Of a stretch of DNA of 64,000 nt, positions 1-64,000 are shown one piece after another; positions within the stretch are counted from its first letter, which is position 1, and every line of letters begins with the position of its first letter. The stretch is taken from contig OZ024740.1 of NCBI GenBank assembly GCA_964016885.1, forward strand, positions 37,138,001 through 37,202,000. Direction: 5' to 3'. The notes under the pieces were generated by a model. It had not been told where the DNA came from. It saw nothing but the letters and a program-made list of their open reading frames with translations, and did no database searches. The DNA is from Eledone cirrhosa (taxonomy: Eukaryota). Position numbers and translations under genes: made by a program.

Positions 1-3000
1 AAGAAAAAAGAAAAAACAAACAACAAAACCAAAGCAGCACAGCAACAACAGCAAAAACGAGAAAAACAAACAGAGAAAAACAAAAACAAAAAAAGAAACC
101 CCCAAAACGTAAAGAAAATAAGAATGAAGAGAGAAGCAGGCGGACGGACAGAGAAGAGGGGGGAAAAAGTAAAACTTAAAAAACAAAAACTAAGTCAGAC
201 ATTCGAATACTACATTACAATGAAACTTATGCTTATTCATTTTCGGGGCCCTTTCTGCCCGTGTGTTTGTTTGTTTATGTGTGTTCGTATACAGCGTGGT
301 GATAATGCCACACAAGGGCCAAGTGGGATGGCGGATCCACAGATGGCTATGTAAACATACATTCGCCAATCCTCGATAAGAGTGTTTAAATATCGAACAT
401 AAACAGTTCGAATAACGGTGAAATGGAGACTAGAACGTCATGTGACAGACTCTCACCCAACAGGTGCCCCCTGGCTCAGCAGCAGGAACCTGACTGTCAA
501 CCAAATACTGCTGATGTTGGAGGAAGAAGAAAAAGGAAAGGGGCCAGAACCAACTGGACGAAAGAATTGAATAGAACTGTTATGCAATGCTACCTGAAAA
601 GTAACCCCAAGGAGAGGGGCTACAGGAGACGGATGCATAACATCTGGAACGAGATTGGTTTATTTAAATTAGATGAACAAAAATTGGCCGGGCAGGCTTG
701 GGTAATAAGAACTAATGGGTGGATAAGCGAGCTGGAACTGGAGGAACTGAGCAGAGAGAATGGCTTGGAGATGGCGGGTGTAGTATGCCAGACAAGCGAG
801 CCGGTGGGAAATGAAGGTGAGGAGGTCCTGAGAACGGAGGAACCACCCGAAGCAGACAATGATCTGAATACTGAGATAAATAATACCTGGAACAGAGATA
901 CGGCCACTGAGGAGATGAATGCTGACGGGCTAGGACAAGATTCGGTTGACATCCTAAATTTAGTGGTAGATGAATTGAACAATGATAGTGGGAGACCTAT
1001 GAACCTAAGATTTGTAGACAGGAAAAAGTTAAAAGAAACAACAGCTAAGGTAAACAAAGTCATCCCATACCTTGAGGCGAGGAGCCTTCACCAGTGCAAC
1101 AATATCCTCAAAGCAACAGCAAATACGGTGAGGAAACTACTTGGTATAAAAGCGAGAGGAAACAACAGACAAGAAAGAGCAGAGCCGTGGTGGAAGAAGC
1201 GACTGAGTGGGCAAATCGGGGAAATGAGAAATGACATAGGAAAGCTTGAGTCACTACTGAATGGGACACTAAAAAACATAGGCACTAAAAATAGACTGGA
1301 AATAAAATACAAAACTAGGAGTAAAAAGCTAAATATTATCATAGAGGAATTGAAGCAACGCATTGTAGCAAAGAGTGCCAAAATCAGGCGATACGAGAAC
1401 AGAGTCAGTCAGTATAAACAGAACCGCATGTTCGACAACAACCAGAAGATGCTGTTTGGACAGCTTGAGGGGAAAGAAAGAGGCAACGACTTGATCCCTG
1501 GGGCGGAACAAACTAAAACATTCTGGAGAGGAATATGGGAGCAGGATGTTAGACACAATGCCCAGGCAGGGTGGATTGAGACAGTACAGAGGGAGATCGG
1601 TGAGCAGGCACAACAACAGACTGATTTGAGTATCACAGTTGAAACTCTTAAGGGGCAAGCCAAAATACTAACCAACTGGAAATCACCAGGCCCAGATGGT
1701 GTGCAGAGGTATTGGCTTAAACATTTAACATCCCTCCACCCGAAGCTGACGGCCATGTTCAATGACTGCTTGGTGTCGGGTGAGGTGCCAGAGTGGTTGA
1801 CAAAAGGTACCACAGTTCTGATAATGAAAGACCGAATCAAGGGTAATGATGTTACCAACTATAGACCTATCACATGTCTGCCCGTAATGTGGAAACTGTT
1901 GACGAGCATTGTGTCTGAGGAAATCTACCATCACCTCCACACAAACAACTTGTTACCGGACGAACAGAAAGGATGCCGAAAGAAGTCACGTGGTACAAAG
2001 GACCAGTTGCTTATTGATAAGATGGTAATGGGGAATTGCAGGAGGAGACACACTGATCTTGCCATGGGATGGATAGACTACAGAAAGGCATTTGACATGG
2101 TGCCTCATTCTTGGATCACCAAAAGCCTGGAGATCTTCAGGGTGGCAGATAGCATCAGACAGTTGCTGGGCAGGAGTATGGGGTCCTGGGAGACAGAGTT
2201 GACATCAACTGGAGTATCCTTGGGAAGCGTGAAGATCAAGAGAGGTATCTTCCAGGGAGATAGCCTGTCCCCTCTGTTGTTTGTCCTTGCCCTGATGCCC
2301 TTGACCATTATGCTGCGAAAAGTGAGAGCAGGATACAAGTTGGGAAGGGGAGAGCTTACCATCAATCACCTCCTCTTCATGGACGATCTTAAGCTCTTCG
2401 GGAAAAGTGAGAAGGAGTTGGATGTGCTTGTTGACACTGTCCGTATTTTCAGCAGTGATATATGTATGCAGTTTGGTATTGGTAAATGTGGAGTCATTGT
2501 GATGAAGAGGGGTAGGTTGAGCAGAAGTAACGGGATCCAGATACCAACAGGTGAGATGATAAGGGAAATTGACTCTGAGGAAGGATACAAGTATTTGGGC
2601 GTTCTGGAGGCTGATGGCATAAAGAACAAAAAAATGAAGGAATTGTTAAGAACTGAATACATTCGGAGAGTAAGGAGCGTATTGAAGTCACATCTGAACA
2701 GCAGAAATGCCATAAGCGCAGTAAATTCCCGAGCTGTGTCTATTATTAGGTACAGTGCGGGAATTCTGAGATGGAATGTTGCTGAACACAAAGAAATGGA
2801 TAGGAAGACTAGGAAGCTATTGACTATCTACAACATGTTCCACAAGAGGAGTGATGTCGATAGACTCTACCTAAGGAGATCTGAGGGTGGAAGAGGTCTT
2901 ATCAGCATAGAGGACTGTGTTCAGATGGAGAAAAACAACCTATACAAATACGTGACCTATAGTAAGGAGCCAATGCTCAGAACTGTACTGAAGGAGGGGA

Positions 3001-3888
3001 CAGTAGGCCAGGGGATGTCCAAGGAGGAAATAACATCAAGGAGGAAGAGCAGCCTTAAGGGAAAATCCCTTCATAGTACCTTCTTTGAGAAAACTGAATT
3101 TAGAGATCCACAGACATGGAACTGGTTGAGAAGAGGAGACCTCAAAAAGGCTACAGAAGGAATGCTAATGGCTGCGCAGGAGCAGGCCCTCAAAACGAAG
3201 TGGTTGAAGCACCATATCTACAAGGAGGAGGCTAGCCCACTGTGCAGGATCTGTGGAGAGAGAGAGGAGACTGTGGCTCACATTGTGTCCGAGTGTAAAC
3301 ACCTAGCCCAGACCCACTATAAGGGCTGGAGACACGATGTGATGGGCAGGGTGATCCACTGGCAGCTGTGCAAAGTAAACAATCTACCACATTCTGAGAA
3401 ATGGTATGAGCATAGGCCAGAGGTGGTGATGGAGAACAGTCAGGTGAAGGTGCTGTGGGATTTTAGGATACAGACGGACAAAAAACTGGAACACAATAGA
3501 CCTGACCTGGTGGTTGTGGACAAAGAAAAAAGATCGTGCCTGATTGTGGATGTGGCCTGCCCGTTCGACACGAGAGTGCAAGAGAAGGAGAGGGAGAAAA
3601 TTAACCGATACCAGGACCTAAAGTGGGAGGTGAAAAGGATTTGGAACTGCCATGAAGTCAAAGTGATCCCGATTGTCATAGGCGCACTGGGGACTATCTC
3701 CAAAGGTTTCCAGGGATGGTTAAAGAAAATCGGCCCCTTCACGCTTTTTGGAACGCTTCAAAAGGCATGCTTGCTTGGAACAGCAAGAACCCTCCGATAC
3801 GTCCTGAATATCTGAGGCTGCAGGTAGTGGCTTGATATTCAATCCAACGGACTTTCCAGTTAACCAACATCAATGACTGAGATTCAAG

Positions 3889-3889
<1 letters not shown>
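1..3889 (+). mobile_element. R4/Dong-clade RLE non-LTR retrotransposon, family A copy A1 (5' end outside window)
   Basis: 5' region homologous to copies at 15793 and 39545; intact ORF; short 3'UTR ending CAATGACTGAGATTCAAGG directly before (AAT)24. Confidence 0.93.
423..3815 (+). CDS. Intact 1130-aa RT / CCHC zinc finger / PD-(D/E)xK restriction-like endonuclease protein
   Basis: [44 protein letters not shown] (RT); CRICGEREETVAHIVSEC (CX2CX8HX4C); RHD; NRPDLVVVD...VDVACP...EKINRY (RLE). Confidence 0.95.
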   Translation: METRTSCDRLSPNRCPLAQQQEPDCQPNTADVGGRRKRKGARTNWTKELNRTVMQCYLKSNPKERGYRRRMHNIWNEIGLFKLDEQKLAGQAWVIRTNGWISELELEELSRENGLEMAGVVCQTSEPVGNEGEEVLRTEEPPEADNDLNTEINNTWNRDTATEEMNADGLGQDSVDILNLVVDELNNDSGRPMNLRFVDRKKLKETTAKVNKVIPYLEARSLHQCNNILKATANTVRKLLGIKARGNNRQERAEPWWKKRLSGQIGEMRNDIGKLESLLNGTLKNIGTKNRLEIKYKTRSKKLNIIIEELKQRIVAKSAKIRRYENRVSQYKQNRMFDNNQKMLFGQLEGKERGNDLIPGAEQTKTFWRGIWEQDVRHNAQAGWIETVQREIGEQAQQQTDLSITVETLKGQAKILTNWKSPGPDGVQRYWLKHLTSLHPKLTAMFNDCLVSGEVPEWLTKGTTVLIMKDRIKGNDVTNYRPITCLPVMWKLLTSIVSEEIYHHLHTNNLLPDEQKGCRKKSRGTKDQLLIDKMVMGNCRRRHTDLAMGWIDYRKAFDMVPHSWITKSLEIFRVADSIRQLLGRSMGSWETELTSTGVSLGSVKIKRGIFQGDSLSPLLFVLALMPLTIMLRKVRAGYKLGRGELTINHLLFMDDLKLFGKSEKELDVLVDTVRIFSSDICMQFGIGKCGVIVMKRGRLSRSNGIQIPTGEMIREIDSEEGYKYLGVLEADGIKNKKMKELLRTEYIRRVRSVLKSHLNSRNAISAVNSRAVSIIRYSAGILRWNVAEHKEMDRKTRKLLTIYNMFHKRSDVDRLYLRRSEGGRGLISIEDCVQMEKNNLYKYVTYSKEPMLRTVLKEGTVGQGMSKEEITSRRKSSLKGKSLHSTFFEKTEFRDPQTWNWLRRGDLKKATEGMLMAAQEQALKTKWLKHHIYKEEASPLCRICGEREETVAHIVSECKHLAQTHYKGWRHDVMGRVIHWQLCKVNNLPHSEKWYEHRPEVVMENSQVKVLWDFRIQTDKKLEHNRPDLVVVDKEKRSCLIVDVACPFDTRVQEKEREKINRYQDLKWEVKRIWNCHEVKVIPIVIGALGTISKGFQGWLKKIGPFTLFGTLQKACLLGTARTLRYVLNI

Positions 3890-3961
<72 letters not shown>
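3890..3961. repeat. (AAT)24 microsatellite between A1 tail and SINE tail
   Basis: Direct read. Confidence 0.98.
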
Positions 3962-4262
3962 TGTTTCTACTTTTTGGCACAAGGCTAGCAATTACCAGCG
4001 CATTACTGGTACTTTATTTTATCGACCCTGTAAGGATGAAAGGCAAAGTTAACCTCGGCGGGATTTGAACTCTCTGTGTCAAAGCATGGCGTCCGACCTT
4101 CTACCGATACTGCCAATCCACCGCCATAACTGGTACTTTATTGTATCGACCTCGTAAGGATGAAAGGCAAAGTTAACCTCGGCAGGATTTGAACTCAGAT
4201 CATAAAGGGCCATAACTCTATGCTGCAAAGCATGGTGCCCGACCCTCTACCGATACTGCCAA
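3962..4262 (-). mobile_element. Two tandem tRNA-derived SINE copies (3962-4125 internally deleted; about 4128-4262 lacking its 3' tail)
   Basis: Minus strand A box TGGCAGTATCGG, B box GAGTTCAAATCC, core GCCTTTCATCCTTAC.GGGTCGAT (Deu/Nin-like from memory), tail GTAGAAACA(ATT)n; homologous to 8881 and 15542. Confidence 0.88.
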
Positions 4263-4581
4263 ATTAGGGAACAAAGAATCAGTATTGCATCATATATATA
4301 TTTAATCACATATTACATATGTTTCACAACCCCAACCAGCCTGCCACTGCTGCTGTTCTGTTAACAAATTGGCAGCTTGATTCTAACAAGTCGTATACCA
4401 ATATCGACAAGGAAATTTAGTAGTAAGCTTGATATTTGGATCCCTCAAATGGACTAGCTGCTGATTAGAGTTACTAGTCCCGAATTTGTTGGTTATTGGT
4501 TTATGATTATTAGATAATTAGCAGATTCTGTTTTGGTCTCGAAACAGTGCTGTACAAGCAAATATAAGAATGTATGTATTA

Positions 4582-4756
4582 CTAGACCACCCGTGACCCA
4601 TTGGGTCAAAATATTTTTTTTTAAATCATGTTAACTTAAAAATAATTTTTAAATAATTAAAATACACACAGACATATATATAATGTGAAATGAAACTGGA
4701 AGGCCCATATATATATATATATACGTGTGTGTGTATATATATAAATGTGTGTTTGT

Positions 4757-4791
<35 letters not shown>

Positions 4792-4848
4792 TGTGCGTGT
4801 GTATATATATGTGTGTGGGTGTCTGTGATCTATATACACTGGTCATAG

Positions 4849-4879
<31 letters not shown>

Positions 4880-5209
4880 TACATATATATACACACACAA
4901 ACTCACATATGAAACGTAATCCTGGTATGTGTATATGCATTTTTTCTTCTAACTTTAATTTTATACCTAATTGTGTATGGTTAACGATATATTTAATCGA
5001 TTTACACGTGCTATTGAAATGGTGGGTAAATATTCTATGGCTGTTGATAGCGAATAGATGGCTATCGTTTATTTATCTATTATTTCTTCACGTGTGTCTT
5101 TTAATCTTATAGCCTGGTTTAATTGGTTTTTTTGTGTGGTTGATTATGCTAATTGGGAGAGGAAATTGAGTATATATTTTATCATATGATTCTAAGGACA
5201 TAATTTATA

Positions 5210-5279
<70 letters not shown>

Positions 5280-5657
5280 TATAAGGTATGTCCATAGAAT
5301 CATTTGATAATATATATATATATATACATACAATACCACCAGCTCTCTCTTCGAAGGATAATCGAAGAGAGAGCTGTCTCCTCTCCCTCTCTCTACGTCT
5401 CTCTATCAATCTACTCTCTCACAACCACTATCTCGTTCTCTCTCTCCTTCTCTCTCATATTTATGAAGATACCCGGAAAAACCCCTATCTCGGGAACCCG
5501 TGTACCGATTTACGCGAAACTTGTTTTATTCCATTTGTATTCGCATTTCACGGTCAACTTCCTTTCAACGTATTTCCCCATTATGCGCCATTTTGGCTGT
5601 ATTACATTACAGACAAGCAAACAAGCAAACAATCACAGAGTTTTAGTATTATATGGA
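4582..5657 (-). mobile_element. Non-autonomous Helitron, complete ends
   Basis: Minus strand A|TCCATATAATACTAAAAC... to hairpin TGACCC-AAT-GGGTCA then CGGGTGGT CTAG|T; 5' ~300 bp repeated at about 27630-27957; interior rich in (TA)n/(CA)n. Confidence 0.8.
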
Positions 5658-5920
5658 TGACAACTGTATGTGTTAAAAAAAAAGATACTGGCCATTTCAA
5701 ATTATGAAAATTGTAACTACATTAACATTTTCATATGCTAAGCTGTTGAATCATGAATTTTCCTCTGCTTCACTGCAAGGGTTCCTGCCTGGGACTGTTG
5801 TCATACAATTCATACAATGCGTGCGCCCCAAATGGATTTGTTGAGCAAATTGTAAGCAATGAGATCGAAATCACCGTATATCGATCTAAATACTTATTTT
5901 ACATATATATATATTTTTTT

Positions 5921-5951
5921 TTGTAAACCCTTTGTTGTCAATAAAGAAAAC
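5921..5951 (+). mobile_element. Tx1 3'-terminal stub in + orientation
   Basis: TGTAAACCCTTTGTTGTCAATAAAGAAAAC-ATTATT resembles the Tx1-B terminus TGTAAACCCTTGTGGTTAATAAAGAAAAC-ATTATT. Confidence 0.65.
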
Positions 5952-6349
5952 ATTATTATGATTATATGTCATCATGTGTGCGTACATTCACATAAAACAA
6001 CGCAAAATAATCACGTACACAACGTGAAAATCTATATTAAATATGAATAGGTGTTTTCCTGTGTGCGCACATGTTTAAAACGAAGTCCTTGTCTGAGTGG
6101 GCGGTAAAATCAATAGTTATGGAGTTAACAGGTTATGTCATAGTTTATAGAAATTCTTGCGTGTAAATGACTAACATGTTTTGTCTGTGTGTGTTAACAG
6201 TTCTGTGTTGTGCTTAGTTGTTTGCAACAGTAGGGTGTGGAGATGTGTACATTTATCATCGCAGACTATGGAACTGCTAGTTCCATAACATCTAACGAAA
6301 ACATGTGTATTAAAATATATAACTTACCTCTATGTTTATATATCTCTTC

Positions 6350-6817
6350 AACAAAGGCTTCATCAGTTTGGATCCTTGTATAAGGAGTGAAAGGAGAATG
6401 CTTGCAAAATATTTGATAAACAGTGAAGAAGAGATATTGGTATAAATGCAGTAGAAATAGTTAGAAAGGAAGGGTTTAACCAAAGAGCAGAAGAGAAAAG
6501 AAAAGAAGATCTAGGGATGAGAATGTATGGTCAGTTTAAGAGAAATACACATGATATCAAGGATAAAACAACATCATGGACATGGCTTAAGCAAGGTGAT
6601 TTGAAACGTGCCACTGAAAGCCTTATAGTTGCAGCGCAAGACCAAGCTTTTGATACAATTCGGTGAAATATAACATCTATAAAACTTCTGACACCCAGAA
6701 ATTCAGGTCTGTAGAATGAATGTGGAAAATTTGGCCCACTTGGTAAGTGGGTAGGAGAGCCTTGTGCAAAAAGAATTCAAGCGCCGCCATGATAAAGTCT
6801 GTCTATAACTTCATTGG
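6350..6817 (+). pseudogene. Fragment of a third R4/Dong-like family (E), linker to zinc-finger region
   Basis: Manual translation gives MYGQF...SWTWLKQGDLKRATESLIVAAQDQA...KRRHDKV, homologous to A (WLRRGDLKKATEGMLMAAQEQA) but distinct in DNA. Confidence 0.8.
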
Positions 6818-8777
6818 CATTCTTAAAAAGCAGGCCAATAAACTAACCAACTCGACATCACCATGCCCAGATGATATGCAAGGATATTGGATAAAAAATA
6901 TAACATCCCTCCACCCAAAACTGACAGCCATGTTCAATAACTGCTTGGTGTCGGGTGAAGTACCAGAGTGGTTGACAAAAGGTACCACAATTCTGGTAAT
7001 GAAAGACCGAATCAAGGGTAATGAAGTTACCAACTATAGGCCTATCACATATCTATCTGTAATGAGGAAACTGTTAACAAGTATTTTGTCTGAGGAAATA
7101 TTCTATCACCTCCACATAAACTTATTGCTGGTCGAACAGTAAGGATGCCGAAAGAAGTCCCGTGCTACAAAAGACCAGGTACTTATTAATAAGTTGGTAA
7201 TAAGGAATTGCAAGAGGAAACATACTGGTCTTGCCATGGTATGGATAGACTACAAGAGAGCATTCGACATGGCTCCTCATTCTTGGATAATAGAAAACCT
7301 AGAGATCTTAAATGTGGCAGACAACATCAGACAGCTATTAATTAATAGTAGGAAGTCCTGGGAGACAGCTAACATCAGGTGGAGAATCATTGGGCGAGTG
7401 AAGATCAAGAGAGGTATCTTCCAAGGAGATAGTTTGTCCCCTTTATTGTTTGTCCTTACCCTCATACCCTTGTCCCTCATATTGTGAAAAATGAAAGCAT
7501 GATACAAGCTGGGAAGAGGAGAGCTTATCCTCAACCACTTCCTCTTCGTGGACGATCTAAAACTCTTTGGGAAAAGCGAGGAGTTGGATGTATTTGTTAA
7601 CACTGTCTGTATTTTCAGCAATGATATATGTATGGAATTTGGTGTTAATAAGTGTGGAGTCCTAGTAATGAAGAGGGGTAAATTGAACAGAAGCAACGGA
7701 ATCCAGGTACCAACAGGTTAGATGATAAAGGAAATCGACACCGAAGAGGGATACAAATATTTGGGTATTCTGGAGGTAGATGACATCAAGAACAATAAAA
7801 TGAAGGAATTGATAAGATCAGAATACATAAGGAGAATAAGGAACATACTAAAATCAGATCTAAATAGTAGGAATGTCATAAGTCCAGTAAATTCCCGAAA
7901 TGTGTCTATTATTAGGTGCAGTGTGGGAATTCTGAAATGGAATGTTACTGAACAAAAACAAATGGATAGACTCTACTTAAGGAGACCTGAAGGTGGAAGA
8001 GGTTTTATCATCATAGAGGACTGTGTTCAGATGGAGAAAATCAGTCTGCACAAATATGTGTCTGAGAGTAGGGAGCCAATGCTCAAAGTTGTACTGAAGG
8101 AGAAGACAATAGAGTAGGGGATGTCAAAGGAGGATGTAACAACAAAGAAGAAGAGCAACCTAAATGAAAAATCCCTTCATAGCACCTTCATTAAGAAAAC
8201 TGAATTCAGAGATCCACAGATATGGAACTGGTTAAAAAGAGGAGACTTTTAAAAAGCTACAGAAGGAATGCTAATGGATGCACAAGAGCAAGCCCTCAGA
8301 ACGAAGTGGGTGAAATACCATACTGACAAGGAGGAGGCTAGCTCACTGTGTAGGATCTGTGGAGAGAGAGAGGAGACTGTGACTCACATTGTATCCGAAT
8401 GTAAAAACCTAGCCCAGACTCACTATAAAGGCTGGAGGCATGATATAATAGGAAAGGTGATTCACTGGTATGAGCATAAGCCAGAGTCGGTAATAGAAAA
8501 CGATGAAGTGAAGGTGCTATGGGATTTCAGGATACAGACAGACAAGAAATTAGAACACAATGGGCCTGACCTGGTGGTTTTTGACAAGGTAAAAAAATTG
8601 TGCCTGATTGTAGATGTAGCCTGCCCCTTTGATACAAGAGTGCAAGCAAAGGAGGAGAAAATTAACCGATACCAGGATTTAAAGTGTGAATTTAAAACGG
8701 ATTTGGGACTGTCATGAGATCATCCCGATTATCATAGGAACACTGGGTATTATAACATCAATGACTGAGACTCCAAG
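6818..8777 (+). mobile_element. Family A copy A2, 5'-truncated and decayed
   Basis: ORF pieces 6747-7142, 7194-7487, 7722-8117, 8268-8717 align to A1; ends CATCAATGACTGAGACTCCAAG-AAAATAAT. Confidence 0.92.
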
Positions 8778-8786
8778 AAAATAATA

Positions 8787-9499
8787 TAAACTATAATAAA
8801 GGAAGGTCTGCGGGACTGCGTACGGTTTATTATTTTTTATCCCGTTAGTAAAATAAGTTGGATTACTTTGAATAAATAATTGTTTCTACTTTAAGCACAG
8901 TGCATTACTGGTACTTTATTTTATCGACCCCGTAAGGATGAAAGGCAAAGTCAACCTCGGCGGGATTTGAACTCAGATCGTAAAGGGACGTAACTATGCT
9001 GGAAAGCATGGCGTCCGACCCTCTGCCGATACTGCCAATCCACTGCCAATCCACTTTGAATAAATAATGAATGAATATTACATAATTTATCTACTAAATT
9101 TCGTAGACAAAAATAATTTCGTAAAAATAAATAATTTAAAATTTACTTCTTTTCAAAGTTGCACTTCCGGAATCGTTGCCACCACCACCTCAACTACCAT
9201 ATATATTGAAAAAGAGAGAGTGTATTGTCAACACTTCCGGTGGCGATCATTTAAATAAACATACTAATTTTCTCCTAATGCGGTTTATATATAATATCGT
9301 CTTTTTTTAATGTATCATAGATTACGTTAGTAATTACATCAGACAGTGTAGCAACGTCTTCGTTCAATTTCTGTTTATATTGTCAATTACGATTTTATTT
9401 GATGTATCATATCTACATGTATATATACTTGCGTATAATATCAAAATAAACACTACACATGCTAGCAGAAAACCACCCGAACGGTGGTTCTTCTGCTAG
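8787..9499 (+). mobile_element. Possible non-autonomous Helitron (3' end clear, 5' end uncertain)
   Basis: Hairpin AACCACC-CGAAC-GGTGGTT, 6-nt spacer, CTAG|T at 9496-9500; left boundary is a guess. Confidence 0.45.
8881..9052 (-). mobile_element. tRNA-derived SINE with 16-bp TSD
   Basis: A/B boxes as above; ACTTTGAATAAATAAT at 8865-8880 and 9053-9068. Confidence 0.92.
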
Positions 9500-9765
9500 T
9501 AATAATAATAATAATAATGCTTTCTTTATTAACCACAAGTGTTTACATAAAGTAGACATTAAGGACAGTACAGGACAATACAGGACGGTACAAATGGACA
9601 TTTCTGCGTGTAAAACAAAACAGAGGATGTAATAAAAATTAACAATGAAAAATTCCCCAATAGGGGGGAGACTTCCGAGGGACATTTGTGGAGAAAGCCT
9701 ATTAAAAAGCCACAGTGACCCTGACAACCAGGGCAAGTGCCCTCTCCCAGTTTTCCACCTTTAAT

Positions 9766-12700
9766 TTACAGACACATACTCAGAGTAGGCCCATTCACTC
9801 GGGCCATACTTGCTTCTCTCACTCATCTTTCAAGAGAGCACTTCCCTCTCTACCCTGATTTTCCTTTTAAAAATGAAATTTGAAAAGGTTAATCAGGGCA
9901 TCACCGATAAGGTAATTGCTCGTCTTCAGCCCTTTCTAACGTGTCCACCATACTATCTCTTTCGCCATGGCCACCAGACAGATAAAAACTGCCCGCCCTT
10001 CCCGGCTAAAGGAGGAGGGCGGGGCAATCCTCACGATGGACTCAGATGATAGCCGGATCCGTCCTAAACGCGACAGCAGGTGTTCGACATAAACCCACAA
10101 GTCAGCAATTTTCGGACACTGGACGAGTGCGTGCAGGACGGTTTCGTCGCCCTGCGCGCATCTCGGACATGCCCGGCTGACGGCACCTCCATGCCTGTAG
10201 AGTTTATCCCGAACTGGCAAGGCTCCTCGGTAGCACTGCCAGGCCAGAGATTTCTGGAAGTTGTCCATAGGCCCCGGCCCGAAAGTTCTTCCGAAGAGAT
10301 TGGCTAGTTGATTTTCGTCGACGCCTAGAGTTTCCCCAAGTACGTCGTCGCTCTTACCCTCCACTAATCCTCTATAGAACGCCGAGGTGGAGTTTCCACC
10401 GATCACATTGCCCGATTGGTCGAGGGCTGTGAGCGCCTGAAGACATTCCAGTCTCCAGGCGCTCCCTCTCGGTCTTCGCTTGACCCAGGACTGCAGCTCC
10501 GTCAAGGAAACGAGCTGGGGAAACACGCGTCTAGCAAACGGCGACCACACCTGATCACCGTCGAGGAAGAGGTGGAGATGTCGTAGCCTGAGCGCGTGCC
10601 TGCGCATCATCAGCCACGGCATGCCCAGCCCTCCACGTAGCGGGTGTTGACAACAGATGGACCGCCTGACCATCGGAGCGCGTCCCTTCCACAAAAAGCG
10701 AAAGAGCAAACGCTCCAGCACAGTCAGGCGAGGCTTAGGACAAGGTACGACGGTCAGGCGGTAGCAGATGACGGACGCGATGTACGCGTTAGCCACCTCC
10801 GCTCGACCTTTCAGGGATAGCTTCCTCTCGGCCCATTTCTGGGTGAGAGAAGCCACCCTGCTCGTCACCTCGTCCCAGTTTTTGTCCGTCTGGAGGTCCG
10901 GACCGAACCAGACCCCTAGCAATTTAACCGGTGCGTCCGTCCAGCGTCCGACGACGCTGTTGGACGGCATGGACCTGCCTCTCCAGTTGCCGAGCTGCAG
11001 GCCCACTGACTTTTCCTGGTTGATCATTGCTCATTTCACCGCTTCGTATTCTCTTAGTGTAGTGCCGATCGCCTCGATGTGTTTGGCGTTCGACACCACT
11101 ACGGTGACATCGTCCGCATATGCTGATACGGATCTTCCGCATCCTAGTTCGCGCGGGACCCCCCTCAACGTCTCCAGTTTGTGCAGTAATGGCTCGAGAG
11201 TCAATACGTACAAGAGGGACGAGAGGGGACATCCTTGGCGGACCGAGCGCATGATGTTGAACGGTTCCGACAGGTGACCGTTCACTCTCACCACAGAGCA
11301 GATGTCGCTGTGCATGGCAGCGATCCAGCCTCTGAAGACGGGCCCAGAGCCAGCAGCCCTCAGGACTGCCGCTAGGTAACGATGGTCGACCCTATCGAAA
11401 GCTTTCGACTGATCTAAATTGATCAAGGACCCACCCGTGCCAGGTTCCCTAGCTACCCTCTCTACGATGTATCGCATGAGGTGGAGGTTGTCGTGGATGG
11501 ATCTGTCGGGAATGGCGCATGTCTGCGCCTCTCCCACCAGACCACCAACGACAAGCGCCAACCTCTTTGCTAGCACCTTGGCCAAAATCTTAAACTCTGT
11601 GTTTAGCAGAGTTATGGGCCGGAAATTTTCTATGTTATCCCCCTTGTTCGGATCCTTTCTCAGCAGTGCCACCGCTCCTCGGCTCACAGAACTGGGAATT
11701 CTCCCGTTCTGTTGCCAGTTGCAGTAGACGTCCGCCAAGAGGCCTCCGAACAAGTCTGGCATCTGTACGTAAAGTTCATAGGGCAGACCATCCAAACCAG
11801 GCGATTTACCCCTTGTGCAGCCAGTCATTGCCTCCCTTACTTCAGCGGCTGTTATCGGCTTTTCGCAACACTTCGCCTCAGTGGCCGAGAGCCGCGGCAG
11901 TCCGTCGAGGTAGACACTAAAGTCCATCCCTCTACCCGGCCCACCGCTGCCCCCGAACAGCTGAGCGAAGTGTTGCTGAAAAGCTTCACACATTTGCCCG
12001 GGATCGAGTAGCATGCGCCCGTCGTGGTCCACCAAAGACCGGATCGTGGCTTTGTTGCCACGACGCGCCTCCGCCACTCGGGCCCATTGAACGGCTTTCG
12101 TCCCCTCGTGTCTGAGAGCACGCACCCTAGCTCTGACAACGCAGCCTTCGTGCTTTGCATTGAAGAATTGGTCAAGGGCCAATTTCGCCGCAAGCACGTC
12201 GGTCGCAATGCCTTTGCTAAGCGCCTCATCTAATTTTCTAACTAGTTCTCCCTCTGCTCTATTTTTCTCTATTGCTAAAGCCTTACTAAATCTAATCGAT
12301 TCTATTCTAATCGCTCTTTTCAGAGCAAACCACCACTTGTTGTTGACGATGGCCCCCGTCAACGCCCGCTTAACTAGTTCGCTAATCCGGTCTCTGTAGG
12401 CCTTGCGCGCTGGTAAGGACGCGTTTAGCTTCCAGTAGCCGGGTCCTCGTCTATGAAGCCTATCTAAGTCAAGCACACAGATCACGAATTTGTGGTCCGT
12501 GTAGCTGACTATCTTGAATTGTGGACAGCCTATGCTAGACCTATCTATTTCCCTACAAAATACTCTATCTAGATATGATCTGGATGACCCTATGCGGTTT
12601 GTCCAAGTCCACATTGGCACATTCGGGAAATCCAATCGGTACCTGTCAGACAGTTCAAAACGCCTGAGCAGGTTGGTGAGGCTCTTGCACCCTCCACCCC

Positions 12701-13172
12701 TATCCGCTAATCCCACACAGTCCCAGCGTGCATCTAAGATCCCGTTCCAGTCGCCCACTAACACTAAAGAGCGGGACGTTCCAAGAAAGGTCTCCAGACG
12801 CCGGAAGAAATCAGGCCGCCCTGCTCCTGTCGGGGCATAGACGGCCACTAGCCTGAAAGCTTGCCCGTCTCCGCTGGTCACGTCCAGCACCACCAGCTTA
12901 CCCTCTGGGTCCAGGAAGATGGCCCGTATGGCGAGATCCAAACCTCTCCGAAAAAGCACAGCAACTCCTCCACCCGATCCAGGACGGCTGGGAGATGCGT
13001 ACACATCGTAGCCGCCGAAGATCGGTGCGAAGGCCCGTGCTTCGGAGATTCTGGTCTCGCTGATGGCCACTACATCTATGTTTAGTGACCTGAGGTCGTT
13101 GAGCAGGTGACCCTGCTTCCATGACGACCCCAAGCCACGCGCATTTATGCTGCCTATTCTGAGTGAGGTCAT
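9766..13172 (-). pseudogene. T1 ORF2, APE-RT-CCHC, two nonsense codons and a small C-terminal deletion
   Basis: SINARG, AISET, GDWN, YLDR, TDH (APE); SPGLDG, RPITLLN, QGCPLS, YADD (RT); CPRCAQGDETVLHALVQC; in-frame stops at 11031 and 9936 relative to T5. Confidence 0.93.
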
Positions 13173-13207
13173 GTTTAAAATAGGGTGGAAAAGATGGGAA
13201 AGACCAC

Positions 13208-15278
13208 TTACCGTACTTTTGGTAGAGGAGGGATGGTTTTTACATCCCTTTTCACTTGATCGTCTGGTGAAGGGACCGTTGAATCGTCCCTTCGGCTGGT
13301 CGTCGGCTCTTCTAAGAGAATGTCTGAGTATACTCTTCGATTGATAGTTCCTCCTAGGTCTCTGAAATCACCAACTGCGTTGGGGAATTTCGTTTTAATA
13401 TTTGTGTATTGTTTCTGTGCTATTTTTAGCAGTCTTATGTTAGTTGGCGTTTTGATTGGTGCTGGTATTATGTAGTCCTGTTGTGAAATGTCTGTGTGTT
13501 CAATTATGTAAGTCATTAGTTTCTTGTTGTGTGTATTTATTGCCGTGCATTTGTTTTTCTGGGGGTGTGGTGTGGTTCTGCTATTTTCTTGTCGTTGTTG
13601 CTGGGTGTGTGTGTTTTGTTGTTGTGTTTGCGATGTTGGTGCTTGTGGTGGTGGTGTTGAAGGTGTTGTTGGTGGTGGGCTTGTCGCCGGTGGTGATGGT
13701 GGTGCTAGTGTGGGTGGTGATGGTGTTGGTGGTGTTGCTGCTGTGGGTCTCTTTGCAGTAGACTTTACCCTTTCCTCATTTCTTTCCTCCCTTTTCAAAG
13801 GCGACGATGCGCTGCTTCTGCGTTTGTGCCTTCTTACGACCTTTTGCCATCTCTCTCCCACCTCACACTCCATGTCTGATTCTGTGAGGTCGGGGAGGGG
13901 TACCAGCTCCACTCTTTCACTTGTTGTTGTTGGTGATGTTTGCACTGGAGTCTCTGTTGCAGCTGCATTTGGTATTGCTGTTGTTGTTGTTAGTATTTCC
14001 ACTGCTGCTGCTGTTTTTGATTTCCGTGGAGTGGGTATGGGTGCCACGGGCCTATCGTTCCTGGTTGCCGCTTGTCCTGTTGCTGGTAGCCGTGGCGCCG
14101 GATTCGGAAGGAGGGGGGTTTTCTCCTTTCTCAGGGTCTTCTCGTTGCAGAAGGCCCTGAGGTGAGTCTTCGATCCACAGCGAAAGCATTTCGGGCGTTT
14201 GCCCTCAACACTTATGGGCAGTTGAGTGCCGTTATCGAAGTCTATCCCATCCGGGATAGCTTCGATGCACTCCTGGTTGGTTTGGATTAGCATCTCAATG
14301 GAGGAGCCGACCCAATCTTCTCTTACTTTTTTCTGTACTTGCAGTACAGTTGTTTTGTCCTCGATTCCGACGAGGACAGACGCGGCCAGCCAAGAAGGGG
14401 TCATTCCGGGGGGGGGCGTGGGTCAGTTTGACCCTCACAATTTTTTGCCCGCAGTAGGAGGGCACCAACACCATTTCCTCGCTCCTTAGGGTCACTACTG
14501 ATTGGGCCTTTGCCTCCTGGGGTGTGGCAAAAAGTACGTCTACGGTGGCATATTTTTTGCCTCGGGTGATGTGCGTTTTCCGCTGCCACACAGACCCCAA
14601 GGCTTTTTGTATTTGGGCCTCTGTGGCTCTTTCCACCCTACGGGATTTTGTACTTGCTGTACGGTACGTGACCGTACAGTGCTCTTGGGTTTCGAAAAGT
14701 GTTTCCGCTGCCTTGCAGATTGCTCGGTGTCCGTTCTTTGTCACCATCTTCTTCGCTTCCTCTAATTCCTCATTTGTTATGAGGATTGTTTCCAAGTTTT
14801 TCGCAATACCTGCAAATGAGATTGGTTTTTCTCTGCTGTTGTTGTTGTCGTCAGAGCTGCTGGTACTTTTGTTGTTGCTGCAGGTACTACGACTACTGCC
14901 TCCGCCGCTGTTGCTGTGGTTGTTGTTGGTGTTGCTGCTGCTAATGCTGTTGTTGTTTATGCTGCTGGTGATGCTGTTGCGGCTGCTACTGTTGTTTTCA
15001 TTGTCACTGTTGCTGTTGTTATTACGGCTGCTACTGCTATTATTCCTGACGTCAGACGAATGAACTGGGTTTTCGTATTTCCCGCACACCTGTTTCGTCG
15101 CTGTCGTCGTCGTCGTGGAGAAACCTTGCACGCTTTGCACGAGACTTTTCTTTTCTTTCGTCACTTGCGAAAGAGAAGGGAGGGAGAGAGACAATCTTCT
15201 CTCTGCTGTAGTGATGATTGAGGAAGAAGAAGACGGAATGAGTGGGAGTGACGTATGAAATTTCTTTTTCGTAGCCAT
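13208..15278 (-). pseudogene. T1 ORF1 (gag-like), one frameshift in a G run near 14410
   Basis: Asn/Ser-rich N-terminus, conserved KTHITRGKKYATVDVLF block, zinc knuckle CFRCGSKTHLRAFC, Pro/Thr-rich tail; ORFs 14295-15278 + 13208-14404. Confidence 0.88.
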
Positions 15279-15541
15279 GTTGTTTTTTGTTTAAAATGAA
15301 ATTTTGGGTACAAAACCCCAGTAACTGGTTATTTAACCCCGAAGGGCCAAATAACGGACAGAAAGACCCCTCTCACGAGAAGGAAGGTGTCTTTATCAAC
15401 AATTTGGTTCAAGTTTTAAACAATTTACAATTGTTTTAACGGTTAAAAATTACTATACCTTACAGAGCCGAGCCTCCGTCAACCATGGCATTCAATAATA
15501 ATAATAATAATAATAATAATGATGGTAATAAAACTAATAAT

Positions 15542-15720
15542 TGTTTCTACTTTAGGCACAAGCAATTAACCAGTGCATTACTGGTACTTTATTTTATCGA
15601 CCCCGTAAGGATGAAAGGCAAAGTCAACCTCGGCGGGATTTGAACTCAGATCGTAAAGGGACGTAACTATGCTGGAAAGCATGGCGTTCGACCCTCTACC
15701 GATACTGCCAATCCACCGCC
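15542..15720 (-). mobile_element. Full-length tRNA-derived SINE with 16-bp TSD
   Basis: Head GGCGGTGGATTGGCAGTATCGG, B box GAGTTCAAATCC; TAATAAAACTAATAAT at 15526-15541 and 15721-15736. Confidence 0.93.
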
Positions 15721-15736
15721 TAATAAAACTAATAAT

Positions 15737-15776
15737 GATTTCTTTATTGGCCACAAGGGCTGACATGAAGAAAAAC
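15737..15776 (-). mobile_element. 40-bp 3' stub of Tx1 subtype C
   Basis: GATTTCTTTATTGGCCACAAGGGCTGACATGAAGAAAAAC near-identical to 50621-50660. Confidence 0.88.
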
Positions 15777-15792
15777 TAATAATAATAGTAAT

Positions 15793-18700
15793 AAAACTAA
15801 GTCAGACTTTCAAACATTACAATGTTTGTTTTATGTTGTTTTGGGTTTTTTTTAGGTTTTTATCTATTTGTTTGTTTATTTATGTTCGTCTACAGCGTGA
15901 TGGTGCCACGCTAAAATCACCGGGGTTGATGAAATCACTGGGAGTGATGAAATCACCGGTGGTTATGTAACCATACATTCACCAATCCTCGATAAGAGTG
16001 TTTAAATGTCGAACCTAAACAGTTCGAATAACGGTGAAGTGGAGACTGGAATGTCATGTGACAGACTCTCACCCAGCAGGTGCTCCCTGGCTCAGCAGCA
16101 GGGACCTGGCTGTCAACCAAATACTGCTGGTGTCGGAGGAAGAAGAAGAAGGAAAGGGACCAGAACCAACTGGACGAAAGAATTGAATAGAACTGTTATC
16201 CAATGTTACCTGAAGAATAACCCCAAGGAGAAAGTCTATAGGAAACGGATGCATAACATCTGGAACGAGATTGGTCTATTTAAATTAGATGAACAAAAAT
16301 TGGCCGGGGAGGCTCGGGTAATAAGAACTAATGGATGGATAAGCGAGCTGGAACTGGAGGAACTGAGCAGAAATGGAGAGTGGAGTATGCCAGGCAAACG
16401 AGCCAGTGGGAAATTAAGGTGAAGAGGTTGAGAGAACGGAGGAACCATCCGAAGCAGACAATGATCTGAATGCTGAAATAAATAATACCGGGAACAAAGA
16501 TACGGCCATTGAGGAAATGAATGCTGACCGGCTAGGACAAGATTTGGTTGATATCCTAAACTTAGTGGTAGATGAAATGAACAATGATAGTGGGAAACCT
16601 ATGAACCTAAGATTTGTAGACAGGAAAAAGTTAAAAGAAACAATAGCTAAGGTAAACAAAGTCATCCCAGACCTTGAGGGGAGGGCCTTCACCAGTGCAA
16701 CAATATCCTCAAAGCAACAGCAAATGCGGTGAGGAAATTACTTGGCATAAAAGCGAGAAGAAACAACAAAAAAGAAAGATCAGAGCCTTGGTGGAAGAAA
16801 CGACTGAATGGTCAAATCAGGGAAATGAGAAATGACATTGGAAAGCTTGAGTCCTTACTGAATGGGACACTAAAAAACATAGACACTAAAAATAGACTGG
16901 AAATAAAGTACAAAACTAGGAGGAAAAAGCTAAATATTATCATAGAGGAACTGAAGCAACGCATTGTAGCAAAGACTGCAAAAATTAGGCGTTAAGAGAG
17001 CAGAGTCAGTCAGTATAGACAGAACCGCATGTTTGACAACAACCAGAAGATGTTGTTTGGACAGCTTGAAGGGAAAGAAAGATGCAACGACTTGATCCCT
17101 GAGGCGGAACAAACTAAGACATTCTGGAGAGGAATATTGGTGCAGGATGTTGAACATAATGACCAGGCAGTGTGGATTGAGACAGTACAAAAAGAGATTA
17201 GTGAACAGGCACACCAACAAACTGATTTGAGTGTCACAGTTGAAACTCTTAAAGGGCAGGCCAAAAAACTAACCAACTGGAAATCACCAGGCTCAGATGG
17301 TGTGCAGGGGTATTGGATTAAAAATATAATATCCCTCCACCCGAAACTGACAACCATATTCAATGACTGCTTGATGTCAGGTGAGGTACCAGAGTGGTTG
17401 ACAAAAGGTACCACAGTTCTGGTAATGAAAGACCGAATCAAGGCTAATGATGTTACCAACTATAGACCTATCACATGTCTGTCCGTAATGAGGAAACTGT
17501 TAACAACCATTGTGTCTGAGGAAATCTACCATCACCTCCACATAAACAACCTGTTACCGGACTAAGGATGCCGAAAGAAGTCCCGTGGTACAAAGGACCA
17601 GTTACTTATTGATAAAATGGTAATGAGGAATTGCAAGAGGAGACACACTGGTCTTGCCATGGGATGGATAGACTACAAAAAGGCATTTGACATGGTGCCT
17701 CATTCTTGGATCACCAAAAGCCTAGAGATCTTCAAGGTGGCAGATAACATCAGACAGTTGTTGAGCAAAAGTATGAAGTCCTGGAAAACAGAGTTAACAT
17801 CAGCTGGAGAATCCTTGGGAGGCGTGAAGATCAAGAGAGGTATCTTCCAGGGAGATAGTCTGTCCCCTCTGTTGTTTGTCCTTGCCCTGATGCCCCTGAC
17901 CATTATACTGCGAAAAGTGAGAGCAGGATACAAGTTCGGAAAGGGAGAGCTTACCATCAATCACCTCCTCTTCATGGACGATCTTAAGCTCTTCGGGAAG
18001 AGTGAGAAGGAGTTGGATGTGCTTGTTGACACTGTCCGTATTTTCAGCAATGATATATGTATGCAATTTGGTATTAGTAAGTGTGGACTCCTTGTGATGA
18101 AGACGGGTAAATTGAACAGAAGCAACGGAATCCAGGTACCAACAGGTGAGATGATAAAGGAAATTAACACTGAAGAAGGATACAAATATTTAGGTGTTCT
18201 GGAGGCTGATGACATCAAGAACAAAAATATGAAGGAATTGATAAGATCTGAATACATTCGGAGAGTAAGGAGCGTATTAAAATCACATCTGAACAGTAGG
18301 AATGCCATAAGTGCAGTAAATTCCCGTGCTGTATCTATTAATAGGTACAGTGCGGGAATTCTGAGATGGAATGTTACTGAACAAAAATAAATGGATAGAC
18401 TCTACTTAAGGAGACCTGAAGGTGGAAGAGTTCTTATCAGCATAGGGGACTGTGTTCAGATGGAGAAAAACAACCTACACAGATACGTGACTGATAGTAG
18501 GGAGCCAGTGCTCAGAATTGTACTGAAGGAGAGGACAATAGACCAGGGGATGTCCAAGGAGGAAATAACAACAAGGAGAAAGAGCAACCTTCATGAAAAG
18601 TCCCTTCATATTACCTTCTTTGAGAAAACTGAATTCAGAGATCCACAGACATGGAACTGGTTGAAAAAAGGAGACCTTAAAAAGGCTGCAGAAGGAATGC

Positions 18701-19423
18701 TAATGGTTGCGCAAGAGCAGGCCCTCAAAACGAAGTGGCTGAAACACCATATTTACAAGGAGGAGGCTAGCCCACTGTGTAGGATCTGTGGAGAGAGAGA
18801 GGAGACTGTGGCTCACATTGTATCCGAGTGTAAACACCTAGCCCAGACTCACTATAAAGGCTGGAGACATGATGCGATGGGCAGGGTGATTCACTGGCAC
18901 CTATGCAAAGTAAACAATTTACCACATTCTGAGAAGTGGTATGAGCATAAGCCAGAGTCGGTGATAGAAAACTATCAGTGAAGTTGCTATGGGATTTTAG
19001 GATACAGACGGACAAGAAACTGGAACACAATAGACCTTACCTGGTGGTTTTGGACAAGGAAGAAAGATCGTGCCTGATTGTGGATGTGGCCTGCCCATTC
19101 GACACGAGAGTGCAAGAGAAGGAGAGGGAGAAAATTAACCGATACCAGGACTTAAAGTGGGAGGTAAAAAGGATTTGGAACTGCCATGAAGTCAAAGTGG
19201 TCCCGATTGTCATAGGCGCACTAGGTACTCTCTCAAAGAGTTTCCAAGGATGGTTAAAGAAAATTGGCCCCGCCCCGCTTTTTGGAACACTTCAAAAGGT
19301 ATGCTTGCTGGAAACAGCAAGAACACTCCGATACGTCCTGAATATCTGAGGCTGCCGGTAGTGGCTTGCTATTCATTTCAACAAACTTTCCAGTTAACTA
19401 ACATCAATGACTGAGACTCAAAG
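15793..19423 (+). mobile_element. Family A copy A3, near full-length, ORF 16006-19349 broken
   Basis: Serial ORF fragments align to A1; followed by AAC(AAT)8 at 19424-19450. Confidence 0.93.
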
Positions 19424-19450
19424 AACAATAATAATAATAATAATAATAAT

Positions 19451-19579
19451 TTCTTTATTGGCCACAAAGGCTGACGTCAAGAAAAACATTACAGACGGCA
19501 CAGGACGGTACAGGACGGTTTTGTGCGTGTAAAGATTTTTATTATTTATATAAGAAAAGAAAAAGATAAAAGACATAGA

Positions 19580-19632
<53 letters not shown>

Positions 19633-19885
19633 AATAAAAATGAAAATTCAAACAATGAAAAATTGCCCAAATGGGGGGAACCTCCGAGGGTTACTCGTAG
19701 CGAAAACCACACAAAAGACCATGGCCACCCTGACCACCAGGGCAAGTGCCCTCTCTCAATTTTTCCATCTCTCAAACTACAGACGTATATTCAGAGTGGT
19801 CCCTTTCACTCGGACCATTCTCGCTACATTCACCCACCTTTCAACAATCTTGCTAGAAAGCAGCACTTGCCACTCCACCCTGATT
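19451..19885 (-). mobile_element. Tx1 subtype C 3' fragment (end of ORF2 + 3'UTR with internal (TA)n)
   Basis: Homologous to 50621-51025; tail-to-tail with A3 across AAT repeat. Confidence 0.92.
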
Positions 19886-20562
19886 GGCATTATTACGTCC
19901 AAATCGTATGTTGACAAATATTCGTCCTCCCTGCATGTTAATTGTAACATGCAGTCTTTGAGAGTAACGTTTATTTGTCGATATTTCGAGGTGTCGGATC
20001 ATGGGGAGATTAACACGAATTAAGATGTAACTTCTCCCCCGTTATTGACACTTTGCAACAGTGAACGTTACAAAGCCCTCTTTAGGGCCAACACTTTTGA
20101 TTGTTTATCCAACTTATTATGGTGTGTTTTCTCGGGTTATGTCTACTCTAGGGGGAAAACGCGATGGTTTTATTGAATTGCTTCAGTTTACAAACGGTGA
20201 TATACAGGGCGCTTAAACAGTACCTGAATATGTTTTCTCGGTTATAATTTCTTCAATAATTGCGATGACTTCCTCAAAATTTGTGTGTTTGTTCTTGAGC
20301 GCTAAGACAGTAAGTTTGTTAATCTTATGCATACGTTTGTTGAATAAGTTCCATACTCTTCGAGCTCAAACTTCCCCGGCTTATTCACTCTGAATGAAGA
20401 AAGCTGGGTGGAAGAAGGATTTATGACTTAAAAAGCTATTGATAGTTCCACACAAAAAATTGATCTGCCATAAACACACCTAGCAAATGTTGCTATTGAA
20501 AATCCTGTATGGGCACTAGCATTTTCAGGCGCAGCCTGGAATTTGCTATTAACCCCACCTTT

Positions 20563-20590
20563 CCCGAGTATTACCGGGTACTACAGCTAG
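20563..20590 (+). mobile_element. Helitron-type 3' terminus (5' end not located)
   Basis: CCCGAGTATTACCGGG imperfect hairpin, 8-nt spacer, CTAG|T. Confidence 0.6.
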
Positions 20591-20612
20591 TATATATATA
20601 TATATATATATA

Positions 20613-22396
20613 CCACAACAAATAGATGACGAGACAGAGGCACAGTTCACCATAGCTAGAAATAGGATTAGACAAATAGTAGACCGGTATACTAAGAGAC
20701 AGAGCAGACCAGAGGCCCAACAACTTGGGAGGAAACCTGTAGAAGGCTTCGTTAGCCTCAAGCAGCGCACAAGGGATGGTGAGATAGTATGTCTACCCAC
20801 GGATAAGTCTGGTAGGATGTCAATAGATAGCATGCCGAACTACATCAAGGCTATGCAACCCCACATCACCAACACGAGCGAAATTGCACAGCAAATACAT
20901 GATGGGAGAGAGAAAATCCTCAACGCTCACATGATGATGTGGACCCACATCCTAAAGCTAAGCAGACGCACTGCCAACAACTTCCAGGCGTCTAACAATG
21001 ACATACCACCCTTGTATGGGCTCCTCAAAGACCACAAAACAGTCGACGACCCGACAACAGGACCACCAACAAATATAGCAAATATAGCTAGCAACTACAG
21101 GATCTCCTACTTCCTCTCAATGGTTATACGCCCCATAATCAAGATGTCCCCAGATGTATGTGACAGTACAGAGGACCTCCTCAGCAGAATCAGTGAGTGC
21201 AACAAAAACAGGAACCTATCCAACTGCATAATAGGCAGCATGGATGTGGTATCACTGTACCCATCCATTAACATTGATTTTGCTGTGGAAAAATGTGTGG
21301 AGATGATCATTGAGAGTGAGGTGGAGTTCTGCGACGTCGACACAGACGAACTGGGCCTCCTACTTAGACTTACCTACGACACTGACTACCTAGACAGCCA
21401 TGACCTTAGACATTTCTGCCCCGGTAGACCCATAAGAGGTAGACCCCCCCCCCCCCCCCACCATAACCTCAATGGCTAAAAGACTCCCATGGGAAGGTGG
21501 ATTGGGTGGACCAAAGCTATACGGACCCCCCAAAACAATGATCAGGTAAGAAAAATGGTCGCACATGCAATAGGGGCTAGTATCAAAACTACCTTAAAGG
21601 GCCACATATTCAAGTTCAACGAGAAGATCTACACCCAAAATGAGGGAGCAGCCATTGGCATCAGCATAGCTGGTGACGTTGCCAAACTTTTTATGGTGTG
21701 GTGGGAAAGGAGACTTAAAGATCTCCTTAATGAGAGCTCCATAGACCTCATCATGTACTCTCGTTACGTAGACGATATCAATATAGTTATAAGAATATCC
21801 CCACAAGAGAGCACTAACAAGTTTGAATTAGAACGTAGCACAATGGAAAGCATCCAGCAGATAGCTAATTCCATACACCAGAGTATAACTGTAACTATCG
21901 ACTACCCTTCCAAACACCCTAACAATAGACTACCTGTATTAGACACGGAACTCTGGATTAACACTATAGACAAGAGAGCCCAAATTCTCCACTCACACTA
22001 TGCTAAACTCATGGCCTCCAAATACCTGATACTCAAAAACTCAGCAATGTCCAGTAGTGCTAAGTTTAATATTGTGATCGCAGACTTGGTACGAGTGATG
22101 AAGAACGTGTCCCGCATGTGCGACCCAACAGAAATGGAAAGACACATCCAACACTTCATCAACCGCATGCAGTTCTCTGGCTACAACCAAAGTGACAGAG
22201 TCAGGGTGTACGAAGGAGCCACGGAGAAGTATAAGACCCTCATAGAACTGGACATGAAAGGAATTTGCCCATTATACAGGAGCAAATCATGGAATAGCTT
22301 AGATAGGGCTAGACATAAGATAGGGAAAGCCACCTCATGGTACGACAACCAGAGATACCAGAGTGTCATGTTTGTGGACGCTACCCCTGGAGGGAA
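20613..22396 (+). mobile_element. Penelope-like element RT, probably Neptune-type, frameshifted and truncated before the endonuclease
   Basis: PTDKSG, PPLYGLLKDHK, SMDVVSLYPSI, GAAIG, YSRYVDD, LPVLD, FVDATPGG; ORFs 20817-21479 and 21489-22448; starts after (TA)n. Confidence 0.85.
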
Positions 22397-22702
22397 ATCG
22401 AAGACTTTACGCTATTGTCAGTTCCTGATTATTACTAGAATTCTATAAGAATCAAACATTCATGATTTTCGGCAAACAGGCGGAGTACTTAGCTTTGATA
22501 AGCACCAAAAAGTGCGAAACAGAGCTCTGTCAGCTTTATCTCCCCTGTTTGCTGAAAATTAAAACAATAGCGTAAGGTCTTCTAAATGCTTTTAATTAAG
22601 CATACAGTGTATTGCAAAATGCACTATATATACATTCATATACATATATATATATATATAAGAGAGTATCGAAGTTTGCTTGAAGCATTGTGGAATAATA
22701 AG

Positions 22703-22746
22703 ATATATTTTCTTTAGGTCGTTTTGGAAGCCTCGACAATGCAGAT
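22703..22746 (+). repeat. Short copy of the outer end of the 26728-27321 inverted-repeat arm
   Basis: GATATATTTTCTTTAGGTCGTTTTGGAAG.CTC.ACAATGCAGATG matches 26728-26772. Confidence 0.85.
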
Positions 22747-22882
22747 GTGTGTGTGTGTGTGGGGGTGGGGTGTCTGTGACCGGTGTATATAGGTCACAGA
22801 CACCCGCATATATATATATATATAAACAAGCAAATTATAAACGTAAACATGTAAGTATGTTTTTGAAATTAAATATAACCTC

Positions 22883-22959
<77 letters not shown>

Positions 22960-22979
22960 AGAGGTTATATTTAATTTGT

Positions 22980-25045
22980 TGGGATACAACAAGCAAAATA
23001 TTTGTATAACTGATATAAAGCGCTCAAAGTGCTTTCCACTTTGATAAATCTGATGCAAAAGAGAATATTTCCAATGTTGATAGAATCTTCAAATGTAAAA
23101 AGAATCCACCTTCCAACAAACTACTAATGGATTTTGAAAATGAAATGCTCTCTATCATTCAAAGCATTAAATTTAAAAAAAAAAATTCATAGGCCAGGAT
23201 TACCTAAGAAATCTCAAAAATAATATAGAAAGCTTTGAAAAAACGGAAAAAATTTTAGTCAAGTCAGATAAAACCAACAATCTCTATGGAATACAAAAGG
23301 ATATTTATAGCGATCTTATATTAAAGGAATTAAGGAAGAAATACAAAATAAAACAACCTATGATGACCACGAAAAATTGAATACAGAAGCTTCTTACATA
23401 ATGCAGGAATTAGGTATTGAAAATAGGACACAACCCTTCATGCCAAGGAAACCAAAAATTAATATCAAGGACCATAAAAGGAATTTTGAAATTGAATTAC
23501 CAGTTAGATTAATTGCACCATCTAAATCGGACCTTGGTATACTTAGCAAGGACATTTTAGACAGAATCATACCACAAATTAAAGAATTATCTTATTTAAA
23601 ATTATGAAAGGAACTAACAATTGGATATTGCTAATTATTACTCATCCAACACTCCTAATTTACTTAATAAAGCCCTAACATATGCATTTAAACATACAGA
23701 CTTAACTAGTAATGAAATGCGCATTACCTTAACTGCACGGAAAACATTAACTAAATTTAACAACCACCTCTGGACTAGAGCAGACAGAGATAATAATTTC
23801 GATATCACTATGGGGTCATCTGATTCCGCCCAAATAACGGATCTTGTGGGGCTTTTTATTAATAATACTCTACATAGGAAATTACCGGAGATGACCGGAG
23901 GTTTATATCGCGACGATATGCTATTACTTATAGAAAATAATAATAACTGTGAAATAAATAGGAAAAGAAAAGAAATTATACTATTTTTTAATTACCTTAA
24001 TCTTAAGGTAGAAATAAAGAATAATAATAAAATAGTTAACTTTCTAGATGTAACTTTAAACCTTAACACAGGTCTTTATTATCCATTTCACAAAATAAAC
24101 GAGAACTTAAACTACGTTAATTTTAATTCCAATAACCCCAGATCCGTTAAAAACACTATAGTAAACTCTGTGCAGCAACGTATTTCTAGAAGTTCAGCTA
24201 ATAAGAATATTTTTGAGGATAAAGCGCAATATTATAACGAAGTGTTGGGTAGAGCTGGATATAGTAATAAAATTAAATACATTGATAGTAATGATATGAC
24301 AAATAACCATAATTTTAACAACTATAATAGAAAACCTTACAATAATTCGAACAAAAAAAGAAATAGAACTAGAAATATATTATGGTTCGCTCCTCCTTTC
24401 TCATTAAGTATTAAAACTCCTATTGCTAAATTGTTCTTTAAAGCTCTAGATAAATGCTTCCCTAGAACACATAGGTATTACTCAATATTTAATAGACATA
24501 CTATAAAAGTAACGTATTCAACCACCAGTAATTTAGCGCAGAATATTAATAGAATTAACAATAGAAACTTAAAACCTAACCAGAATACCATTAATAACCC
24601 CAGCAATATCCAACTGAATAATACGGCACATAGAAACTCAAATTTTGATAAATGTAACTGTAGAAATAAATCTAACTGTCCGTTAAATAACAATTGTTTA
24701 GTTAAAAATATAGTATATAATTGTAATGTAAAAACTAATTTAAATTCATTTAATTACGTAGGCTCTACCTCCACAGATTTTAAGTTCCGTTTAATAACCA
24801 TAAATGCTCTTTTACGAATATAAATAAAAAATCTTCAACTTCTCTATCTAATTTACTATGGAACCTAAAATCAAAGAACACTAACTATTCTTTACTTTGG
24901 AATATTATCTCCAAAGCTCCTCCATTCAATGCTTGTTCTGAAAATTATGTTCTTTGTATAGAGGAAATATTCTTTATATTAAAAAGTAAGAATTCTGTTA
25001 ATTTAAGAAATAATCTTTTTAGTTCTTGCAAACATAGATTGAACT
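22980..25045 (+). mobile_element. Penelope-like element, RT + GIY-YIG, Naiad-like, decayed
   Basis: KSDKTNN, IKDHK, RLIAPSKSDLG, ITMGS, LYRDD, NFLDV, IxWFxPPFS, CNCRxxxxCPLxxxCL, IVY...YVGST...FKFR; ORFs 23377-23607 and 23621-24823. Confidence 0.85.
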
Positions 25046-25384
25046 CAACGTTTAAATATATATATAAAATGTAATACATAACTCATCTTTATTAAACCTA
25101 TCGATAATTCATTAGATTCCTTCATATGACTGCTTATAACTCTCTTAAACAGATTTTTTCTTGAAAAACTTTTCTTGGTAAACGTACTGAAAGATTTGAA
25201 GAAGGAGTTTTTTCTGAAAATTCCTATGATGGGTACAAAGAAATTATAATTCATAATTCATATTTTATACTGTGTATTTTATTTTCTATATTCTTATATT
25301 TTTTTAAAATTATAATTCATTTTTTAAATTATAATTCATATTTTATATTGTATTTTTTGTATTTATGTATTTTTCAAATGCTTA

Positions 25385-25543
<159 letters not shown>

Positions 25544-26658
25544 AAAATGTTTATATATATATATATATATATTAAATTTATACTTTAAATATATTCTATA
25601 GATATACTCTTATGAAAGAGTTTTTTTATGGTTTTATGCTTTGGATATATTCCTATGAAAGAATTTTTAAATATTAACACGTTATAGCAAACAAATTTAT
25701 GTTTTTAACAGTCATAACATAACTGTATAACAGGTAGAGTTATAAAATTATAACTTGCTATAAAATAACATAAGATTCATACTCTAATTACATTATTAAG
25801 ATGGAAAATTTAATTTTTTAACATCTTAACTTTATAGCATTTAATCCTTAGAGCTATCTAAATTATTAATAAATCGCTAGCAATTTCCTTTACGCTATAC
25901 TGCTATTACAAATAAGGGATTATTCTTCTGTAAACTCTCGGAATTTCCATGAGCTTAGAAATATTCTGATATTTTAAACTTACAAATTTTTTAAAATAAT
26001 TAATTAATAATTAATAAAATTATATATGGTTTTGTAATAATAACATATTTTCTAATAATATATATTTTAATAATATATATTCTTTAATAATATATAGGTC
26101 TCAACTTTAATAATCTAACATACACATTTAAACATTTAAACTACGGATTGAATTGATAAATTTTTAATTAAGCATTTAATCAAATTTATTAATTAAACAT
26201 TAGATAAAATTCTTCAATTATCTTTATTATTGTTTATCCATGTTACGGTATTCATCCACGCTATATTTATTTCTTCGCCTCTTCTCTCAAAATTACGCTA
26301 TTCTCTCTCACTTAAATATACTCAGGTTTATTTCTCTTTCTTTCTTTCGTTTTTTCTCGTTTTTCTCTTTCTTTCTTTTTTTCCCTATTCCAACGGCTTA
26401 ATTTAAATATACTGTTATTTAAACCTTTCCGACACTAATTTGCATAATAAACTAACAATAAATCTAATAACTCCACTATCCAGGAGATTCCAACCAGAAT
26501 GGTTGCATTTTTTCAGGGTATGTCAATATTTATTTATAAAACTAACCTATATTATATTTTATCGGATAAAAGCGCACCATAGTTTGCCTTGGTGGCCCTT
26601 GAAATATGTATAATGAAATAAATATGGTTTTATAAATATAGTTTCCATTTGTTAATAT

Positions 26659-26727
<69 letters not shown>

Positions 26728-26730
<3 letters not shown>

Positions 26731-27321
26731 ATATTTTCTTTAGGTCGTTTTGGAAGTCTCAACAATGCAGATGGGTAATTCTCCGGGTAACGAGATCCGG
26801 TGGTGAAGAGAGATATGTAAGAGAATGTAGAATGAGATGTATAGTGTGTAGAAGAACGTAGGAAAGGGCGTAAAAAATAAAAATAATAACACGAGATAGA
26901 GTTACCTTGGGAGAGAATTAATTGTCCCTATATATTTCGGATTAACATCCATCAACTGGGTGATTTTTCCGGGGGGGGGAGGTTATCTGTCGGAAAGGTG
27001 CGAAACGTGTCCTCCGCTGTTCGTTGTTTTGATATTCAGTGGAGGACACGTTTCGCACCTTTCCGACAGGCACCCACCCCGAAAAAAACCCCAGTTGATG
27101 GATGTGAATCCGAAATATATAGGAACAATTAAATCTCTCCCAAGGTAACTCTATCTCGTGTTATTATTTTTATTTTTACGCTCTTTCCTACGTTCTTCTA
27201 CACACTATACATCTCATTCTACATTCACTTACATCTCTCTCTCCACCACCGGATCTCGTTACCCGGAGAATTACCCATCTGCATTGTTGAGACTTCCAAA
27301 ACGACCTAAAGAAAATATATC
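26728..27321. repeat. Large imperfect inverted repeat (arms 26728-27019 and 27037-27321, 17-nt loop) embedded in (TA)n
   Basis: Arms are reverse complements along their length, e.g. GTCGGAAAGGTGCGAAACGTGTCCTCC / GGAGGACACGTTTCGCACCTTTCCGAC. Confidence 0.95.
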
Positions 27322-27339
27322 ATATATATATATATATAT

Positions 27340-27957
<618 letters not shown>

Positions 27958-29873
27958 TGGTACCAACGGAAAAGTTGGCTCCGCGGCTGTGAAGTAAAAA
28001 ATGCATTATTTTGCTTCCCGTGTATGCTGTTTGGAGGTGATGTAACGTGGAGAAAAGACGATTTTAGAAATATAAACAAAATAAAAGAAAAAATTTAAAA
28101 ACATGAGAAGTCAAAGAAACATGTTTAAAATGTGGTTTCACTATCACTTTTAGGAAACGTAATTATTAAGTAGAAACTTAGTTAGGCTTATAGACTTTCA
28201 ATCAATGAGTATAGCATGAAGTTTAAAAAGAACCATGAAATTTTATCCAAAATAATAGAATGTATTTTATTTTGTAGAAACTTTGAAACTCCCTTATGTG
28301 GACATAGTTAAAAAGATGATTCAGTAAATCCAGGGGTGTTTAGAAGATTATTAAATGTTGCATCTAAATTAGATCCAGATTTGAAGAATCCCTTAGAAAC
28401 CAGTAAGGTCTTTAAAGGTGTTTCTAAGACCATTCAGAATGTGTAGCCGTCATCAGTGATGACACAACGGATGTTTCGGAACACACCCAAATGGTCATTG
28501 TTCTACGGTAGGTGTTGAATGAGAAATATTTGAGTGTTTGGGGGGATTCTTTATTCCAGAAAATCAAACTGCAGATGACATATCAGAATGTATTCGAGAG
28601 CAATTAGACATAACCCTTCAAGGAAATGGACAAAAACTGATAGCTCAGACATTTGATGATGCAAATGTCATGAAAAGCAAAAAGAAGAATGAGTTCAAGC
28701 AGTTTATAGTAATGCACATTTCATTCACTGTTATGCACATTAACTTAATTTAATAATGAGAAATGCAGCAAGTATTACATGGACTGCAAGAATATTTTTC
28801 TCTAACATTTTGACTATTCAAACATTCTTGTCAAGAACACCACAATGTATATCCATTCTCAAGAAGCATATGGACGTAATTATTCCACGTCCATATTCTA
28901 CTAGGTGGAACTTTAACATACGGATCATGAACAGAGTTCATGAAAATTTGCAACCTTTAAAATACTGCCTTACTGAAATCCAGTTGACACCAAATGCAAA
29001 TCAAACCATTGCAGAAGTAACACTAATTTTAAATTTCATATTTCGGGTGGATCTTTTTCAACATAGTATGCCTCGTGTTGAAGTAATTTACAACCAAATG
29101 AAATCTCGAGAAATTAGTGTTTAAAGTCAATGCATATATAACAGATTTCAAAACTGCTATTTTAGAAATAAGAAACTCGAAGTATAAGTGTGTAACTGTA
29201 TATGTATTGATAACATGGACAGATATTCTTTCACTAAAAACTTAACAGCTGCTAAATGGTTCAACAAGAAAAGCTTCGCTAATTTTAAGAATGAACTAAC
29301 CACTGAAGCATATCCCATGATTGACAAAGAAAAGCTTGAAATTGAACTAAAAGTATTCTATTGGAGATCCGATGTGCATGAATATTGCAAATTAATTGAG
29401 TTACTGAAATTTATCTTGGAAAATAATCTAAATGGTATTCTTAGTGAAATTACGAAACTGATAAAAATCCTCTTGACAATTCCCATGACTAGATCAGAGC
29501 CAGAACGCTGCTTTTCTACACTGAAAAGAATAAAAACTTTTCTAAGGAGCACTATGAATCCTGAAAGACTAAATGCACTTACAGTGCTTTCAATGGAGAA
29601 ATATTTTCTCAACAGTTGTCCAGGGATCAAGGAGAAAATTATTAACCTTTTCGCTCAAAGTAAAACAAGAAGAATGGATTTCATTATAAAATGAATGGAT
29701 CAAGCTTGAACTGTAATAATTTATGAGTAAAAAATATTTTTTTCGTTTAGGATTATATCAAGTTTATGTATAAATTTTCATTTTATGTTTGTTTCGTTTT
29801 ACACAATATCAACACAATGGCTAAAACCTTCTGAAGCAGCATCCCCACTAATTTTAGCAACGAGACGCCACTG
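27958..29873 (+). mobile_element. hAT DNA transposon relic (ZMYM1-like transposase), 5' part lost at the Helitron
   Basis: WYQRKSWL...FCFPCMLF (TTF zinc finger), DDTTD, QTFDDANVM, STRWN, LTIPMTRSEPERCFSTLKRIKTFLRSTM (hAT dimerisation); TIR-like end CGCCACTG at 29866-29873. Confidence 0.88.
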
Positions 29874-29879
29874 CTTATC

Positions 29880-30733
29880 ACCATTAATTGTCTCGGCTGA
29901 GTTCAACACTTCATAATAGACAGCACTTTTCATACCCCACGAAACACAGAGCATAACTTTTTCTGGGTGTAATCGGGATTTGGGTGTGGTTACCTCTTTT
30001 CATTGGGTGATAGCCATTGTTTTCTTTGGATATTATTATACAGTACCCATTTTTCATCACTGATTCTTATTCTTCCCAGAAAGGGGCCATTAGCAAGTCT
30101 ACTCTTTAGTGAAGAGCAAAGGGAAATTCTTTGATCGAGTTGAATAACAATCAGATTATATGGCACCCACTGGACAAGTTTAGACATCGTTCCCTATTCG
30201 TGCAGGTGATTTACAATAGTCTTGTGATATGTACTGCACACATTTGCCAATTCTCGTACAGTTTGCTTAGGATTTTCTTCCATCACAGTCAGTAAAAGCT
30301 CGAGATCGAGAGAACTTGGTCACCCTGATCGAGGGAAATCACAGAGGTAAAAGTCTCCTGATCGAAATTGTTTTAATCATTGTTGGCATGTTCGGACAGT
30401 TGGAGCTTCATTTTTATAAGAGCAATGAATATTCCTTGCCGCGTCTGTTGCTGAGGGACCCTTTTTGTATTCATGTAGCATACACTGTCTTATATACGCT
30501 TAATCAGTATTCTAGAGGAGTAAAATTGCATAATCTTAACCGATATAACATTAAATTAATCTGAAAAAAGAACAAGAAAAACATAAGAACAAAAACCGAG
30601 AAGTTTATATTGCAGTCAATATTGAAAAAGTGTCTTCAAAAAGTACTAGTAATGTACTGGGTAATTGCTGGCCTTCTGCCTAAAGTAGAAACAATTATCT
30701 CTAAAATGTGACAGAACTTTCTATCCGGCCTAT
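29880..30733 (-). mobile_element. mariner transposon relic, with a SINE tail fragment (+ strand) at about 30640-30698
   Basis: WVPYNL and ISDEKWVLYNN motifs (ORF 29990-30187), KVMLCV downstream; TIR-like TAATAGGCCGGATAGAAAGTTC at the right end. Confidence 0.78.

Positions 30734-30737
<4 letters not shown>

Positions 30738-30809
<72 letters not shown>
30738..30809. repeat. (TAA)24 microsatellite
   Basis: Direct read. Confidence 0.97.
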
Positions 30810-30810
<1 letters not shown>

Positions 30811-32751
30811 GATTTTCAAAATATCCCCCGTTGTCAGGAGGTTTTTGTCATTCAGTATGAGGACATGGAGAACGACACTCCTTTTGAATAGTGGAACAAA
30901 ATCACTGGAAGCTGGAGAAGTTAACATTAATTGTGGAATTTTTCAGGGTGACTCTTTATCACCGCTTTTATTCTGCATCGCACTTATACCATTAAGTAAA
31001 ATGCTCAATGAAACAAAACATGGATATAGAGTCTATGACAAAACCATTAATCACCTGTTCTACATGGATGACCTGAAACTATTTGCAAAAAATGATGAAC
31101 AATTGCAAGGGCTATTATCCACTGTGAAGCAGTTCAGTGATGACATTAAAATGGAGTTTGGACTGGATAAATGCGCCAAAGCAACGTTCACCAGAGGAAA
31201 GCTGCTGAAGAGTTCAGACATTAATCTTGATCGGGGGAACGTGATAAGAGAGCTTGATCAAGAACAAACTTACAAATATCTAGGTGTTTGTGAAGGAGAC
31301 GGAATCAAGCACTCGACAATGAGGGAAAGGATAAGGAAGGAATGTTACCGCAGAGTCAGAGCAATCTTAAGAACGGAATTGAATGCAAGGAATAGGATCG
31401 ATGCCATAAACACGCTTGCCATACCAGTAGTAACCTACAGTTACAATGTCATCAACTGGTCAAGCACAGAGATCCGTAGGCTCGATACAAAAATCCGAAA
31501 ATTCTTAACCATGCACAGAATGCATCACCCTAAGGCAGACATAGATAGAATATATCTCCCTAGGAAAGAAGGAGGACGTGGGTTAATCCAGTTAGACATT
31601 GCGTTGAAAACTGCAACAATTGGATTATCCACATATCTAAGGGAATCACATGATTGGATGATCAAACTCGTTTTGAAACACGAAAGCACCAAAAGATCAT
31701 ATTCCATTACAAAAGATGCACAAAGATACAATAATGGACTACACATTTCAGAAGTCCCATTTACTACTGAAATGGAAAACACAGAAAAAGCAAAGCAGGT
31801 AAAAGTAACTGCAAAGAAAGAACTGCTACAGAAACTGGCTAAGAAAAGGCAAGAAAAGCCTCTGTATGGAAAATACCCAGAGCGAGCTAACAATCCTGAT
31901 GTTGACAAAACTTTAACCCATCAGTGGTTGGCATCCTCTGGACTGAAATCGGAGACTGAAGGACTGATTATATCCGCACAAGATCAGTGTCTGCCAACAA
32001 AAAATTACCAAGCCAACATAATAAGAAATGGGTGCAGCCCATTATGCCGTGTATGCAAAAAACAACCAGAGACCATTGACCATATAATTTCAATGTGCAG
32101 TCCTATAGCTCCAACCGAATACCTAAACAGGCATGACAGAGCTGCACAATACATACATTGGATAATGTGTAAGCATTTTGACCTGCCCCATCAAAAGAAT
32201 TGGTGGGAGCATCAACCACCTCCCATACTTGAAAAAGATCACATCGCAATCTTGTGGAACTTTAGCATCCAAACAGACCGAAAAATAGATGCAAATAGAC
32301 CTGATATAATATTGAAGGACTTTCAAAGGAGGGTATGCCTGCTAATTGATATGTCTGTTCCAATAGACAAGAATGTATCTATAAAAACATTTGAAAAATT
32401 GAGCAAGTATAAGGACCTGGAGATAGAAATTGGAAAAATGTGGAAATTGAGAACTAAAACAATACCAGTGGTTGTAGGCGCTCTGGGAATGATACCTAAG
32501 GGGTCTAACGACTACGTATCGCAAATCCCAGGAAACCCGCGTATAGGAGAAATACAAAAGATAGTACTAATGGGAACTGCCCATATACTAAGGAAGATCC
32601 TGTCAATATAAGTACATCACAAGTCTAAACACTAAGGATGCATGTGTGAATATGTATGTTCTTTCTTGAACATGGCGGACCTTGTTGTCTCTTGAGGTCA
32701 CTGGTTGTGACTTGGTGATAACTCGTATAAACATAAAGCAAGATAAATGCA
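30810..32751 (+). mobile_element. R4/Dong-clade family D copy D1, 5'-truncated
   Basis: AAT repeats on both sides; 140-bp 3'UTR ending AAGATAAATGCA. Confidence 0.93.
30845..32611 (+). CDS. D1 partial RT-CCHC-RLE, open to the natural stop (N-terminus missing)
   Basis: [43 protein letters not shown]...IDMSVP...EKLSKY. Confidence 0.85.
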   Translation: MSFSMRTWRTTLLLNSGTKSLEAGEVNINCGIFQGDSLSPLLFCIALIPLSKMLNETKHGYRVYDKTINHLFYMDDLKLFAKNDEQLQGLLSTVKQFSDDIKMEFGLDKCAKATFTRGKLLKSSDINLDRGNVIRELDQEQTYKYLGVCEGDGIKHSTMRERIRKECYRRVRAILRTELNARNRIDAINTLAIPVVTYSYNVINWSSTEIRRLDTKIRKFLTMHRMHHPKADIDRIYLPRKEGGRGLIQLDIALKTATIGLSTYLRESHDWMIKLVLKHESTKRSYSITKDAQRYNNGLHISEVPFTTEMENTEKAKQVKVTAKKELLQKLAKKRQEKPLYGKYPERANNPDVDKTLTHQWLASSGLKSETEGLIISAQDQCLPTKNYQANIIRNGCSPLCRVCKKQPETIDHIISMCSPIAPTEYLNRHDRAAQYIHWIMCKHFDLPHQKNWWEHQPPPILEKDHIAILWNFSIQTDRKIDANRPDIILKDFQRRVCLLIDMSVPIDKNVSIKTFEKLSKYKDLEIEIGKMWKLRTKTIPVVVGALGMIPKGSNDYVSQIPGNPRIGEIQKIVLMGTAHILRKILSI

Positions 32752-32814
<63 letters not shown>

Positions 32815-32940
32815 AAGAAGAAGAAGAAGAAGAAGAAGAAGAAGAAGAAGAAGAAGAAGAAGAAGAAGAAGAAGAAGAAGAAGAAGAAGAAGAAGAAGAA
32901 GAAGAAGAAGAAGAAGAAGAAGAAGAAGAAGAAGAAGAAG
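32752..32940. repeat. Compound microsatellite (AAT)11(AAG)52
   Basis: Direct read. Confidence 0.97.
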
Positions 32941-33451
32941 CACGTGGTGGATAGAAGGTCATGAAATCGCTCCCGTAAGTTTTTGATTTTTAACATATTT
33001 AAATCAATTGTGAAATAACAATTCTTAGTAAGTACAAATGATACATAAAGCATCCGACTCAAGTCTCAGAAAAATTCGGATCCATAATATATTTTTATAT
33101 CGCTCAAATATTCAATTTTGTATTATACATTTTATATTAAAAAAAGAAAATGGTTATAAATGGAAGAAAACCACCTCTGTCTACACTATATATAACAGCC
33201 AAATAACAGCAATTTCACCAACACCAGAAACTAGATACACCACCTACCCCATCACCCCTCTGTGTACACTAAATACAACAGCCAGATAATGGCAATTTCA
33301 CCACCACCACCACCAATCTCAGCATAATAATAATAATTACTATTATTATTGTCTCAAGTTTTAACAAAATGTTTAATTCCAATATTAAGATAATATGTCA
33401 ACACATATATTAAGCATACGCGACAAACGCATAGATACACAGATCAAACAA

Positions 33452-33512
33452 AACTACAGTCTATTCAACAAAACACAGTCTATTCAACAAACTACAGTCT
33501 ATTCAACAAAAC
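33452..33512. repeat. About three tandem copies of a 19-bp unit (ACAGTCTATTCAACAA core)
   Basis: Direct read. Confidence 0.8.
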
Positions 33513-33949
33513 TCAGTAACGACAACACCATCACTATAGTCACCGCCGCCACCACTCCATCCATCATTGCCACCACTATCACATCACCGCCGCCACCACT
33601 CCTTCATTGCTACCACCACTATTCCCCCATTACCTTCTGTTAACTTAAGAAAGGGGAAGGTGGCGGTATCACTAGACAAGGGAGAGGCTAGCAAAAGATA
33701 TAAATAGATTGACTTAGTGACCCGGCCACCGGCCAAACGTCAACGACTATGGCACTGCTGGCTCCCCCCTTCCCCACCAAAAATATAAAAAGCCCCAGCA
33801 CCACCACCGACATAGCCAACAACAATAACAGGCAACTTCAGCAAAAAGTATTTTATATTATTAATAATTTCATTCTTAAGCCACGCAATGCTCACATTAA
33901 GGAACCACTCATGATAATAACAATTTAAAAAACAACAAAAAAGAAAACT

Positions 33950-36900
33950 CCGTGACCAAGAAATACCGGGATGGTGGCCGGCGGGGAGTAGCCGTGTCTC
34001 TAGGGGAGGACGACCCCTCTAGATTTGGTTGACACTCGTCCTAGAAGTGGTAACACGAAATGATTACCCCTTGGCGGATAAGGATAAAACGCGACAAAAT
34101 AAAGTAAATGTCTAATGATAAAATCTCATACCGGATCGGCCGTCACCCCGGTCAAAAAGGGCCACGTCCCTCAGAGAGGAACCAGACTGGGGTCGAAAAA
34201 TCAGCTAATGGTTCAAACCTTCCCATCACTTCGGAGCTGGAGACCTCCCATAACCGGAATACTCCTACTGTTGGCCCTCCATGCTCACCAACAAGAAATC
34301 AAAAGAAAAAGAGAGAAAAATGGTCAAGGGAAGATAATAAAGAAGTCCTTGAGGCTTTCTACACTGCCATGTACTACCCATCAAATACATCGAATACAGA
34401 ACAGACATATATCAACTGGAAAAAGAAACATCCCGAAAACAGAGGCTATATTGACAGTAACAAACTAGCCAATATACGAAGAAATATTGTAAAAAAAAGT
34501 TACTAACTGATATAGAAATTGATCAGATCAAGCTATTAGCACAAAGTCAGCGAAAGGAAAATGAAACATGTGTCAGTGAAAACGAGGTAAATTGTAACAC
34601 TTCGAATACCAGGGTTGGTGCGGAATCACTGACAACAGAACAAATTAAAGAAAGGATCGAAAAAGTAGAGGGAGTGCATGCTCAAAATGAAACTCAAAAT
34701 GAAAACAATGAGATCGTAAATGATAAAGAAATGAATGAGAATGAACTTGCCAACTTGAAGGATTAAATTATGATCGAATGGATGAAAATGAAAGAATCTG
34801 ACATGGGGGAACGAGACACCCTGCCTAAGATCCAGAACTCCAAACAGAACCAAAAGAGAATACACAAGACTAACATAATTCTCAAAAACATTATCATCAC
34901 AAACAAACTAAACATTACTGATTTAAATCATCTCTATTATGCATCGGCTAAAGTCACCACTCACTTATGTGGAGTGAGGATGAAAAAACAAAGGAATTCC
35001 CACAAAAAATCTACTTGGCAAGAGAACATTAATCGACAAATAAACCTTCTCCGATCTGACATATTAATTTTAACAAACTATAAAGTAGGTGAACATGCTA
35101 AACAAACTAAACTTAGAAAATTGAAAAGAAAGTACAGTATAAAATCAACAAGTGACATAGACATGCTGATAGAAATAATCAAGCAAAAAGTGTCGGCCAA
35201 AGCTGCTCGTATAAGGCGCTTTGAAAAACGATCTAGATTCTATAAGGACAATAATATGTTCAAAAACAACCAAAGAAACTTCTACAGAAAAAATTGGTAC
35301 GTCAACAATAACTGCTAAATCAATACCACCCAAGGAGGAAGTGCAAGAATTCTGGGAAAAGATCTGAGCCGAAGAAAAAATTCATAATATACATGCCCCA
35401 TGGATAGACAGACAAATGAAAGATACAGCTCACCTTGAGAAAAAAATATGGGAAAATATAACAGTTGAACAGTTGCGTTTGGCTCTAAGAAAAACCAACA
35501 AATAGAAATCCCCAGTAAAAGACAAAATACAAACTTTTTGGATAAATGCCTTCACAGAGTCTCATGAGCTGTTAGCCCAACTTTTACAGACCGATAACTT
35601 GCTTGACCACAATGTATAAAATTTTAACATCAGTCCTAACTGAATATACATATGACCACCTGATAACAAATGACCTATTTCCCATTGAGCAGAAAGGGTG
35701 TAAACGAGGCTCATATAGCTGTAAGGATAAGCTTTTGGTTAACAAAATGATACTGGAAGATTGTCATAATAGACACAAAAATCTATCAATTGCTTGGATA
35801 GATTATAAAAAAGCATTCGATAGTTTGCCACATAGTTGGATTGAAAAATGTTTAGAGATTTTCAAAATATCTCCCGTTGTCAGGAGGTTTTTGTCATTCA
35901 GTATGAAGACATGGAAAACGACACTCCTTTTGAATAGTGAAACAAAATCACTGGAAGCTGGAGAAGTTAATATTAATTGTGGAATTTTCCAGGGTGACTC
36001 TTTATCACCGCTTTTATTCTGCATCGCCCTTATACCATTAAGTAAAATGCTCAATGAAACAAAACATGGATATAAAGTCAATGACAAAACCATTAATCAC
36101 TTGTTCTACATGGATGACCTGAAACTATTTGCAAAAAATGATGAACAATTGCAAAGGCTATTATCCACAGTGGAGCAGTTCAGTGATGACATTAAAATGG
36201 AGTTTGGACTAGATAAATGAGCCAAAGCAACGTTCACCAGAGGAAAGTTGCTGAAGAGTTCAGGCATTAATCTTGATCGGGAGAATGTGATAAGAGAACT
36301 TGATCAAGAGGAAACTTACAAATATCTAGGTGTTTGTGAAGGAGACGGAATCAAGCACTCGACAATGAGGGAAAGGATAAGGAAGAAATGTTACCGCAGA
36401 GTAAGAGCAATCTTAAGAACGGAATTGAATGCAAGGAATAGGATAGATGCCATAAAGACGCTTAACCATGCACAGAATGCATCACCCTAAGGCAGATACA
36501 GATAGAATATATCTCCCTAGGAAAGAAGGAGGACGTGGATTAATCCAGTTAGACATTGCGTTGAAAACTGCAACAATTTGATTATCTACATATCTAAGGG
36601 AATCACATGATTGGATGATCAAACTCGTTTTGAAACACGAAAGCATCAAATGATCATACTCCATTACAAAAGATGCACAAAGATACAGTAATGGACTACA
36701 AATTTCAGAAGTCCCATTTACTGCTGAAATGGAAAACACAGAAAAAGCAAAGCAGGTAAAAGTAACTGCAAAGAAAGAACTGTTACAGAAACTGGCTAAG
36801 AAATGGCAAGAAAAGCCTCTGTATGGAAAATACCCAGAACGAGCTAACAATCCTGATGTTGACAAAACTTTAACCCATCAGTGGTTGGCATCCTCTGGAC

Positions 36901-37597
36901 TGAAATCGGAGACTGAAGGACTGATTATATCAGCACAAAATCAGTGTCTGCCAACAACAAATTACCAAGCCAACATAATAAAAAATGGATGCAGCCCATA
37001 TGCCGTGTATGTAAAAATCAACCAAAGACCATTGACCATATAATTTCAATGTGCAGTCCTATAGCTCCAACCGAATACCTAAACAGGCATGACAGAGCTG
37101 CACAATACATACATTGGATAATGTGTAAGCATTTTGACCTGTCCCATCAAAAGAATTGGTGGGAGCATCAACCACCTCCCATACTTGAAAAAGATCACAT
37201 CGCAATCTTGTGGAACTTTAGCATCCAAACAGACCGAAAAATAGATGCAAATAGACCTGATATAATAGTGAAGGACTTTAAAAAGAGGGTATGCTTGCTA
37301 ATTGATATGTCCGTTCCAATAGACAAGAATGTATCTCCAAAAACATTTGAAAAATTGAGCAAGTATAAGGACTTGGAGATAGAAATTAGAAAAATGTGGA
37401 AATTGAGAACTAAAACAATACCAGTGGTTGTAGGCGCTCTAGGAATGATACCTAAGGGGTCTAATGATTACTTATCGCAAATCCCAGGAAAATCTCGTAT
37501 AGGAGAAATACATAAGATAGTACTAATGGGAACTGCCCATATACTAAGGAAGATTCTGTCAATATAAGTACATCACAAGTCTAAACACCTAAAGATG
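33950..37597 (+). mobile_element. Family D copy D2, near full-length, ORF 34108-37567 broken, 3'UTR cut short; 5' boundary uncertain
   Basis: N-terminal KWSREDNKEVLEAFY block; ORF fragments with stops and internal deletions near 35585 and 36463. Confidence 0.9.
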
Positions 37598-39493
37598 TAT
37601 GAAGACATGGAAAACAACACTCCTTTTGAATAGTGAAACAAAATCACTGGAAGCTGGAGAAGTTAATATTAATTGTGGAATTTTTCAGGGTGACTCTTTA
37701 TCACCGCTTTTATTCTGCATCGCACTTATACCATTAAGTAAAATGCTCAATGAAACAAAACATGGATATAAAGTCTATGACAAAACCATAAATCACCTGT
37801 TCTACATGGATGACCTGAAACTATTTGCAAAAAATGATGAACAATTGCAAGGGCTATTATCCACTGTGAAGCAGTTCAGTGATGACATTAAAATGGAGTT
37901 TGGACTAAATAAATGCGCCAAAGCAACGTTCACCAGAGGAAAGCTGCTGAAGAGTTCAGACATTAATCTTGATCGGGGGAACGTGATAAGAGAACTTGAT
38001 CAAGAAAAAACTTACAAATATCTAGGTGTTTGTGAAGGAGACGGAATCAAGCACTCGACAATGAGGGTAAAGATAAGGAAGGAATGTTACCGCAGAGTAA
38101 GAGCAATCTTAAGAACGGAATTGAATGCAAGGAATGGGATCGATGCCATAAACACGCTTGTCATACCAGTAGTAACCTACAGTTACAATGTCATCAACTG
38201 GTCAAGCACAGAGATCCGTAGGCTCGATACAAAAATCCGAAAATTCTTAACCATGCACAGAATGCATCACCCTAAGGCAGACATAGATAGAATATATCTC
38301 CCTAGGAAAGAAGGAGGACGTGGGTTAATCCAGTTAGACATTGCGTTGAAAACTGCAACAATTGGATTATCCACATATCTAAGGGAATCACATGATTGGA
38401 TGATCAAACTCGTTTTGAAACACGAAAGCACCAAAAGATCATATTCCATTACAAAAGATGCACAAAGATACAGTAATGGACTACAAATTTCAGAAGTCCC
38501 ATTTACTGCTGAAATGGAAAACACAGAAAAAGCAAAGCAGGTAAAAGTAACTGCAAAGAAAGAACTGCTACAGAAACTGGCTAAGAAATGGCAAGAAAAG
38601 TCTCTGTATGGAAAATACCCAGAGCGAGCTAACAATCCTGATGTTGACAAAACTTTAACCCATCAGTGGTTGGCATCCTCTGGACTGAAATCGGAGACTG
38701 CAGGACTGATTATATCGGCACAAGATCAGTGTCTGCCAACAAAAAATTACCAAGCCAACATAATAAAAAATGGGTGCAGCCCATTATGCCGTGTATGCAA
38801 AAAACAACCAGAGACCATTGACCATATAATTTCAATGTGCAGTCCTATAGCTCCAACCGAATACCTAAACAGGCATGACAGAGCTGCACAATACATACAT
38901 TGGATAATGTGTAAGCATTTTAACCTGCCCCATCAAAAGAATTGGTGGGAGCATCAACCACCTCCCATACTTGAAAAAGATCACATCTCAATCTTGTGGA
39001 ACTTTAGCATCCAAACAGACCGAAAAATAGATGCAAACAGACCTGATATAATATTGAAAGACTTTCAAAAGAGGGTATGCCTGCTAATTGATATGTCTGT
39101 TCCAATAGACAAGAATGTATCTATAAAAACATTTGAAAAATTGAGCAAGTATAAGGACCTGGAGATAGAAATTGGAAAAATGTGGAAATTGAGAACTAAA
39201 ACAATACCAGTGGTTGTAGGCGCTCTGGGAATGATACCTAAGGGGTCTAATGATTACTTATCGCAAATCCCAGGAAACCCGCGTATAGGAGAAATACAAA
39301 AGATAGTATTAATGGGAACTGCCCATATACTAAGGAAGATTCTGTCAATATAAGTACATCACAAGTCTAAACACTAAAGATGCATGTGTGAATATGTATG
39401 TTCTTTCTTGAACATGGCGGACCTTGTTGTCTCTTGAGGTCACTGGTTGTGACTTGGTGATAACTCGTATAAACATAAAGCAAGATAAATGCA
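37598..39493 (+). mobile_element. Family D copy D3, 5'-truncated, fused directly to D2
   Basis: Near-identical to D1; followed by AAT repeat 39494-39544. Confidence 0.93.
37599..39353 (+). CDS. D3 partial RT-CCHC-RLE, open to the natural stop
   Basis: Same motifs as D1. Confidence 0.85.
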   Translation: MKTWKTTLLLNSETKSLEAGEVNINCGIFQGDSLSPLLFCIALIPLSKMLNETKHGYKVYDKTINHLFYMDDLKLFAKNDEQLQGLLSTVKQFSDDIKMEFGLNKCAKATFTRGKLLKSSDINLDRGNVIRELDQEKTYKYLGVCEGDGIKHSTMRVKIRKECYRRVRAILRTELNARNGIDAINTLVIPVVTYSYNVINWSSTEIRRLDTKIRKFLTMHRMHHPKADIDRIYLPRKEGGRGLIQLDIALKTATIGLSTYLRESHDWMIKLVLKHESTKRSYSITKDAQRYSNGLQISEVPFTAEMENTEKAKQVKVTAKKELLQKLAKKWQEKSLYGKYPERANNPDVDKTLTHQWLASSGLKSETAGLIISAQDQCLPTKNYQANIIKNGCSPLCRVCKKQPETIDHIISMCSPIAPTEYLNRHDRAAQYIHWIMCKHFNLPHQKNWWEHQPPPILEKDHISILWNFSIQTDRKIDANRPDIILKDFQKRVCLLIDMSVPIDKNVSIKTFEKLSKYKDLEIEIGKMWKLRTKTIPVVVGALGMIPKGSNDYLSQIPGNPRIGEIQKIVLMGTAHILRKILSI

Positions 39494-39535
<42 letters not shown>

Positions 39536-39544
39536 TATAATAAT

Positions 39545-42500
39545 CAGGCATCAAAATATATAAATAGACTGAATTGATGACCCGGTCAAAATCAAAAAAT
39601 CAAAATCAAAATCAAAGCAGCACAGCAACAACGAAAGACGTAAAGAAGAGAAAAATGAAGAGAAGAACAAACAGACGGAGAGAGAGGGGAAGGGAAAAAC
39701 TAAGTCAGACATTCAAACATTACATTACAATGAAACTTATGCTTATTCATTTGGGGGGGGGGCCTGTTTGTTTGTTTGTTTATTTATGTTCGTCTACAGC
39801 GTGATAATGCCATACAAAAATCACCGGGAGTGACGAAATCACCGGAGGTGATGAAATCGCCGGTGGTTATGAAACCATACATTCGCCAATCCTGGATAAG
39901 AGTGTTTAAATGTCGAACCTAAACAGTTCGAATAACGGTGAAGTGGAGACTAGAATGTCATGTGACAGACTCTCACCCTACAGGTGCTCCCTGGCTCAGC
40001 AGCAGGGACCAGGCTGTCAACCAAATACTGCTGGTGTCGGAGGAAGAAGAAGAAGGAAAGGGACCAGAACCAACTGGACGAAAGAATTGAATAGAACAGT
40101 TATGCAATGTTACCTGAAGAATAACCCCAAGGAGAAAGTCTATAGGAAACGGATGCATAACATCTGGAACGAGATTGGTCTATTTAAATTAGATGAACAA
40201 AAATTGGCCGGGCAGGCTTGGGTAATAAGAACTAATGGGTGGATAAGCGAGCTGGTACTGGAGGAACTGAGCAGAGAGATTAGGTTGGAAATGGAGAGTG
40301 GAGTATGCCAGGCAAACGAGCCAGTGGGAAATGAAGGTGAAGAGGTCGAGAGAACGGAGGAACCATCCGAAGCAGACAATGATCTGAATGCTGAAATAAA
40401 TAATAATACCTGGAACAGAGATACGGCCACTGAGGAGATGAATGCTGACGGGCTAGGACAAGATTTGGTTGATATCCTAAACTTAGTGGTAGATGAATTG
40501 AACAATGATAGTGGGAAACCTATGAACCTAAGATTTGTAGACAGGAAAAAGTTAAAAGAAACAATAGCTAAGGTAAACAAAGTCATCCCATACCTTGAGG
40601 CGAGGAGCCTTCACCAGTGCAACAATATCCTCAAAGCAACAGCAAATACGGTGAGGAAATTACTTGGTACAAAAGCGAGGGGAAACAACAAACAAGAAAG
40701 ATCAGAACCTTGGTGGAAGAAACGACTGAGTGGTCAAATCAGGGAAATGAGAAATGACATTGGAAAGCTTGAGTCCCTATTGAATGGGACACTAAAAAAC
40801 ATAGACACTAAAAATAGACTGGAAATAAAGTACAAAACTAGGAGGAAAAAGCTAAATATTATCATAGAGGAACTGAAGCAACGCATTGTAGCAAAGAGTG
40901 CAAAAATCAGGCGATGCGAGAACAGAGTCAGTCAGTATAGACAGAACCGCATGTTTGACAACAACCAGAAGATGCTGTTTGGACAGCTTGAAGGGAAAGA
41001 AAGAGGCAACGACTTGATCCCTGAGGCGGAACAAACTAAAACATTCTGGAGAGGAATATGGGAGCACGATATTAAACATAATGACCAGGCAGTGTGGATT
41101 GAGACAGTACAGAAGGAGATTAGTGAACAGGCACACCAACAAACTTATTTGAGTATCACAGTTGAAACTCTTAAGGGGATGCCAAAACAATAACCAACTG
41201 GAAATCACCAGGCCCAGATGGTCTGCAGGGGTATTGGATTAAATATATAACATCCCTCCACCCGAAACTGACAACCATGTTCAATGACTGCTTGATGTCA
41301 GGTGAGGTACCAGAGTGGTTGACAAAAGGTACCACAGTTCTGATAATGAAAGACCGAATCAAGGGTAATGATGTTACCAACTATAGACCTATCACATGTC
41401 TGTCCGTAATGTGGAAACTGTTGACAAGCATTATGTCTGAGGAAATCTACCATCACCTCCACACAAACAACTTGTTACCGGACGAACAGAAAGGATGCCG
41501 AAAGAAGTCCCGTGGTACAAAGACCAGTTACTTATTGATAAGATGGTAATGAGGAATTGCAAGAGGAGACACACTGGTCTTACCATGGGATGGATAGACT
41601 ACAAAAAGGCATTTGACATGGTGCCTCATTCTTGGATCACCAAAAGCCTAGAGATCTTCAAGGTGGCAGATAACATCAGACAGTTGTTGGGCAAAAGTAT
41701 GAAGTCCTGGGAAACAGAGTTAACATCAGCTGGAGAATCCTTGGGAAGCGTGAAGATCAAGAGAGGTATCTTCCAGGGAGATAGTCTGTCCCCTCTGTTG
41801 TTTGTCCTTGCCCTGATGCCCCTGACCAGTATACTGCGAAAAGTGAGAGCAGGATACAGGTTGGGAAAGGGAGGGCTTACCATTAATCACCTCCTCTTCA
41901 TGGACGATCTTAAGCTCTTCGGGAAGAGTGAGAAGGAGTTGGGTGTGCTTGTTGACACTGTCCGTATTTTCAGCAATGATATATGTATGCAATTTGGTAT
42001 TAGTAAGTGTGGAGTCCTTGTGATGAAGAGGAATAAATTGAGCAGAAGTAACGGAATCCAGGTACCAACAGGTGAGATGATAAAGGAAATTGACACTGAA
42101 GAAGGATACAAGTATTTGGGCGTTCTGGATGCTGATGACATCAAGAACAAAAAAATGAAGGAATTGATAAGAACTGAATACCTTCGTAGAGTAAGGAGCG
42201 TATTAAAGTCACATCTGAACATTAGGAATGCCATAAGTGCAGTAAATTCCCGAGCTGTGTCTATTATTAGGTACAGTGCGGGAATTCTGAGATGGAATGT
42301 TGTTGAACAAAAAGAAAGGAGAGGAAGACTAGGAAGCTATTGACTATCTACAACATGTTCCACAAGAGGAGTGATGTCGATAGACTCTACTTAAGGAGAT
42401 CTGAAGGTGGAAGAGGTCTTATCAGCATAGAGGACTGTGTTCAGATGGGGAAAAACAACCTACACAAATACGTGACTGATAGTAAGGAGCCAATGCTCAG

Positions 42501-43408
42501 AACTGTACTGAAGGAGAGGACAATAGACCAGGGTATATCCAAGGAGGAAATAACATCAAGGAGAAAGAGCAGCCTTCAGGAAAAATCCCTTCATAGTACC
42601 TTATTTGAGAAAAATGAATTCAGAGATCCACAGACATGGAACTGTTTAAAAGAGGAGACCTTAAAAAGGCTACAGAAGGAATGTTAATGGCTGCGCAAGA
42701 GCAGGCCCTTAAAACGAAGTGGTTGAAACACCATATTTACAAGGAGGAGGCTAGCCCACTGTGCAGGATCTGTGGAGAGAGAGAGGAATCTGTGGCTCAC
42801 GTTGTATCCGAGTGTAAACACCTAGCCCAGACTCACTATATGGGCTGGAGAGATGATGTGATGGGCAGAGTGATCCACTGGCACCTATGCAAAGTAAACA
42901 ATTTACCACATTCTGAGAAATGGTATGAGCATAAGCCAGAGGCGGTGATAGAAAACGATCAGGTGAAGGTGCTGTGGGATTTTAGGATACAGACGCACAA
43001 GAAACTGGAACACAATAGACCTGACCTGGTGGTTGTGGACAAAGAAAAAAGATCGTGCCTGATTGTGGATGTAGCCTGCCCATTCGACACGAGAGTGCAA
43101 GAGAAGGAGAGGGAGAAAATTAACCGATACCAGGACTTAAAGTTGGAGGTAAAAAGGTTTTGGAACTGCCATGAAGTCAAAGTGGTCCCGATTGTCATAG
43201 GCGCACTAGGTACTATCTCAAAATGTTTCCAGGGATGGTTAAAGAAAATCGGCCCCTTCACGCTTTTTGGAACGCTTCAAAAGGCATGCTTGCCGGGAAC
43301 AGCAAGAACCCTCCGATACGTCCTGAATATCTGAGGCTGCAGGTAGTGGCTTGATATTCATTTCAACAAACTTTCCAGTTAACCAACATCAATGACTGAG
43401 ACTCAAAG
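39545..43408 (+). mobile_element. Family A copy A4, apparently full-length, ORF 39910-43334 with several frameshifts
   Basis: AAT repeats both sides (39494-39544, 43409-43465); ORF pieces align to A1. Confidence 0.93.
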
Positions 43409-43409
43409 A

Positions 43410-43465
<56 letters not shown>

Positions 43466-43466
<1 letters not shown>

Positions 43467-46400
43467 TTTTCTTTATTAACCACAAGGGTTCACATAAAGT
43501 AGACATTAAGGACAGTACAGGACAATACAGGACGGTACAAATGGGCATTTCTGCGTGTAAAAAAACAGAGGTTGAAATAAAATAACAAAGAAAAATTCCC
43601 CAATAGGGGGGAGACTTCCAAGGGACATTTGTGGAGAAAGCCCATTAAAAGACCACAGTGGCCCTGACCACCAGGGCAAGTGCCCTCTCCCAGTTTTCCA
43701 CCTTTAATTTACAGACACATACTCAGAGAAGGCCCATTCATTCGGGCCATACTTGCTTCTCTCACCCATCTTTCAACAAAATGCTGGGAAGAGAGCACTT
43801 CCCTCTCTACCCTGATTTTCCTTTTCAAATGAAATTTGAAAAAGTTAATCAGGGCATCACCGAAGAGGTAAGTGCTCGTCTTCAGCCCTTTCAAACGTGT
43901 CCACCATACTATCTCTTTCGCCATGGCCACCAGACAGATAAAAACTGCCTGCCCTTCCCGGCTAAAGGAAGGGGGCGGGGCAATCCTCACGATGGATTCA
44001 GCTGATAGCTGGATCCGTCCTACACGTGACAGCAGGTGTTCGACATAAACCCACAAGTCAGCCATGCTCGGACACTGGATGAGTGCGTGCAGGACGGTTT
44101 CGTCGCCCTGCGCGCATCTCGGACATGCCCGGCTGACGGCACCTCCATGCCTGTAGAGTTTATCCCGAACTGGCAAAGCTCCTCGGTAGCACTGCCAGGC
44201 CAGGGATTTCTGGAAGTTGTCCATAGGCCCCGGCCCGAAAGTCCTTCCGAAGAGATTGGCTAGTTGATTTTCGTCGACGCCTAGAGTTTCTCCAAGTACG
44301 TCGTCGCTCTTCCCCTCCACTAATCCCCTATAGAACGCCAAGGTGAAGTTTCCACCGATCACATTGCCCGATTGGTCGAGGGCTGTGAGCGCCTGAAAAC
44401 ATTCCAGTCTCCAAGCGCTCCCTTTCGGTCTTCGCTTGACCCAGGACTGCAGCTCCGTCAAGGAGACGAGCTGGGGAAAGACGCGTCTAGCAAACGGCGA
44501 CCACACCTGATCACCGTCGAGGAAGACGTGAAGATGTCGTAGCCTGAGCGCGTGTCTGCACATCATCAGCCACGGCATGCCCAGCCCTCCACGTAGCGGG
44601 TGTTGACAGCATATGGACCCCCTGACCATCGGAGCGCGTCCCTTCCCGAAAGAGCAAACGCTCCAGCGCAGTCAGGCGGGGCTTAGGACAAAGTACGACG
44701 GTCAGGCGGTAGTAGATGACGGACGCGATGTACGCGTTAGCCACATCCGCTCGACCTTTCAGGGATAGCTTCCTCTCGGCCTATTTCTGGGTGAGAGAAG
44801 CCACCCTGCTCGTCTCCTCGTCCCAGTTTTTGTCCGTCTGGATGTCCGGCCCGAACCAGACCCCTAGCAATTTAACCGGTCCGTCCGTCCAGCGCCCGAC
44901 GACGCTGTTGGACGGCATGGACCTGCCTCTCCAGGTGCCGAGCTGCAGGCCCACTGACTTTTCCTCGTTGATCATTGCTCCTGTCACCGCTTCGTATTCT
45001 CTTAGTGTAGTGCCGATCGCCTCAATGTGTTTGGCGTTCGACACCACTACGGTGACATCGTCCGCATATGCTGACACGGATCTTCCGCATCCTAGTTCGC
45101 ACGGGACCCCCCTCAACGTCTCCAGTTTGTGCAGTAATGGCTCGAGAGTCAATACGTACAAGAGGGACGAGAGGGGACATCCTTGGCGGACCGAGCGCAT
45201 GATGTTGAACGGTTCCGAAAGGTGACCGTTCACTCTCACCACAGAGCAGATGACGCTGTGCATGGCAGCGATCAAGCCTCTGAAGACGGGCCCAAAGCCA
45301 GCCGCTCTCAGGACTGCCGCTAGGTAACGATGGTCGACCCTATCGAAAGCTTTCGACTGATCTAAATTGAACAAGGACCCATCCGTGCCAGGTTCCCTAG
45401 CTACCCTCTCTACGATGTATCGCATGAGGTGGATGTTGTCGTGGATGGATCTGTCGGGAATGGCGCACGTCTGCGCCTCTTCCACCAGACCACCAATGAC
45501 AAGCGCCAACCTCTTTGCTAGCACCTTGCCCAAAATCTTGAACTCTTTGTTTAGCAGATTTATGGGCCTGAAATTATCTATGTTATTTCCCTTGTTCGGA
45601 TCCTTTCTCAGCAGCGGCACAGTTCCTCAGCTCACAGAGCTGGGAATTCTCCCGTTCTGTTGCCAGTTGCAGTAGACGTCCGCCAAGAGGCCTCCGAACA
45701 AGTCTGGCACCTGTACGTAAAGTTCATAGGGCAGACCATCAAAACCAGGCGATTTACCCCTTGTGCAGCCAGTTATTGCCTTCCGTACTTCAGCGGCTGT
45801 TATCGGCTTTTCGCAACACTCCGCCTTAGTGGCCGAGAGCCGCTGCAGTCCGTTGAGGTAGACACTAAAGTCCATACCTCGACCCGGCCCACCGCTGCCC
45901 CCGAACAGCTGTGCAAAGTGTCGCTGAAAAGCTTCACATATTTGCCCGGGATCGAGTAGCATGCGCCCGTCGTGGTCCACCAATGACCGGATCGTTGCTT
46001 TGTTGACACGACGCGCCTCCGCGACTCGGGCCCATTGAACGCAGCCCTGAAAACGCAGCCTTCGTGCTTTACATTGAAGAATTGGTCAAGGGCTAATTTC
46101 GCCGCAAGTACGTCGGTCGCAATGCCTTTGCTAAGCGCCTCGTCTAATTTTCTATCTAATTCTCCCTCTGCTCTATTTTTCTCTATTGCTAAAGCCTTAC
46201 TAAACCCAATGGACTCTATTCTAATTGCTCTTTTCAGAGCAAACCACCACTTGTTGTTGGCGATGGCCCCCGTCAACGCCCTCTTAACTAGTTTGCTAAA
46301 CCTGTCTCTGTAGGCCTTGCGCGCTGGTAAGGACGCGTTTAGCTTCCAGTAGCCGGGTCCTCGTCTATGAAGCCTATCTAAGTCAAGCACACAGATCACG

Positions 46401-49265
46401 AATTTGTGGTCTGTGTAGCTGACTATCTTGAATTGTGGACAGCCTATGCTAAACCCATCTATTTCCCTACAAAATACTCTATCTAGATATGATCTGGATG
46501 ACCCTATGAGATTTGTCCAAGTCCACATTGGCACATTCGGGAAATCCAATCGGTACCTGTCAGACAGTTCAAAACGCCTGAGCCGGTTGGTGAGGCTTTT
46601 GCACCCTCCTCCCCTATCCGCTGATCCCACACAGTCCCAGCGTGCATCTAAGATCCCGTTCCAGTCGCCCACTAACACTAAAGAGCGGGACGTTCCAAGA
46701 AAGGTCTCCAGACGCCGGAAGAAATCAGGCCGCACTGCTCCTGTCGGGGCATAGACGGCCACTAACTTGAAAGCTTGCTCGACTCCGCTGGTCACGTCTA
46801 GCAGCACCAACTTACCTTCTGGGTCCAGGAAGGTGGCCCGTGTGGCAAGATCCAAACCTCTCCGAAAAAGCACAGCAACTTCACCCCCCGATCCCGGACG
46901 GCTGGGAGATGCGTACACATCGTAGCCGCCGAAGATCGGTGCGAAGGCCTGTGCTTCGGAGATTCTGGTCTCGCTGATGGCCACTACATCTATGTTTAGT
47001 GACCTGAGGTCGTTGAGCAGGTGGCCCTGCTTCCATGACAACCCCAAGCCGCGCGCATTTATGCTGCCTATTCTGAGTGAGGTCATGTTGAAAAGGGGTG
47101 GAAAAGATGGGAAAGACCACTTACCTTACTTCCCGCAGAGGAAGGATGGTTTCTCCATCCCTTTTCACTTGATCGTCTGGTGAAGGGACCGTTGAATCGT
47201 CCCTTCGTCTGGTCGTCGGCTCTTCTGTGAGTATATCCGAATATACTCTCCGGTTGAGTGTCCCTCCTAGGTCTCTGAAATCACCAACTGCGTTGGGGAA
47301 TTTCGTTTTTATGTTCGTTGGTGTTTTGATTGGTGCTGGTATTATGTAGTCGTGCTGTGAAATGTCTGTGTGTTCAATTATGTAAGTCATTAGTTTCTTG
47401 TTGTGTGTATTTATTGCTGTACATTTGTTTTTGTGGGGGTGGGGTGTGGTTCTGCTATTTTCTTGTCGTTGTTGCTGGGTGTGTGTGTTTTGTTGTCGCC
47501 GGTGGTGATGGTGGTGCTAGTGTGGGTGGTGATGGTGTTGGTGGTGTTACTGCTGTAAGTCTCTTTGCAGTAGCCTTTACCCTTTTTTCGTTTCTTTCCT
47601 CCCTTTTCGAAGGCGACGATGCGCTGCTTCTGCGTTTGTCCTTCTTGCGACCTTTTGCCAGCCCTCTCCCACCTCACACTCCATGTCCGATTCTGTGAGG
47701 TCGGGGAGGGGTACCAGCTCCACTCTTTCACTTGTTGTTGTTGGTGATGTTTGCAGTGGAGTCTCTGTTGCAGCTGCAGTTGGTATTGCTGTTATTGTTG
47801 TTAATACTTCCACTGCTGCTGCTGTTCTTGATTTCCGTGGCGTGAGTATGTGTGCCACGGACCTATCATTCTTGGTTGCCGCCTGTCCTGTTGCTGGTGG
47901 CAGTGGAGCCGGTTTCGGAAGGAGGGGGGTTTTCTCCTTTCTCAGGGTCTTCTCATAGCAGAAGGCCCTGAGTTGAGTCTTCGATCCACAGCGTTTGCCC
48001 TCAACACATATGGACAGTTGAGTGCCGTTATCGAAGTCTATCACATCCGGGATAGCTTCGATGCACTCCTGGTTGGTTTGGATTAGCATCTCAATGGAGG
48101 TGCCGACCCAATCTTCTCTTACTTTTTTTTGTACTTGCAGTACAGTTGTTTTGTCCTCGATTCCGACGAGGACAGACGCAGCCAGCCAAGAAGGGGCCAT
48201 CCCGGAGGGGACGTGGGTCAGTTTGACCCTCACAATTTTTTGCCCGCAGTAGGAGGGCACCAACACCATTTCCTCGCTCCTTAGGGTCACTACGGATTGG
48301 GCCTTTGCCTCCTGGGGTGTGGCAAAAAGTACGTCTACGGTGGCATATTTTTTGCCTCGGGTGATGTGCGTTTTCCGCTGCCACACAGACCCCAAGGCTT
48401 TTTGTATTTGAGCCTCTGTGGCTCTTTCCACCCTACGGGATTTTGTACTTACTTGCAGATTGCTCGGTGTCCAATCTTTGTCACCATCTTCTTCGCTTCC
48501 TCTAATTCCTCATTTGTTATGAGGATTGTTTCCAAGTTTTTCGCAATACCTGCAAATGAGATTGGTTTTTCTCTGCTGTTGTTGTTGTCGTCAGAGCTGC
48601 TGTTACTTTTGTTGTTGCTGCAGATACTACGACTACTGCCTCCGCCGCTGTTGCTGTGGTTGTTGTTGGTGTTGCTGCTGCTAATGCTGTTGTTGTTTAT
48701 GCTGCTGGTGATGCTGTTGAGGCTGCTACTGCTGTTTTCATTGTCACTGTTGCTGTTGTTATTACGGCTGCTACTGCTATTATTCCTGACGTCAGACGAA
48801 TGAACTGGGTTTTTGTATTTCCCGCACACTTGTTTCGTCGCTGTCGTCGTCGTCGTGGAGAAACCTTGCACGCTTTGCACGAGACTTTTCTTTTCTTTCG
48901 TCGCTTGCGAAAGAGAAGGGAGGGAGAGAGACACATTTAAAGAAGGGAGGGAGAGAGACAATCTTCTCTCTGCTGTAGTGATGATTGAGGAAGAAGAAGA
49001 CGGAATGAGTGGGAGTGACCTATGAAATTTCTTTTTCGTAGCCATGTTGTTTTGTTTTTTTGTTTAAATTAAATATTGGGTACAAAACCCCAATAAGCAG
49101 TTATTTAACCCCGAAGGGCCAAATAACGGGCAGAAAGACCCCTCTCACGAGGAGGAGGGTGTTTTTGTCTACAAGTTCGTTAAAGTTTTCAACAATTTAC
49201 AATTGTTATAGTGTTCAAAATTTACAATACCTTACAGAGCCGAGCCTCCGTCAGCCATAGCATTC
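43466..49265 (-). mobile_element. Full-length Tx1 copy T2 (ORF1 type I 49045-47121, ORF2 47086-43709, both disrupted)
   Basis: Homologous to T1 end to end; AAT repeats on both sides. Confidence 0.93.
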
Positions 49266-49281
49266 AATAATAATAATAATA

Positions 49282-49502
49282 ATAAAGTCTATGACAAAAC
49301 CATTAATCACTTGTTCTACATGGATGACCTGAAACTATTTGCAAAAAATGATGAACTATTGCAAGGGCTATTATCCACTGTGGAGCAGTTCAGTGATGAC
49401 ATTAAAATGGAGTTTGGACTAGATAAATGCGCCAAAGCAACGTTCACCAGAGGAAAGCTGCTGAAGAGTTCAGACATTAATCCTGATCGGGGGAACGTGA
49501 TA
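49282..49502 (+). mobile_element. Family D copy D4, 220-bp RT fragment
   Basis: KTINHLFYMDDLKLFAKND...RGNVI matches D1 31030-31245; starts in (AAT)6. Confidence 0.92.
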
Positions 49503-50593
49503 GGAGGGCACCAACACCATTTCCTCGCTCCTTAGGGTCACTAAGGATTGAGCCTTTGCCTCCTGGGGTGTGGCAAAAAGCACGTCCACGGTGGCATATT
49601 TCTTGCCTCGGGTGATATGCGTTTTCAGCTGCAACACAGACTTTAAGGCTTTTTGTATTTGAGCCTCTGTGGCTCTTTCAACCCTACGGGAGTTTGTGCT
49701 TACTGTACGGTACGTGACCGAACAGTGCTGTTGGGTTTCGAAAAATTGTTCGGCTGCCTTTCAGATTGCTCGGTGTCCGGTTTTCGTCACCATCTTTGCT
49801 TCCTGTAATTCCTCATTTGTTATAAGGATGGTTTCCAGGTTCTTTGCAATATCTGCAAACGAGATTGGTTTTTCTTTGTTGTTGTTGTTGTTGTTGTTGC
49901 TTCTGCTGGTACTACGCCTGCCGCCGCCGCTGTTGCTATGGTTGTTGTTGTTGCTGCTGCTGCTGCTTGTGTTGTTGTTGCTGTTGCTGCTAATGCTGTT
50001 GGTGTTTATGCTGCTGCCGGTGCTGTTGCTGCTGCTACTGTTGTTTTCCTTGTCATTGCTGCTGTTATTACGGCTGCTACTGGTATTATTCATGACGTCA
50101 GACGAATGAAATGGGTTTCCGTATTTACCGCACACATGTTTCGTCGTTGTCATCGTCGTGGAGAAATGTTCCACGTTTTGCACGTGCTCTTGGAAACTAT
50201 CAGAAACTATATTTTTCTTTTTCTTTACTGGCGTCGCTTGCGAAAGAGAAGGGAGGGGGAGAGACACATTTAGAGAAGGGAGATAGAGAGACAACCTTCT
50301 CTCTGGTGTAGTGACGATTGAGGAAGAAGAAGACGGAATGAGTGGGAGTGACTTGTGAAAATTCTTTTTTGTAGCCATGTTTTTTTTTGGTTTAAAATAA
50401 ATATTGGGCACAAAACCCCAATAAGCGGTTATTTAACCCCGAAGGGCCAAACAACGGGCAGAAAGACTCCTCTCACGAGGAGGAGGGTGTTTTTGTCTAC
50501 AATTTTGTTAAAGTTTTAAACAATTTACAATTGTTATAGCGGTTAAAATTTACTATAACTTACAGAGCCGAGCCTCCGTCAACCATGGCATTC
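49501..50593 (-). mobile_element. Tx1 copy T3, 5'UTR + first part of a type I-variant ORF1 (ATG 50378)
   Basis: Same 5' end GAATGCCATGGTTGACGG as T1; MATKKNFHKSLPLIP; 3' portion missing. Confidence 0.9.
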
Positions 50594-50915
50594 AATAATA
50601 ATAATAATAATAATAATAATGATTTCTTTATTGGCCACAAGGGCTGACATCAAGAAAAACATTACAGACGGTACAGGACGGTACGATGTGGGTTTTGTGC
50701 GTGTAAATATTTTTATTATTTATATAAGAAAAAAAAGGACATAGAAACATATATATATATATATATAAACAATAAAAATGAAAATTGAAACAATGAAAAA
50801 TTCCCCAATAGGGGGGAAACCTCCGAGGGTTACCCGTGGCGAAAACCACACAAAAGACCACGGCCACCCTGACCACCAGGGCAAGCGCCCTCTCTCAATT
50901 TTTCCATCTCTCAAA

Positions 50916-53900
50916 CTACAGACGTATATTCAGAGTGGTCCCGTTCACTCGGACCATTCTCGCTACATTCACCCACCTTTCAACAAACTTGCTAGAAGGC
51001 AGCACTTGCCTCTCCAATCTGATTTTCCTCTTCAAGTAAAACTTGAAAAAGTTAATTAGGGATTCGCCGAAGAGGAAAGTGTCTATCTTTAACCCTTTTA
51101 ACCTTGTCCACCACACAATCTCTTTCGCCATGGCCTCCAGGCAGATGAAAACCGCCTGCCCTTCCTCCTCGAAGGAAGACAGCGAGACCATCTGCACCAA
51201 TGGACTCAGTCGACAACCGGATCAGTCCTACACGCGACAGCAACTGTTCGACATAGCTCCACAAGTCAGCAATGCTCGGGCACTGAACGAGTGCGTGCAC
51301 GACGGTTTCGTCGCTCTGCGCGCATCTCGGACAGGCTCGGCTGACGGCACTTCCGTGCCTGTAGAGCTTATCTCGAACCGGCAGCGTCCCCGGAAGCACT
51401 GCCAGGCCAGGGATTTTTGGAAGTTATCCATAGGCCCCGGGCTGAAAGTTCTCCGGAAGAGAGCAAACAGCTGATCTTCTTCGACGCCCAGGATCTCTCC
51501 GAGAACGTCGTCGCTCTTCCCCTCCACTAGTCCTCTATAGAACGCCGAGGTGGATGTTCCACCGATACTGGTGCCCAGCTGGCAGAGGGCAGTGAGCGCC
51601 TGGAGACATTCCAGTTTCCAAGCGTTATACCTCGGTCTTTTTCTGGCCCAGGACTGCAGCTCCGTCAAGGAGACGAGCTGTGGGAAAACGTGACTGGCGA
51701 ACGGCGACCACACCTGTTCACCATCAAGGAAGCACCAGAGATGTCGCAGCCTCAGCGCATGTTTGCGCATCATCAGCCATGGCATGTCCGGTCCTCCACG
51801 CAACGGGTGTTGACAGCAGATGGATCGTCTGACCATGGGAGCGCGTCCCTTCCACAAAAAGCGGAAGAGGAGGCGCTCCATTTTGCTGAGAGTTGGGCTG
51901 GAGCAAAGGACGACGGTGAGGCGGTAGCAGATGATGGATGCGATGTACGCATTCGCCACCTCCGCCCGGCCTTTCAGGGACAGCTTCCTCTCAGCCCATT
52001 TCTGGGTGAGGGAGCCCACCCTGCTCATCACCTCGTTCCAGTTTTTCTCCATCTGGAGGTCCGGTCCGAACCAGACCCCGAGCAATTTAACCAGTCCGTC
52101 CGTCCAACGCCCCACAACGCTGTCGGACGGCATGGACTTGCCTCTCCACGTGCCTAACTGCAAGCCCACCGACTTTTCCGGGTTTATCTTTGCTGCTGTC
52201 ACCGCTTCGTATTCCTTGAGAGCGGTGCCGAGCATCTGGACGTGTCTGGTGCTCGACACCACCACGGTGACGTCGTCAGCGTAAGCCGACTCGGATTTCC
52301 CGCATCTTAGTTCGCGTGGGACGCCCCTCATCGCCCCCAGTTTGTGCAGTAACGGCTCGAGAGCCAATACGTACAAGAGGGACGAGAGGGGACAACCCTG
52401 GCGGACTGAGCGCATGATGCTGAACGGCTGCGACAGGTGACCGTTCACCCTCACAACTGAGCAGATGTCGCTGTACATTGCTGCGATCCAAGCCCTGAAA
52501 ACGGGCCTGAAACCGGCTACCTCGAGGACCGCCGCCAGGTACCGATGGTCGACCCTATCGAATGCTTTGGATTGATCCAAGTTGATCAGGGCCCCACCCG
52601 TGCCGGGTTCCTTAACGACCCTCTCTATGATGTATCGCATGAGGTGGAGGTTGTCGTGTATGGATCTGTCCGGAATGGCGCATGTCTGCGTCTCTCCCAC
52701 CAGACCACCAACGACAAGCGCCAACCTCGTTGCTAACACCTTGGCCAAAATCTTGAACTCTGCGTTTAGCAGAGTTATGGGCCGGAAATTATCGATGAAA
52801 TCCCCCTTGTTCGGGTCTTTTCTCAGCAGCGCCACTGTTCCCCGGCACACAAACCGGGAATGCTCCCGTTCTGCTGCCAGTTGCAGTAGACGTCTGCCAA
52901 GAGGTCACCGAACAAGTCTGGCATAAATGCATAAAGCTCGTAGGGCAGACCATCTAAACCTGGTGATTTACCTCTTGTGCAGTTAGCCATCGCTTCCCGT
53001 ATTTCACCGACTGTTATTGGCCTTTTCGCAACACTGTGCTGCGGTCGTCGGGAGCCGAAGCAGTCCGTCGAGGTATGCACTGAAGTCCATGTCCCGATCC
53101 GGGCTGCCGCCGCTCCCGAACAGTTCAGCAAAGTGCTGCTGAAAAGCTTCACACATCCGCTCGGGTTCGAGCATCACGCACCCGTTTTGGTCAGACAAAG
53201 ACCGAATTGTGGCTTTATTGCCACGTCGCGCCTCTGCCACCCGGACCCATTGGACGGCTGTGTCCCCTCGTGTTTCAGAGCACGCGCTCTAGCTCTGACA
53301 ATGCAGCCTTCGTGTTTTGCGTTGAAGAATTGGTCGAGTGCCAATCTCGCCGCAAGCACGTCGGTTGCGATGCCTGTCCTAAACGCCTCTTCTAGCTTTC
53401 TGACTAGCTCTCCCTCTACTCTATTTTCCTCTATCACTACTCCTTTGCTAAACCTAATCGACTCTACTTTAATTGCCCTTTTCAGGGCGAACCACCACCT
53501 TTTGTTGACGCACGCTCCCGTCAACGCCCGCTTAACAAATACGTTACTCCGGTCTCTGTAGGCTTTGCTCGCCGGGAAAGACGCGTTCAGCTTCCAGTAA
53601 CCAGGCCCTTGTCTATGAAGTCTGTCTATGTCGATCTCACAGATCACAAATTTGTGGTCTGTGTAGTCGACTATTTTAAATTGTGGACACTTATACTAGC
53701 CTTATTTACTTCTCTGCAGAATACCCTATCGAGATACGATCTGGATGACCCGATGCGGTTTGTCCATGTCCACATTGGCACATTCGGGTGATCCAGTCGA
53801 TACCTGTTAGACAGTTCAAAACGCCTGAGCAGGTTGGTGAGGCTCTTGCACCCTCCTCCCCTATCCACTAGCCCCACACGATCCCAGCGTGCAGCCAAGA

Positions 53901-54307
53901 TACCGTTCCAGTCGCCCACTAACACTAAAGAGCGGGACGTTCCAAGAAAGGTCTCTAGACGTCTGAAGAAATCTGGCCGTCCTGCCCCTGTTGGGGCGTA
54001 GACGTCTACTAGCCTGAAAGTATTTGCCTTCGCTGCCGGTCACGTCCAGCACCACCGACTTACCTTCTGGGTCTAGGAAGATGGCCCGTATCGCGAGATC
54101 CAAGCCTCTCCGAAAAAGGACAGCAACATCTCCCCCCGATCCTGGACGGCTGGGAGGTGCGTATACATCGTAGCCGCCGAAGATCGGTGCGAAGGCTTGT
54201 GCTTCGGAGGTTCTGTTTAATGACCTGAGGTCGTTGAGCAGGTGACCCTGCTTCCAAGATGACCCCAGGCCACGTGCATTTATACTGCCTATTCTGAGTA
54301 CGGCCAT
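50916..54307 (-). pseudogene. T4 ORF2, APE-RT with multiple frameshifts and deletions
   Basis: MAVLRIGSINARG start; fragments 53861, 53671, 53174, 53004, 52823, 51228, 51052, 50916. Confidence 0.9.
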
Positions 54308-54339
54308 GTTGGACGAGAAGCGGGGCAAATGAGAAAGGG

Positions 54340-56436
54340 TCACTTACCTTGTTCGTGTGGTGAAGGGACAGTAGAACCGTCCCTTTCGCTGGTCATGGGT
54401 GATTCCAAGAGGATGTCAGTGTATATCCTCTTGGTAACCAACCCTCTGAAGTCTCCAACTGCGTTGGGGGATTTTTGTTTTAAAGGTTTGTACTGTTCTA
54501 TTGAGATTTCGATGATGCTTATGTTTGTCGGGAGAGTTCTTGGTCTTGGTGGGGTGTAGTAGTTTTTTTCTGTGATGTCTGTGTGCTGCTTTATATATTG
54601 TATGGGTTCTTTTTTTGCCATGTTTATGGCTGTGTACTTTTTGGGGGGAGGGGGGATTTTGTTGCCGTTTTCTTCTTGTTGCTGTTTGGTGTGTGTGTCT
54701 TGTTGTGTTTGCGTTGTTGGTGTTTTTGGTGATGCTGGTGGTGGTGGTGTGGTTGTTGTTGTCAGTGGTGCTTGTGGTGGTGATGGTGGTGGTGTTGCTG
54801 CAAGTTTCCTTGCTGCCTTTACCCCTCTTTGTATGCCTTCGCTTTTGGAGGGTGAATCTAAGGGTTTTTTTCTTTTTTCTTTTTTGTGGCTGACCGTTTG
54901 CCACTTCACTCCCGCCTCAAACTCCATGTCGGATTCTGTGGCGTCTTGGAGGGGTATGTGCTCCACGGCTGTTGGTGGTGGTAGTGGAGCCCTCTTCGGC
55001 AATTTTGTTCCTGGTGTAGCTACTTCGAATGTAGCTATTGGTGTTGCCGCCACTGATGATGCTGCTTTAATTGTCCGTGGTCTTGGTACGGGTGCTACAG
55101 ACGTTGCCCTCCTACTCACCGTGGGAGGGGCTTCTTCGTTTGTTGCCTGCCCTGCTCTTGGTAGCAGCGGACCAGGTATTGGAAGGAGAGGGGCCTTCTT
55201 CGCTGTCTTCTGCGGGCAAAAGGCGCTGAGGTGACCCTTCGACCCACAGAGATAACATTTTGGCCGTCTTCCTTCTACACTTATAGGGAGTTGGAGTCCT
55301 TCCTCGATGTCTATGATATCGGGGATAGCCTCGATACATTCCTGGTCAGTTTGTATAAGCATTTGCATGCCTATACCTGACCAGTTCTCTCTCCCTATTT
55401 TTACTACTTGCAGCATGGTCGTCCTGTTCTCGATTTCAGCAAGGACAGACGCGGCCAGCCAAGGTATGGGCACGTCGGGTGGGATCTGGGTTACTTTGAG
55501 CCTCACAATTTTCTGCCCGCAGTAGGAGGGCACCAAGACTAACTCCTCACTCTTTAGGGTTTCCAAAGAGTGAGACTTTGCTTCCTGGGGGGTGGCGAAA
55601 AGTACGTCTACTGTGGCGTACTTTCTGCCTCGGGTGATGTGGGTTTTGCGTGCCCAGACGCACCCCAAGGCCTTTTGGATTTGAGCGTCCGTGGCTCTCT
55701 CCACTCGATATGAGATTTTGCTTACGGTGCTGTAAGTCACCGTTCGTAGCTGCTGGTCCTTGAAAAAATCGGGTGGAGGTTTCAGGGAGACTCTATTTGC
55801 GCGTCTTGTCACCATAGCCCTTGCGACTGCCATCTCCTCCTCTGTGACTAACACTGTCTCGATATTTCGGGCGACACCTGGAAAAGAAGTGGTCCCTTTT
55901 TCAGCAGCACAACTATTGCTGCCGTTATTGGTCTTACTGATGGTGCTGAGGTCGCTATTACAGATATCGGTGTCATTGTCGTTCTTTTCGTTGGAACAGT
56001 TGTTGGTGTTGTTGTTGTTTTCGTTGATAGTGTTGCTGTTGTTACTGTTATTGTGGTTGTTGTTATTATTGTTGTTTTTGTTGATACTGTTCCTACTATT
56101 ATTGTTGTTGTGGCTGTTGTTATTGTCATTGTTATTGTCGTTCTCGACCTTACCGCTGTTATTTTTGTTATTGTCGTCCTCGACTTTACCGCTGTTATTT
56201 TTGTTGTTGCTGGTGTTATTGATGGTGTTGTTGTTGGTGTTGTTGGTGGTGTTATTGTTGGTGTTGTTTGTGTTAGAAATATTTGTTAATTTTAAATCTG
56301 TAACAATCTTCTTTTCCTTTGTAATATTTTCGTTTATATTTATCTCCGCTGGAACGCTGTCTTGTTGACATGCTGATAAAGTCTCCCTCTCTCTGTGTTG
56401 TCTGACAGCGCTCTCTCTGTTTCTTGTGTTATCCAT
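54340..56436 (-). CDS. T4 ORF1, intact 698 aa from MDNTRN
   Basis: Poly-Asn N-terminus, KTHITRGRKYATVDVLF block, knuckle CYLCGSKGHLSAFC, Pro/Thr tail; first ATG of the 54340-56484 frame is at 56436. Confidence 0.88.
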   Translation of the reverse strand: MDNTRNRESAVRQHRERETLSACQQDSVPAEININENITKEKKIVTDLKLTNISNTNNTNNNTTNNTNNNTINNTSNNKNNSGKVEDDNNKNNSGKVENDNNNDNNNSHNNNNSRNSINKNNNNNNNHNNSNNSNTINENNNNTNNCSNEKNDNDTDICNSDLSTISKTNNGSNSCAAEKGTTSFPGVARNIETVLVTEEEMAVARAMVTRRANRVSLKPPPDFFKDQQLRTVTYSTVSKISYRVERATDAQIQKALGCVWARKTHITRGRKYATVDVLFATPQEAKSHSLETLKSEELVLVPSYCGQKIVRLKVTQIPPDVPIPWLAASVLAEIENRTTMLQVVKIGRENWSGIGMQMLIQTDQECIEAIPDIIDIEEGLQLPISVEGRRPKCYLCGSKGHLSAFCPQKTAKKAPLLPIPGPLLPRAGQATNEEAPPTVSRRATSVAPVPRPRTIKAASSVAATPIATFEVATPGTKLPKRAPLPPPTAVEHIPLQDATESDMEFEAGVKWQTVSHKKEKRKKPLDSPSKSEGIQRGVKAARKLAATPPPSPPQAPLTTTTTPPPPASPKTPTTQTQQDTHTKQQQEENGNKIPPPPKKYTAINMAKKEPIQYIKQHTDITEKNYYTPPRPRTLPTNISIIEISIEQYKPLKQKSPNAVGDFRGLVTKRIYTDILLESPMTSERDGSTVPSPHEQGK

Positions 56437-56652
56437 GTTGAAATTTTTCAAGAAGATATTTTTACACAAATACGAATACGGCACCCCGTATAGGGGTGCC
56501 GTATTATTTACGAGTGAACCCCTGTATTAGGTGGGTCACTTCTTTTAAACTTTTATCAAATTTAAAACTTGAATAAAAGGTTTAGAACGGTTGAAAACGA
56601 GGTAAAACGTTGAAAAAAAACTAGAGGCGATAAGAAGCGTGGCTTCACCAAC

Positions 56653-56713
<61 letters not shown>

Positions 56714-56956
56714 TTTTCTTTATTAACCACAAGGGTTTACATAAAGTAGACATTAAGGACAGTACAGGACAATACAGGACGGTACAAATGGGCATTTCTG
56801 CGCGTAAAAAAACAGAGGTTGAAATAAAATAACAAAGGAAAATTCCCCAATAGGGGGGGAGACTTCCGAGGGACATTTGTGGTGAAAGCCCATTAAAAGA
56901 CCACAGTGGCCCTGACCACCAGGGCAAGTGCCCTCTCCCAGTTTTCCACCTTTAAT

Positions 56957-59900
56957 TTACAGACACATACTCAGAGAAGGCCCATTCATTCGGGCCATAC
57001 TTGCTTCTCTCACCCATCTTTCAACAAAATGCTGGGAAGAGAGCATTTCCCTCTCTACCCTGATTTTCCTTTTCAAATGAAATTTGAAAAAGGTAATCAG
57101 GGCATCACCGAAGAGGTAAGTGCTCGTCTTCAGCCCTTTCAAACGTGTCCACCATACTATCTCTTTCGCCATGGCCACCAGACAGATAAAAACTGCCTGC
57201 CCTTCCCTGCTAAAGGAAGGGGGCGGGGCAATCCTCACGATGGACTCAGCTGATAGCCGGATCCGTCCTACACGTGACAGCAGGTGTTCGACATAAACCC
57301 ACAAGTCAGCAATGCTCGGACACTGGACGAGTGCGTGCAGGACGGTTTCGTCGCCCTGCGCGCATCTCGGACATGCCCGGCTGACGGCACCTCCATGCCT
57401 GTAGAGTTTATCCCGAACTGGCAAGGCTCCTCGGTAGCACTGCCAGGCCAGAGATTTCTGGAAGTTGTCCATAGGCCCCGGCCCGAAAGTTCTTCCGAAG
57501 AGATTGGCTAGTTGATTTTCGTCGACGCCTAGAGTTTCTCCAAGTACGTCGTCGCTCTTCCCCTCCACTAATCCCCTATAGAACGCCAAGGTGGAGTTTC
57601 CACCGATCACATTGCCCGATTGGTCGAGGGCTGTGAGCGCCTGAAGACATTCCAGTCTCCAAGCGCTCCCTCTCGGTCTTCGCTTGACCCAGGACTGCAG
57701 CTCCGTCAAGGAGACGAGCTGGGGAAAAACGTGTCTAACAAACGGCGACCACACCTGATCACCGTCGAGGAAGAGGTGGAGATGTCGTAGCCTGAGCGCG
57801 TGCCTGCGCATCATCTGCCATGGCATGCCCAGCCCTCCACGTAGCGGGTGTTGACAGCAGATCGACCGCCTGACCATCGGAGCGCGTCCCTTCCACAAGA
57901 AGCGAAAGAGCAAACGCTCCAGCGCAGTCAGGCGGGGCTTAGGACAAGGTACGACGGTCAGGCGGTAGTAGATGACGGATGTGATGTACGCATTCGCCAC
58001 CTCCGCTCGACCTTTCAGGGAGAGCTTCCTCTCGGCCAATTTCTGGGTGAGAGAAGCCACCCTGCTCGTCACCTCGTCCCAGTTTTTGTCCGTCTGGAGG
58101 TCTGGACCGAACCAGACCCCTAGCAATTTAACCGGTCCGTCCGTCCAGCGCCCGACGACGCTGTTGGACGGCATGGACCTGCCTCTCCAGGTGCCGAGCT
58201 GCAGGCCCACTGACTTTTCCTGGTTGATCATTGCTCCTGTCACCGCTTCGTATTCTCTTAGTGTAGTGCCGATCGCCTCGATGTGTTTGGCGTTCGACAC
58301 CACTACGGTGACATCGTCGGCATATGCTGACACGGATCTTCCGCATCCTAGTTCGCGCGGGACCCCCCTCAACGTCTCCAGTTTGTGCAGTAATGCCTCG
58401 AGAGTCAATACGTACAATAGGGACGAGAGGGGACATCCTTGGCGGACCGAGCGCATGATGTTGAACGGTTCCGAAAGGTGACCGTTCACTCTCACTACAG
58501 AGCAGATGTCGCTGTGCATGGCAGCGATCCAGCCTCTGAAGACGGGCCCAAAGCCAGCCGCCCTCAGGACTGCCGCTAGGTAACGATGGTCGACCCTATC
58601 GAAGGCTTTCGACTGATCTAAATTGATCAAAGACCCACCCGTGCCAGGTTCCTTAGCTACCCTCTCTACGATGTATCGCATGAGGTGGAGGTTGTCGTGG
58701 ATGGATCTGTCGGGAATGGCGCATGTCTGTGCCTCTCCCACCAGACCACCAACGACAAGCGCCAACCTCTTTGCTAGCACCTTGGCCAAAATCTTGAACT
58801 CTGTGTTTAGCAGAGTTATGGGCCTAAAATTATCTATGTTATCCCCCTTGTTCGGATCCTTTCTCAGCAGCGCCACCGCTCCTCGGCTCACAGAGCTGGG
58901 AATTCTCCCGTTCTGTTGCCAGTTGCAGTAGACGTCCGCCAAGAGGGCTCCGAACAAGTTTGGCATTTGTACGTAAAGTTCATAGGGCAGACCATCAAAA
59001 CCAGGCGATTTACCCCTTGTGCAACTAGTCATTGCATCCCGTACTTCAGCGGTTGTTATCGGCTTTTCGCAACACTCCGCCTCTGTGGCCGAAAGCCGCG
59101 GCAGTCCGTCGAGGTAGACACTAAAGTCCATCCCTCGATCCGGCCCGCCACTGCCCCCGAACAGTTGAGCGAAGTGTCGCTGAAAAGCTTCACACATTTG
59201 CCCGGGATCGAGTAGCATGCGCCCGTCGTGGTCCACCAAAGACCAGATCGTGGCTTTGTTGCCACGACGCGCCTCCGCCACTCGGGCCCGTTGAACGGCT
59301 TTCGTCCCCTCGTGTCTGAGAGCACGCACCCTAGCTCTGACAACGCAGCCTTCGTGCTTTGCATTGAAGAATTGGTCAAGGGCCAATTTCGCCGCAAGTA
59401 CGTCGGTCGCGATGCCTTTACTAAGCGCCTCATCTAATTTTCTAACTAATTCTCCCTCTGCTCTATTTTTCTCTATTGCTAAAGTCTTACTAAACCTAAT
59501 GGACTCTATTCTAATTGCTCTTTTCAGAGCAAACCACCACTTGTTGTTGACGATGGCCCCCGTCAACGCCCACTTAACTAGTTCGCTAATACGGTCTCTG
59601 TAAGCCTTGCGCGCTGGTAAGGACGCGTTCAGCTTCCAGTAGCCGGGTACTCGTCTATGAAGCCTATCTAAGTCAAGCACACAGATCACGAATTTGTGGT
59701 CCGTGTAGCTGACTATCTTGAATTGTGGACAGCCTATGCTAGACCTATCTATTTCCCTACAAAATACTCTATCTAGATATGATCTGGATGACCCTATGCG
59801 ATTTGTCCAAGTCCACATTGGTACATTCGGGAAATCCATTCGGTACCTGTCAGACAGTTCAAAACGTCTGAGCAGGTTGGTGAGACTCTTGCACCCTCCT

Positions 59901-60376
59901 TCCCTATCCACTAATCCCACACAATCCCAGCGTGCATCTAAGATCCCGTTCCAGTCGCCCACTAACACTAAAGAGCGGGACGTTCCAAGAAAGGTCTCCA
60001 GACGCTGGAAGAAATCAGGCCGCCCTGCTCCTGTCGGGGCATAGACGGCCACTAACCTGAAAGCTTGCCCGTCTCCGCTGGTCACGTCCAGCACCACCAA
60101 CTTATCTTCTGGGTCCAGGAAGATGGCCCGTATGGCAAGATCCAAACCTCTCCGAAAAAGCACAGCAACTCCTCCCCCCGATCCCGGACGGCTGGGAGAT
60201 GCGTACACATCGTAGCCGCCGAAGATCGGTGCGAAAGCCTGTGCTTCGGAGATTCTGGTCTCGCTGATGGCCACTACATCTATGTTTAGTGACCTGAGGT
60301 CGTTGAGCAGGTGGCCCTGCTTCCATGACGACCCCAAGCCACGCGCATTTATGCTGCCTATTCTGAGTGAGGTCAT
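56957..60376 (-). CDS. T5 ORF2, intact 1139-aa APE endonuclease / RT / CCHC protein
   Basis: All APE and RT motifs listed for T1, uninterrupted. Confidence 0.95.
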   Translation of the reverse strand: MTSLRIGSINARGLGSSWKQGHLLNDLRSLNIDVVAISETRISEAQAFAPIFGGYDVYASPSRPGSGGGVAVLFRRGLDLAIRAIFLDPEDKLVVLDVTSGDGQAFRLVAVYAPTGAGRPDFFQRLETFLGTSRSLVLVGDWNGILDARWDCVGLVDREGGCKSLTNLLRRFELSDRYRMDFPNVPMWTWTNRIGSSRSYLDRVFCREIDRSSIGCPQFKIVSYTDHKFVICVLDLDRLHRRVPGYWKLNASLPARKAYRDRISELVKWALTGAIVNNKWWFALKRAIRIESIRFSKTLAIEKNRAEGELVRKLDEALSKGIATDVLAAKLALDQFFNAKHEGCVVRARVRALRHEGTKAVQRARVAEARRGNKATIWSLVDHDGRMLLDPGQMCEAFQRHFAQLFGGSGGPDRGMDFSVYLDGLPRLSATEAECCEKPITTAEVRDAMTSCTRGKSPGFDGLPYELYVQMPNLFGALLADVYCNWQQNGRIPSSVSRGAVALLRKDPNKGDNIDNFRPITLLNTEFKILAKVLAKRLALVVGGLVGEAQTCAIPDRSIHDNLHLMRYIVERVAKEPGTGGSLINLDQSKAFDRVDHRYLAAVLRAAGFGPVFRGWIAAMHSDICSVVRVNGHLSEPFNIMRSVRQGCPLSSLLYVLTLEALLHKLETLRGVPRELGCGRSVSAYADDVTVVVSNAKHIEAIGTTLREYEAVTGAMINQEKSVGLQLGTWRGRSMPSNSVVGRWTDGPVKLLGVWFGPDLQTDKNWDEVTSRVASLTQKLAERKLSLKGRAEVANAYITSVIYYRLTVVPCPKPRLTALERLLFRFLWKGRAPMVRRSICCQHPLRGGLGMPWQMMRRHALRLRHLHLFLDGDQVWSPFVRHVFPQLVSLTELQSWVKRRPRGSAWRLECLQALTALDQSGNVIGGNSTLAFYRGLVEGKSDDVLGETLGVDENQLANLFGRTFGPGPMDNFQKSLAWQCYRGALPVRDKLYRHGGAVSRACPRCAQGDETVLHALVQCPSIADLWVYVEHLLSRVGRIRLSAESIVRIAPPPSFSREGQAVFICLVAMAKEIVWWTRLKGLKTSTYLFGDALITFFKFHLKRKIRVEREMLSSQHFVERWVREASMARMNGPSLSMCL

Positions 60377-60410
60377 GTTGAAAAGGAGTGGAAAAGATGG
60401 GAAAGACCAC

Positions 60411-62409
60411 TTACCTTACTTCTCGTACGGGAATGACGGTTTTTCCATCCTTTTCACTGCTTGTGGCCTCCTCAGGAAGGATGTCCTTATAAATCCTCCT
60501 GGAGAGTGCTTGTCGGAAGTCTCCGATGTCTTTGGGGAATTTTTGTTTTAGTGTCATGTACGTTTTCTGTGTGATGCGAGTGATTTGTATGTGTTGAGGT
60601 GGTGTGAATTTTGGGGTTGTTGTGTAGTCTTTTTCTGTGATGCTGGTGTTGTGTTGGATGTAGTGTAATAATTGCTTGTTGTTCAAATTTAATGCTGTGT
60701 AGTGTGTAGTGTGTATCGTTTTGGTTGTTTTGTTTTGTTTACGTTTGTTGTGGGTTTGTTTCTGTTTCGCATTTTGGTGACTTTTGTGGTGTAGGTGATG
60801 GTGGTGTTGGGGTTAATGATGGTGATGGTGTTGGTGTTTGGGTTGATGGGGTTGGTGATGCTGGTGTGGATGGTGGCATATCTATCCTAACTTTTTTGTT
60901 TCTTAATTTATTTGTTTCCCTCTGTATTTTGTTTTGGAGGGGGAAGGAAGAGAATTTTTTTCTTTTTTGGTTTCTTTTTTTTTTCCGGATATCGTTTCCC
61001 ACTCCTCGTCGTCACAATCTGTCTCCAGTTGTGATAGGCCGGGGAGTGGAAAATCCTCCACAGCCGTTAGTTTTGGTTGTGGCGTGGTGGATGGTGTAGG
61101 CGCTGGTGCTAGTTCTGAAGCGTTGGGTGGTGGTGGTGTTGGTTTTGGTGGTGGTGGTGGTGGTGTTGGTTTTGCTACTGTTGCTGGGGTTGTTGCTGTT
61201 ATAGTTGCTTCTGTTGTTGCTGCTACAGTTGTTGCTTCCATCTCTGCTACTGGTGGTGTTGATGGTTGTGTCACTGGGGTGGGTAGGAGAGGTGGCTTCA
61301 ACCTTTTAGCCTGAGGGCAGAAAGCCCTTAGGTGGGTTCCTTCACCACAAACGACACACCTAGGTCTTCTGCCCTCGACAATTACCGTGAGGTGGCTGCC
61401 GTCAGTGAGGTCTATTACCTCTGGGATCTCCTCAATGCTTTTTTGGTCCGCTTGGATCAGGAGCTCCATCCCAGATCCGGATCAGTTCTCCTGCTTTTCT
61501 TTTGCTATTGCTATTATTTTCGTGTTGGCTTCGATGCCGGCGAGGACGGCCGCTATTAGCCAGGGAATTTCGATGGCCGGGTGAACGTGGGTCACCCTGA
61601 TCTTTACGAGTCTCTGGCCACAATAGCTTGGGACGAGTGTGAAGTCGTCACTTCTTAATGGGGCTATGGAGTGTTCTCTAGCCTCCTCTGGTGTTTCAAA
61701 GAACACGTCCATGGTTCCATACTTTTGCCCACGTCTGATGTGGGTTTTTCTTGCCCACACATGTCCCAAAGCTTTTTGGATTTGGGACTCGGATGCCCGT
61801 TCCACTCGGCGCGATTTTACATTTATTGTTCTATACGACACGGTGCATAGGCGCCGATGCTCCATATTATTAGGTGGGGGGGGGGCTGACCCTGTACCCA
61901 TCTTTCTTTACCATTTGTTTGGCATTTTCTAAATCCTCCTGAGCTACCCTAAATGCTTCGAACTGTTTTGCTACTCTGGCGAAACTGAGGGTCGGTTTTA
62001 TAATGTCATTGTTGTTGTTGTTGCTATCGTTATTTGTGTTAATATTAAATTTAGTTTCAGTTGTGGTGGTGGTGACGTCAGTCGTCTTTGGTGAGGAAGA
62101 GTTCATTTTGCTTGATTTCATTTCGACATCACGAGTTAATTTATTTTTTTCTTCTTTTGTTTCTGTTGTCGCGGTGGTGGTGGGGGTGGTGGTTGTCGCG
62201 GTGGTGGTGGTGGTGGAGGCTTTAACACCTGCAGTCATTGGTAATGGCGGGAAATGAATGTCTGCCTGAGACAAATTTAAAATATTGCTACTGCTTATAT
62301 TTTTTTTTGTGTTGGCAAACGTAGTAACATTTACAATGGTGGTGTCGGTGTGAGGTGTTAATTTGTGAGGAAGGCTTTCAGCTGCTTGTTGCAGAGGTGA
62401 ATTAGCCAT
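60411..62409 (-). pseudogene. T5 ORF1 type III, disrupted
   Basis: MANSPLQQ start; KTHIRRGQKYGTMDVFF; knuckle CVVCGEGTHLRAFC; breaks at G run ~61880, TGA at 61482, T run ~60978 and near 60740. Confidence 0.85.
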
Positions 62410-62616
62410 TTTTTTCAATGAAATTTTTTGATAATAATAAAAGTTTAAATTTTGGGCACAAGGCCCCAATCTTTTTGGGTGTCCTTTTCGGAAAACAATG
62501 TATGTGCGCTTATAAACAGTTAACAATAAAATTATCCATAAATGACAATTTTTAACAAACGGAAATAACAAACCTTTGCGGAGCTCACGATGATACGATT
62601 TTCTACGTAGGTCGCC

Positions 62617-62673
<57 letters not shown>

Positions 62674-64000
62674 TTCTTTATTAACCACAAGGGTTTACAT
62701 AAAGTAAACATTAAGGACAGTGCAGGACAATACAGGACGGTACAAATGGGCATTTCTGCGTGTAAAAAACAAAAACAGAGGATGTAACAAAAAATAACAA
62801 TGAAAAATTCCGCAATAGGGGGGAGACTTCGGAGGGACATTTGTGGAGAAAGCCCAGTAAAAGGCCACAATGACCCTGACCACCAAGGCAAGTGCCCTCT
62901 CCCAGTTTTCCACCTTTAATTTACAGATATATACTCAGAGTAGGCCCATTCACTCGGGCCATTCTTGCTTCTCTCACCCATCTTTCAACAAAATGCTGGG
63001 AAGAGAGCACTTCCCTCTCTACTCTGATTTTCCTTTTCAAATGAAATTTGAAAAAGTCAATCAGAGCATCACCGAAGAGGTAAGTGCTCGTCTTCAGCCC
63101 TTTCAAACGTGTCCACCATACTATCTCTTTCGCCATGGCCACCAGACAGATAAAAACTGCCTGCCCTTCCCGGCTAAAGGGGGAGGGCGGGGCAATCCTC
63201 ACGATGGACTCAGATGATAGCCGGATCCGTCCTAAACGCGACAGCAGGTGTTCGACATGAACCCACAAGTCAGCAATTTTCGGACACTGGACGAGTGCGT
63301 GCAAGACGGTTTCGTCGCCCTGCGCGCATCTCGGACATGCCCGGCTGACGGCACCTCCATGCCTGTAGAGTTTATCCCGAACTGACAAGGTTCCTCGGTA
63401 GCACTGCCAGGCCAGAGATTTCTGGAAGTTGTCCATAGGCCCTGGCCCGAAAGTTCTTCCGAAGAGATTGGCTAGTTGATTTTCGTCGACGCCTAGAGTT
63501 TCCCCCAGTACGTCGTCGCTCTTCCCCTCCACTAATCCTCTATAGAACGCCGAGGTGGAGTTTCCACCGACCAGATCGCCCAATTGGTCGAGGGCTGTGA
63601 GCGCCTGAAGACATTCCAGTCTCCAGGCGCTCCTTCTCGGTCTTCGCTTGACCCAGGACTGCAGCTCCGTCAAGGAAACGAGCTGGGGAAATACGTGTCT
63701 AGCAAACGGCGACCACACCTGATCACCGTCGAGGAAGAGGTGGAGATGTCGTAGCCTAAGCGCGTGCCTGCGCATCATCAGCCACGGCATGCCCAGCCCT
63801 CCACGTAGCGGGTGTTGACAACAGATGGACCGCCTGATCATCGGAGCGCGTCCCTTCCACAAAAAGCGAAAGAGCAAACGCTCCAGCGCAGTCAAGCGAG
63901 GCTTAGGACAAGGTACGACGGTCAGGCGTTAGCAGATGACAGACGCGATGTACGCGTTAGCCACCTCCGCTCGACCTTTCAGGGGTAGCTTCCTCTCCGC
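62674..64000 (-). mobile_element. Tx1 copy T6, 3' end (continues past window)
   Basis: ORF 62921-63895 matches ORF2 C-terminus; 3'UTR most like T1. Confidence 0.93.

Follow-up and report, generated by a model that had tools for sequence, protein, structure and literature searches.

Two LINE families that use one simple repeat, (TTAGG)n, in opposite orientations are known as TRAS and SART. Both are telomeric APE elements of the R1 clade, whereas the locus analyzed here combines RLE with APE elements and is apparently interstitial. Insertion of RLE elements into TAA repeats is known for the R4-clade elements Dong of B. mori, DongAg and DongBg, all TAA-specific and with TAA repeats at both ends; DongBg is from a mollusc (PMC3812793). 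In O. vulgaris, Dong-R4 outnumbers every other active LINE group (PMC13282606, Table 1). Kibi, Koshi and the crocodilian Tx1 elements are Tx1-clade APE LINEs that likewise insert into microsatellites, namely (TC)n, (TTC)n and (TTCC/TTTC)n, respectively, and mobilization of the crocodilian SINEU by Tx1-Mar was inferred from their shared target preference (PMC4494074). Finally, Keno (Tx1, APE) and Utopia (RLE) show parallel specificity for one site in the U2 snRNA gene, where they have identical 3' flanks and the same orientation (PMC4640811). The original prediction for the DNA studied here had proposed convergent targeting by two unrelated nucleases and knew of no described TAA-specific Tx1 family. 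This overstated the novelty, since both RLE plus Tx1 at one site and Dong at TAA in a mollusc have been published (PMC4640811 and PMC3812793). A review describes the mechanism of microsatellite specificity as not well understood (PMC3812793).

We analyzed a single selected window, i.e., the whole stretch of 64,000 nt (positions 1 to 64000), and the counts for the array given below apply within it. Our main reading, to which we assign a probability of about 0.65, is that the array was built by separate insertions, of RLE elements into (AAT)n and of Tx1-like elements (Tx) and a SINE into (ATT)n, the latter two with target-site duplications (TSDs) of 12-16 bp, likely by priming on opposite strands and with regeneration of the target.

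Nine pieces of RLE-type, R4/Dong-like LINEs were found. As predicted, all are on the + strand, and all six surviving 3' ends continue into AAT, which is degenerate in the case of A2. These pieces are A1 (1-3889, with its 5' end off-window), a decayed fragment (~6470-6820), A2 (6821-8779, decayed and with an internal deletion), A3 (15794-19423), D1 (30810-32751), D2 (33695-37601, near full-length), D3 (37596-39493, 5'-truncated), A4 (39545-43408, apparently full-length and frameshifted) and D4 (49286-49509). A1 contains an open frame of 1141 codons (390-3815, +) encoding RT, CCHC and an RPD..D nuclease, and its CCHC, RHD and RPD..D motifs are intact. A single ORF in which RT is followed by CCHC and a PD..D..K-type nuclease, without APE, is the R4/Dong organization, and the RLE stretch aligns to the R2 protein; the label is given by domain order, and the relatives listed include no labelled references (HERO, NeSL). 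The arrangement resembles that of Dong, DongAg and DongBg, which have a single ORF with RT and a C-terminal RLE. In contrast to Dong, two RLE families coexist in the window (~40% identical in protein; D1 belongs to the second); the quick tree described below contains no Dong reference. Dong also has an HDV-like ribozyme (PMC3774820), whereas Rfam gave no such match at A4 or D2, a search in which divergent ribozymes can be missed; its other matches were microsatellite noise and one weak hammerhead.

Eight APE-RT (Tx1-like) copies or stubs are present on the - strand: T1 (9519-15493, full-length with frameshifts), TxB (15737-15771, a 35-nt 3' stub), TxC (19451-19888, 5'-truncated), T2 (43466-49265, full-length, frameshifted), T3 (49501-50593, only the 5' part), T4 (50621-56652, from a divergent subfamily carrying a distinct 5' module), T5 (56713-62616, with a third 5' module) and T6 (62674-64000, the 3' part of a copy that runs on off-window). 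This is the predicted number, but a further Tx 3' stub on the + strand (5921-5951, followed by ATTATTATGATT) had been overlooked; relative to the repeat it is placed like the other Tx copies, but it lies on the other strand of the window. ORF2 of T5 (56957-60376, -; 1139 aa) is intact and has the Pfam domains Exo_endo_phos, RVT_1 and zf-RVT, corresponding to an N-terminal APE, an RT and a C-terminal zinc-binding region, and its APE catalytic motifs are intact. Its best match among solved structures is human L1 ORF2p (E 1e-49, versus 1e-19 for R2). Matches in the ESM Atlas were unnamed RT/APE clusters only. The RT contains the motif DQxKAFDRV, which we take to be Tx1-like. In ORF1 of T4 (54340-56526), a CxxCxxxxHxxxxC knuckle is visible, which Pfam scores as zf-CCHC at 19 bits, just below the 20.8 cut-off. 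In a quick RT tree, the window Tx copies fall into a group (SH-aLRT 99) that also contains P0001 and a protein of Argonauta; this tree contains no labelled Tx1 or L1 reference, and the clade labels rest on domain order. Judged from their sequences, the T copies are Tx1-like by ORF2 domain order, ORF1 knuckle and target-specific insertion with a TSD in the window.

All 12 perfect AAT-class runs of at least 18 bp have AAT on the + strand, and all 12 adjoin an element end. The 5' ends of the full-length Tx copies follow ATT|G (5/5) and come from three different 5' modules, and the surviving Tx 3' ends continue into ATT (8/8), both as anticipated. In T3, T4 and T5, the repeat at the 5' end doubles as the tail of the neighboring copy. 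Among the five mapped RLE 5' ends, four have a sense-strand TAA repeat (short and imperfect at A3, which is 5'-truncated by microhomology behind it, none at D3; A2 and D2 are uncertain), and the 5'-truncated D1 and D4 begin directly after AAT runs. Mapped ends were located at most 12 bp from an AAT run of at least 6 units in 19 of 27 cases (8 of 13 for 5' ends), compared with 1.2% of positions as background. Microsatellite runs of other kinds number 18 (914 bp, or 2% of positions), and none of the 27 ends was close to any of them. For the association with AAT, a binomial p of 6e-13 is nominal only, because runs are common to several ends and the window is a selected one. The 27 do not include off-window (A1 5', T6 5'), broken (D2, D4 and T3 3') and uncertain ends (A2 5', D2 5'), nor those of SINEs. 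Counted over the window, five clusters have AAT on + and two small elements have ATT on +, and uniform polarity over the whole window was not treated as significant.

T1 is flanked by repeat on both sides, with (AAT)6 (9501-9518) at its 3' end and (AAT)9 (15494-15520) at its 5' end, and D1 is followed by (AAT)11(AAG)52. LINEs are joined tail-to-tail (A3/TxC by (AAT)8, 19427-19450; A4/T2 by AATAGT(AAT)17, 43409-43465), head-to-head (T2/D4 by (AAT)6, 49266-49283) and head-to-tail (D3>A4 by (AAT)14 plus imperfect units, 39494-39544; T4>T3 by (AAT)9, 50594-50620; T5>T4 by (AAT)20, 56653-56712; T6>T5 by (AAT)19, 62617-62673). These joins, which had been expected to use 6-24 AAT units, use 6-20; the 24-unit run (3890-3961) instead joins the 3' end of A1 tail-to-tail to that of a SINE. 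In the window, every pure-repeat LINE-LINE join has at least 6 units (18 bp), in agreement with what a TSD of 16 bp predicts. The claim that joins run through AAT does not extend to D2>D3, where the 3' end of D2 is gone, and D4/T3, where the 3' part of D4 is deleted into T3; nor does it extend to three of the 13 mapped 5' ends (D3, TxC and the + stub), which lack a repeat of the expected polarity.

The SINE family uses the same repeat sites in the Tx orientation. Its copies are two partial tandem units (3962-4262, -; 3' end into ATT, no TSD found), two elements at 8881-9052 and 15542-15720 (both -) and a 3' fragment (30640-30693, +) followed by ATTAT.

The SINEs at 8881-9052 and 15542-15720 have exact 16-bp TSDs (8865-8880 = 9053-9068; 15526-15541 = 15721-15736), and TxB, which sits inside the TSD of the second one, has a TSD of 12 bp with microhomology (15725-15736 = 15772-15783), the sole TSD read on a Tx copy. 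Because these TSDs consist of imperfect repeat and begin with ATTATT at the 3' end of the element, on the element strand, ATT is target DNA and not a tail alone. To gauge chance, random 12-mers were compared with random 66-nt stretches of the window, and 0.125% of trials gave a match. Four of the seven short elements tested yielded no TSD, and none was readable for the RLE copies in the window. The consensus of SINE 3' loose ends starts with AATAAT on + (640 contigs of run X1 and 447 of X4, compared with positions 9440-19582); with a median length of 15-17 nt, few of these ends reach the repeat, and they cannot separate tail from target.

The SINE and the Tx LINEs also have a compensatory 3' stem-loop in common. 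Pairing was observed in 36 of 39 cells (92%), and 10 cells change on both sides (GC/AU, CG/GC), for a stem of only 3 bp that was chosen by eye in related sequences; 1 of 500 shuffles paired as high, and slid controls pair at 31-59%. For the head of the SINE, ARAGORN reported 0 genes and Rfam none. On sequence grounds, its shared 3' end and same insertion signature make this a likely LINE-partnered SINE. The stem-loop is additional to what connects SINEU with Tx1-Mar, and the target, here ATT, differs.

Two observations, namely the constant and opposite polarity of the elements at the repeat and the TSDs beginning with ATTATT, are the starting point for a proposed mechanism based on target-primed reverse transcription. 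The Tx APE would nick the AAT strand, giving a primer ending in ...AATAAT-3'OH, and the RLE would nick the ATT strand. Tx RNA would be recognized through the 3' stem-loop with its CUUGU loop. AATAAA is present 3-6 nt before the Tx 3' end, so this RNA would carry some read-through AUU, which would pair with the primer; much of the specificity of Tx could come from such pairing at the RNA 3' end. Second-strand cleavage ~16 bp away would duplicate about five units, and slippage would lengthen the runs to 6-24. Later copies of either clade, or the SINE, would reuse these runs in head-to-tail, head-to-head and tail-to-tail arrangement, and the sharing of the target would be opportunistic rather than obligate. 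The prediction that each insertion leaves fresh target thus fits the ~16-bp TSD. The companion claim of convergent targeting stands in so far as both clades use one target in opposite orientations, as seen from the TSDs, the starts of D1 and D4 and the separate insertions, whereas the two nucleases may, but need not, both be sequence-specific.

An alternative for Tx, which we consider unlikely, is that a loose, L1-like APE nicks A/T-rich DNA widely and that only 3' ends able to pair through AUU are extended. Convergence would then lie in RNA tails and not in nucleases, which is compatible with our main reading. Two ATT units were enough for the SINE and Tx stub insertions, so specificity may indeed be loose, and T6 and TxC lack 2-3 nt at the 3' end, which would fit priming at an internal microhomology. 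The hairpin loop of T5 can be aligned to that of human L1 without gaps, and in 13 of 14 sister proteins the loop is 2-4 residues longer; an equivalent idea has been published for RTE elements (PMC6007223). Against this, all five full-length Tx 5' ends lie in runs of at least 6 units, the Tx1L endonuclease is sequence-specific in vitro (PMC1950540), and (TC)n, (TTC)n and (TTCC)n are the targets of related families of the Tx1 type (PMC4494074).

The nearest sister Tx clade found, in another genome (G001), forms head-to-tail tandem arrays with a 16-17-nt non-microsatellite spacer, which also stands before truncated copies. A TSD of ~16-17 nt therefore looks like a lineage trait. The loci of this clade, which overlap in part and total 395,948 nt, contained no ATT/AAT run of at least 3 units. 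Given its different spacer, the use of ATT by the Tx lineage of the window looks lineage-specific and may be an independently derived target.

It is very unlikely that AAT and ATT are only template tails and that recombination or local duplication in a repeat-rich hotspot built the array. D1 and D3 are 98.2% identical, with start points 46 nt apart, and may be local duplicates, and the joins D2>D3 and D4/T3 are rearrangements without repeat. However, tail-tail recombination cannot bring 5' ends to the repeats, nor does it account for exact TSDs made of imperfect repeat. The (AAT)23 run (30739-30807) immediately 5' of the truncated D1 has no LINE tail upstream. Moreover, junction letters vary from copy to copy. 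Neighboring copies are only 75-95% alike, which argues for separate insertions, our main reading. An assembly artefact as the main cause was rejected, as the copies diverge from one another by 2-25% and their junctions are not alike in sequence.

An obligate mutualism, in which each clade requires target supplied by the other, is highly improbable: mixed joins of all three geometries do occur in the window, but four Tx copies are stacked without RLE in between, the sister Tx clade forms arrays alone, and organism B (run X4) is deep in Tx and almost without the A family (contig depth, which is not copy number, of 115,771-1,470,630 in T1 bins versus 27-1,938 in A3 bins at 85% likeness, where other Dong families could be present), which leaves mutual dependence unsupported.

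Compared with the known systems, the Tx unit is ATT, different from those of Kibi, Koshi and the crocodilian Tx1 elements, and the strands are opposite, in contrast to Keno and Utopia, at a microsatellite that is duplicated by insertion itself instead of a gene. A search of full-text papers, as opposed to Repbase/Dfam, found no description of a Tx1-like family that targets ATT and has a SINE as its partner. New here are ATT as target DNA by its TSDs, the 3' stem-loop of SINE and Tx, and a sister clade with another target. If our main reading is true, (ATT)n joins the Tx1 target catalogue, and this is the first case in the searched literature of RLE and APE LINEs on opposite strands of one microsatellite. 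It would also name the likely partner LINE of an abundant cephalopod SINE and offer a mechanism for LINE hotspots. With the intact A1 frame, T5 ORF2 and a differently targeted sister clade, nuclease versus RNA-primer specificity becomes directly testable. More tentatively, and at somewhat less than even odds, octopods may have a three-party system of a TAA-specific R4/Dong family, an independently derived ATT-specific Tx1 and a very abundant partner SINE, which use opposite strands of one microsatellite and duplicate ~16 bp per insertion. It would be a self-made safe harbour genome-wide, from which large arrays of mixed LINEs would result; these may be the TE hotspots reported for octopus genomes.

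No close Tx relatives with flanks were found in viral contigs or, with a single protein as query, in metagenomes. An alignment scan yielded 55 metagenome loci, most of them distant, and no AAT/ATT run of at least 4 units was present in any of these. In G001, two of four R4-like loci examined, the remaining two being uninformative, contain 5'-truncated pieces that start right behind (AAT)6 and (AAT)8 on the sense strand (L103 and L107).

The window is animal DNA crowded with non-LTR retrotransposons, which were resolved by self-comparison, Pfam and tblastn. The + strand carries two families of single-ORF, R4/Dong-like RLE LINEs, A (copies A1-A4) and D (D1-D4), which share about 40% protein identity, plus one decayed piece; the - strand carries two-ORF, Tx1-like APE-RT elements (Tx; copies T1-T6), plus two stubs, TxB (15737-15771) and TxC (19451-19888). 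Besides an RT and a CCHC finger, the 1141-codon open frame of A1 contains an RPD..D nuclease stretch alignable to R2 proteins. ORF2 of T5 is intact (1139 aa), with APE, RT and zf-RVT domains; among solved structures it is nearest to human L1 ORF2p. Of the named relatives of its RT, a protein from Argonauta hians comes closest (72%), which makes an octopod host likely. Both groups have recently been active in O. vulgaris, where Dong-R4 is represented by 5 families and 1129 insertions, and L1-Tx1 by 13 families and 421 insertions (PMC13282606). 5' modules have been exchanged among the Tx copies (9519-15493, 43466-62616): T5 and T1 are 95.5% identical across the 3' 3.7 kb, yet have different 5'UTRs and divergent ORF1 sequences, and T4 carries a third kind of 5' end. 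A 31-nt TATA-like motif near the 5' ends of A4 (39555-39585) and D2 (33695-33725), with 5 mismatches, is a possible conserved promoter candidate. By eye, the D2 5'UTR shows several inverted repeats nested in one another (33960-34105), for which Rfam gave no match.

According to the original prediction, both types of LINE share an AAT repeat at their ends in opposite polarity, and this proved to be real. All 12 perfect AAT-class runs of at least 18 bp in the window read AAT on the + strand and adjoin an element end. Such a run lies within 12 bp of 19 of the 27 mapped ends, including 8 of the 13 5' ends, against a background of 1.2% of positions, and the 18 other microsatellite runs in the window have none of the 27 ends nearby. 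Two of the end positions carry a one-base offset, without effect at a tolerance of 12 bp. Five of the remaining eight ends adjoin a short or imperfect repeat (the A2 3' end, the A3 5' end, both ends of TxB and the 3' end of a Tx 3' stub on the + strand, 5921-5951), and three, the 5' ends of D3, TxC and the + strand stub, are without a repeat of the right polarity. The 5' ends of full-length Tx copies read ATT|G in five of five cases, spanning three different 5' modules. Tx copies had been noted on the - strand only, which is true for eight of them but not for the ninth, the stub at 5921-5951. ATT is again present at its 3' side, and therefore what stays constant is the orientation with respect to the repeat rather than the strand of the window. 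Two joins, D2>D3 and D4/T3, are rearrangements without a repeat. An (AAG)52 microsatellite (32785-32940) directly follows the (AAT)11 of D1, and apparently arose out of this target run.

Copies of a SINE family found at the same sites in Tx orientation are bracketed by exact 16-bp duplications (TSDs) at 8881-9052 (8865-8880 = 9053-9068) and 15542-15720 (15526-15541 = 15721-15736), and the 35-nt stub TxB by one of 12 bp; the TSDs of the second SINE and TxB were taken by reading the flanking sequence. All three open with ATTATT, directly past the element 3' end. No TSD was found in the four other short elements inspected. These duplications in imperfect repeats show that ATT is locally target and not only tail, bearing out the earlier claim within the window. 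D1 and D4, both 5'-truncated, start directly after (AAT)23 and (AAT)6, respectively, and the (AAT)23 is the tail of no LINE. Adjacent LINEs are 75-95% alike and differ in their junction letters; the array is therefore a record of separate insertions, with D1/D3 (98.2% alike) as a possible exception.

The SINE and Tx 3' ends have in common a CTTGT loop on a short stem, which changes on both sides between Tx subfamilies, the SINE and a sister Tx clade (10 double changes). Pairing was obtained in 92% of 39 cells, a value equalled by 1 of 500 shuffles, with 31-59% for slid controls. As the aligned stem has just 3 bp and related sequences were compared, this is suggestive; together with the shared polarity and TSD start, it points to a Tx-type protein as the agent that mobilises the SINE. 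In each of the three contig runs compared, the bin over the SINE region had by far the greatest depth. Within the T5 5'UTR, a hairpin-plus-ATT stretch at 62436-62460 is like the SINE/Tx 3' end.

We consider it likely (probability about 0.65) that the RLE and Tx/SINE machineries use opposite strands of one microsatellite, each insertion renewing the target. Under target-primed reverse transcription, a TSD starting at the 3' junction would mean that the strand opposite the element is cut first, i.e., the AAT strand for Tx and the SINE; for A and D, whose copies are without a readable TSD, it would be the ATT strand. With a stagger of ~16 bp, about five units would be gained by duplication, in agreement with six as the smallest number in pure joins; slippage would account for longer runs. 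As AATAAA falls shortly ahead of the Tx end and the inserted copies carry no poly(A), the Tx RNA likely contains read-through AUU that would pair with the primer. Both this pairing and the APE may contribute to Tx specificity; RNA-guided insertion, with primer pairing to such AUU repeats rather than the APE setting the target, is the less likely reading.

The sister Tx clade (about 41% over ORF2; a quick 82-row tree gave SH-aLRT 97-99) is present in contigs of G001, a GTDB genome labelled uncultured Arenicella. Many of its contigs (L056-L093, L096, L101) are tandem intact animal-type LINEs; under their bacterial MAG label, they are evidently animal DNA, likely misbinned from the host. The clade forms head-to-tail arrays in which a 16-17-nt non-repeat spacer separates the copies and also precedes 5'-truncated ones; no AAT/ATT run of at least 3 units occurs in the loci covered, which partly overlap and total 395,948 nt. 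Two 5'-truncated R4-like pieces in G001 come after (AAT)6 and (AAT)8 on the sense strand. Thus, tandem stacking and the ~16-bp spacer look old in the Tx lineage, as does TAA use in the R4 lineage; judged by these comparisons, the meeting of both on a single repeat seems particular to the lineage of the window. The change of Tx target may have run in either direction. Parts of T5 are present in runs of 17 organisms (20 rows, 4 with at least half of the words). In one organism with contig data, T1 is deep and A3-like sequence almost absent, which is evidence against these two families being obligately coupled.

TRAS/SART elements use one repeat in opposite orientations. Dong elements have TAA as their target, the snail Biomphalaria being one of their hosts (PMC3812793), and insertion sites of Tx1 families include (TC)n, (TTC)n and (TTCC/TTTC)n (PMC4494074). 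Parallel targeting of one site by RLE and Tx1 elements is not new, since Keno (Tx1) and Utopia (RLE) convergently reach one U2 site (PMC4640811). At the locus L095 (3036-3199 and 9961-10137), a complete U1 snRNA gene lies upstream of an APE LINE (31% identical) that continues at its 3' end into a 5'-truncated U1 copy, which makes this LINE a possible U1-targeting candidate; for U1, Dada-U1 is the sole element given in PMC4640811. A full-text literature search, covering few subscription papers, returned no ATT/TAA-specific Tx1 family or such an RLE/Tx1 pair; with this scope, and Repbase/Dfam outside it, a consensus entry may well exist already. The predicted feature is real, and its support goes beyond what a sequence-only reading could offer, but precedents exist for every one of its ingredients and a single window supplies the evidence.

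Two or three decayed RT-like frames at 20553-24823, which look Penelope-like, gave only a weak RVT_1 match, and no AAT run of at least 6 units lies near them. At 26708-27341 and 29188-29694, there is a long inverted repeat of ~630 bp around an AT-rich core, and a hAT transposase C-terminal fragment.

Follow-up and report, generated by a model that had tools for sequence, protein, structure and literature searches.

A candidate 5' splice site on the ORF1 stop codon of L1/Tx1-type LINEs in Eledone cirrhosa

The LINEs and their ORF1/ORF2 junctions

There are four near-full LINEs (T1, T2, T4 and T5) in the window, the whole stretch of 64,000 nt that was analysed. The window is repeat-rich animal DNA and all four elements lie on its minus strand (Table 1). 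A 3' part truncated by the window edge (T6) lies upstream of T5 and a 5' fragment (T3) lies downstream of T4; the head-to-tail order is T6, T5, T4, T3, with (ATT)n runs between the elements. There is also a short T4-type 3' fragment at 19421-19885. (ATT)n is present on the 5' side of T1 to T5 and on the 3' side of T1, T2, T4, T5 and T6, and these flanks show a preference for a repeat target. The 3' runs may in part be tails.

ORF2 has an N-terminal AP endonuclease, a reverse transcriptase (RT) and a C-terminal zinc-binding region, which match Pfam Exo_endo_phos, RVT_1 and zf-RVT above cut-off. The closest solved structure to T5 ORF2 is human L1 ORF2p (E 1e-49); R2 matches with E 1e-19. The zf-CCHC match of T4 ORF1 is weak (E 0.0015, below the Pfam cut-off), and in the Atlas the look-alikes of ORF1, at 0.89-0.92, belong to mollusc CCHC and ZCCHC3-RBD clusters (recognition 2237, under 2300). 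The named relatives of the elements are from Octopus sinensis, O. bimaculoides and Argonauta hians. There were no Rfam matches across the window. The elements are L1/Tx1-type LINEs that insert into (ATT)n, often in one another's tails, and Tx1 is their likely clade as judged from these comparisons.

Table 1. Features of the LINEs and of their ORF1/ORF2 junctions in the window
Feature	Position	Strand	Remarks
Element T1	9520..15494	-	(ATT)n at both flanks
Element T2	43465..49266	-	(ATT)n at both flanks
Elements T5 (62617-56712) and T4 (56653-50620)	50620..62617	-	Head to tail, (ATT)n between
T4 ORF1	54340..56436	-	698 aa without interruption; RRM-like core, putative CCHC knuckle, then low-complexity linker and C-terminal domain
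T5 ORF2	56957..60376	-	1139 aa without interruption; AP endonuclease, RT and zinc-binding region
T1 junction donor (-3..+6)	13206..13214	-	Overlaps ORF1 TAA (13210-13208)
T2 junction donor	47119..47127	-	Overlaps ORF1 TAA; ORF2 ATG at 47086
T4 junction donor	54340..54350	-	Reads G-K-TGA; ORF2 ATG at 54307
T5 junction donor	60409..60417	-	Overlaps ORF1 TAA; ORF2 ATG at 60376
T1 inter-ORF pyrimidine spacer	13173..13203	-	24/28 pyrimidines; ORF2 ATG at 13172
T1 unit 1, T4-like 41-nt hairpin unit	13255..13295	-	CAG (13298-13296) before; ends at T4 donor boundary
T1 unit 2, T5-like 43-nt hairpin unit	13212..13254	-	Ends at live donor; join between 13255/13254
T2 units 1 and 2	47125..47208	-	Join as in T1, between 47168/47167
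T4 41-nt hairpin unit	54348..54388	-	Between CAG (54391-54389) and donor
T5 42-nt unit and upstream CAG (60459-60457)	60415..60459	-	CAG matches T1/T2 chimera entry point
T1 3'UTR acceptor-like site	9604..9633	-	CAG ends 9604; equivalents end 43551 (T2), 56798 (T5); CAC in T4-type

A preliminary description of this DNA had reported the motif G|GTAAGT on the minus strand at the four ORF1/ORF2 junctions. The motif is there, with its GT starting at 13211, 47124, 54347 and 60414, and the frames over it read V-R-TAA in T1, T2 and T5 and G-K-TGA in T4, as had been stated. A pyrimidine tract before the ORF2 ATG was likewise confirmed (24/28, 25/27, 25/29 and 25/27 pyrimidines), the ATG lying 38-40 nt past the donor. 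The ATG is preceded by CAAC or AAAC, which is a strong invertebrate start context. Upstream of the junction, each ORF1 end carries one or two short units in which a 9-bp hairpin is predicted, ending about 15 nt upstream of the donor, and a CAG precedes the hairpin unit in every copy.

The donor motif and its retention

U1 duplex energies were used to rank the junction motif over about 300 GT sites per element. The junction donor forms the top in-register U1 duplex among 304 GT sites in T2, 327 in T4 and 293 in T5, and it ranks second among 313 in T1. By its complementarity to the 5' end of U1, the motif therefore matches a U2-type 5' splice site. The simulated chance of finding GGTAAGT no more than 7 nt from a random stop is 0.08-0.17%, and that of finding a relaxed donor near a random stop is 0.4-0.9%. 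GGTAAGT occurs 12 times in the window (8 minus, 4 plus); there is a perfect coding-derived donor in ORF2 at D-P-E-G-K in T2 and T4, and an antisense GGTAAGT near the ORF2 end in T2, T5 and T6, evidence that such motifs can turn up in these elements of their own accord.

Three further properties that the motif might have had were considered and set aside. Structural sequestration of the donor is not a general feature, because T4 alone has an unusual opening energy, with 3/30 other sites as high, compared with 20-22/30 in T1, T2 and T5. A recursive (AG|GT) splice site was rejected because the upstream pyrimidine tract is missing. Evasion of HUSH via the donor is disfavoured: in reported experiments, stuffers that carried splice sites and were spliced gave no protection (PMC8770142).

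The four junctions had been counted as separate cases, which cannot be upheld. At four-fold sites T1 and T2 are identical to T5 ORF2 at 507/546 and 484/518 positions (0.93) and T4 at 318/453 (0.70), and the junction travels with the ORF2 lineage. The window thus holds just two independent junction lineages, T1/T2/T5 and T4, and T4 is the sole outgroup. Under neutral divergence at the rate of the four-fold sites, retention of the motif between T4 and T5 has a p of 0.084 for 7 bases and 0.041 for 9, so that this retention on its own (p 0.03-0.08) is weak evidence. T4 and T5 are identical at 10/10 positions from -3 to +7 and at 20/38 and 17/30 positions in the flanks (37/68), which gives a Fisher p of 0.005 for a window that was picked post hoc and 0.038 for the 7-mer. 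The difference in frame between T4 and T5 is due to a single 1-nt indel five codons upstream of the stop. There are longer T4-T5 identical runs (13 and 12 nt) in the nearby ORF1 coding region, the 10-nt run at the donor being the third longest within the last 370 nt. With two lineages, weak neutral p values and longer runs nearby, the evidence for conservation from the window alone is modest.

The endings of ORF1 homologs give a second view of the motif. With a HMMER profile of the ORF1 core, 384 proteins were matched, of which 150 were listed, and one more came from a separate search; a word-index search with T4 ORF1 residues 185-698, unlike the full profile, gave no matches. Nine homologs reach the C-terminal end (P0010, P0015, P0022, P0031, P0160, P0032, P0037, P0044 and P0151); P0034, which stops within the C-terminal domain, was placed among the 142 others. 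Among the matches listed, an [E/Q]-G-K ending is found in 2/9 end-reaching homologs and 0/142 others (Fisher p 0.003), and the looser pattern of G-K or G-K-x in 2/9 and 2/142 (p 0.018). The two are P0015 and, from Argonauta hians, P0022, in which [E/Q]-G-K is followed by the stop or by Ser (a T-starting codon). In the ORF1 core their identity to T4, and that between the two, is 30-32%. Such an ending is what a donor read in the frame of T4 would translate to. The other seven of the nine, again among the matches listed, have no G-K ending; they include a close Octopus pair whose tails appear by eye to be frameshifted relative to one another, and also a sister clade whose ends are shorter. A donor would leave this footprint in one frame out of three, so the seven misses do not refute it.

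It is possible that the G-K endings instead reflect a protein-level motif. The loss of the protein motif from T1, T2 and T5, which kept the nucleotides, counts against this. The earlier statement that protein coding does not explain the motif gains support from the 10/10 identity between T4 and T5 and from the G-K endings of two distant homologs at the protein level. Related junction DNA was sought in 135 genomic contig stretches, among which there were no relatives; a second contig scan gave two loci with the RT so near the start of the contig (285 and 658 nt) that a junction would not fit. On this evidence we think it rather probable that the donor is under selection at the nucleotide level.

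The chimeric ORF1 end of T1 and T2

Comparison of the hairpin units identifies the ORF1 end of T1 and T2 as a chimera of T4-type and T5-type sequence, which is newly recognised here. Unit 1 of T1 is 81% identical to the T4 unit and 48% identical to unit 2 of T1. Unit 2 of T1 and T2 is 76-81% identical to the T5 ORF1 end (76% for T1), and the two units are about 50% alike. Further upstream T1 ORF1 is a third type, with 63% identity to T4 and 59% to T5. The T1 and T2 insertions have the same join and different flanks, which indicates that the chimera has propagated.

The best of all T4/T5 joins scored runs from the T4 donor exon boundary to the position after the CAG 42 nt before the T5 donor (77/81), where T4 and T5 serve as proxies for the true parents. 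Three tied joins vary only inside the shared AG, and joins 3-4 nt away are just 2 points lower. In a breakpoint test that was post hoc, the last 100 nt offered 673 offset pairs sharing 2 nt or more of microhomology; 11 of them are at the donor boundary and 2 of these also use a YAG. The pyrimidine tract before the entry CAG is poor. As far as the proxies allow it to be placed, the join sits on the GT-AG boundaries of the parents, as splicing one element of an array into the next would leave it. A template switch at AG microhomology could also produce it; in the reading preferred below, one splicing event probably made the T1/T2 family. The non-independence of the copies, the upstream hairpin and the position of this join on a donor boundary are three points absent from the preliminary description.

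Insertion is head to tail, so a read-through RNA could splice the end of one ORF1 into the 42-nt unit that precedes the donor of the next element. In its full form, this reading holds that the donor has been kept since before the Argonauta-Octopus split and that read-through splicing between tandem elements swapped ORF1 and founded T1/T2. As a whole we consider it rather unlikely. If it were true, the promoter and ORF1 of one family would have been joined to the ORF2 of another to give a complete element, in effect a productive SpIRE and a mechanism for 5'-end replacement in LINE evolution. Were the join a splice scar, it would show how LINE lineages can trade promoter and ORF1 and retain ORF2.

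Possible roles of the donor and comparison with known systems

All four genomic copies retain the segment downstream of the donor, and copies precisely lacking the intron, which had been proposed as a check, are absent from the window. The probability of finding 0/4 spliced copies is 0.06 if 50% of the RNA is spliced and 0.66 if 10% is, so the four retained copies exclude only high spliced fractions. Of the three models in the preliminary description, candidate U1 docking without splicing fits best. Another, a short intron that would remove the stop and the ATG and fuse ORF1 to ORF2, has the geometry claimed for it: there are 52 or 53 nt from the donor to the first CAG, and the join is in frame in T1, T2 and T5. 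Pyrimidine tracts between donor and branch point do occur in small fly introns. In T4, however, a join at the first CAG hits an immediate stop, as had been noted, and the AG at 59 nt that would be needed gives a product without L-R-I of the first endonuclease strand (aligned with L1 residues 9-13). Moreover, two AGs that lie 5 nt apart will by chance cover two of the three frames. ORF2 has kept its own ATG in a strong context; ORF2 sequence was found in 0/150 of the listed ORF1 matches and 0/9 ORF2 matches were longer than 1302 aa. Cis preference and the appearance of spliced L1 RNAs as SpIREs have been described for human L1 (PMC5860796), and cis preference should mobilise a spliced RNA that makes ORF2. 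The presence of the segment in 4/4 copies therefore counts against the fusion intron, which we consider very improbable.

Genomic retention is compatible with the remaining model, a dedicated 3.6-kb intron to a CAG in the 3'UTR, because the spliced RNA would lack ORF2; the result would be an ORF1-only mRNA like the copia gag RNA. In the T5-type 3'UTR there is an acceptor-like CAG with a T-rich tract in 4/4 cases, and the product would be ORF1 plus 19 residues with a stop within the last exon. The T4-type 3'UTR has CAC in 2/2 cases, however, so the acceptor is not conserved over both lineages, and the T4 alternative, near the poly(A) signal, would give a product with no stop before the tail. 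The window has no internally deleted copy, and no ORF1-plus-3'UTR form was recognisable among the end-reaching homologs. The full-length RNA, moreover, already gives ORF1 its own stop. This intron is unlikely. A hydrophobic reading frame in the 3'UTR, considered as a membrane isoform, was rejected as a composition effect.

It is also conceivable, and a good deal less doubtful than either intron, that the motif has no role in splicing. It would then have arisen once where G-K-stop or x-R-TAA met the spacer. Common ancestry, a protein motif P-x-x-[EQ]-G-K at the C-terminus and a place in an RNA structure that serves ORF2 termination-reinitiation would have preserved it, and the T1/T2 join would be an ordinary template switch at AG microhomology. 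There are two lineages only, with neutral retention at p 0.04-0.08, and donors arise from coding elsewhere in the elements. The predicted hairpin lies directly upstream, with 83% of cells paired over six units and two doubly changed pairs, and its purine arm has an alternative predicted pairing with the pyrimidine spacer. G(-1) and G(+1) of the donor are predicted to pair with the spacer in 4/4 copies, and the folding z-scores of the junction are -1.4 to -2.4. The structure suits termination-reinitiation of the kind described, with cis structures, in SART1 and L1 (PMC5972666), and spacer pairing in reinitiation would be a role for the spacer that requires no intron. Set against this, the covariation of the hairpin is not significant (39/500 shuffles are equally high), the pairing partners of the motif vary between copies, the opening energy stands out in T4 alone, and T1, T2 and T5 have lost the protein motif yet retain the nucleotide motif. 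Finally, the U1 rank, the homolog endings and the position of the join would all three have to be chance.

We tentatively prefer a reading that itself falls short of an even chance: the ORF1 stop would carry a U1 site that is under selection, stays unspliced in most transcripts and is now and then spliced to acceptors that are not fixed. The end of ORF1 would be laid out like a composite terminal exon, with a strong 5' splice site on its stop codon. The RNA that retrotransposes has the site unspliced, as the genomic copies show; ORF1 terminates inside the site and ORF2 would start at its own ATG 38-40 nt on, probably by reinitiation with help from the hairpin upstream and from the pyrimidine spacer. 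The site may be maintained because U1 snRNP binds it. By analogy with the plant Ty1/copia element EVD, U1 would prevent premature 3' processing of a long intronless RNA and so set the share of full-length RNA. A minority of transcripts might be spliced to any downstream acceptor, either the 3'UTR CAG in T5-type elements or one in the next tandem element. Besides the limits of the conservation and join evidence given above, two observations tell against this preferred reading. The AATAAA signals that U1 could suppress are nearly missing from ORF2 (T4 has one; T1, T2 and T5 have none), and coding alone yields equally perfect donors in these elements. Variant hexamers are present at +61 to +63 in 4/4 copies, within a protein-constrained motif.

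Splicing is generally regarded as a loss for LINEs, and translation is usually given as the source of their ORF1:ORF2 ratio. Were the donor maintained at the ORF1 stop in distantly related cephalopod families, these elements would be a case of a LINE using U1 or splicing as copia elements do. Additionally, with sense-strand donors and poly(A) signals, such abundant elements could be a source of exons for octopus genes. Searches of the open-access literature gave no account of a donor placed on the ORF1 stop in Tx1 or cephalopod LINEs.

L1-Tx1 families are reported to have been recently active in Octopus vulgaris (PMC13282606), and the Tx1 clade includes LINEs with microsatellite targets, Kibi and Koshi (PMC4494074). 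The elements described here resemble these in their two ORFs, an ORF2 with AP endonuclease and RT, an ORF1 with a putative CCHC knuckle, insertion into simple repeats and tandem copies. They differ in that the target is (ATT)n.

In EVD, U1 at a conserved donor is reported both to splice and to block premature termination, and the acceptor is the less informative site (PMC5580714). EVD shGAG in Arabidopsis and the Drosophila copia gag RNA have a conserved donor that ends the structural gene, as the present elements appear to have; as in EVD, the unspliced full-length RNA is the transposition template and the donor is more informative than the acceptor. In contrast, EVD and copia are LTR elements whose polyprotein gains its stop by splicing, whereas ORF1 here has its own TAA or TGA. 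Also unlike EVD and copia, there is no acceptor common to both lineages, as the T4-type lacks the 3'UTR CAG, and the donor here is a candidate.

In human L1 a donor is reported to have persisted over 46 Myr on grounds that have nothing to do with splicing, a precedent that tells against the preferred reading; SpIREs, which use a 5'UTR donor, are described as dead ends (PMC5860796). Spliced L1 chimeras are reported to join at donors, and trans-splicing has been proposed for them (bioRxiv 2025.02.02.635956). The T1/T2 join is like these in being a retrotransposed join on splice boundaries, and the donor, it seems, is like that of L1 in being long kept and rarely used. Unlike the joins of SpIREs, the T1/T2 join is at the end of ORF1, links two families and has rebuilt a complete element with a live donor; it is found in two independent insertions, in contrast with a dead end. 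TART introns, for their part, are described as antisense (PMC1636488).

The short spacer between stop and ATG and the hairpin with alternative pairings near the stop recall the L1 inter-ORF spacer, SART1 and TURBS as described (PMC5972666). Unlike in TURBS, motif 1 (UGGGA) is absent as such (the GGGA core is present in T1, T2 and T4 and not in T5), and the stop and start do not overlap. The ending of T4 ORF1 also has an analogue in a host gene. The secreted immunoglobulin heavy chain ends in P-G-K-stop, which is the read-through of a dual-use splice donor. By this analogy G-K-stop lies over a donor in both cases; the heavy chain differs in belonging to a host gene with a fixed downstream exon.

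Donors and divergence in the LINE copies

The L1/Tx1-type LINEs contain perfect donor motifs in addition to the one at the ORF1/ORF2 junction, one of them within ORF2 and another antisense to its end (see table). A tectonic-3-like gene model of O. sinensis (P0003 among the protein-database matches) contains a related endonuclease piece that stops at D-P-E, as if the ORF2 donor at D-P-E-G-K had been used.

In the 37 nt before the junction donor, T1, T2 and T5 differ at 19-24% of positions, far above the level at four-fold sites (7%). There are also in-frame deletions: the T4 endonuclease lacks 27 nt (about 54205-54220), and the C-terminal domain of T2 ORF1 lacks 39 nt (about 47290-47330).

Positions of donors and reverse transcriptase (RT) frames in the window
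Feature	Copy	Position	Strand
Second perfect donor, within ORF2 at D-P-E-G-K	T2	46816	minus
	T4	54064	minus
Perfect donor antisense to ORF2 end	T2	43867	plus
	T5	57115	plus
	T6 (3' part)	63079	plus
37 nt preceding junction donor	T1	13215-13251	
	T2	47128-47164	
	T5	60418-60454	
Uninterrupted RT ORF, 1130 aa, zf-RVT, (AAT)n tail		390-3815	plus
RT-like open frames		20553-22448	plus
		23618-24823	plus

Insertion sites and neighbouring elements

Within 43406-64000 and 9497-15541, (ATT)n/(AAT)n runs are the LINE insertion sites. The targets include the tails of other LINEs and of plus-strand RTE-like elements, and head-to-tail arrays are the result. T3 (49266-50593), a T1/T2-type 5' fragment, switches directly before T2 to an inverted 228-nt piece of an RTE-like element (49282-49509).

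Degraded copies of the element with the uninterrupted RT ORF, which is probably RTE/R4-like, occupy 15954-19450 and 39588-43465; another family is present at 30689-39534. A Pfam scan of two pieces of the RT-like open frames, which may be Penelope-like, gave no meaningful match. There is an inverted self-match of 641 nt (91% identity) at 26708-27341.

Related sequences outside the window

L1/Tx1-like RT was found on short contigs of bacterial MAG records (L001:285-1037 and L002:658-1350); these two loci are probably eukaryotic contamination. In four protein models (P0018, P0033, P0066 and P0096) host-like domains are fused to pieces of the ORF1 family, which suggests exonisation or annotation artefacts.

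Follow-up and report, generated by a model that had tools for sequence, protein, structure and literature searches.

Retrotransposons embedded in (ATT)n tracts of the Eledone cirrhosa genome combine diverged 5'UTR-ORF1 lineages with ORF2-3'UTR cassettes that are much more alike. That recombination as such lies behind these combinations is very likely; recombination between lineages at the 3' end of ORF1 is strongly supported, and the exchanges between lineages probably numbered at least two. The explanation we favour, with somewhat better than even confidence, is that, during reverse transcription, resident copies repeatedly had their 3' parts exchanged for young 3' cassettes. Positions are counted from the start of the window, a stretch of 64,000 nt of contig OZ024740.1.

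L1-group elements in (ATT)n tracts

The elements T1 to T7 are L1-group retrotransposons embedded in (ATT)n tracts (Table 1), and T6, T5, T4 and T3 form direct repeats with only (ATT)n in between. Perfect (AAT)n adjoins 11 of the 13 element ends in this window, where (AAT)n makes up 0.8% of the sequence, and 8 of the 13 perfect (AAT)n arrays touch an element end. Within this one window the elements share the preference of the Tx1 clade for a repeated target sequence. Their 3' ends run as AATAAAGAA(A) straight into (ATT)n, without poly(A).

The layout of two ORFs, a short spacer and AATAAA close to the 3' end is that of the L1 group. The ORF2 protein of T5 matches Pfam families Exo_endo_phos (3e-14), RVT_1 (1e-28) and zf-RVT (9e-8), with the catalytic YADD visible, and its top PDB match is human L1 ORF2p (E=1e-49, residues 5-852), R2 proteins following at 1e-19 or weaker. 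Judged by these sequence features, the elements belong to the L1 group and are probably of Tx1 type within it. The plus-strand neighbours we take, on their C-terminal motifs, to be Dong/R4-like, not RTE elements. Copy-private deletions with microhomology are common among the elements of the window, and T3 bears a large local deletion. One-base indels occur in homopolymer runs of the element copies.

Table 1. Elements, element parts and flanking repeats in the window
Feature	Position	Strand	Description
T1	9519..15493	-	full-length, module A; composite ORF1 tail, junction 13255, donor 13211, ORF2 ATG 13172
T7	19451..19885	-	copy truncated at 5' side; 3' end T4-type (86.6% to T4)
(AAT)17	43415..43465	.	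common to T2 3' end and tail of oppositely oriented Dong/R4-like element
T2	43466..49265	-	full-length, module A, decayed; ORF1 ATG 49045, ORF2 ATG 47086
T2 3' tract	43466..44400	-	boundary about 44340-44465; 1.8% from T5 vs 5.0% upstream; MaxChi p=0.0005
T2 donor-to-first-AG interval	47073..47124	-	52 nt, phase 2 to phase 2
T2 composite ORF1 tail	47125..47212	-	T4-like 45 nt (47168-47212), then T5-like 43 nt (47125-47167)
(AAT)6	49266..49283	.	at 5' end of T2
T3	49501..50593	-	5' 1.1 kb of A-like element, without 3' part; joined to Dong/R4-like fragment 49282-49509
(AAT)9	50594..50620	.	between T4 3' end and T3 5' end
T4	50621..56652	-	full-length divergent element, module C; ORF1 open, 698 aa (54340-56436); ORF2 ATG 54307, 7 frameshifting indels
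T4 donor-to-first-AG interval	54294..54347	-	54 nt; donor phase 1, out of frame with first AG
T4 ORF1 core	55195..55896	-	predicted ferredoxin/RRM-like domain, then CCHC knuckle
(AAT)20	56653..56712	.	between T5 3' end and T4 5' end
T5	56713..62616	-	full-length, L1, probably Tx1-type, module B; ORF2 1139 aa intact; ORF1 interrupted by stops and frameshifts
T5 ORF2	56957..60376	-	APE endonuclease, RT, C-terminal zinc-binding domain
T5 GTAAGT...CTCAG interval	60363..60414	-	candidate intron, 52 nt, with a donor matching the consensus perfectly, a pyrimidine tract, the ORF2 ATG and the first AG
T5 ORF1, module B	60411..62409	-	synonymous sites saturated vs modules A and C
T5 segment r2	60415..60456	-	last 42 nt ahead of donor motif; T1/T2 similarity restarts
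T5 5'UTR	62410..62616	-	207 nt; one short motif in common with A-type UTRs
(AAT)19	62617..62673	.	between T6 3' end and T5 5' end
T6	62674..64000	-	3' part only, runs past window edge; 3' type as in T1

Mismatch between ORF1 and ORF2 divergence

The near identity of the ORF2s of T1, T2 and T5, described in an earlier note on this DNA, is borne out: from ORF2 through the 3'UTR, T5 is 95.5% identical to T1 and 94.6% to T2, and the ORF2 tree with outgroups places T4 outside T1+T2+T5 (100/100). At four-fold sites T1 and T5 differ at 32 of 43 positions (74%) in the ORF1 core against 39 of 546 (7%) in ORF2 (p=6e-24), T4 and T5 at 36/46 against 135/453 (p=2e-10), and T1 and T4 at 29/63 against 138/460 (p=0.014). 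The control pair T1/T2 evolves at equal rates in ORF1 and ORF2, and since its ORF1 cores differ at just 4 of 76 four-fold sites, ORF1 is not intrinsically faster. Congruence of separate trees had been named as the outcome that would speak against recombination; the branch lengths of ORF1 and ORF2 proved not to be proportional, a shared or proportional model being rejected by 182 log units (2dlnL 364, 4 df), and the T5 branch measures 0.49 in ORF1 and 0.015 in ORF2. The mismatch between modules A and C is marginal (p=0.014 for T1/T4, 0.027 against the regional spread), so a single exchange may suffice.

The 5' modules had been described as interchangeable. Their mosaic distribution stands, but the parts are not unrelated: the modules are diverged homologues, and the ORF1s of all of them can be aligned; ORF1 has long low-complexity stretches. 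T4 does carry a third 5' module, and the ORF1 of T5 is indeed only partly similar to that of T1, with 78 of 174 core residues differing. To call the 5'UTR of T5 unrelated was an overstatement, as it has a motif of about 26 nt in common with T1, T2 and T3 that beats 300/300 shuffles with every one of them; its 3' 121 nt show no significant folding (z +0.8). The 5'UTR of T4 aligns with none of those of T1, T2 or T5, yet folds into a similar series of hairpins. The T5 motif, the T4 hairpins and the lengths of the five 5'UTRs (207-217 nt as measured) point to deep homology of the UTRs.

The T4 ORF1 matches zf-CCHC at E=9e-4, just under the Pfam cut-off, and the Atlas neighbours of its core are CCHC and ZCCHC3-RBD clusters (0.90-0.93). 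The ORF1 model has a pLDDT of 61 and finds ferredoxin/RRM-like structures at Z 5.4-6.5 only; Foldseek with this model returned nothing at E<=0.001, and a search with the T4 ORF1 gave 0 matches among 7999 candidates. The predicted features are consistent with the Tx1 type I ORF1, with RRM upstream of CCHC, and not decisive.

Breakpoints at the ORF1 tail, the ORF1 start and distal ORF2

Identity of T5 to T1 and T2 comes back in the last ORF1 codons, as reported earlier, 42-43 nt upstream of the GTAAGT motif; upstream of this junction the joined lineages are merely about 60% alike. Signal on the two sides of the breakpoint is incongruent, as in recombinant L1 families of the mouse type. The ORF1 tail of T1 and T2 is composite. 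Its first 45 nt are identical to T4 at 38 positions in T1 and 37 in T2, against 21 for T5, and the next segment, compared without gaps over 45 positions, is identical to T5 at 30 in T1 and 32 in T2, against 22 for T4. The part absent from T4 and the part absent from T5 meet at a single point, which is exactly the position of the T4 splice-donor motif and in T5 follows AG. By its sequence the composite tail is likely the scar of an offset crossover. It occurs in two copies, T1 and T2, which lie 30 kb apart and have different flanks, and it was therefore spread by transposition; the T4 and T5 types are present in the window in one copy each. Among T1, T2 and T5, segment r2 varies at 7-9 of its roughly 44 nt, a higher level than in ORF2 that a single event leaves unexplained. 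T4, for its part, may simply have lost 43 nt, as copy-private microhomology deletions are common here.

The earlier proposal placed recombination near the splice donor. Strong support at the 3' end of ORF1 agrees with this, but the donor motif is not the sole site, as further breakpoints occur where the 5'UTR meets ORF1 (p=3e-15) and within ORF2 (p=0.0005). That head-to-tail arrays aided the exchange, as the proposal also had it, is plausible. The 3' protein variants sort as described, RVGRI in T2 and T5 and RLGRI in T1 and T6, as do two 12-mers of the 3'UTR (43566/56813 in T2/T5, 9621/62776 in T1/T6), and each pair has derived 3' sites in common. The grouping of T1+T6 against T2+T5 is carried by 22 of 23 four-taxon informative sites, but is limited to the last 0.9-1.2 kb or so; upstream, T1 and T5 are closest (3.6%, vs 5.0% for T2/T5). 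T6 is silent on the ORF1 type, its 5' module lying outside the window. The 3' tract of T2 has fewer private changes than the rest (8/206 vs 73/909 codons, p=0.037), as expected of a replaced 3' end. Speaking against exchange, clustering among the 44 polarised sites of T1, T2 and T5 is not significant (p=0.33). A single post-insertion chimera, the case that the earlier note had itself set, for T5, against its view, is a fair reading of the T2 3' end, and T4 and T5, each the one copy of its module type, may be post-insertion or assembly chimeras.

The APE region of T4 had been thought closer to subtype B than its RT and 3'UTR, and the targeting nuclease to be homogenised. The first holds in amino acids only, where APE differs at 28/229 residues against 187/894 elsewhere (p=0.003), and even there APE is no closer than the RT core (22/159, p=0.65). 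At four-fold sites the divergence of APE is not significantly lower than that of the rest of ORF2, with 26/102 (0.25) vs 109/351 (0.31) for T4/T5 (p=0.33) and 24/104 vs 114/356 for T4/T1 (p=0.09), so that homogenisation is unsupported. The lowest synonymous window of the T4 ORF2 comparison falls in RT, not APE (2/32), and a tree of APE only resolved nothing.

Possible routes of exchange

For the route of exchange, coupling to cDNA synthesis has about an even chance. The endonuclease would cut (ATT)n. As all resident copies have this repeat on their 3' side, a new cDNA primed in such a tail would sit directly behind a homologous resident copy. By annealing or switching to that copy, it would yield a product with the 5' module of the resident and the 3' cassette of the newcomer. 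Exchanges between distant lineages would pile up at the end of ORF1 because this is the most 5' point at which they are still alike enough to join; the donor motif would mark this boundary and need not cause exchange there. In the history that we infer as most likely, the ORF1s of A and C diverged first. The lineages of B and C then acquired a common ORF2, and later a 5' module related to C was fused, out of register, to a tail of type B together with ORF2, which gave rise to T1 and T2.

The present data do not separate cDNA-coupled exchange from conversion at the DNA level. Ectopic recombination or gene conversion among array neighbours after insertion, whose hybrids need not be replicating families, appears an unlikely source of the mosaics. 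It is favoured by the direct repeats with (ATT)n alone in between, by the large deletion in T3 and by the common 3' tract of T2 and T5, which are 13 kb apart, with less decay in T2. The transposition of the composite tail to distant sites argues against it, as do the derived 3' sites common to T1+T6 and to T2+T5; the partners at the T5 junction would be a poor substrate for homologous recombination, and in the Dong-like copies of the same window a mosaic signal is weak or absent (p=0.27, 0.08, 0.02).

Splicing is a still less probable source of the chimeras or means of regulating ORF2, whether in read-through array transcripts, where the donor of an upstream element would be joined to an AG of the following one and the product retrotransposed, or by removal of a 52-54 nt intron. 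The end of ORF1 bears a perfect MAG/GTRAGT in T2, T4 and T5 and 8/9 of it in T1 (chance about 0.001 per 60 nt), the motif being kept in T4 and T5 despite a shifted stop codon and an altered pyrimidine spacer; the T1/T2 junction falls exactly at the T4 donor and right after AG in T5; and donor and first AG are both in phase 2 in T1, T2 and T5. Conceivably, then, the GTAAGT is a functional donor, and ORF1-ORF2 fusion together with splicing into the next array element makes T1/T2-like combinations, although we doubt it; excision of the candidate GT-AG interval would leave ORF1 and ORF2 fused in frame in three of four copies, which is the less likely reading. The T4 donor is in phase 1, with the first AG out of frame, and all four copies keep an ORF2 ATG of their own, found at the same place in four related proteins (P0159, P0160, P0161, P0009). 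For the would-be acceptor in the ORF1 tail of T5 the pyrimidine tract is poor, a second perfect donor among the APE codons of both T2 and T4 indicates that coding sequence can create such motifs, only two independent cassettes carry the motif, and the same T1/T2 junction is obtainable from a 2-nt AG microhomology. Spliced human L1 insertions are mostly dead ends (PMC5860796).

No close ORF1-ORF2 fusion occurs among the protein hits (8 of 626-1994 aa and 4 under 626 aa, with 150 representatives listed), and none of the close relatives inspected has ORF1 ahead of APE, a result of little weight since the database lacks even near copies of the T5 ORF2; P0096, a distant relative (30%), is a single fused protein of 1514 aa. 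The ORF1/ORF2 spacer has no special fold (z -0.06, 0.27), Rfam gave no match, and literature searches, which covered neither Repbase nor most subscription papers, found neither the elements described nor an intron reported between ORF1 and ORF2. If the splice reading were true, intron removal would take out the ORF1 stop and the ORF2 ATG to leave a Gag-Pol-like fusion, target specificity would build arrays from which splicing yields new families, and both ORF2 expression and the formation of LINE chimeras would have a new mode.

Collapsed or mis-joined repeat copies are a highly improbable origin of the mosaics: the multi-kb repeats are 92-96% identical and one-base homopolymer indels are typical of long-read consensus error, but the composite tail is found in two separate copies, substitutions and flanks are individual to each copy, and the short segment that contains the T5 junction has variants of its own and is no copy of T1 or T2. 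Rate variation alone, with a fast ORF1 and 5'UTR and a conserved ORF2, is scarcely credible, for all the low-complexity stretches of ORF1 and the modest A/C mismatch, given T5 synonymous divergence of 0.74 in ORF1 vs 0.07 in ORF2 at equal T1/T2 rates, and is refuted for T5 by the rejection of proportional branch lengths.

Relation to known systems

The elements are a new case of a known process, recombination as in rodent LINE-1. According to PMC3600994, young 3' ends of mouse L1 recruit older 5' ends, with breakpoints close to the 5' end of ORF2, within ORF1 and at the ORF2/3'UTR junction, and co-existing lineages such as L1MdTf and L1MdGf swap 5'UTR-ORF1 and ORF2 parts as here. Compared with that account, the ORF1 partners stand much further apart, with cores 55% identical in amino acids and saturated at synonymous sites, ORF1 is probably of RRM/CCHC type, the elements stand in tandem within a microsatellite, and the UTRs are probably short homologues instead of new promoters. 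In this they resemble known divergent families with short UTRs of conserved length and motifs and without non-homologous promoter replacement, although the UTR here still switches partner together with ORF1 (T1/T2/T3). Shuffling of ORF1 in CR1/L2 (PMC4120745) likewise combines a tree-like ORF2 with a reticulate ORF1 and has a proposed junction between the two; there ORF1 types are swapped between clades, whereas here homologous ORF1s of one clade are exchanged, and recently enough for mapping to single nucleotides. PMC5860796 offers, in human L1 SpIREs, a precedent for the use of splice sites in L1-group RNA with a product that retrotransposes; those described there are deletions within the 5'UTR or across 5'UTR/ORF1, without ORF1-ORF2 fusion or inter-element splice, and splicing in the present elements is a candidate only. 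The known process is extended to a lineage, probably Tx1, of a cephalopod, in which the ORF1 partners are much less closely related and the junction can be placed to the nucleotide. With each copy's own 3' flank as the target, the system could, given genome-wide copy counts, separate DNA recombination, cDNA-resident annealing and template switching, the long-debated ways to mosaic L1 families.

Compared by features, not phylogeny, the Tx1 elements Kibi at (TC)n, Koshi at (TTC)n and their crocodilian counterparts at (TTCC)n/(TTTC)n share with ours an APE-RT ORF2, microsatellite on both sides and tandem insertion, and differ in target unit, which is (ATT/AAT)n here, and in host, here a cephalopod (PMC4494074, PMC3812793). 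In the passages compared, an (ATT/AAT)n target is listed for Dong only; an APE-type element is here recorded in that niche.

Discordant divergence of ORF1 and ORF2

The minus-strand elements, L1-group and probably Tx1-type retrotransposons, combine related ORF2s with diverged 5'UTR-ORF1 modules. Near-identical ORF2s had been noted behind differing ORF1s, and the comparison bears this out: T5 (module B) is 94.6-95.5% identical to T1 and T2 (module A) over ORF2 and the 3'UTR, and T1 and T5 differ at 32 of 43 four-fold degenerate sites in the ORF1 core, against 39 of 546 in ORF2. T4 (module C) is ~81% identical to T5 over ORF2 and the 3'UTR; four-fold differences in the ORF1 core and ORF2 amount to 36/46 and 135/453 for T4/T5, and to 29/63 and 138/460 for T1/T4. 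Synonymous sites of ORF1 are not inherently faster, because the control pair T1/T2 differs at 4/76 of them in the core. Giving the ORF1 core and ORF2 branch lengths of their own improves the log-likelihood from -9751.8 to -9569.7 at a cost of four parameters, the T5 branch measuring 0.49 in ORF1 and 0.015 in ORF2. T4 lies outside T1+T2+T5 at 100/100 in a tree with five outgroup proteins. Judged from the sequences, the mismatch at four-fold sites and the separate branch lengths make one exchange between the T5 and T1/T2 lineages certain. A second exchange is likely for the T1/T4 pair, since its ORF1 also appears older than its ORF2, though at a marginal level (p=0.014, or 0.027 when the variation between ORF2 regions is taken as the yardstick). 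The mosaic is real and well supported, and represents a fresh case of a known process: mouse L1 is described as having three routes to mosaic families, with older 5' ends recruited by young 3' ends (PMC3600994), one such event is reported for horse L1 (PMC5872511), and ORF1 shuffling is on record for CR1/L2 (PMC4120745).

Homogenisation of the targeting nuclease, also proposed in the earlier note, finds no support. Synonymous divergence of the T4 APE (the N-terminal endonuclease of ORF2) does not differ significantly from that of the remaining ORF2 (p=0.33 against T5, 0.09 against T1), and its amino acid conservation equals that of the reverse transcriptase (RT) core (p=0.65); ordinary purifying selection explains the resemblance that had been seen.

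Junctions within the elements

The ORF1 tail is longer in T1 and T2 than in T4 or T5. The opening 45 nt of this tail agree with the last 45 nt of T4 at 38 (T1) and 37 (T2) positions and with those of T5 at 21, and the next segment matches T5 at 30 (T1) and 32 (T2) of 45 ungapped positions and T4 at 22. The segments missing from T4 and from T5 meet at a single point (13255 in T1, 47168 in T2), which coincides exactly with the position of the T4 donor motif, GTAAGT at the end of ORF1; the offset junction has 2-nt microhomology. A single out-of-register join of a T4-related 5' module to a T5-type tail would directly yield this pattern, and T1/T2 would then also be recombinant, and amplified. Alternatively, the long tail might be ancestral, T4 having lost 43 nt and T5 having crossed in; private deletions of 14-62 nt with microhomology at their bounds are common in these copies. 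The T5-like segment differs among T1, T2 and T5 at 7-9 of about 44 nt, more than in ORF2, which suggests more than one event.

Among T1, T2 and the A-like T3, sites uniting T1+T2 number 7/35 in the 5'UTR against 94/107 in ORF1 (p=3e-15, three-state sites excluded); T1 and T2 differ at 28/205 UTR sites and at 17/842 sites in the 5' part of ORF1. By this contrast in T1+T2 signal, UTR and ORF1 do not form a single fixed module. The grouping of T2+T5 against T1+T6 stands for the last 1.2 kb (22/23 informative sites) and fails upstream, where T1/T5 is the closest pair (3.6%; T2/T5 5.0%). Beyond about 57600, T2/T5 divergence is down to 1.8% (MaxChi p=0.0005, best of 12 tests). T2 carries 73 private changes over the 909 codons upstream, most of them non-synonymous, against 8 over the 206 codons downstream (p=0.037), which suggests that T2 first inserted and later had its 3' end exchanged. 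The picture is not entirely clean: the 44 sites that T4 polarises display no significant clustering (p=0.33). In the neighbouring Dong-like elements the mosaic signal is weak or absent (p=0.27, 0.08, 0.02).

5' untranslated regions

Judged by a core alignable in all the ORF1s, the modules are homologues. The T5 5'UTR, previously thought unrelated, has a ~26-nt motif in common with those of T1, T2 and T3, which outscored every one of 300 shuffles for each pair, and the five 5'UTRs are alike in length (207-217 nt as measured). The T4 5'UTR gave no alignment with those of T1, T2 or T5. Folding of the 3' half gives a hairpin series in the UTRs of T1, T2, T3 and T4 (z -2.8 to -5.8) and none in that of T5 (z +0.8). 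The series lie at 15279-15400, 49046-49170, 50379-50500 and 56437-56560 (minus strand), in A- and C-type sequences that cannot be aligned with each other; the middle A-type hairpin has a UUCG loop. These UTRs are nearer to the short, length-conserved UTRs reported for fish and frog L1 than to mammalian promoter replacement (PMC5381506).

Elements and their microsatellite setting

Self-comparison of the window and reading of its minus strand yielded seven related copies.

Retrotransposon copies in the window
Feature	Position	Strand	Remark
T1	9519-15493	-	
T2	43466-49265	-	
T3	49501-50593	-	5' piece
T4	50621-56652	-	
T5	56713-62616	-	
T6	62674 to window end	-	3' part
T7	19451-19885	-	5'-truncated
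Dong/R4-like elements	62-3889, 6821-8753, 15867-19426, 39588-43414	+	end in (AAT)n
Second Dong/R4-like family	30807-32751, 35853-37601, 37597-39493	+	end in (AAT)n

The intact T5 ORF2 (1139 aa) carries APE, RT and zinc-binding domains, with human L1 ORF2p as the closest solved structure (E=1e-49). An RRM-like domain followed by a CCHC knuckle is predicted in the ORF1 core with modest support, an ORF1 type said to fit Tx1 (PMC5203782). The sole homologue bearing a name, a gene model of Octopus sinensis, contains an APE piece of 65% identity, and an octopus is therefore the likely host. Recently active LINEs of O. vulgaris are reported to include L1-Tx1 and Dong-R4 (PMC13282606); we found no description of the present elements in the main texts searched, and the repeat library of that study or Repbase may already hold their families.

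Of the 13 element ends in the window, 11 adjoin perfect (AAT)n, a repeat that makes up 0.8% of its sequence; the deleted end of T3 and the truncated end of T7 are the exceptions. T6, T5, T4 and T3 form a head-to-tail array. All five intact 5' ends (15493, 49265, 50593, 56652, 62616) start with a G directly after the (ATT)n flank, possibly cap-derived. T3 meets a Dong-like fragment in its 3' part (49282-49509, overlap ~9 nt), likely through deletion between two tail-to-tail elements. The 3' tip of a T4-type element stands bare just upstream of T1 (~15737-15776, minus strand); degenerate (ATT)n and a SINE-like repeat come after it.

Because each resident copy has the inferred target, (ATT)n, on its 3' side, a new cDNA would start directly behind a resident homologue, to which it could anneal or switch. 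We infer this as the most likely route, since it is in keeping with the gradient from 5' sequences that cannot be aligned to shared 3' sequences, the fresher 3' end of T2 and the microhomology at the offset junction; for T2, DNA-level conversion within the array is a real rival. Microsatellite-targeting Tx1 families are reported with (TC)n, (TTC)n and (TTCC)n/(TTTC)n targets, and Dong with (TAA)n (PMC4494074, PMC3812793).

A candidate intron between ORF1 and ORF2

ORF1 ends in a donor consensus that is perfect in T2, T4 and T5 and matched at 8/9 positions in T1; the chance of a perfect match is about 0.001 per 60 nt. The 52-54 nt that start at the donor take in a pyrimidine tract, the ATG of ORF2 and the first AG, which is in frame with the donor in T1, T2 and T5 and out of frame in T4. 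A bold reading would make this interval a candidate ORF1-ORF2 fusion intron. However, the ORF2 ATG is kept in 4/4 copies and equally placed in four related proteins, which are 40-68% identical, T2 and T4 hold a second perfect donor consensus in APE codons (46815 and 54063, minus strand), and the motif occurs in only two independent cassettes. The tectonic-3-like model P0003 of O. sinensis exits its APE-derived piece at the second-donor position, a weak hint at use, or at least prediction, of such sites. No account of an ORF1/ORF2 intron was found in the main texts searched. A T-rich tract ending in CAG stands in the 3'UTR (minus strand) of T5 (56801), T2 (43554), T1 (9607) and at the matching place in T6. 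T4 lacks this tract, which, paired with the donor at the end of ORF1, could yield an mRNA for ORF1 alone. A distant relative, P0096 (1514 aa), holds ZCCHC3-type RNA-binding domains, CCHC, APE and RT in a single chain, which may reflect either genuine fusion or the joining of separate genes in the model.

Neighbouring repeats

The plus-strand neighbours carry RT plus C-terminal CCHC, RHD and PD-D-K motifs, a set which we take to be of Dong/R4 type. T2 and T7 adjoin their tails in opposite orientation, and therefore two unrelated nucleases appear to use one microsatellite. A short dispersed SINE-like repeat, partly tandem, lies in or beside AAT tracts (3914-4262, 8875-9048, 15536-15720). Degenerate plus-strand ORFs lie at 20553-22448 and 23618-24823; a weak similarity to RT was seen for the ORF at 21480 (E=7e-4), and the others gave no match of note. 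A hAT transposase dimerisation-domain fragment is located at 29188-29694 (plus strand, E=2e-8), and a 634-nt self-complementary stretch at 26708-27341 (91% identity) is MITE- or foldback-like.
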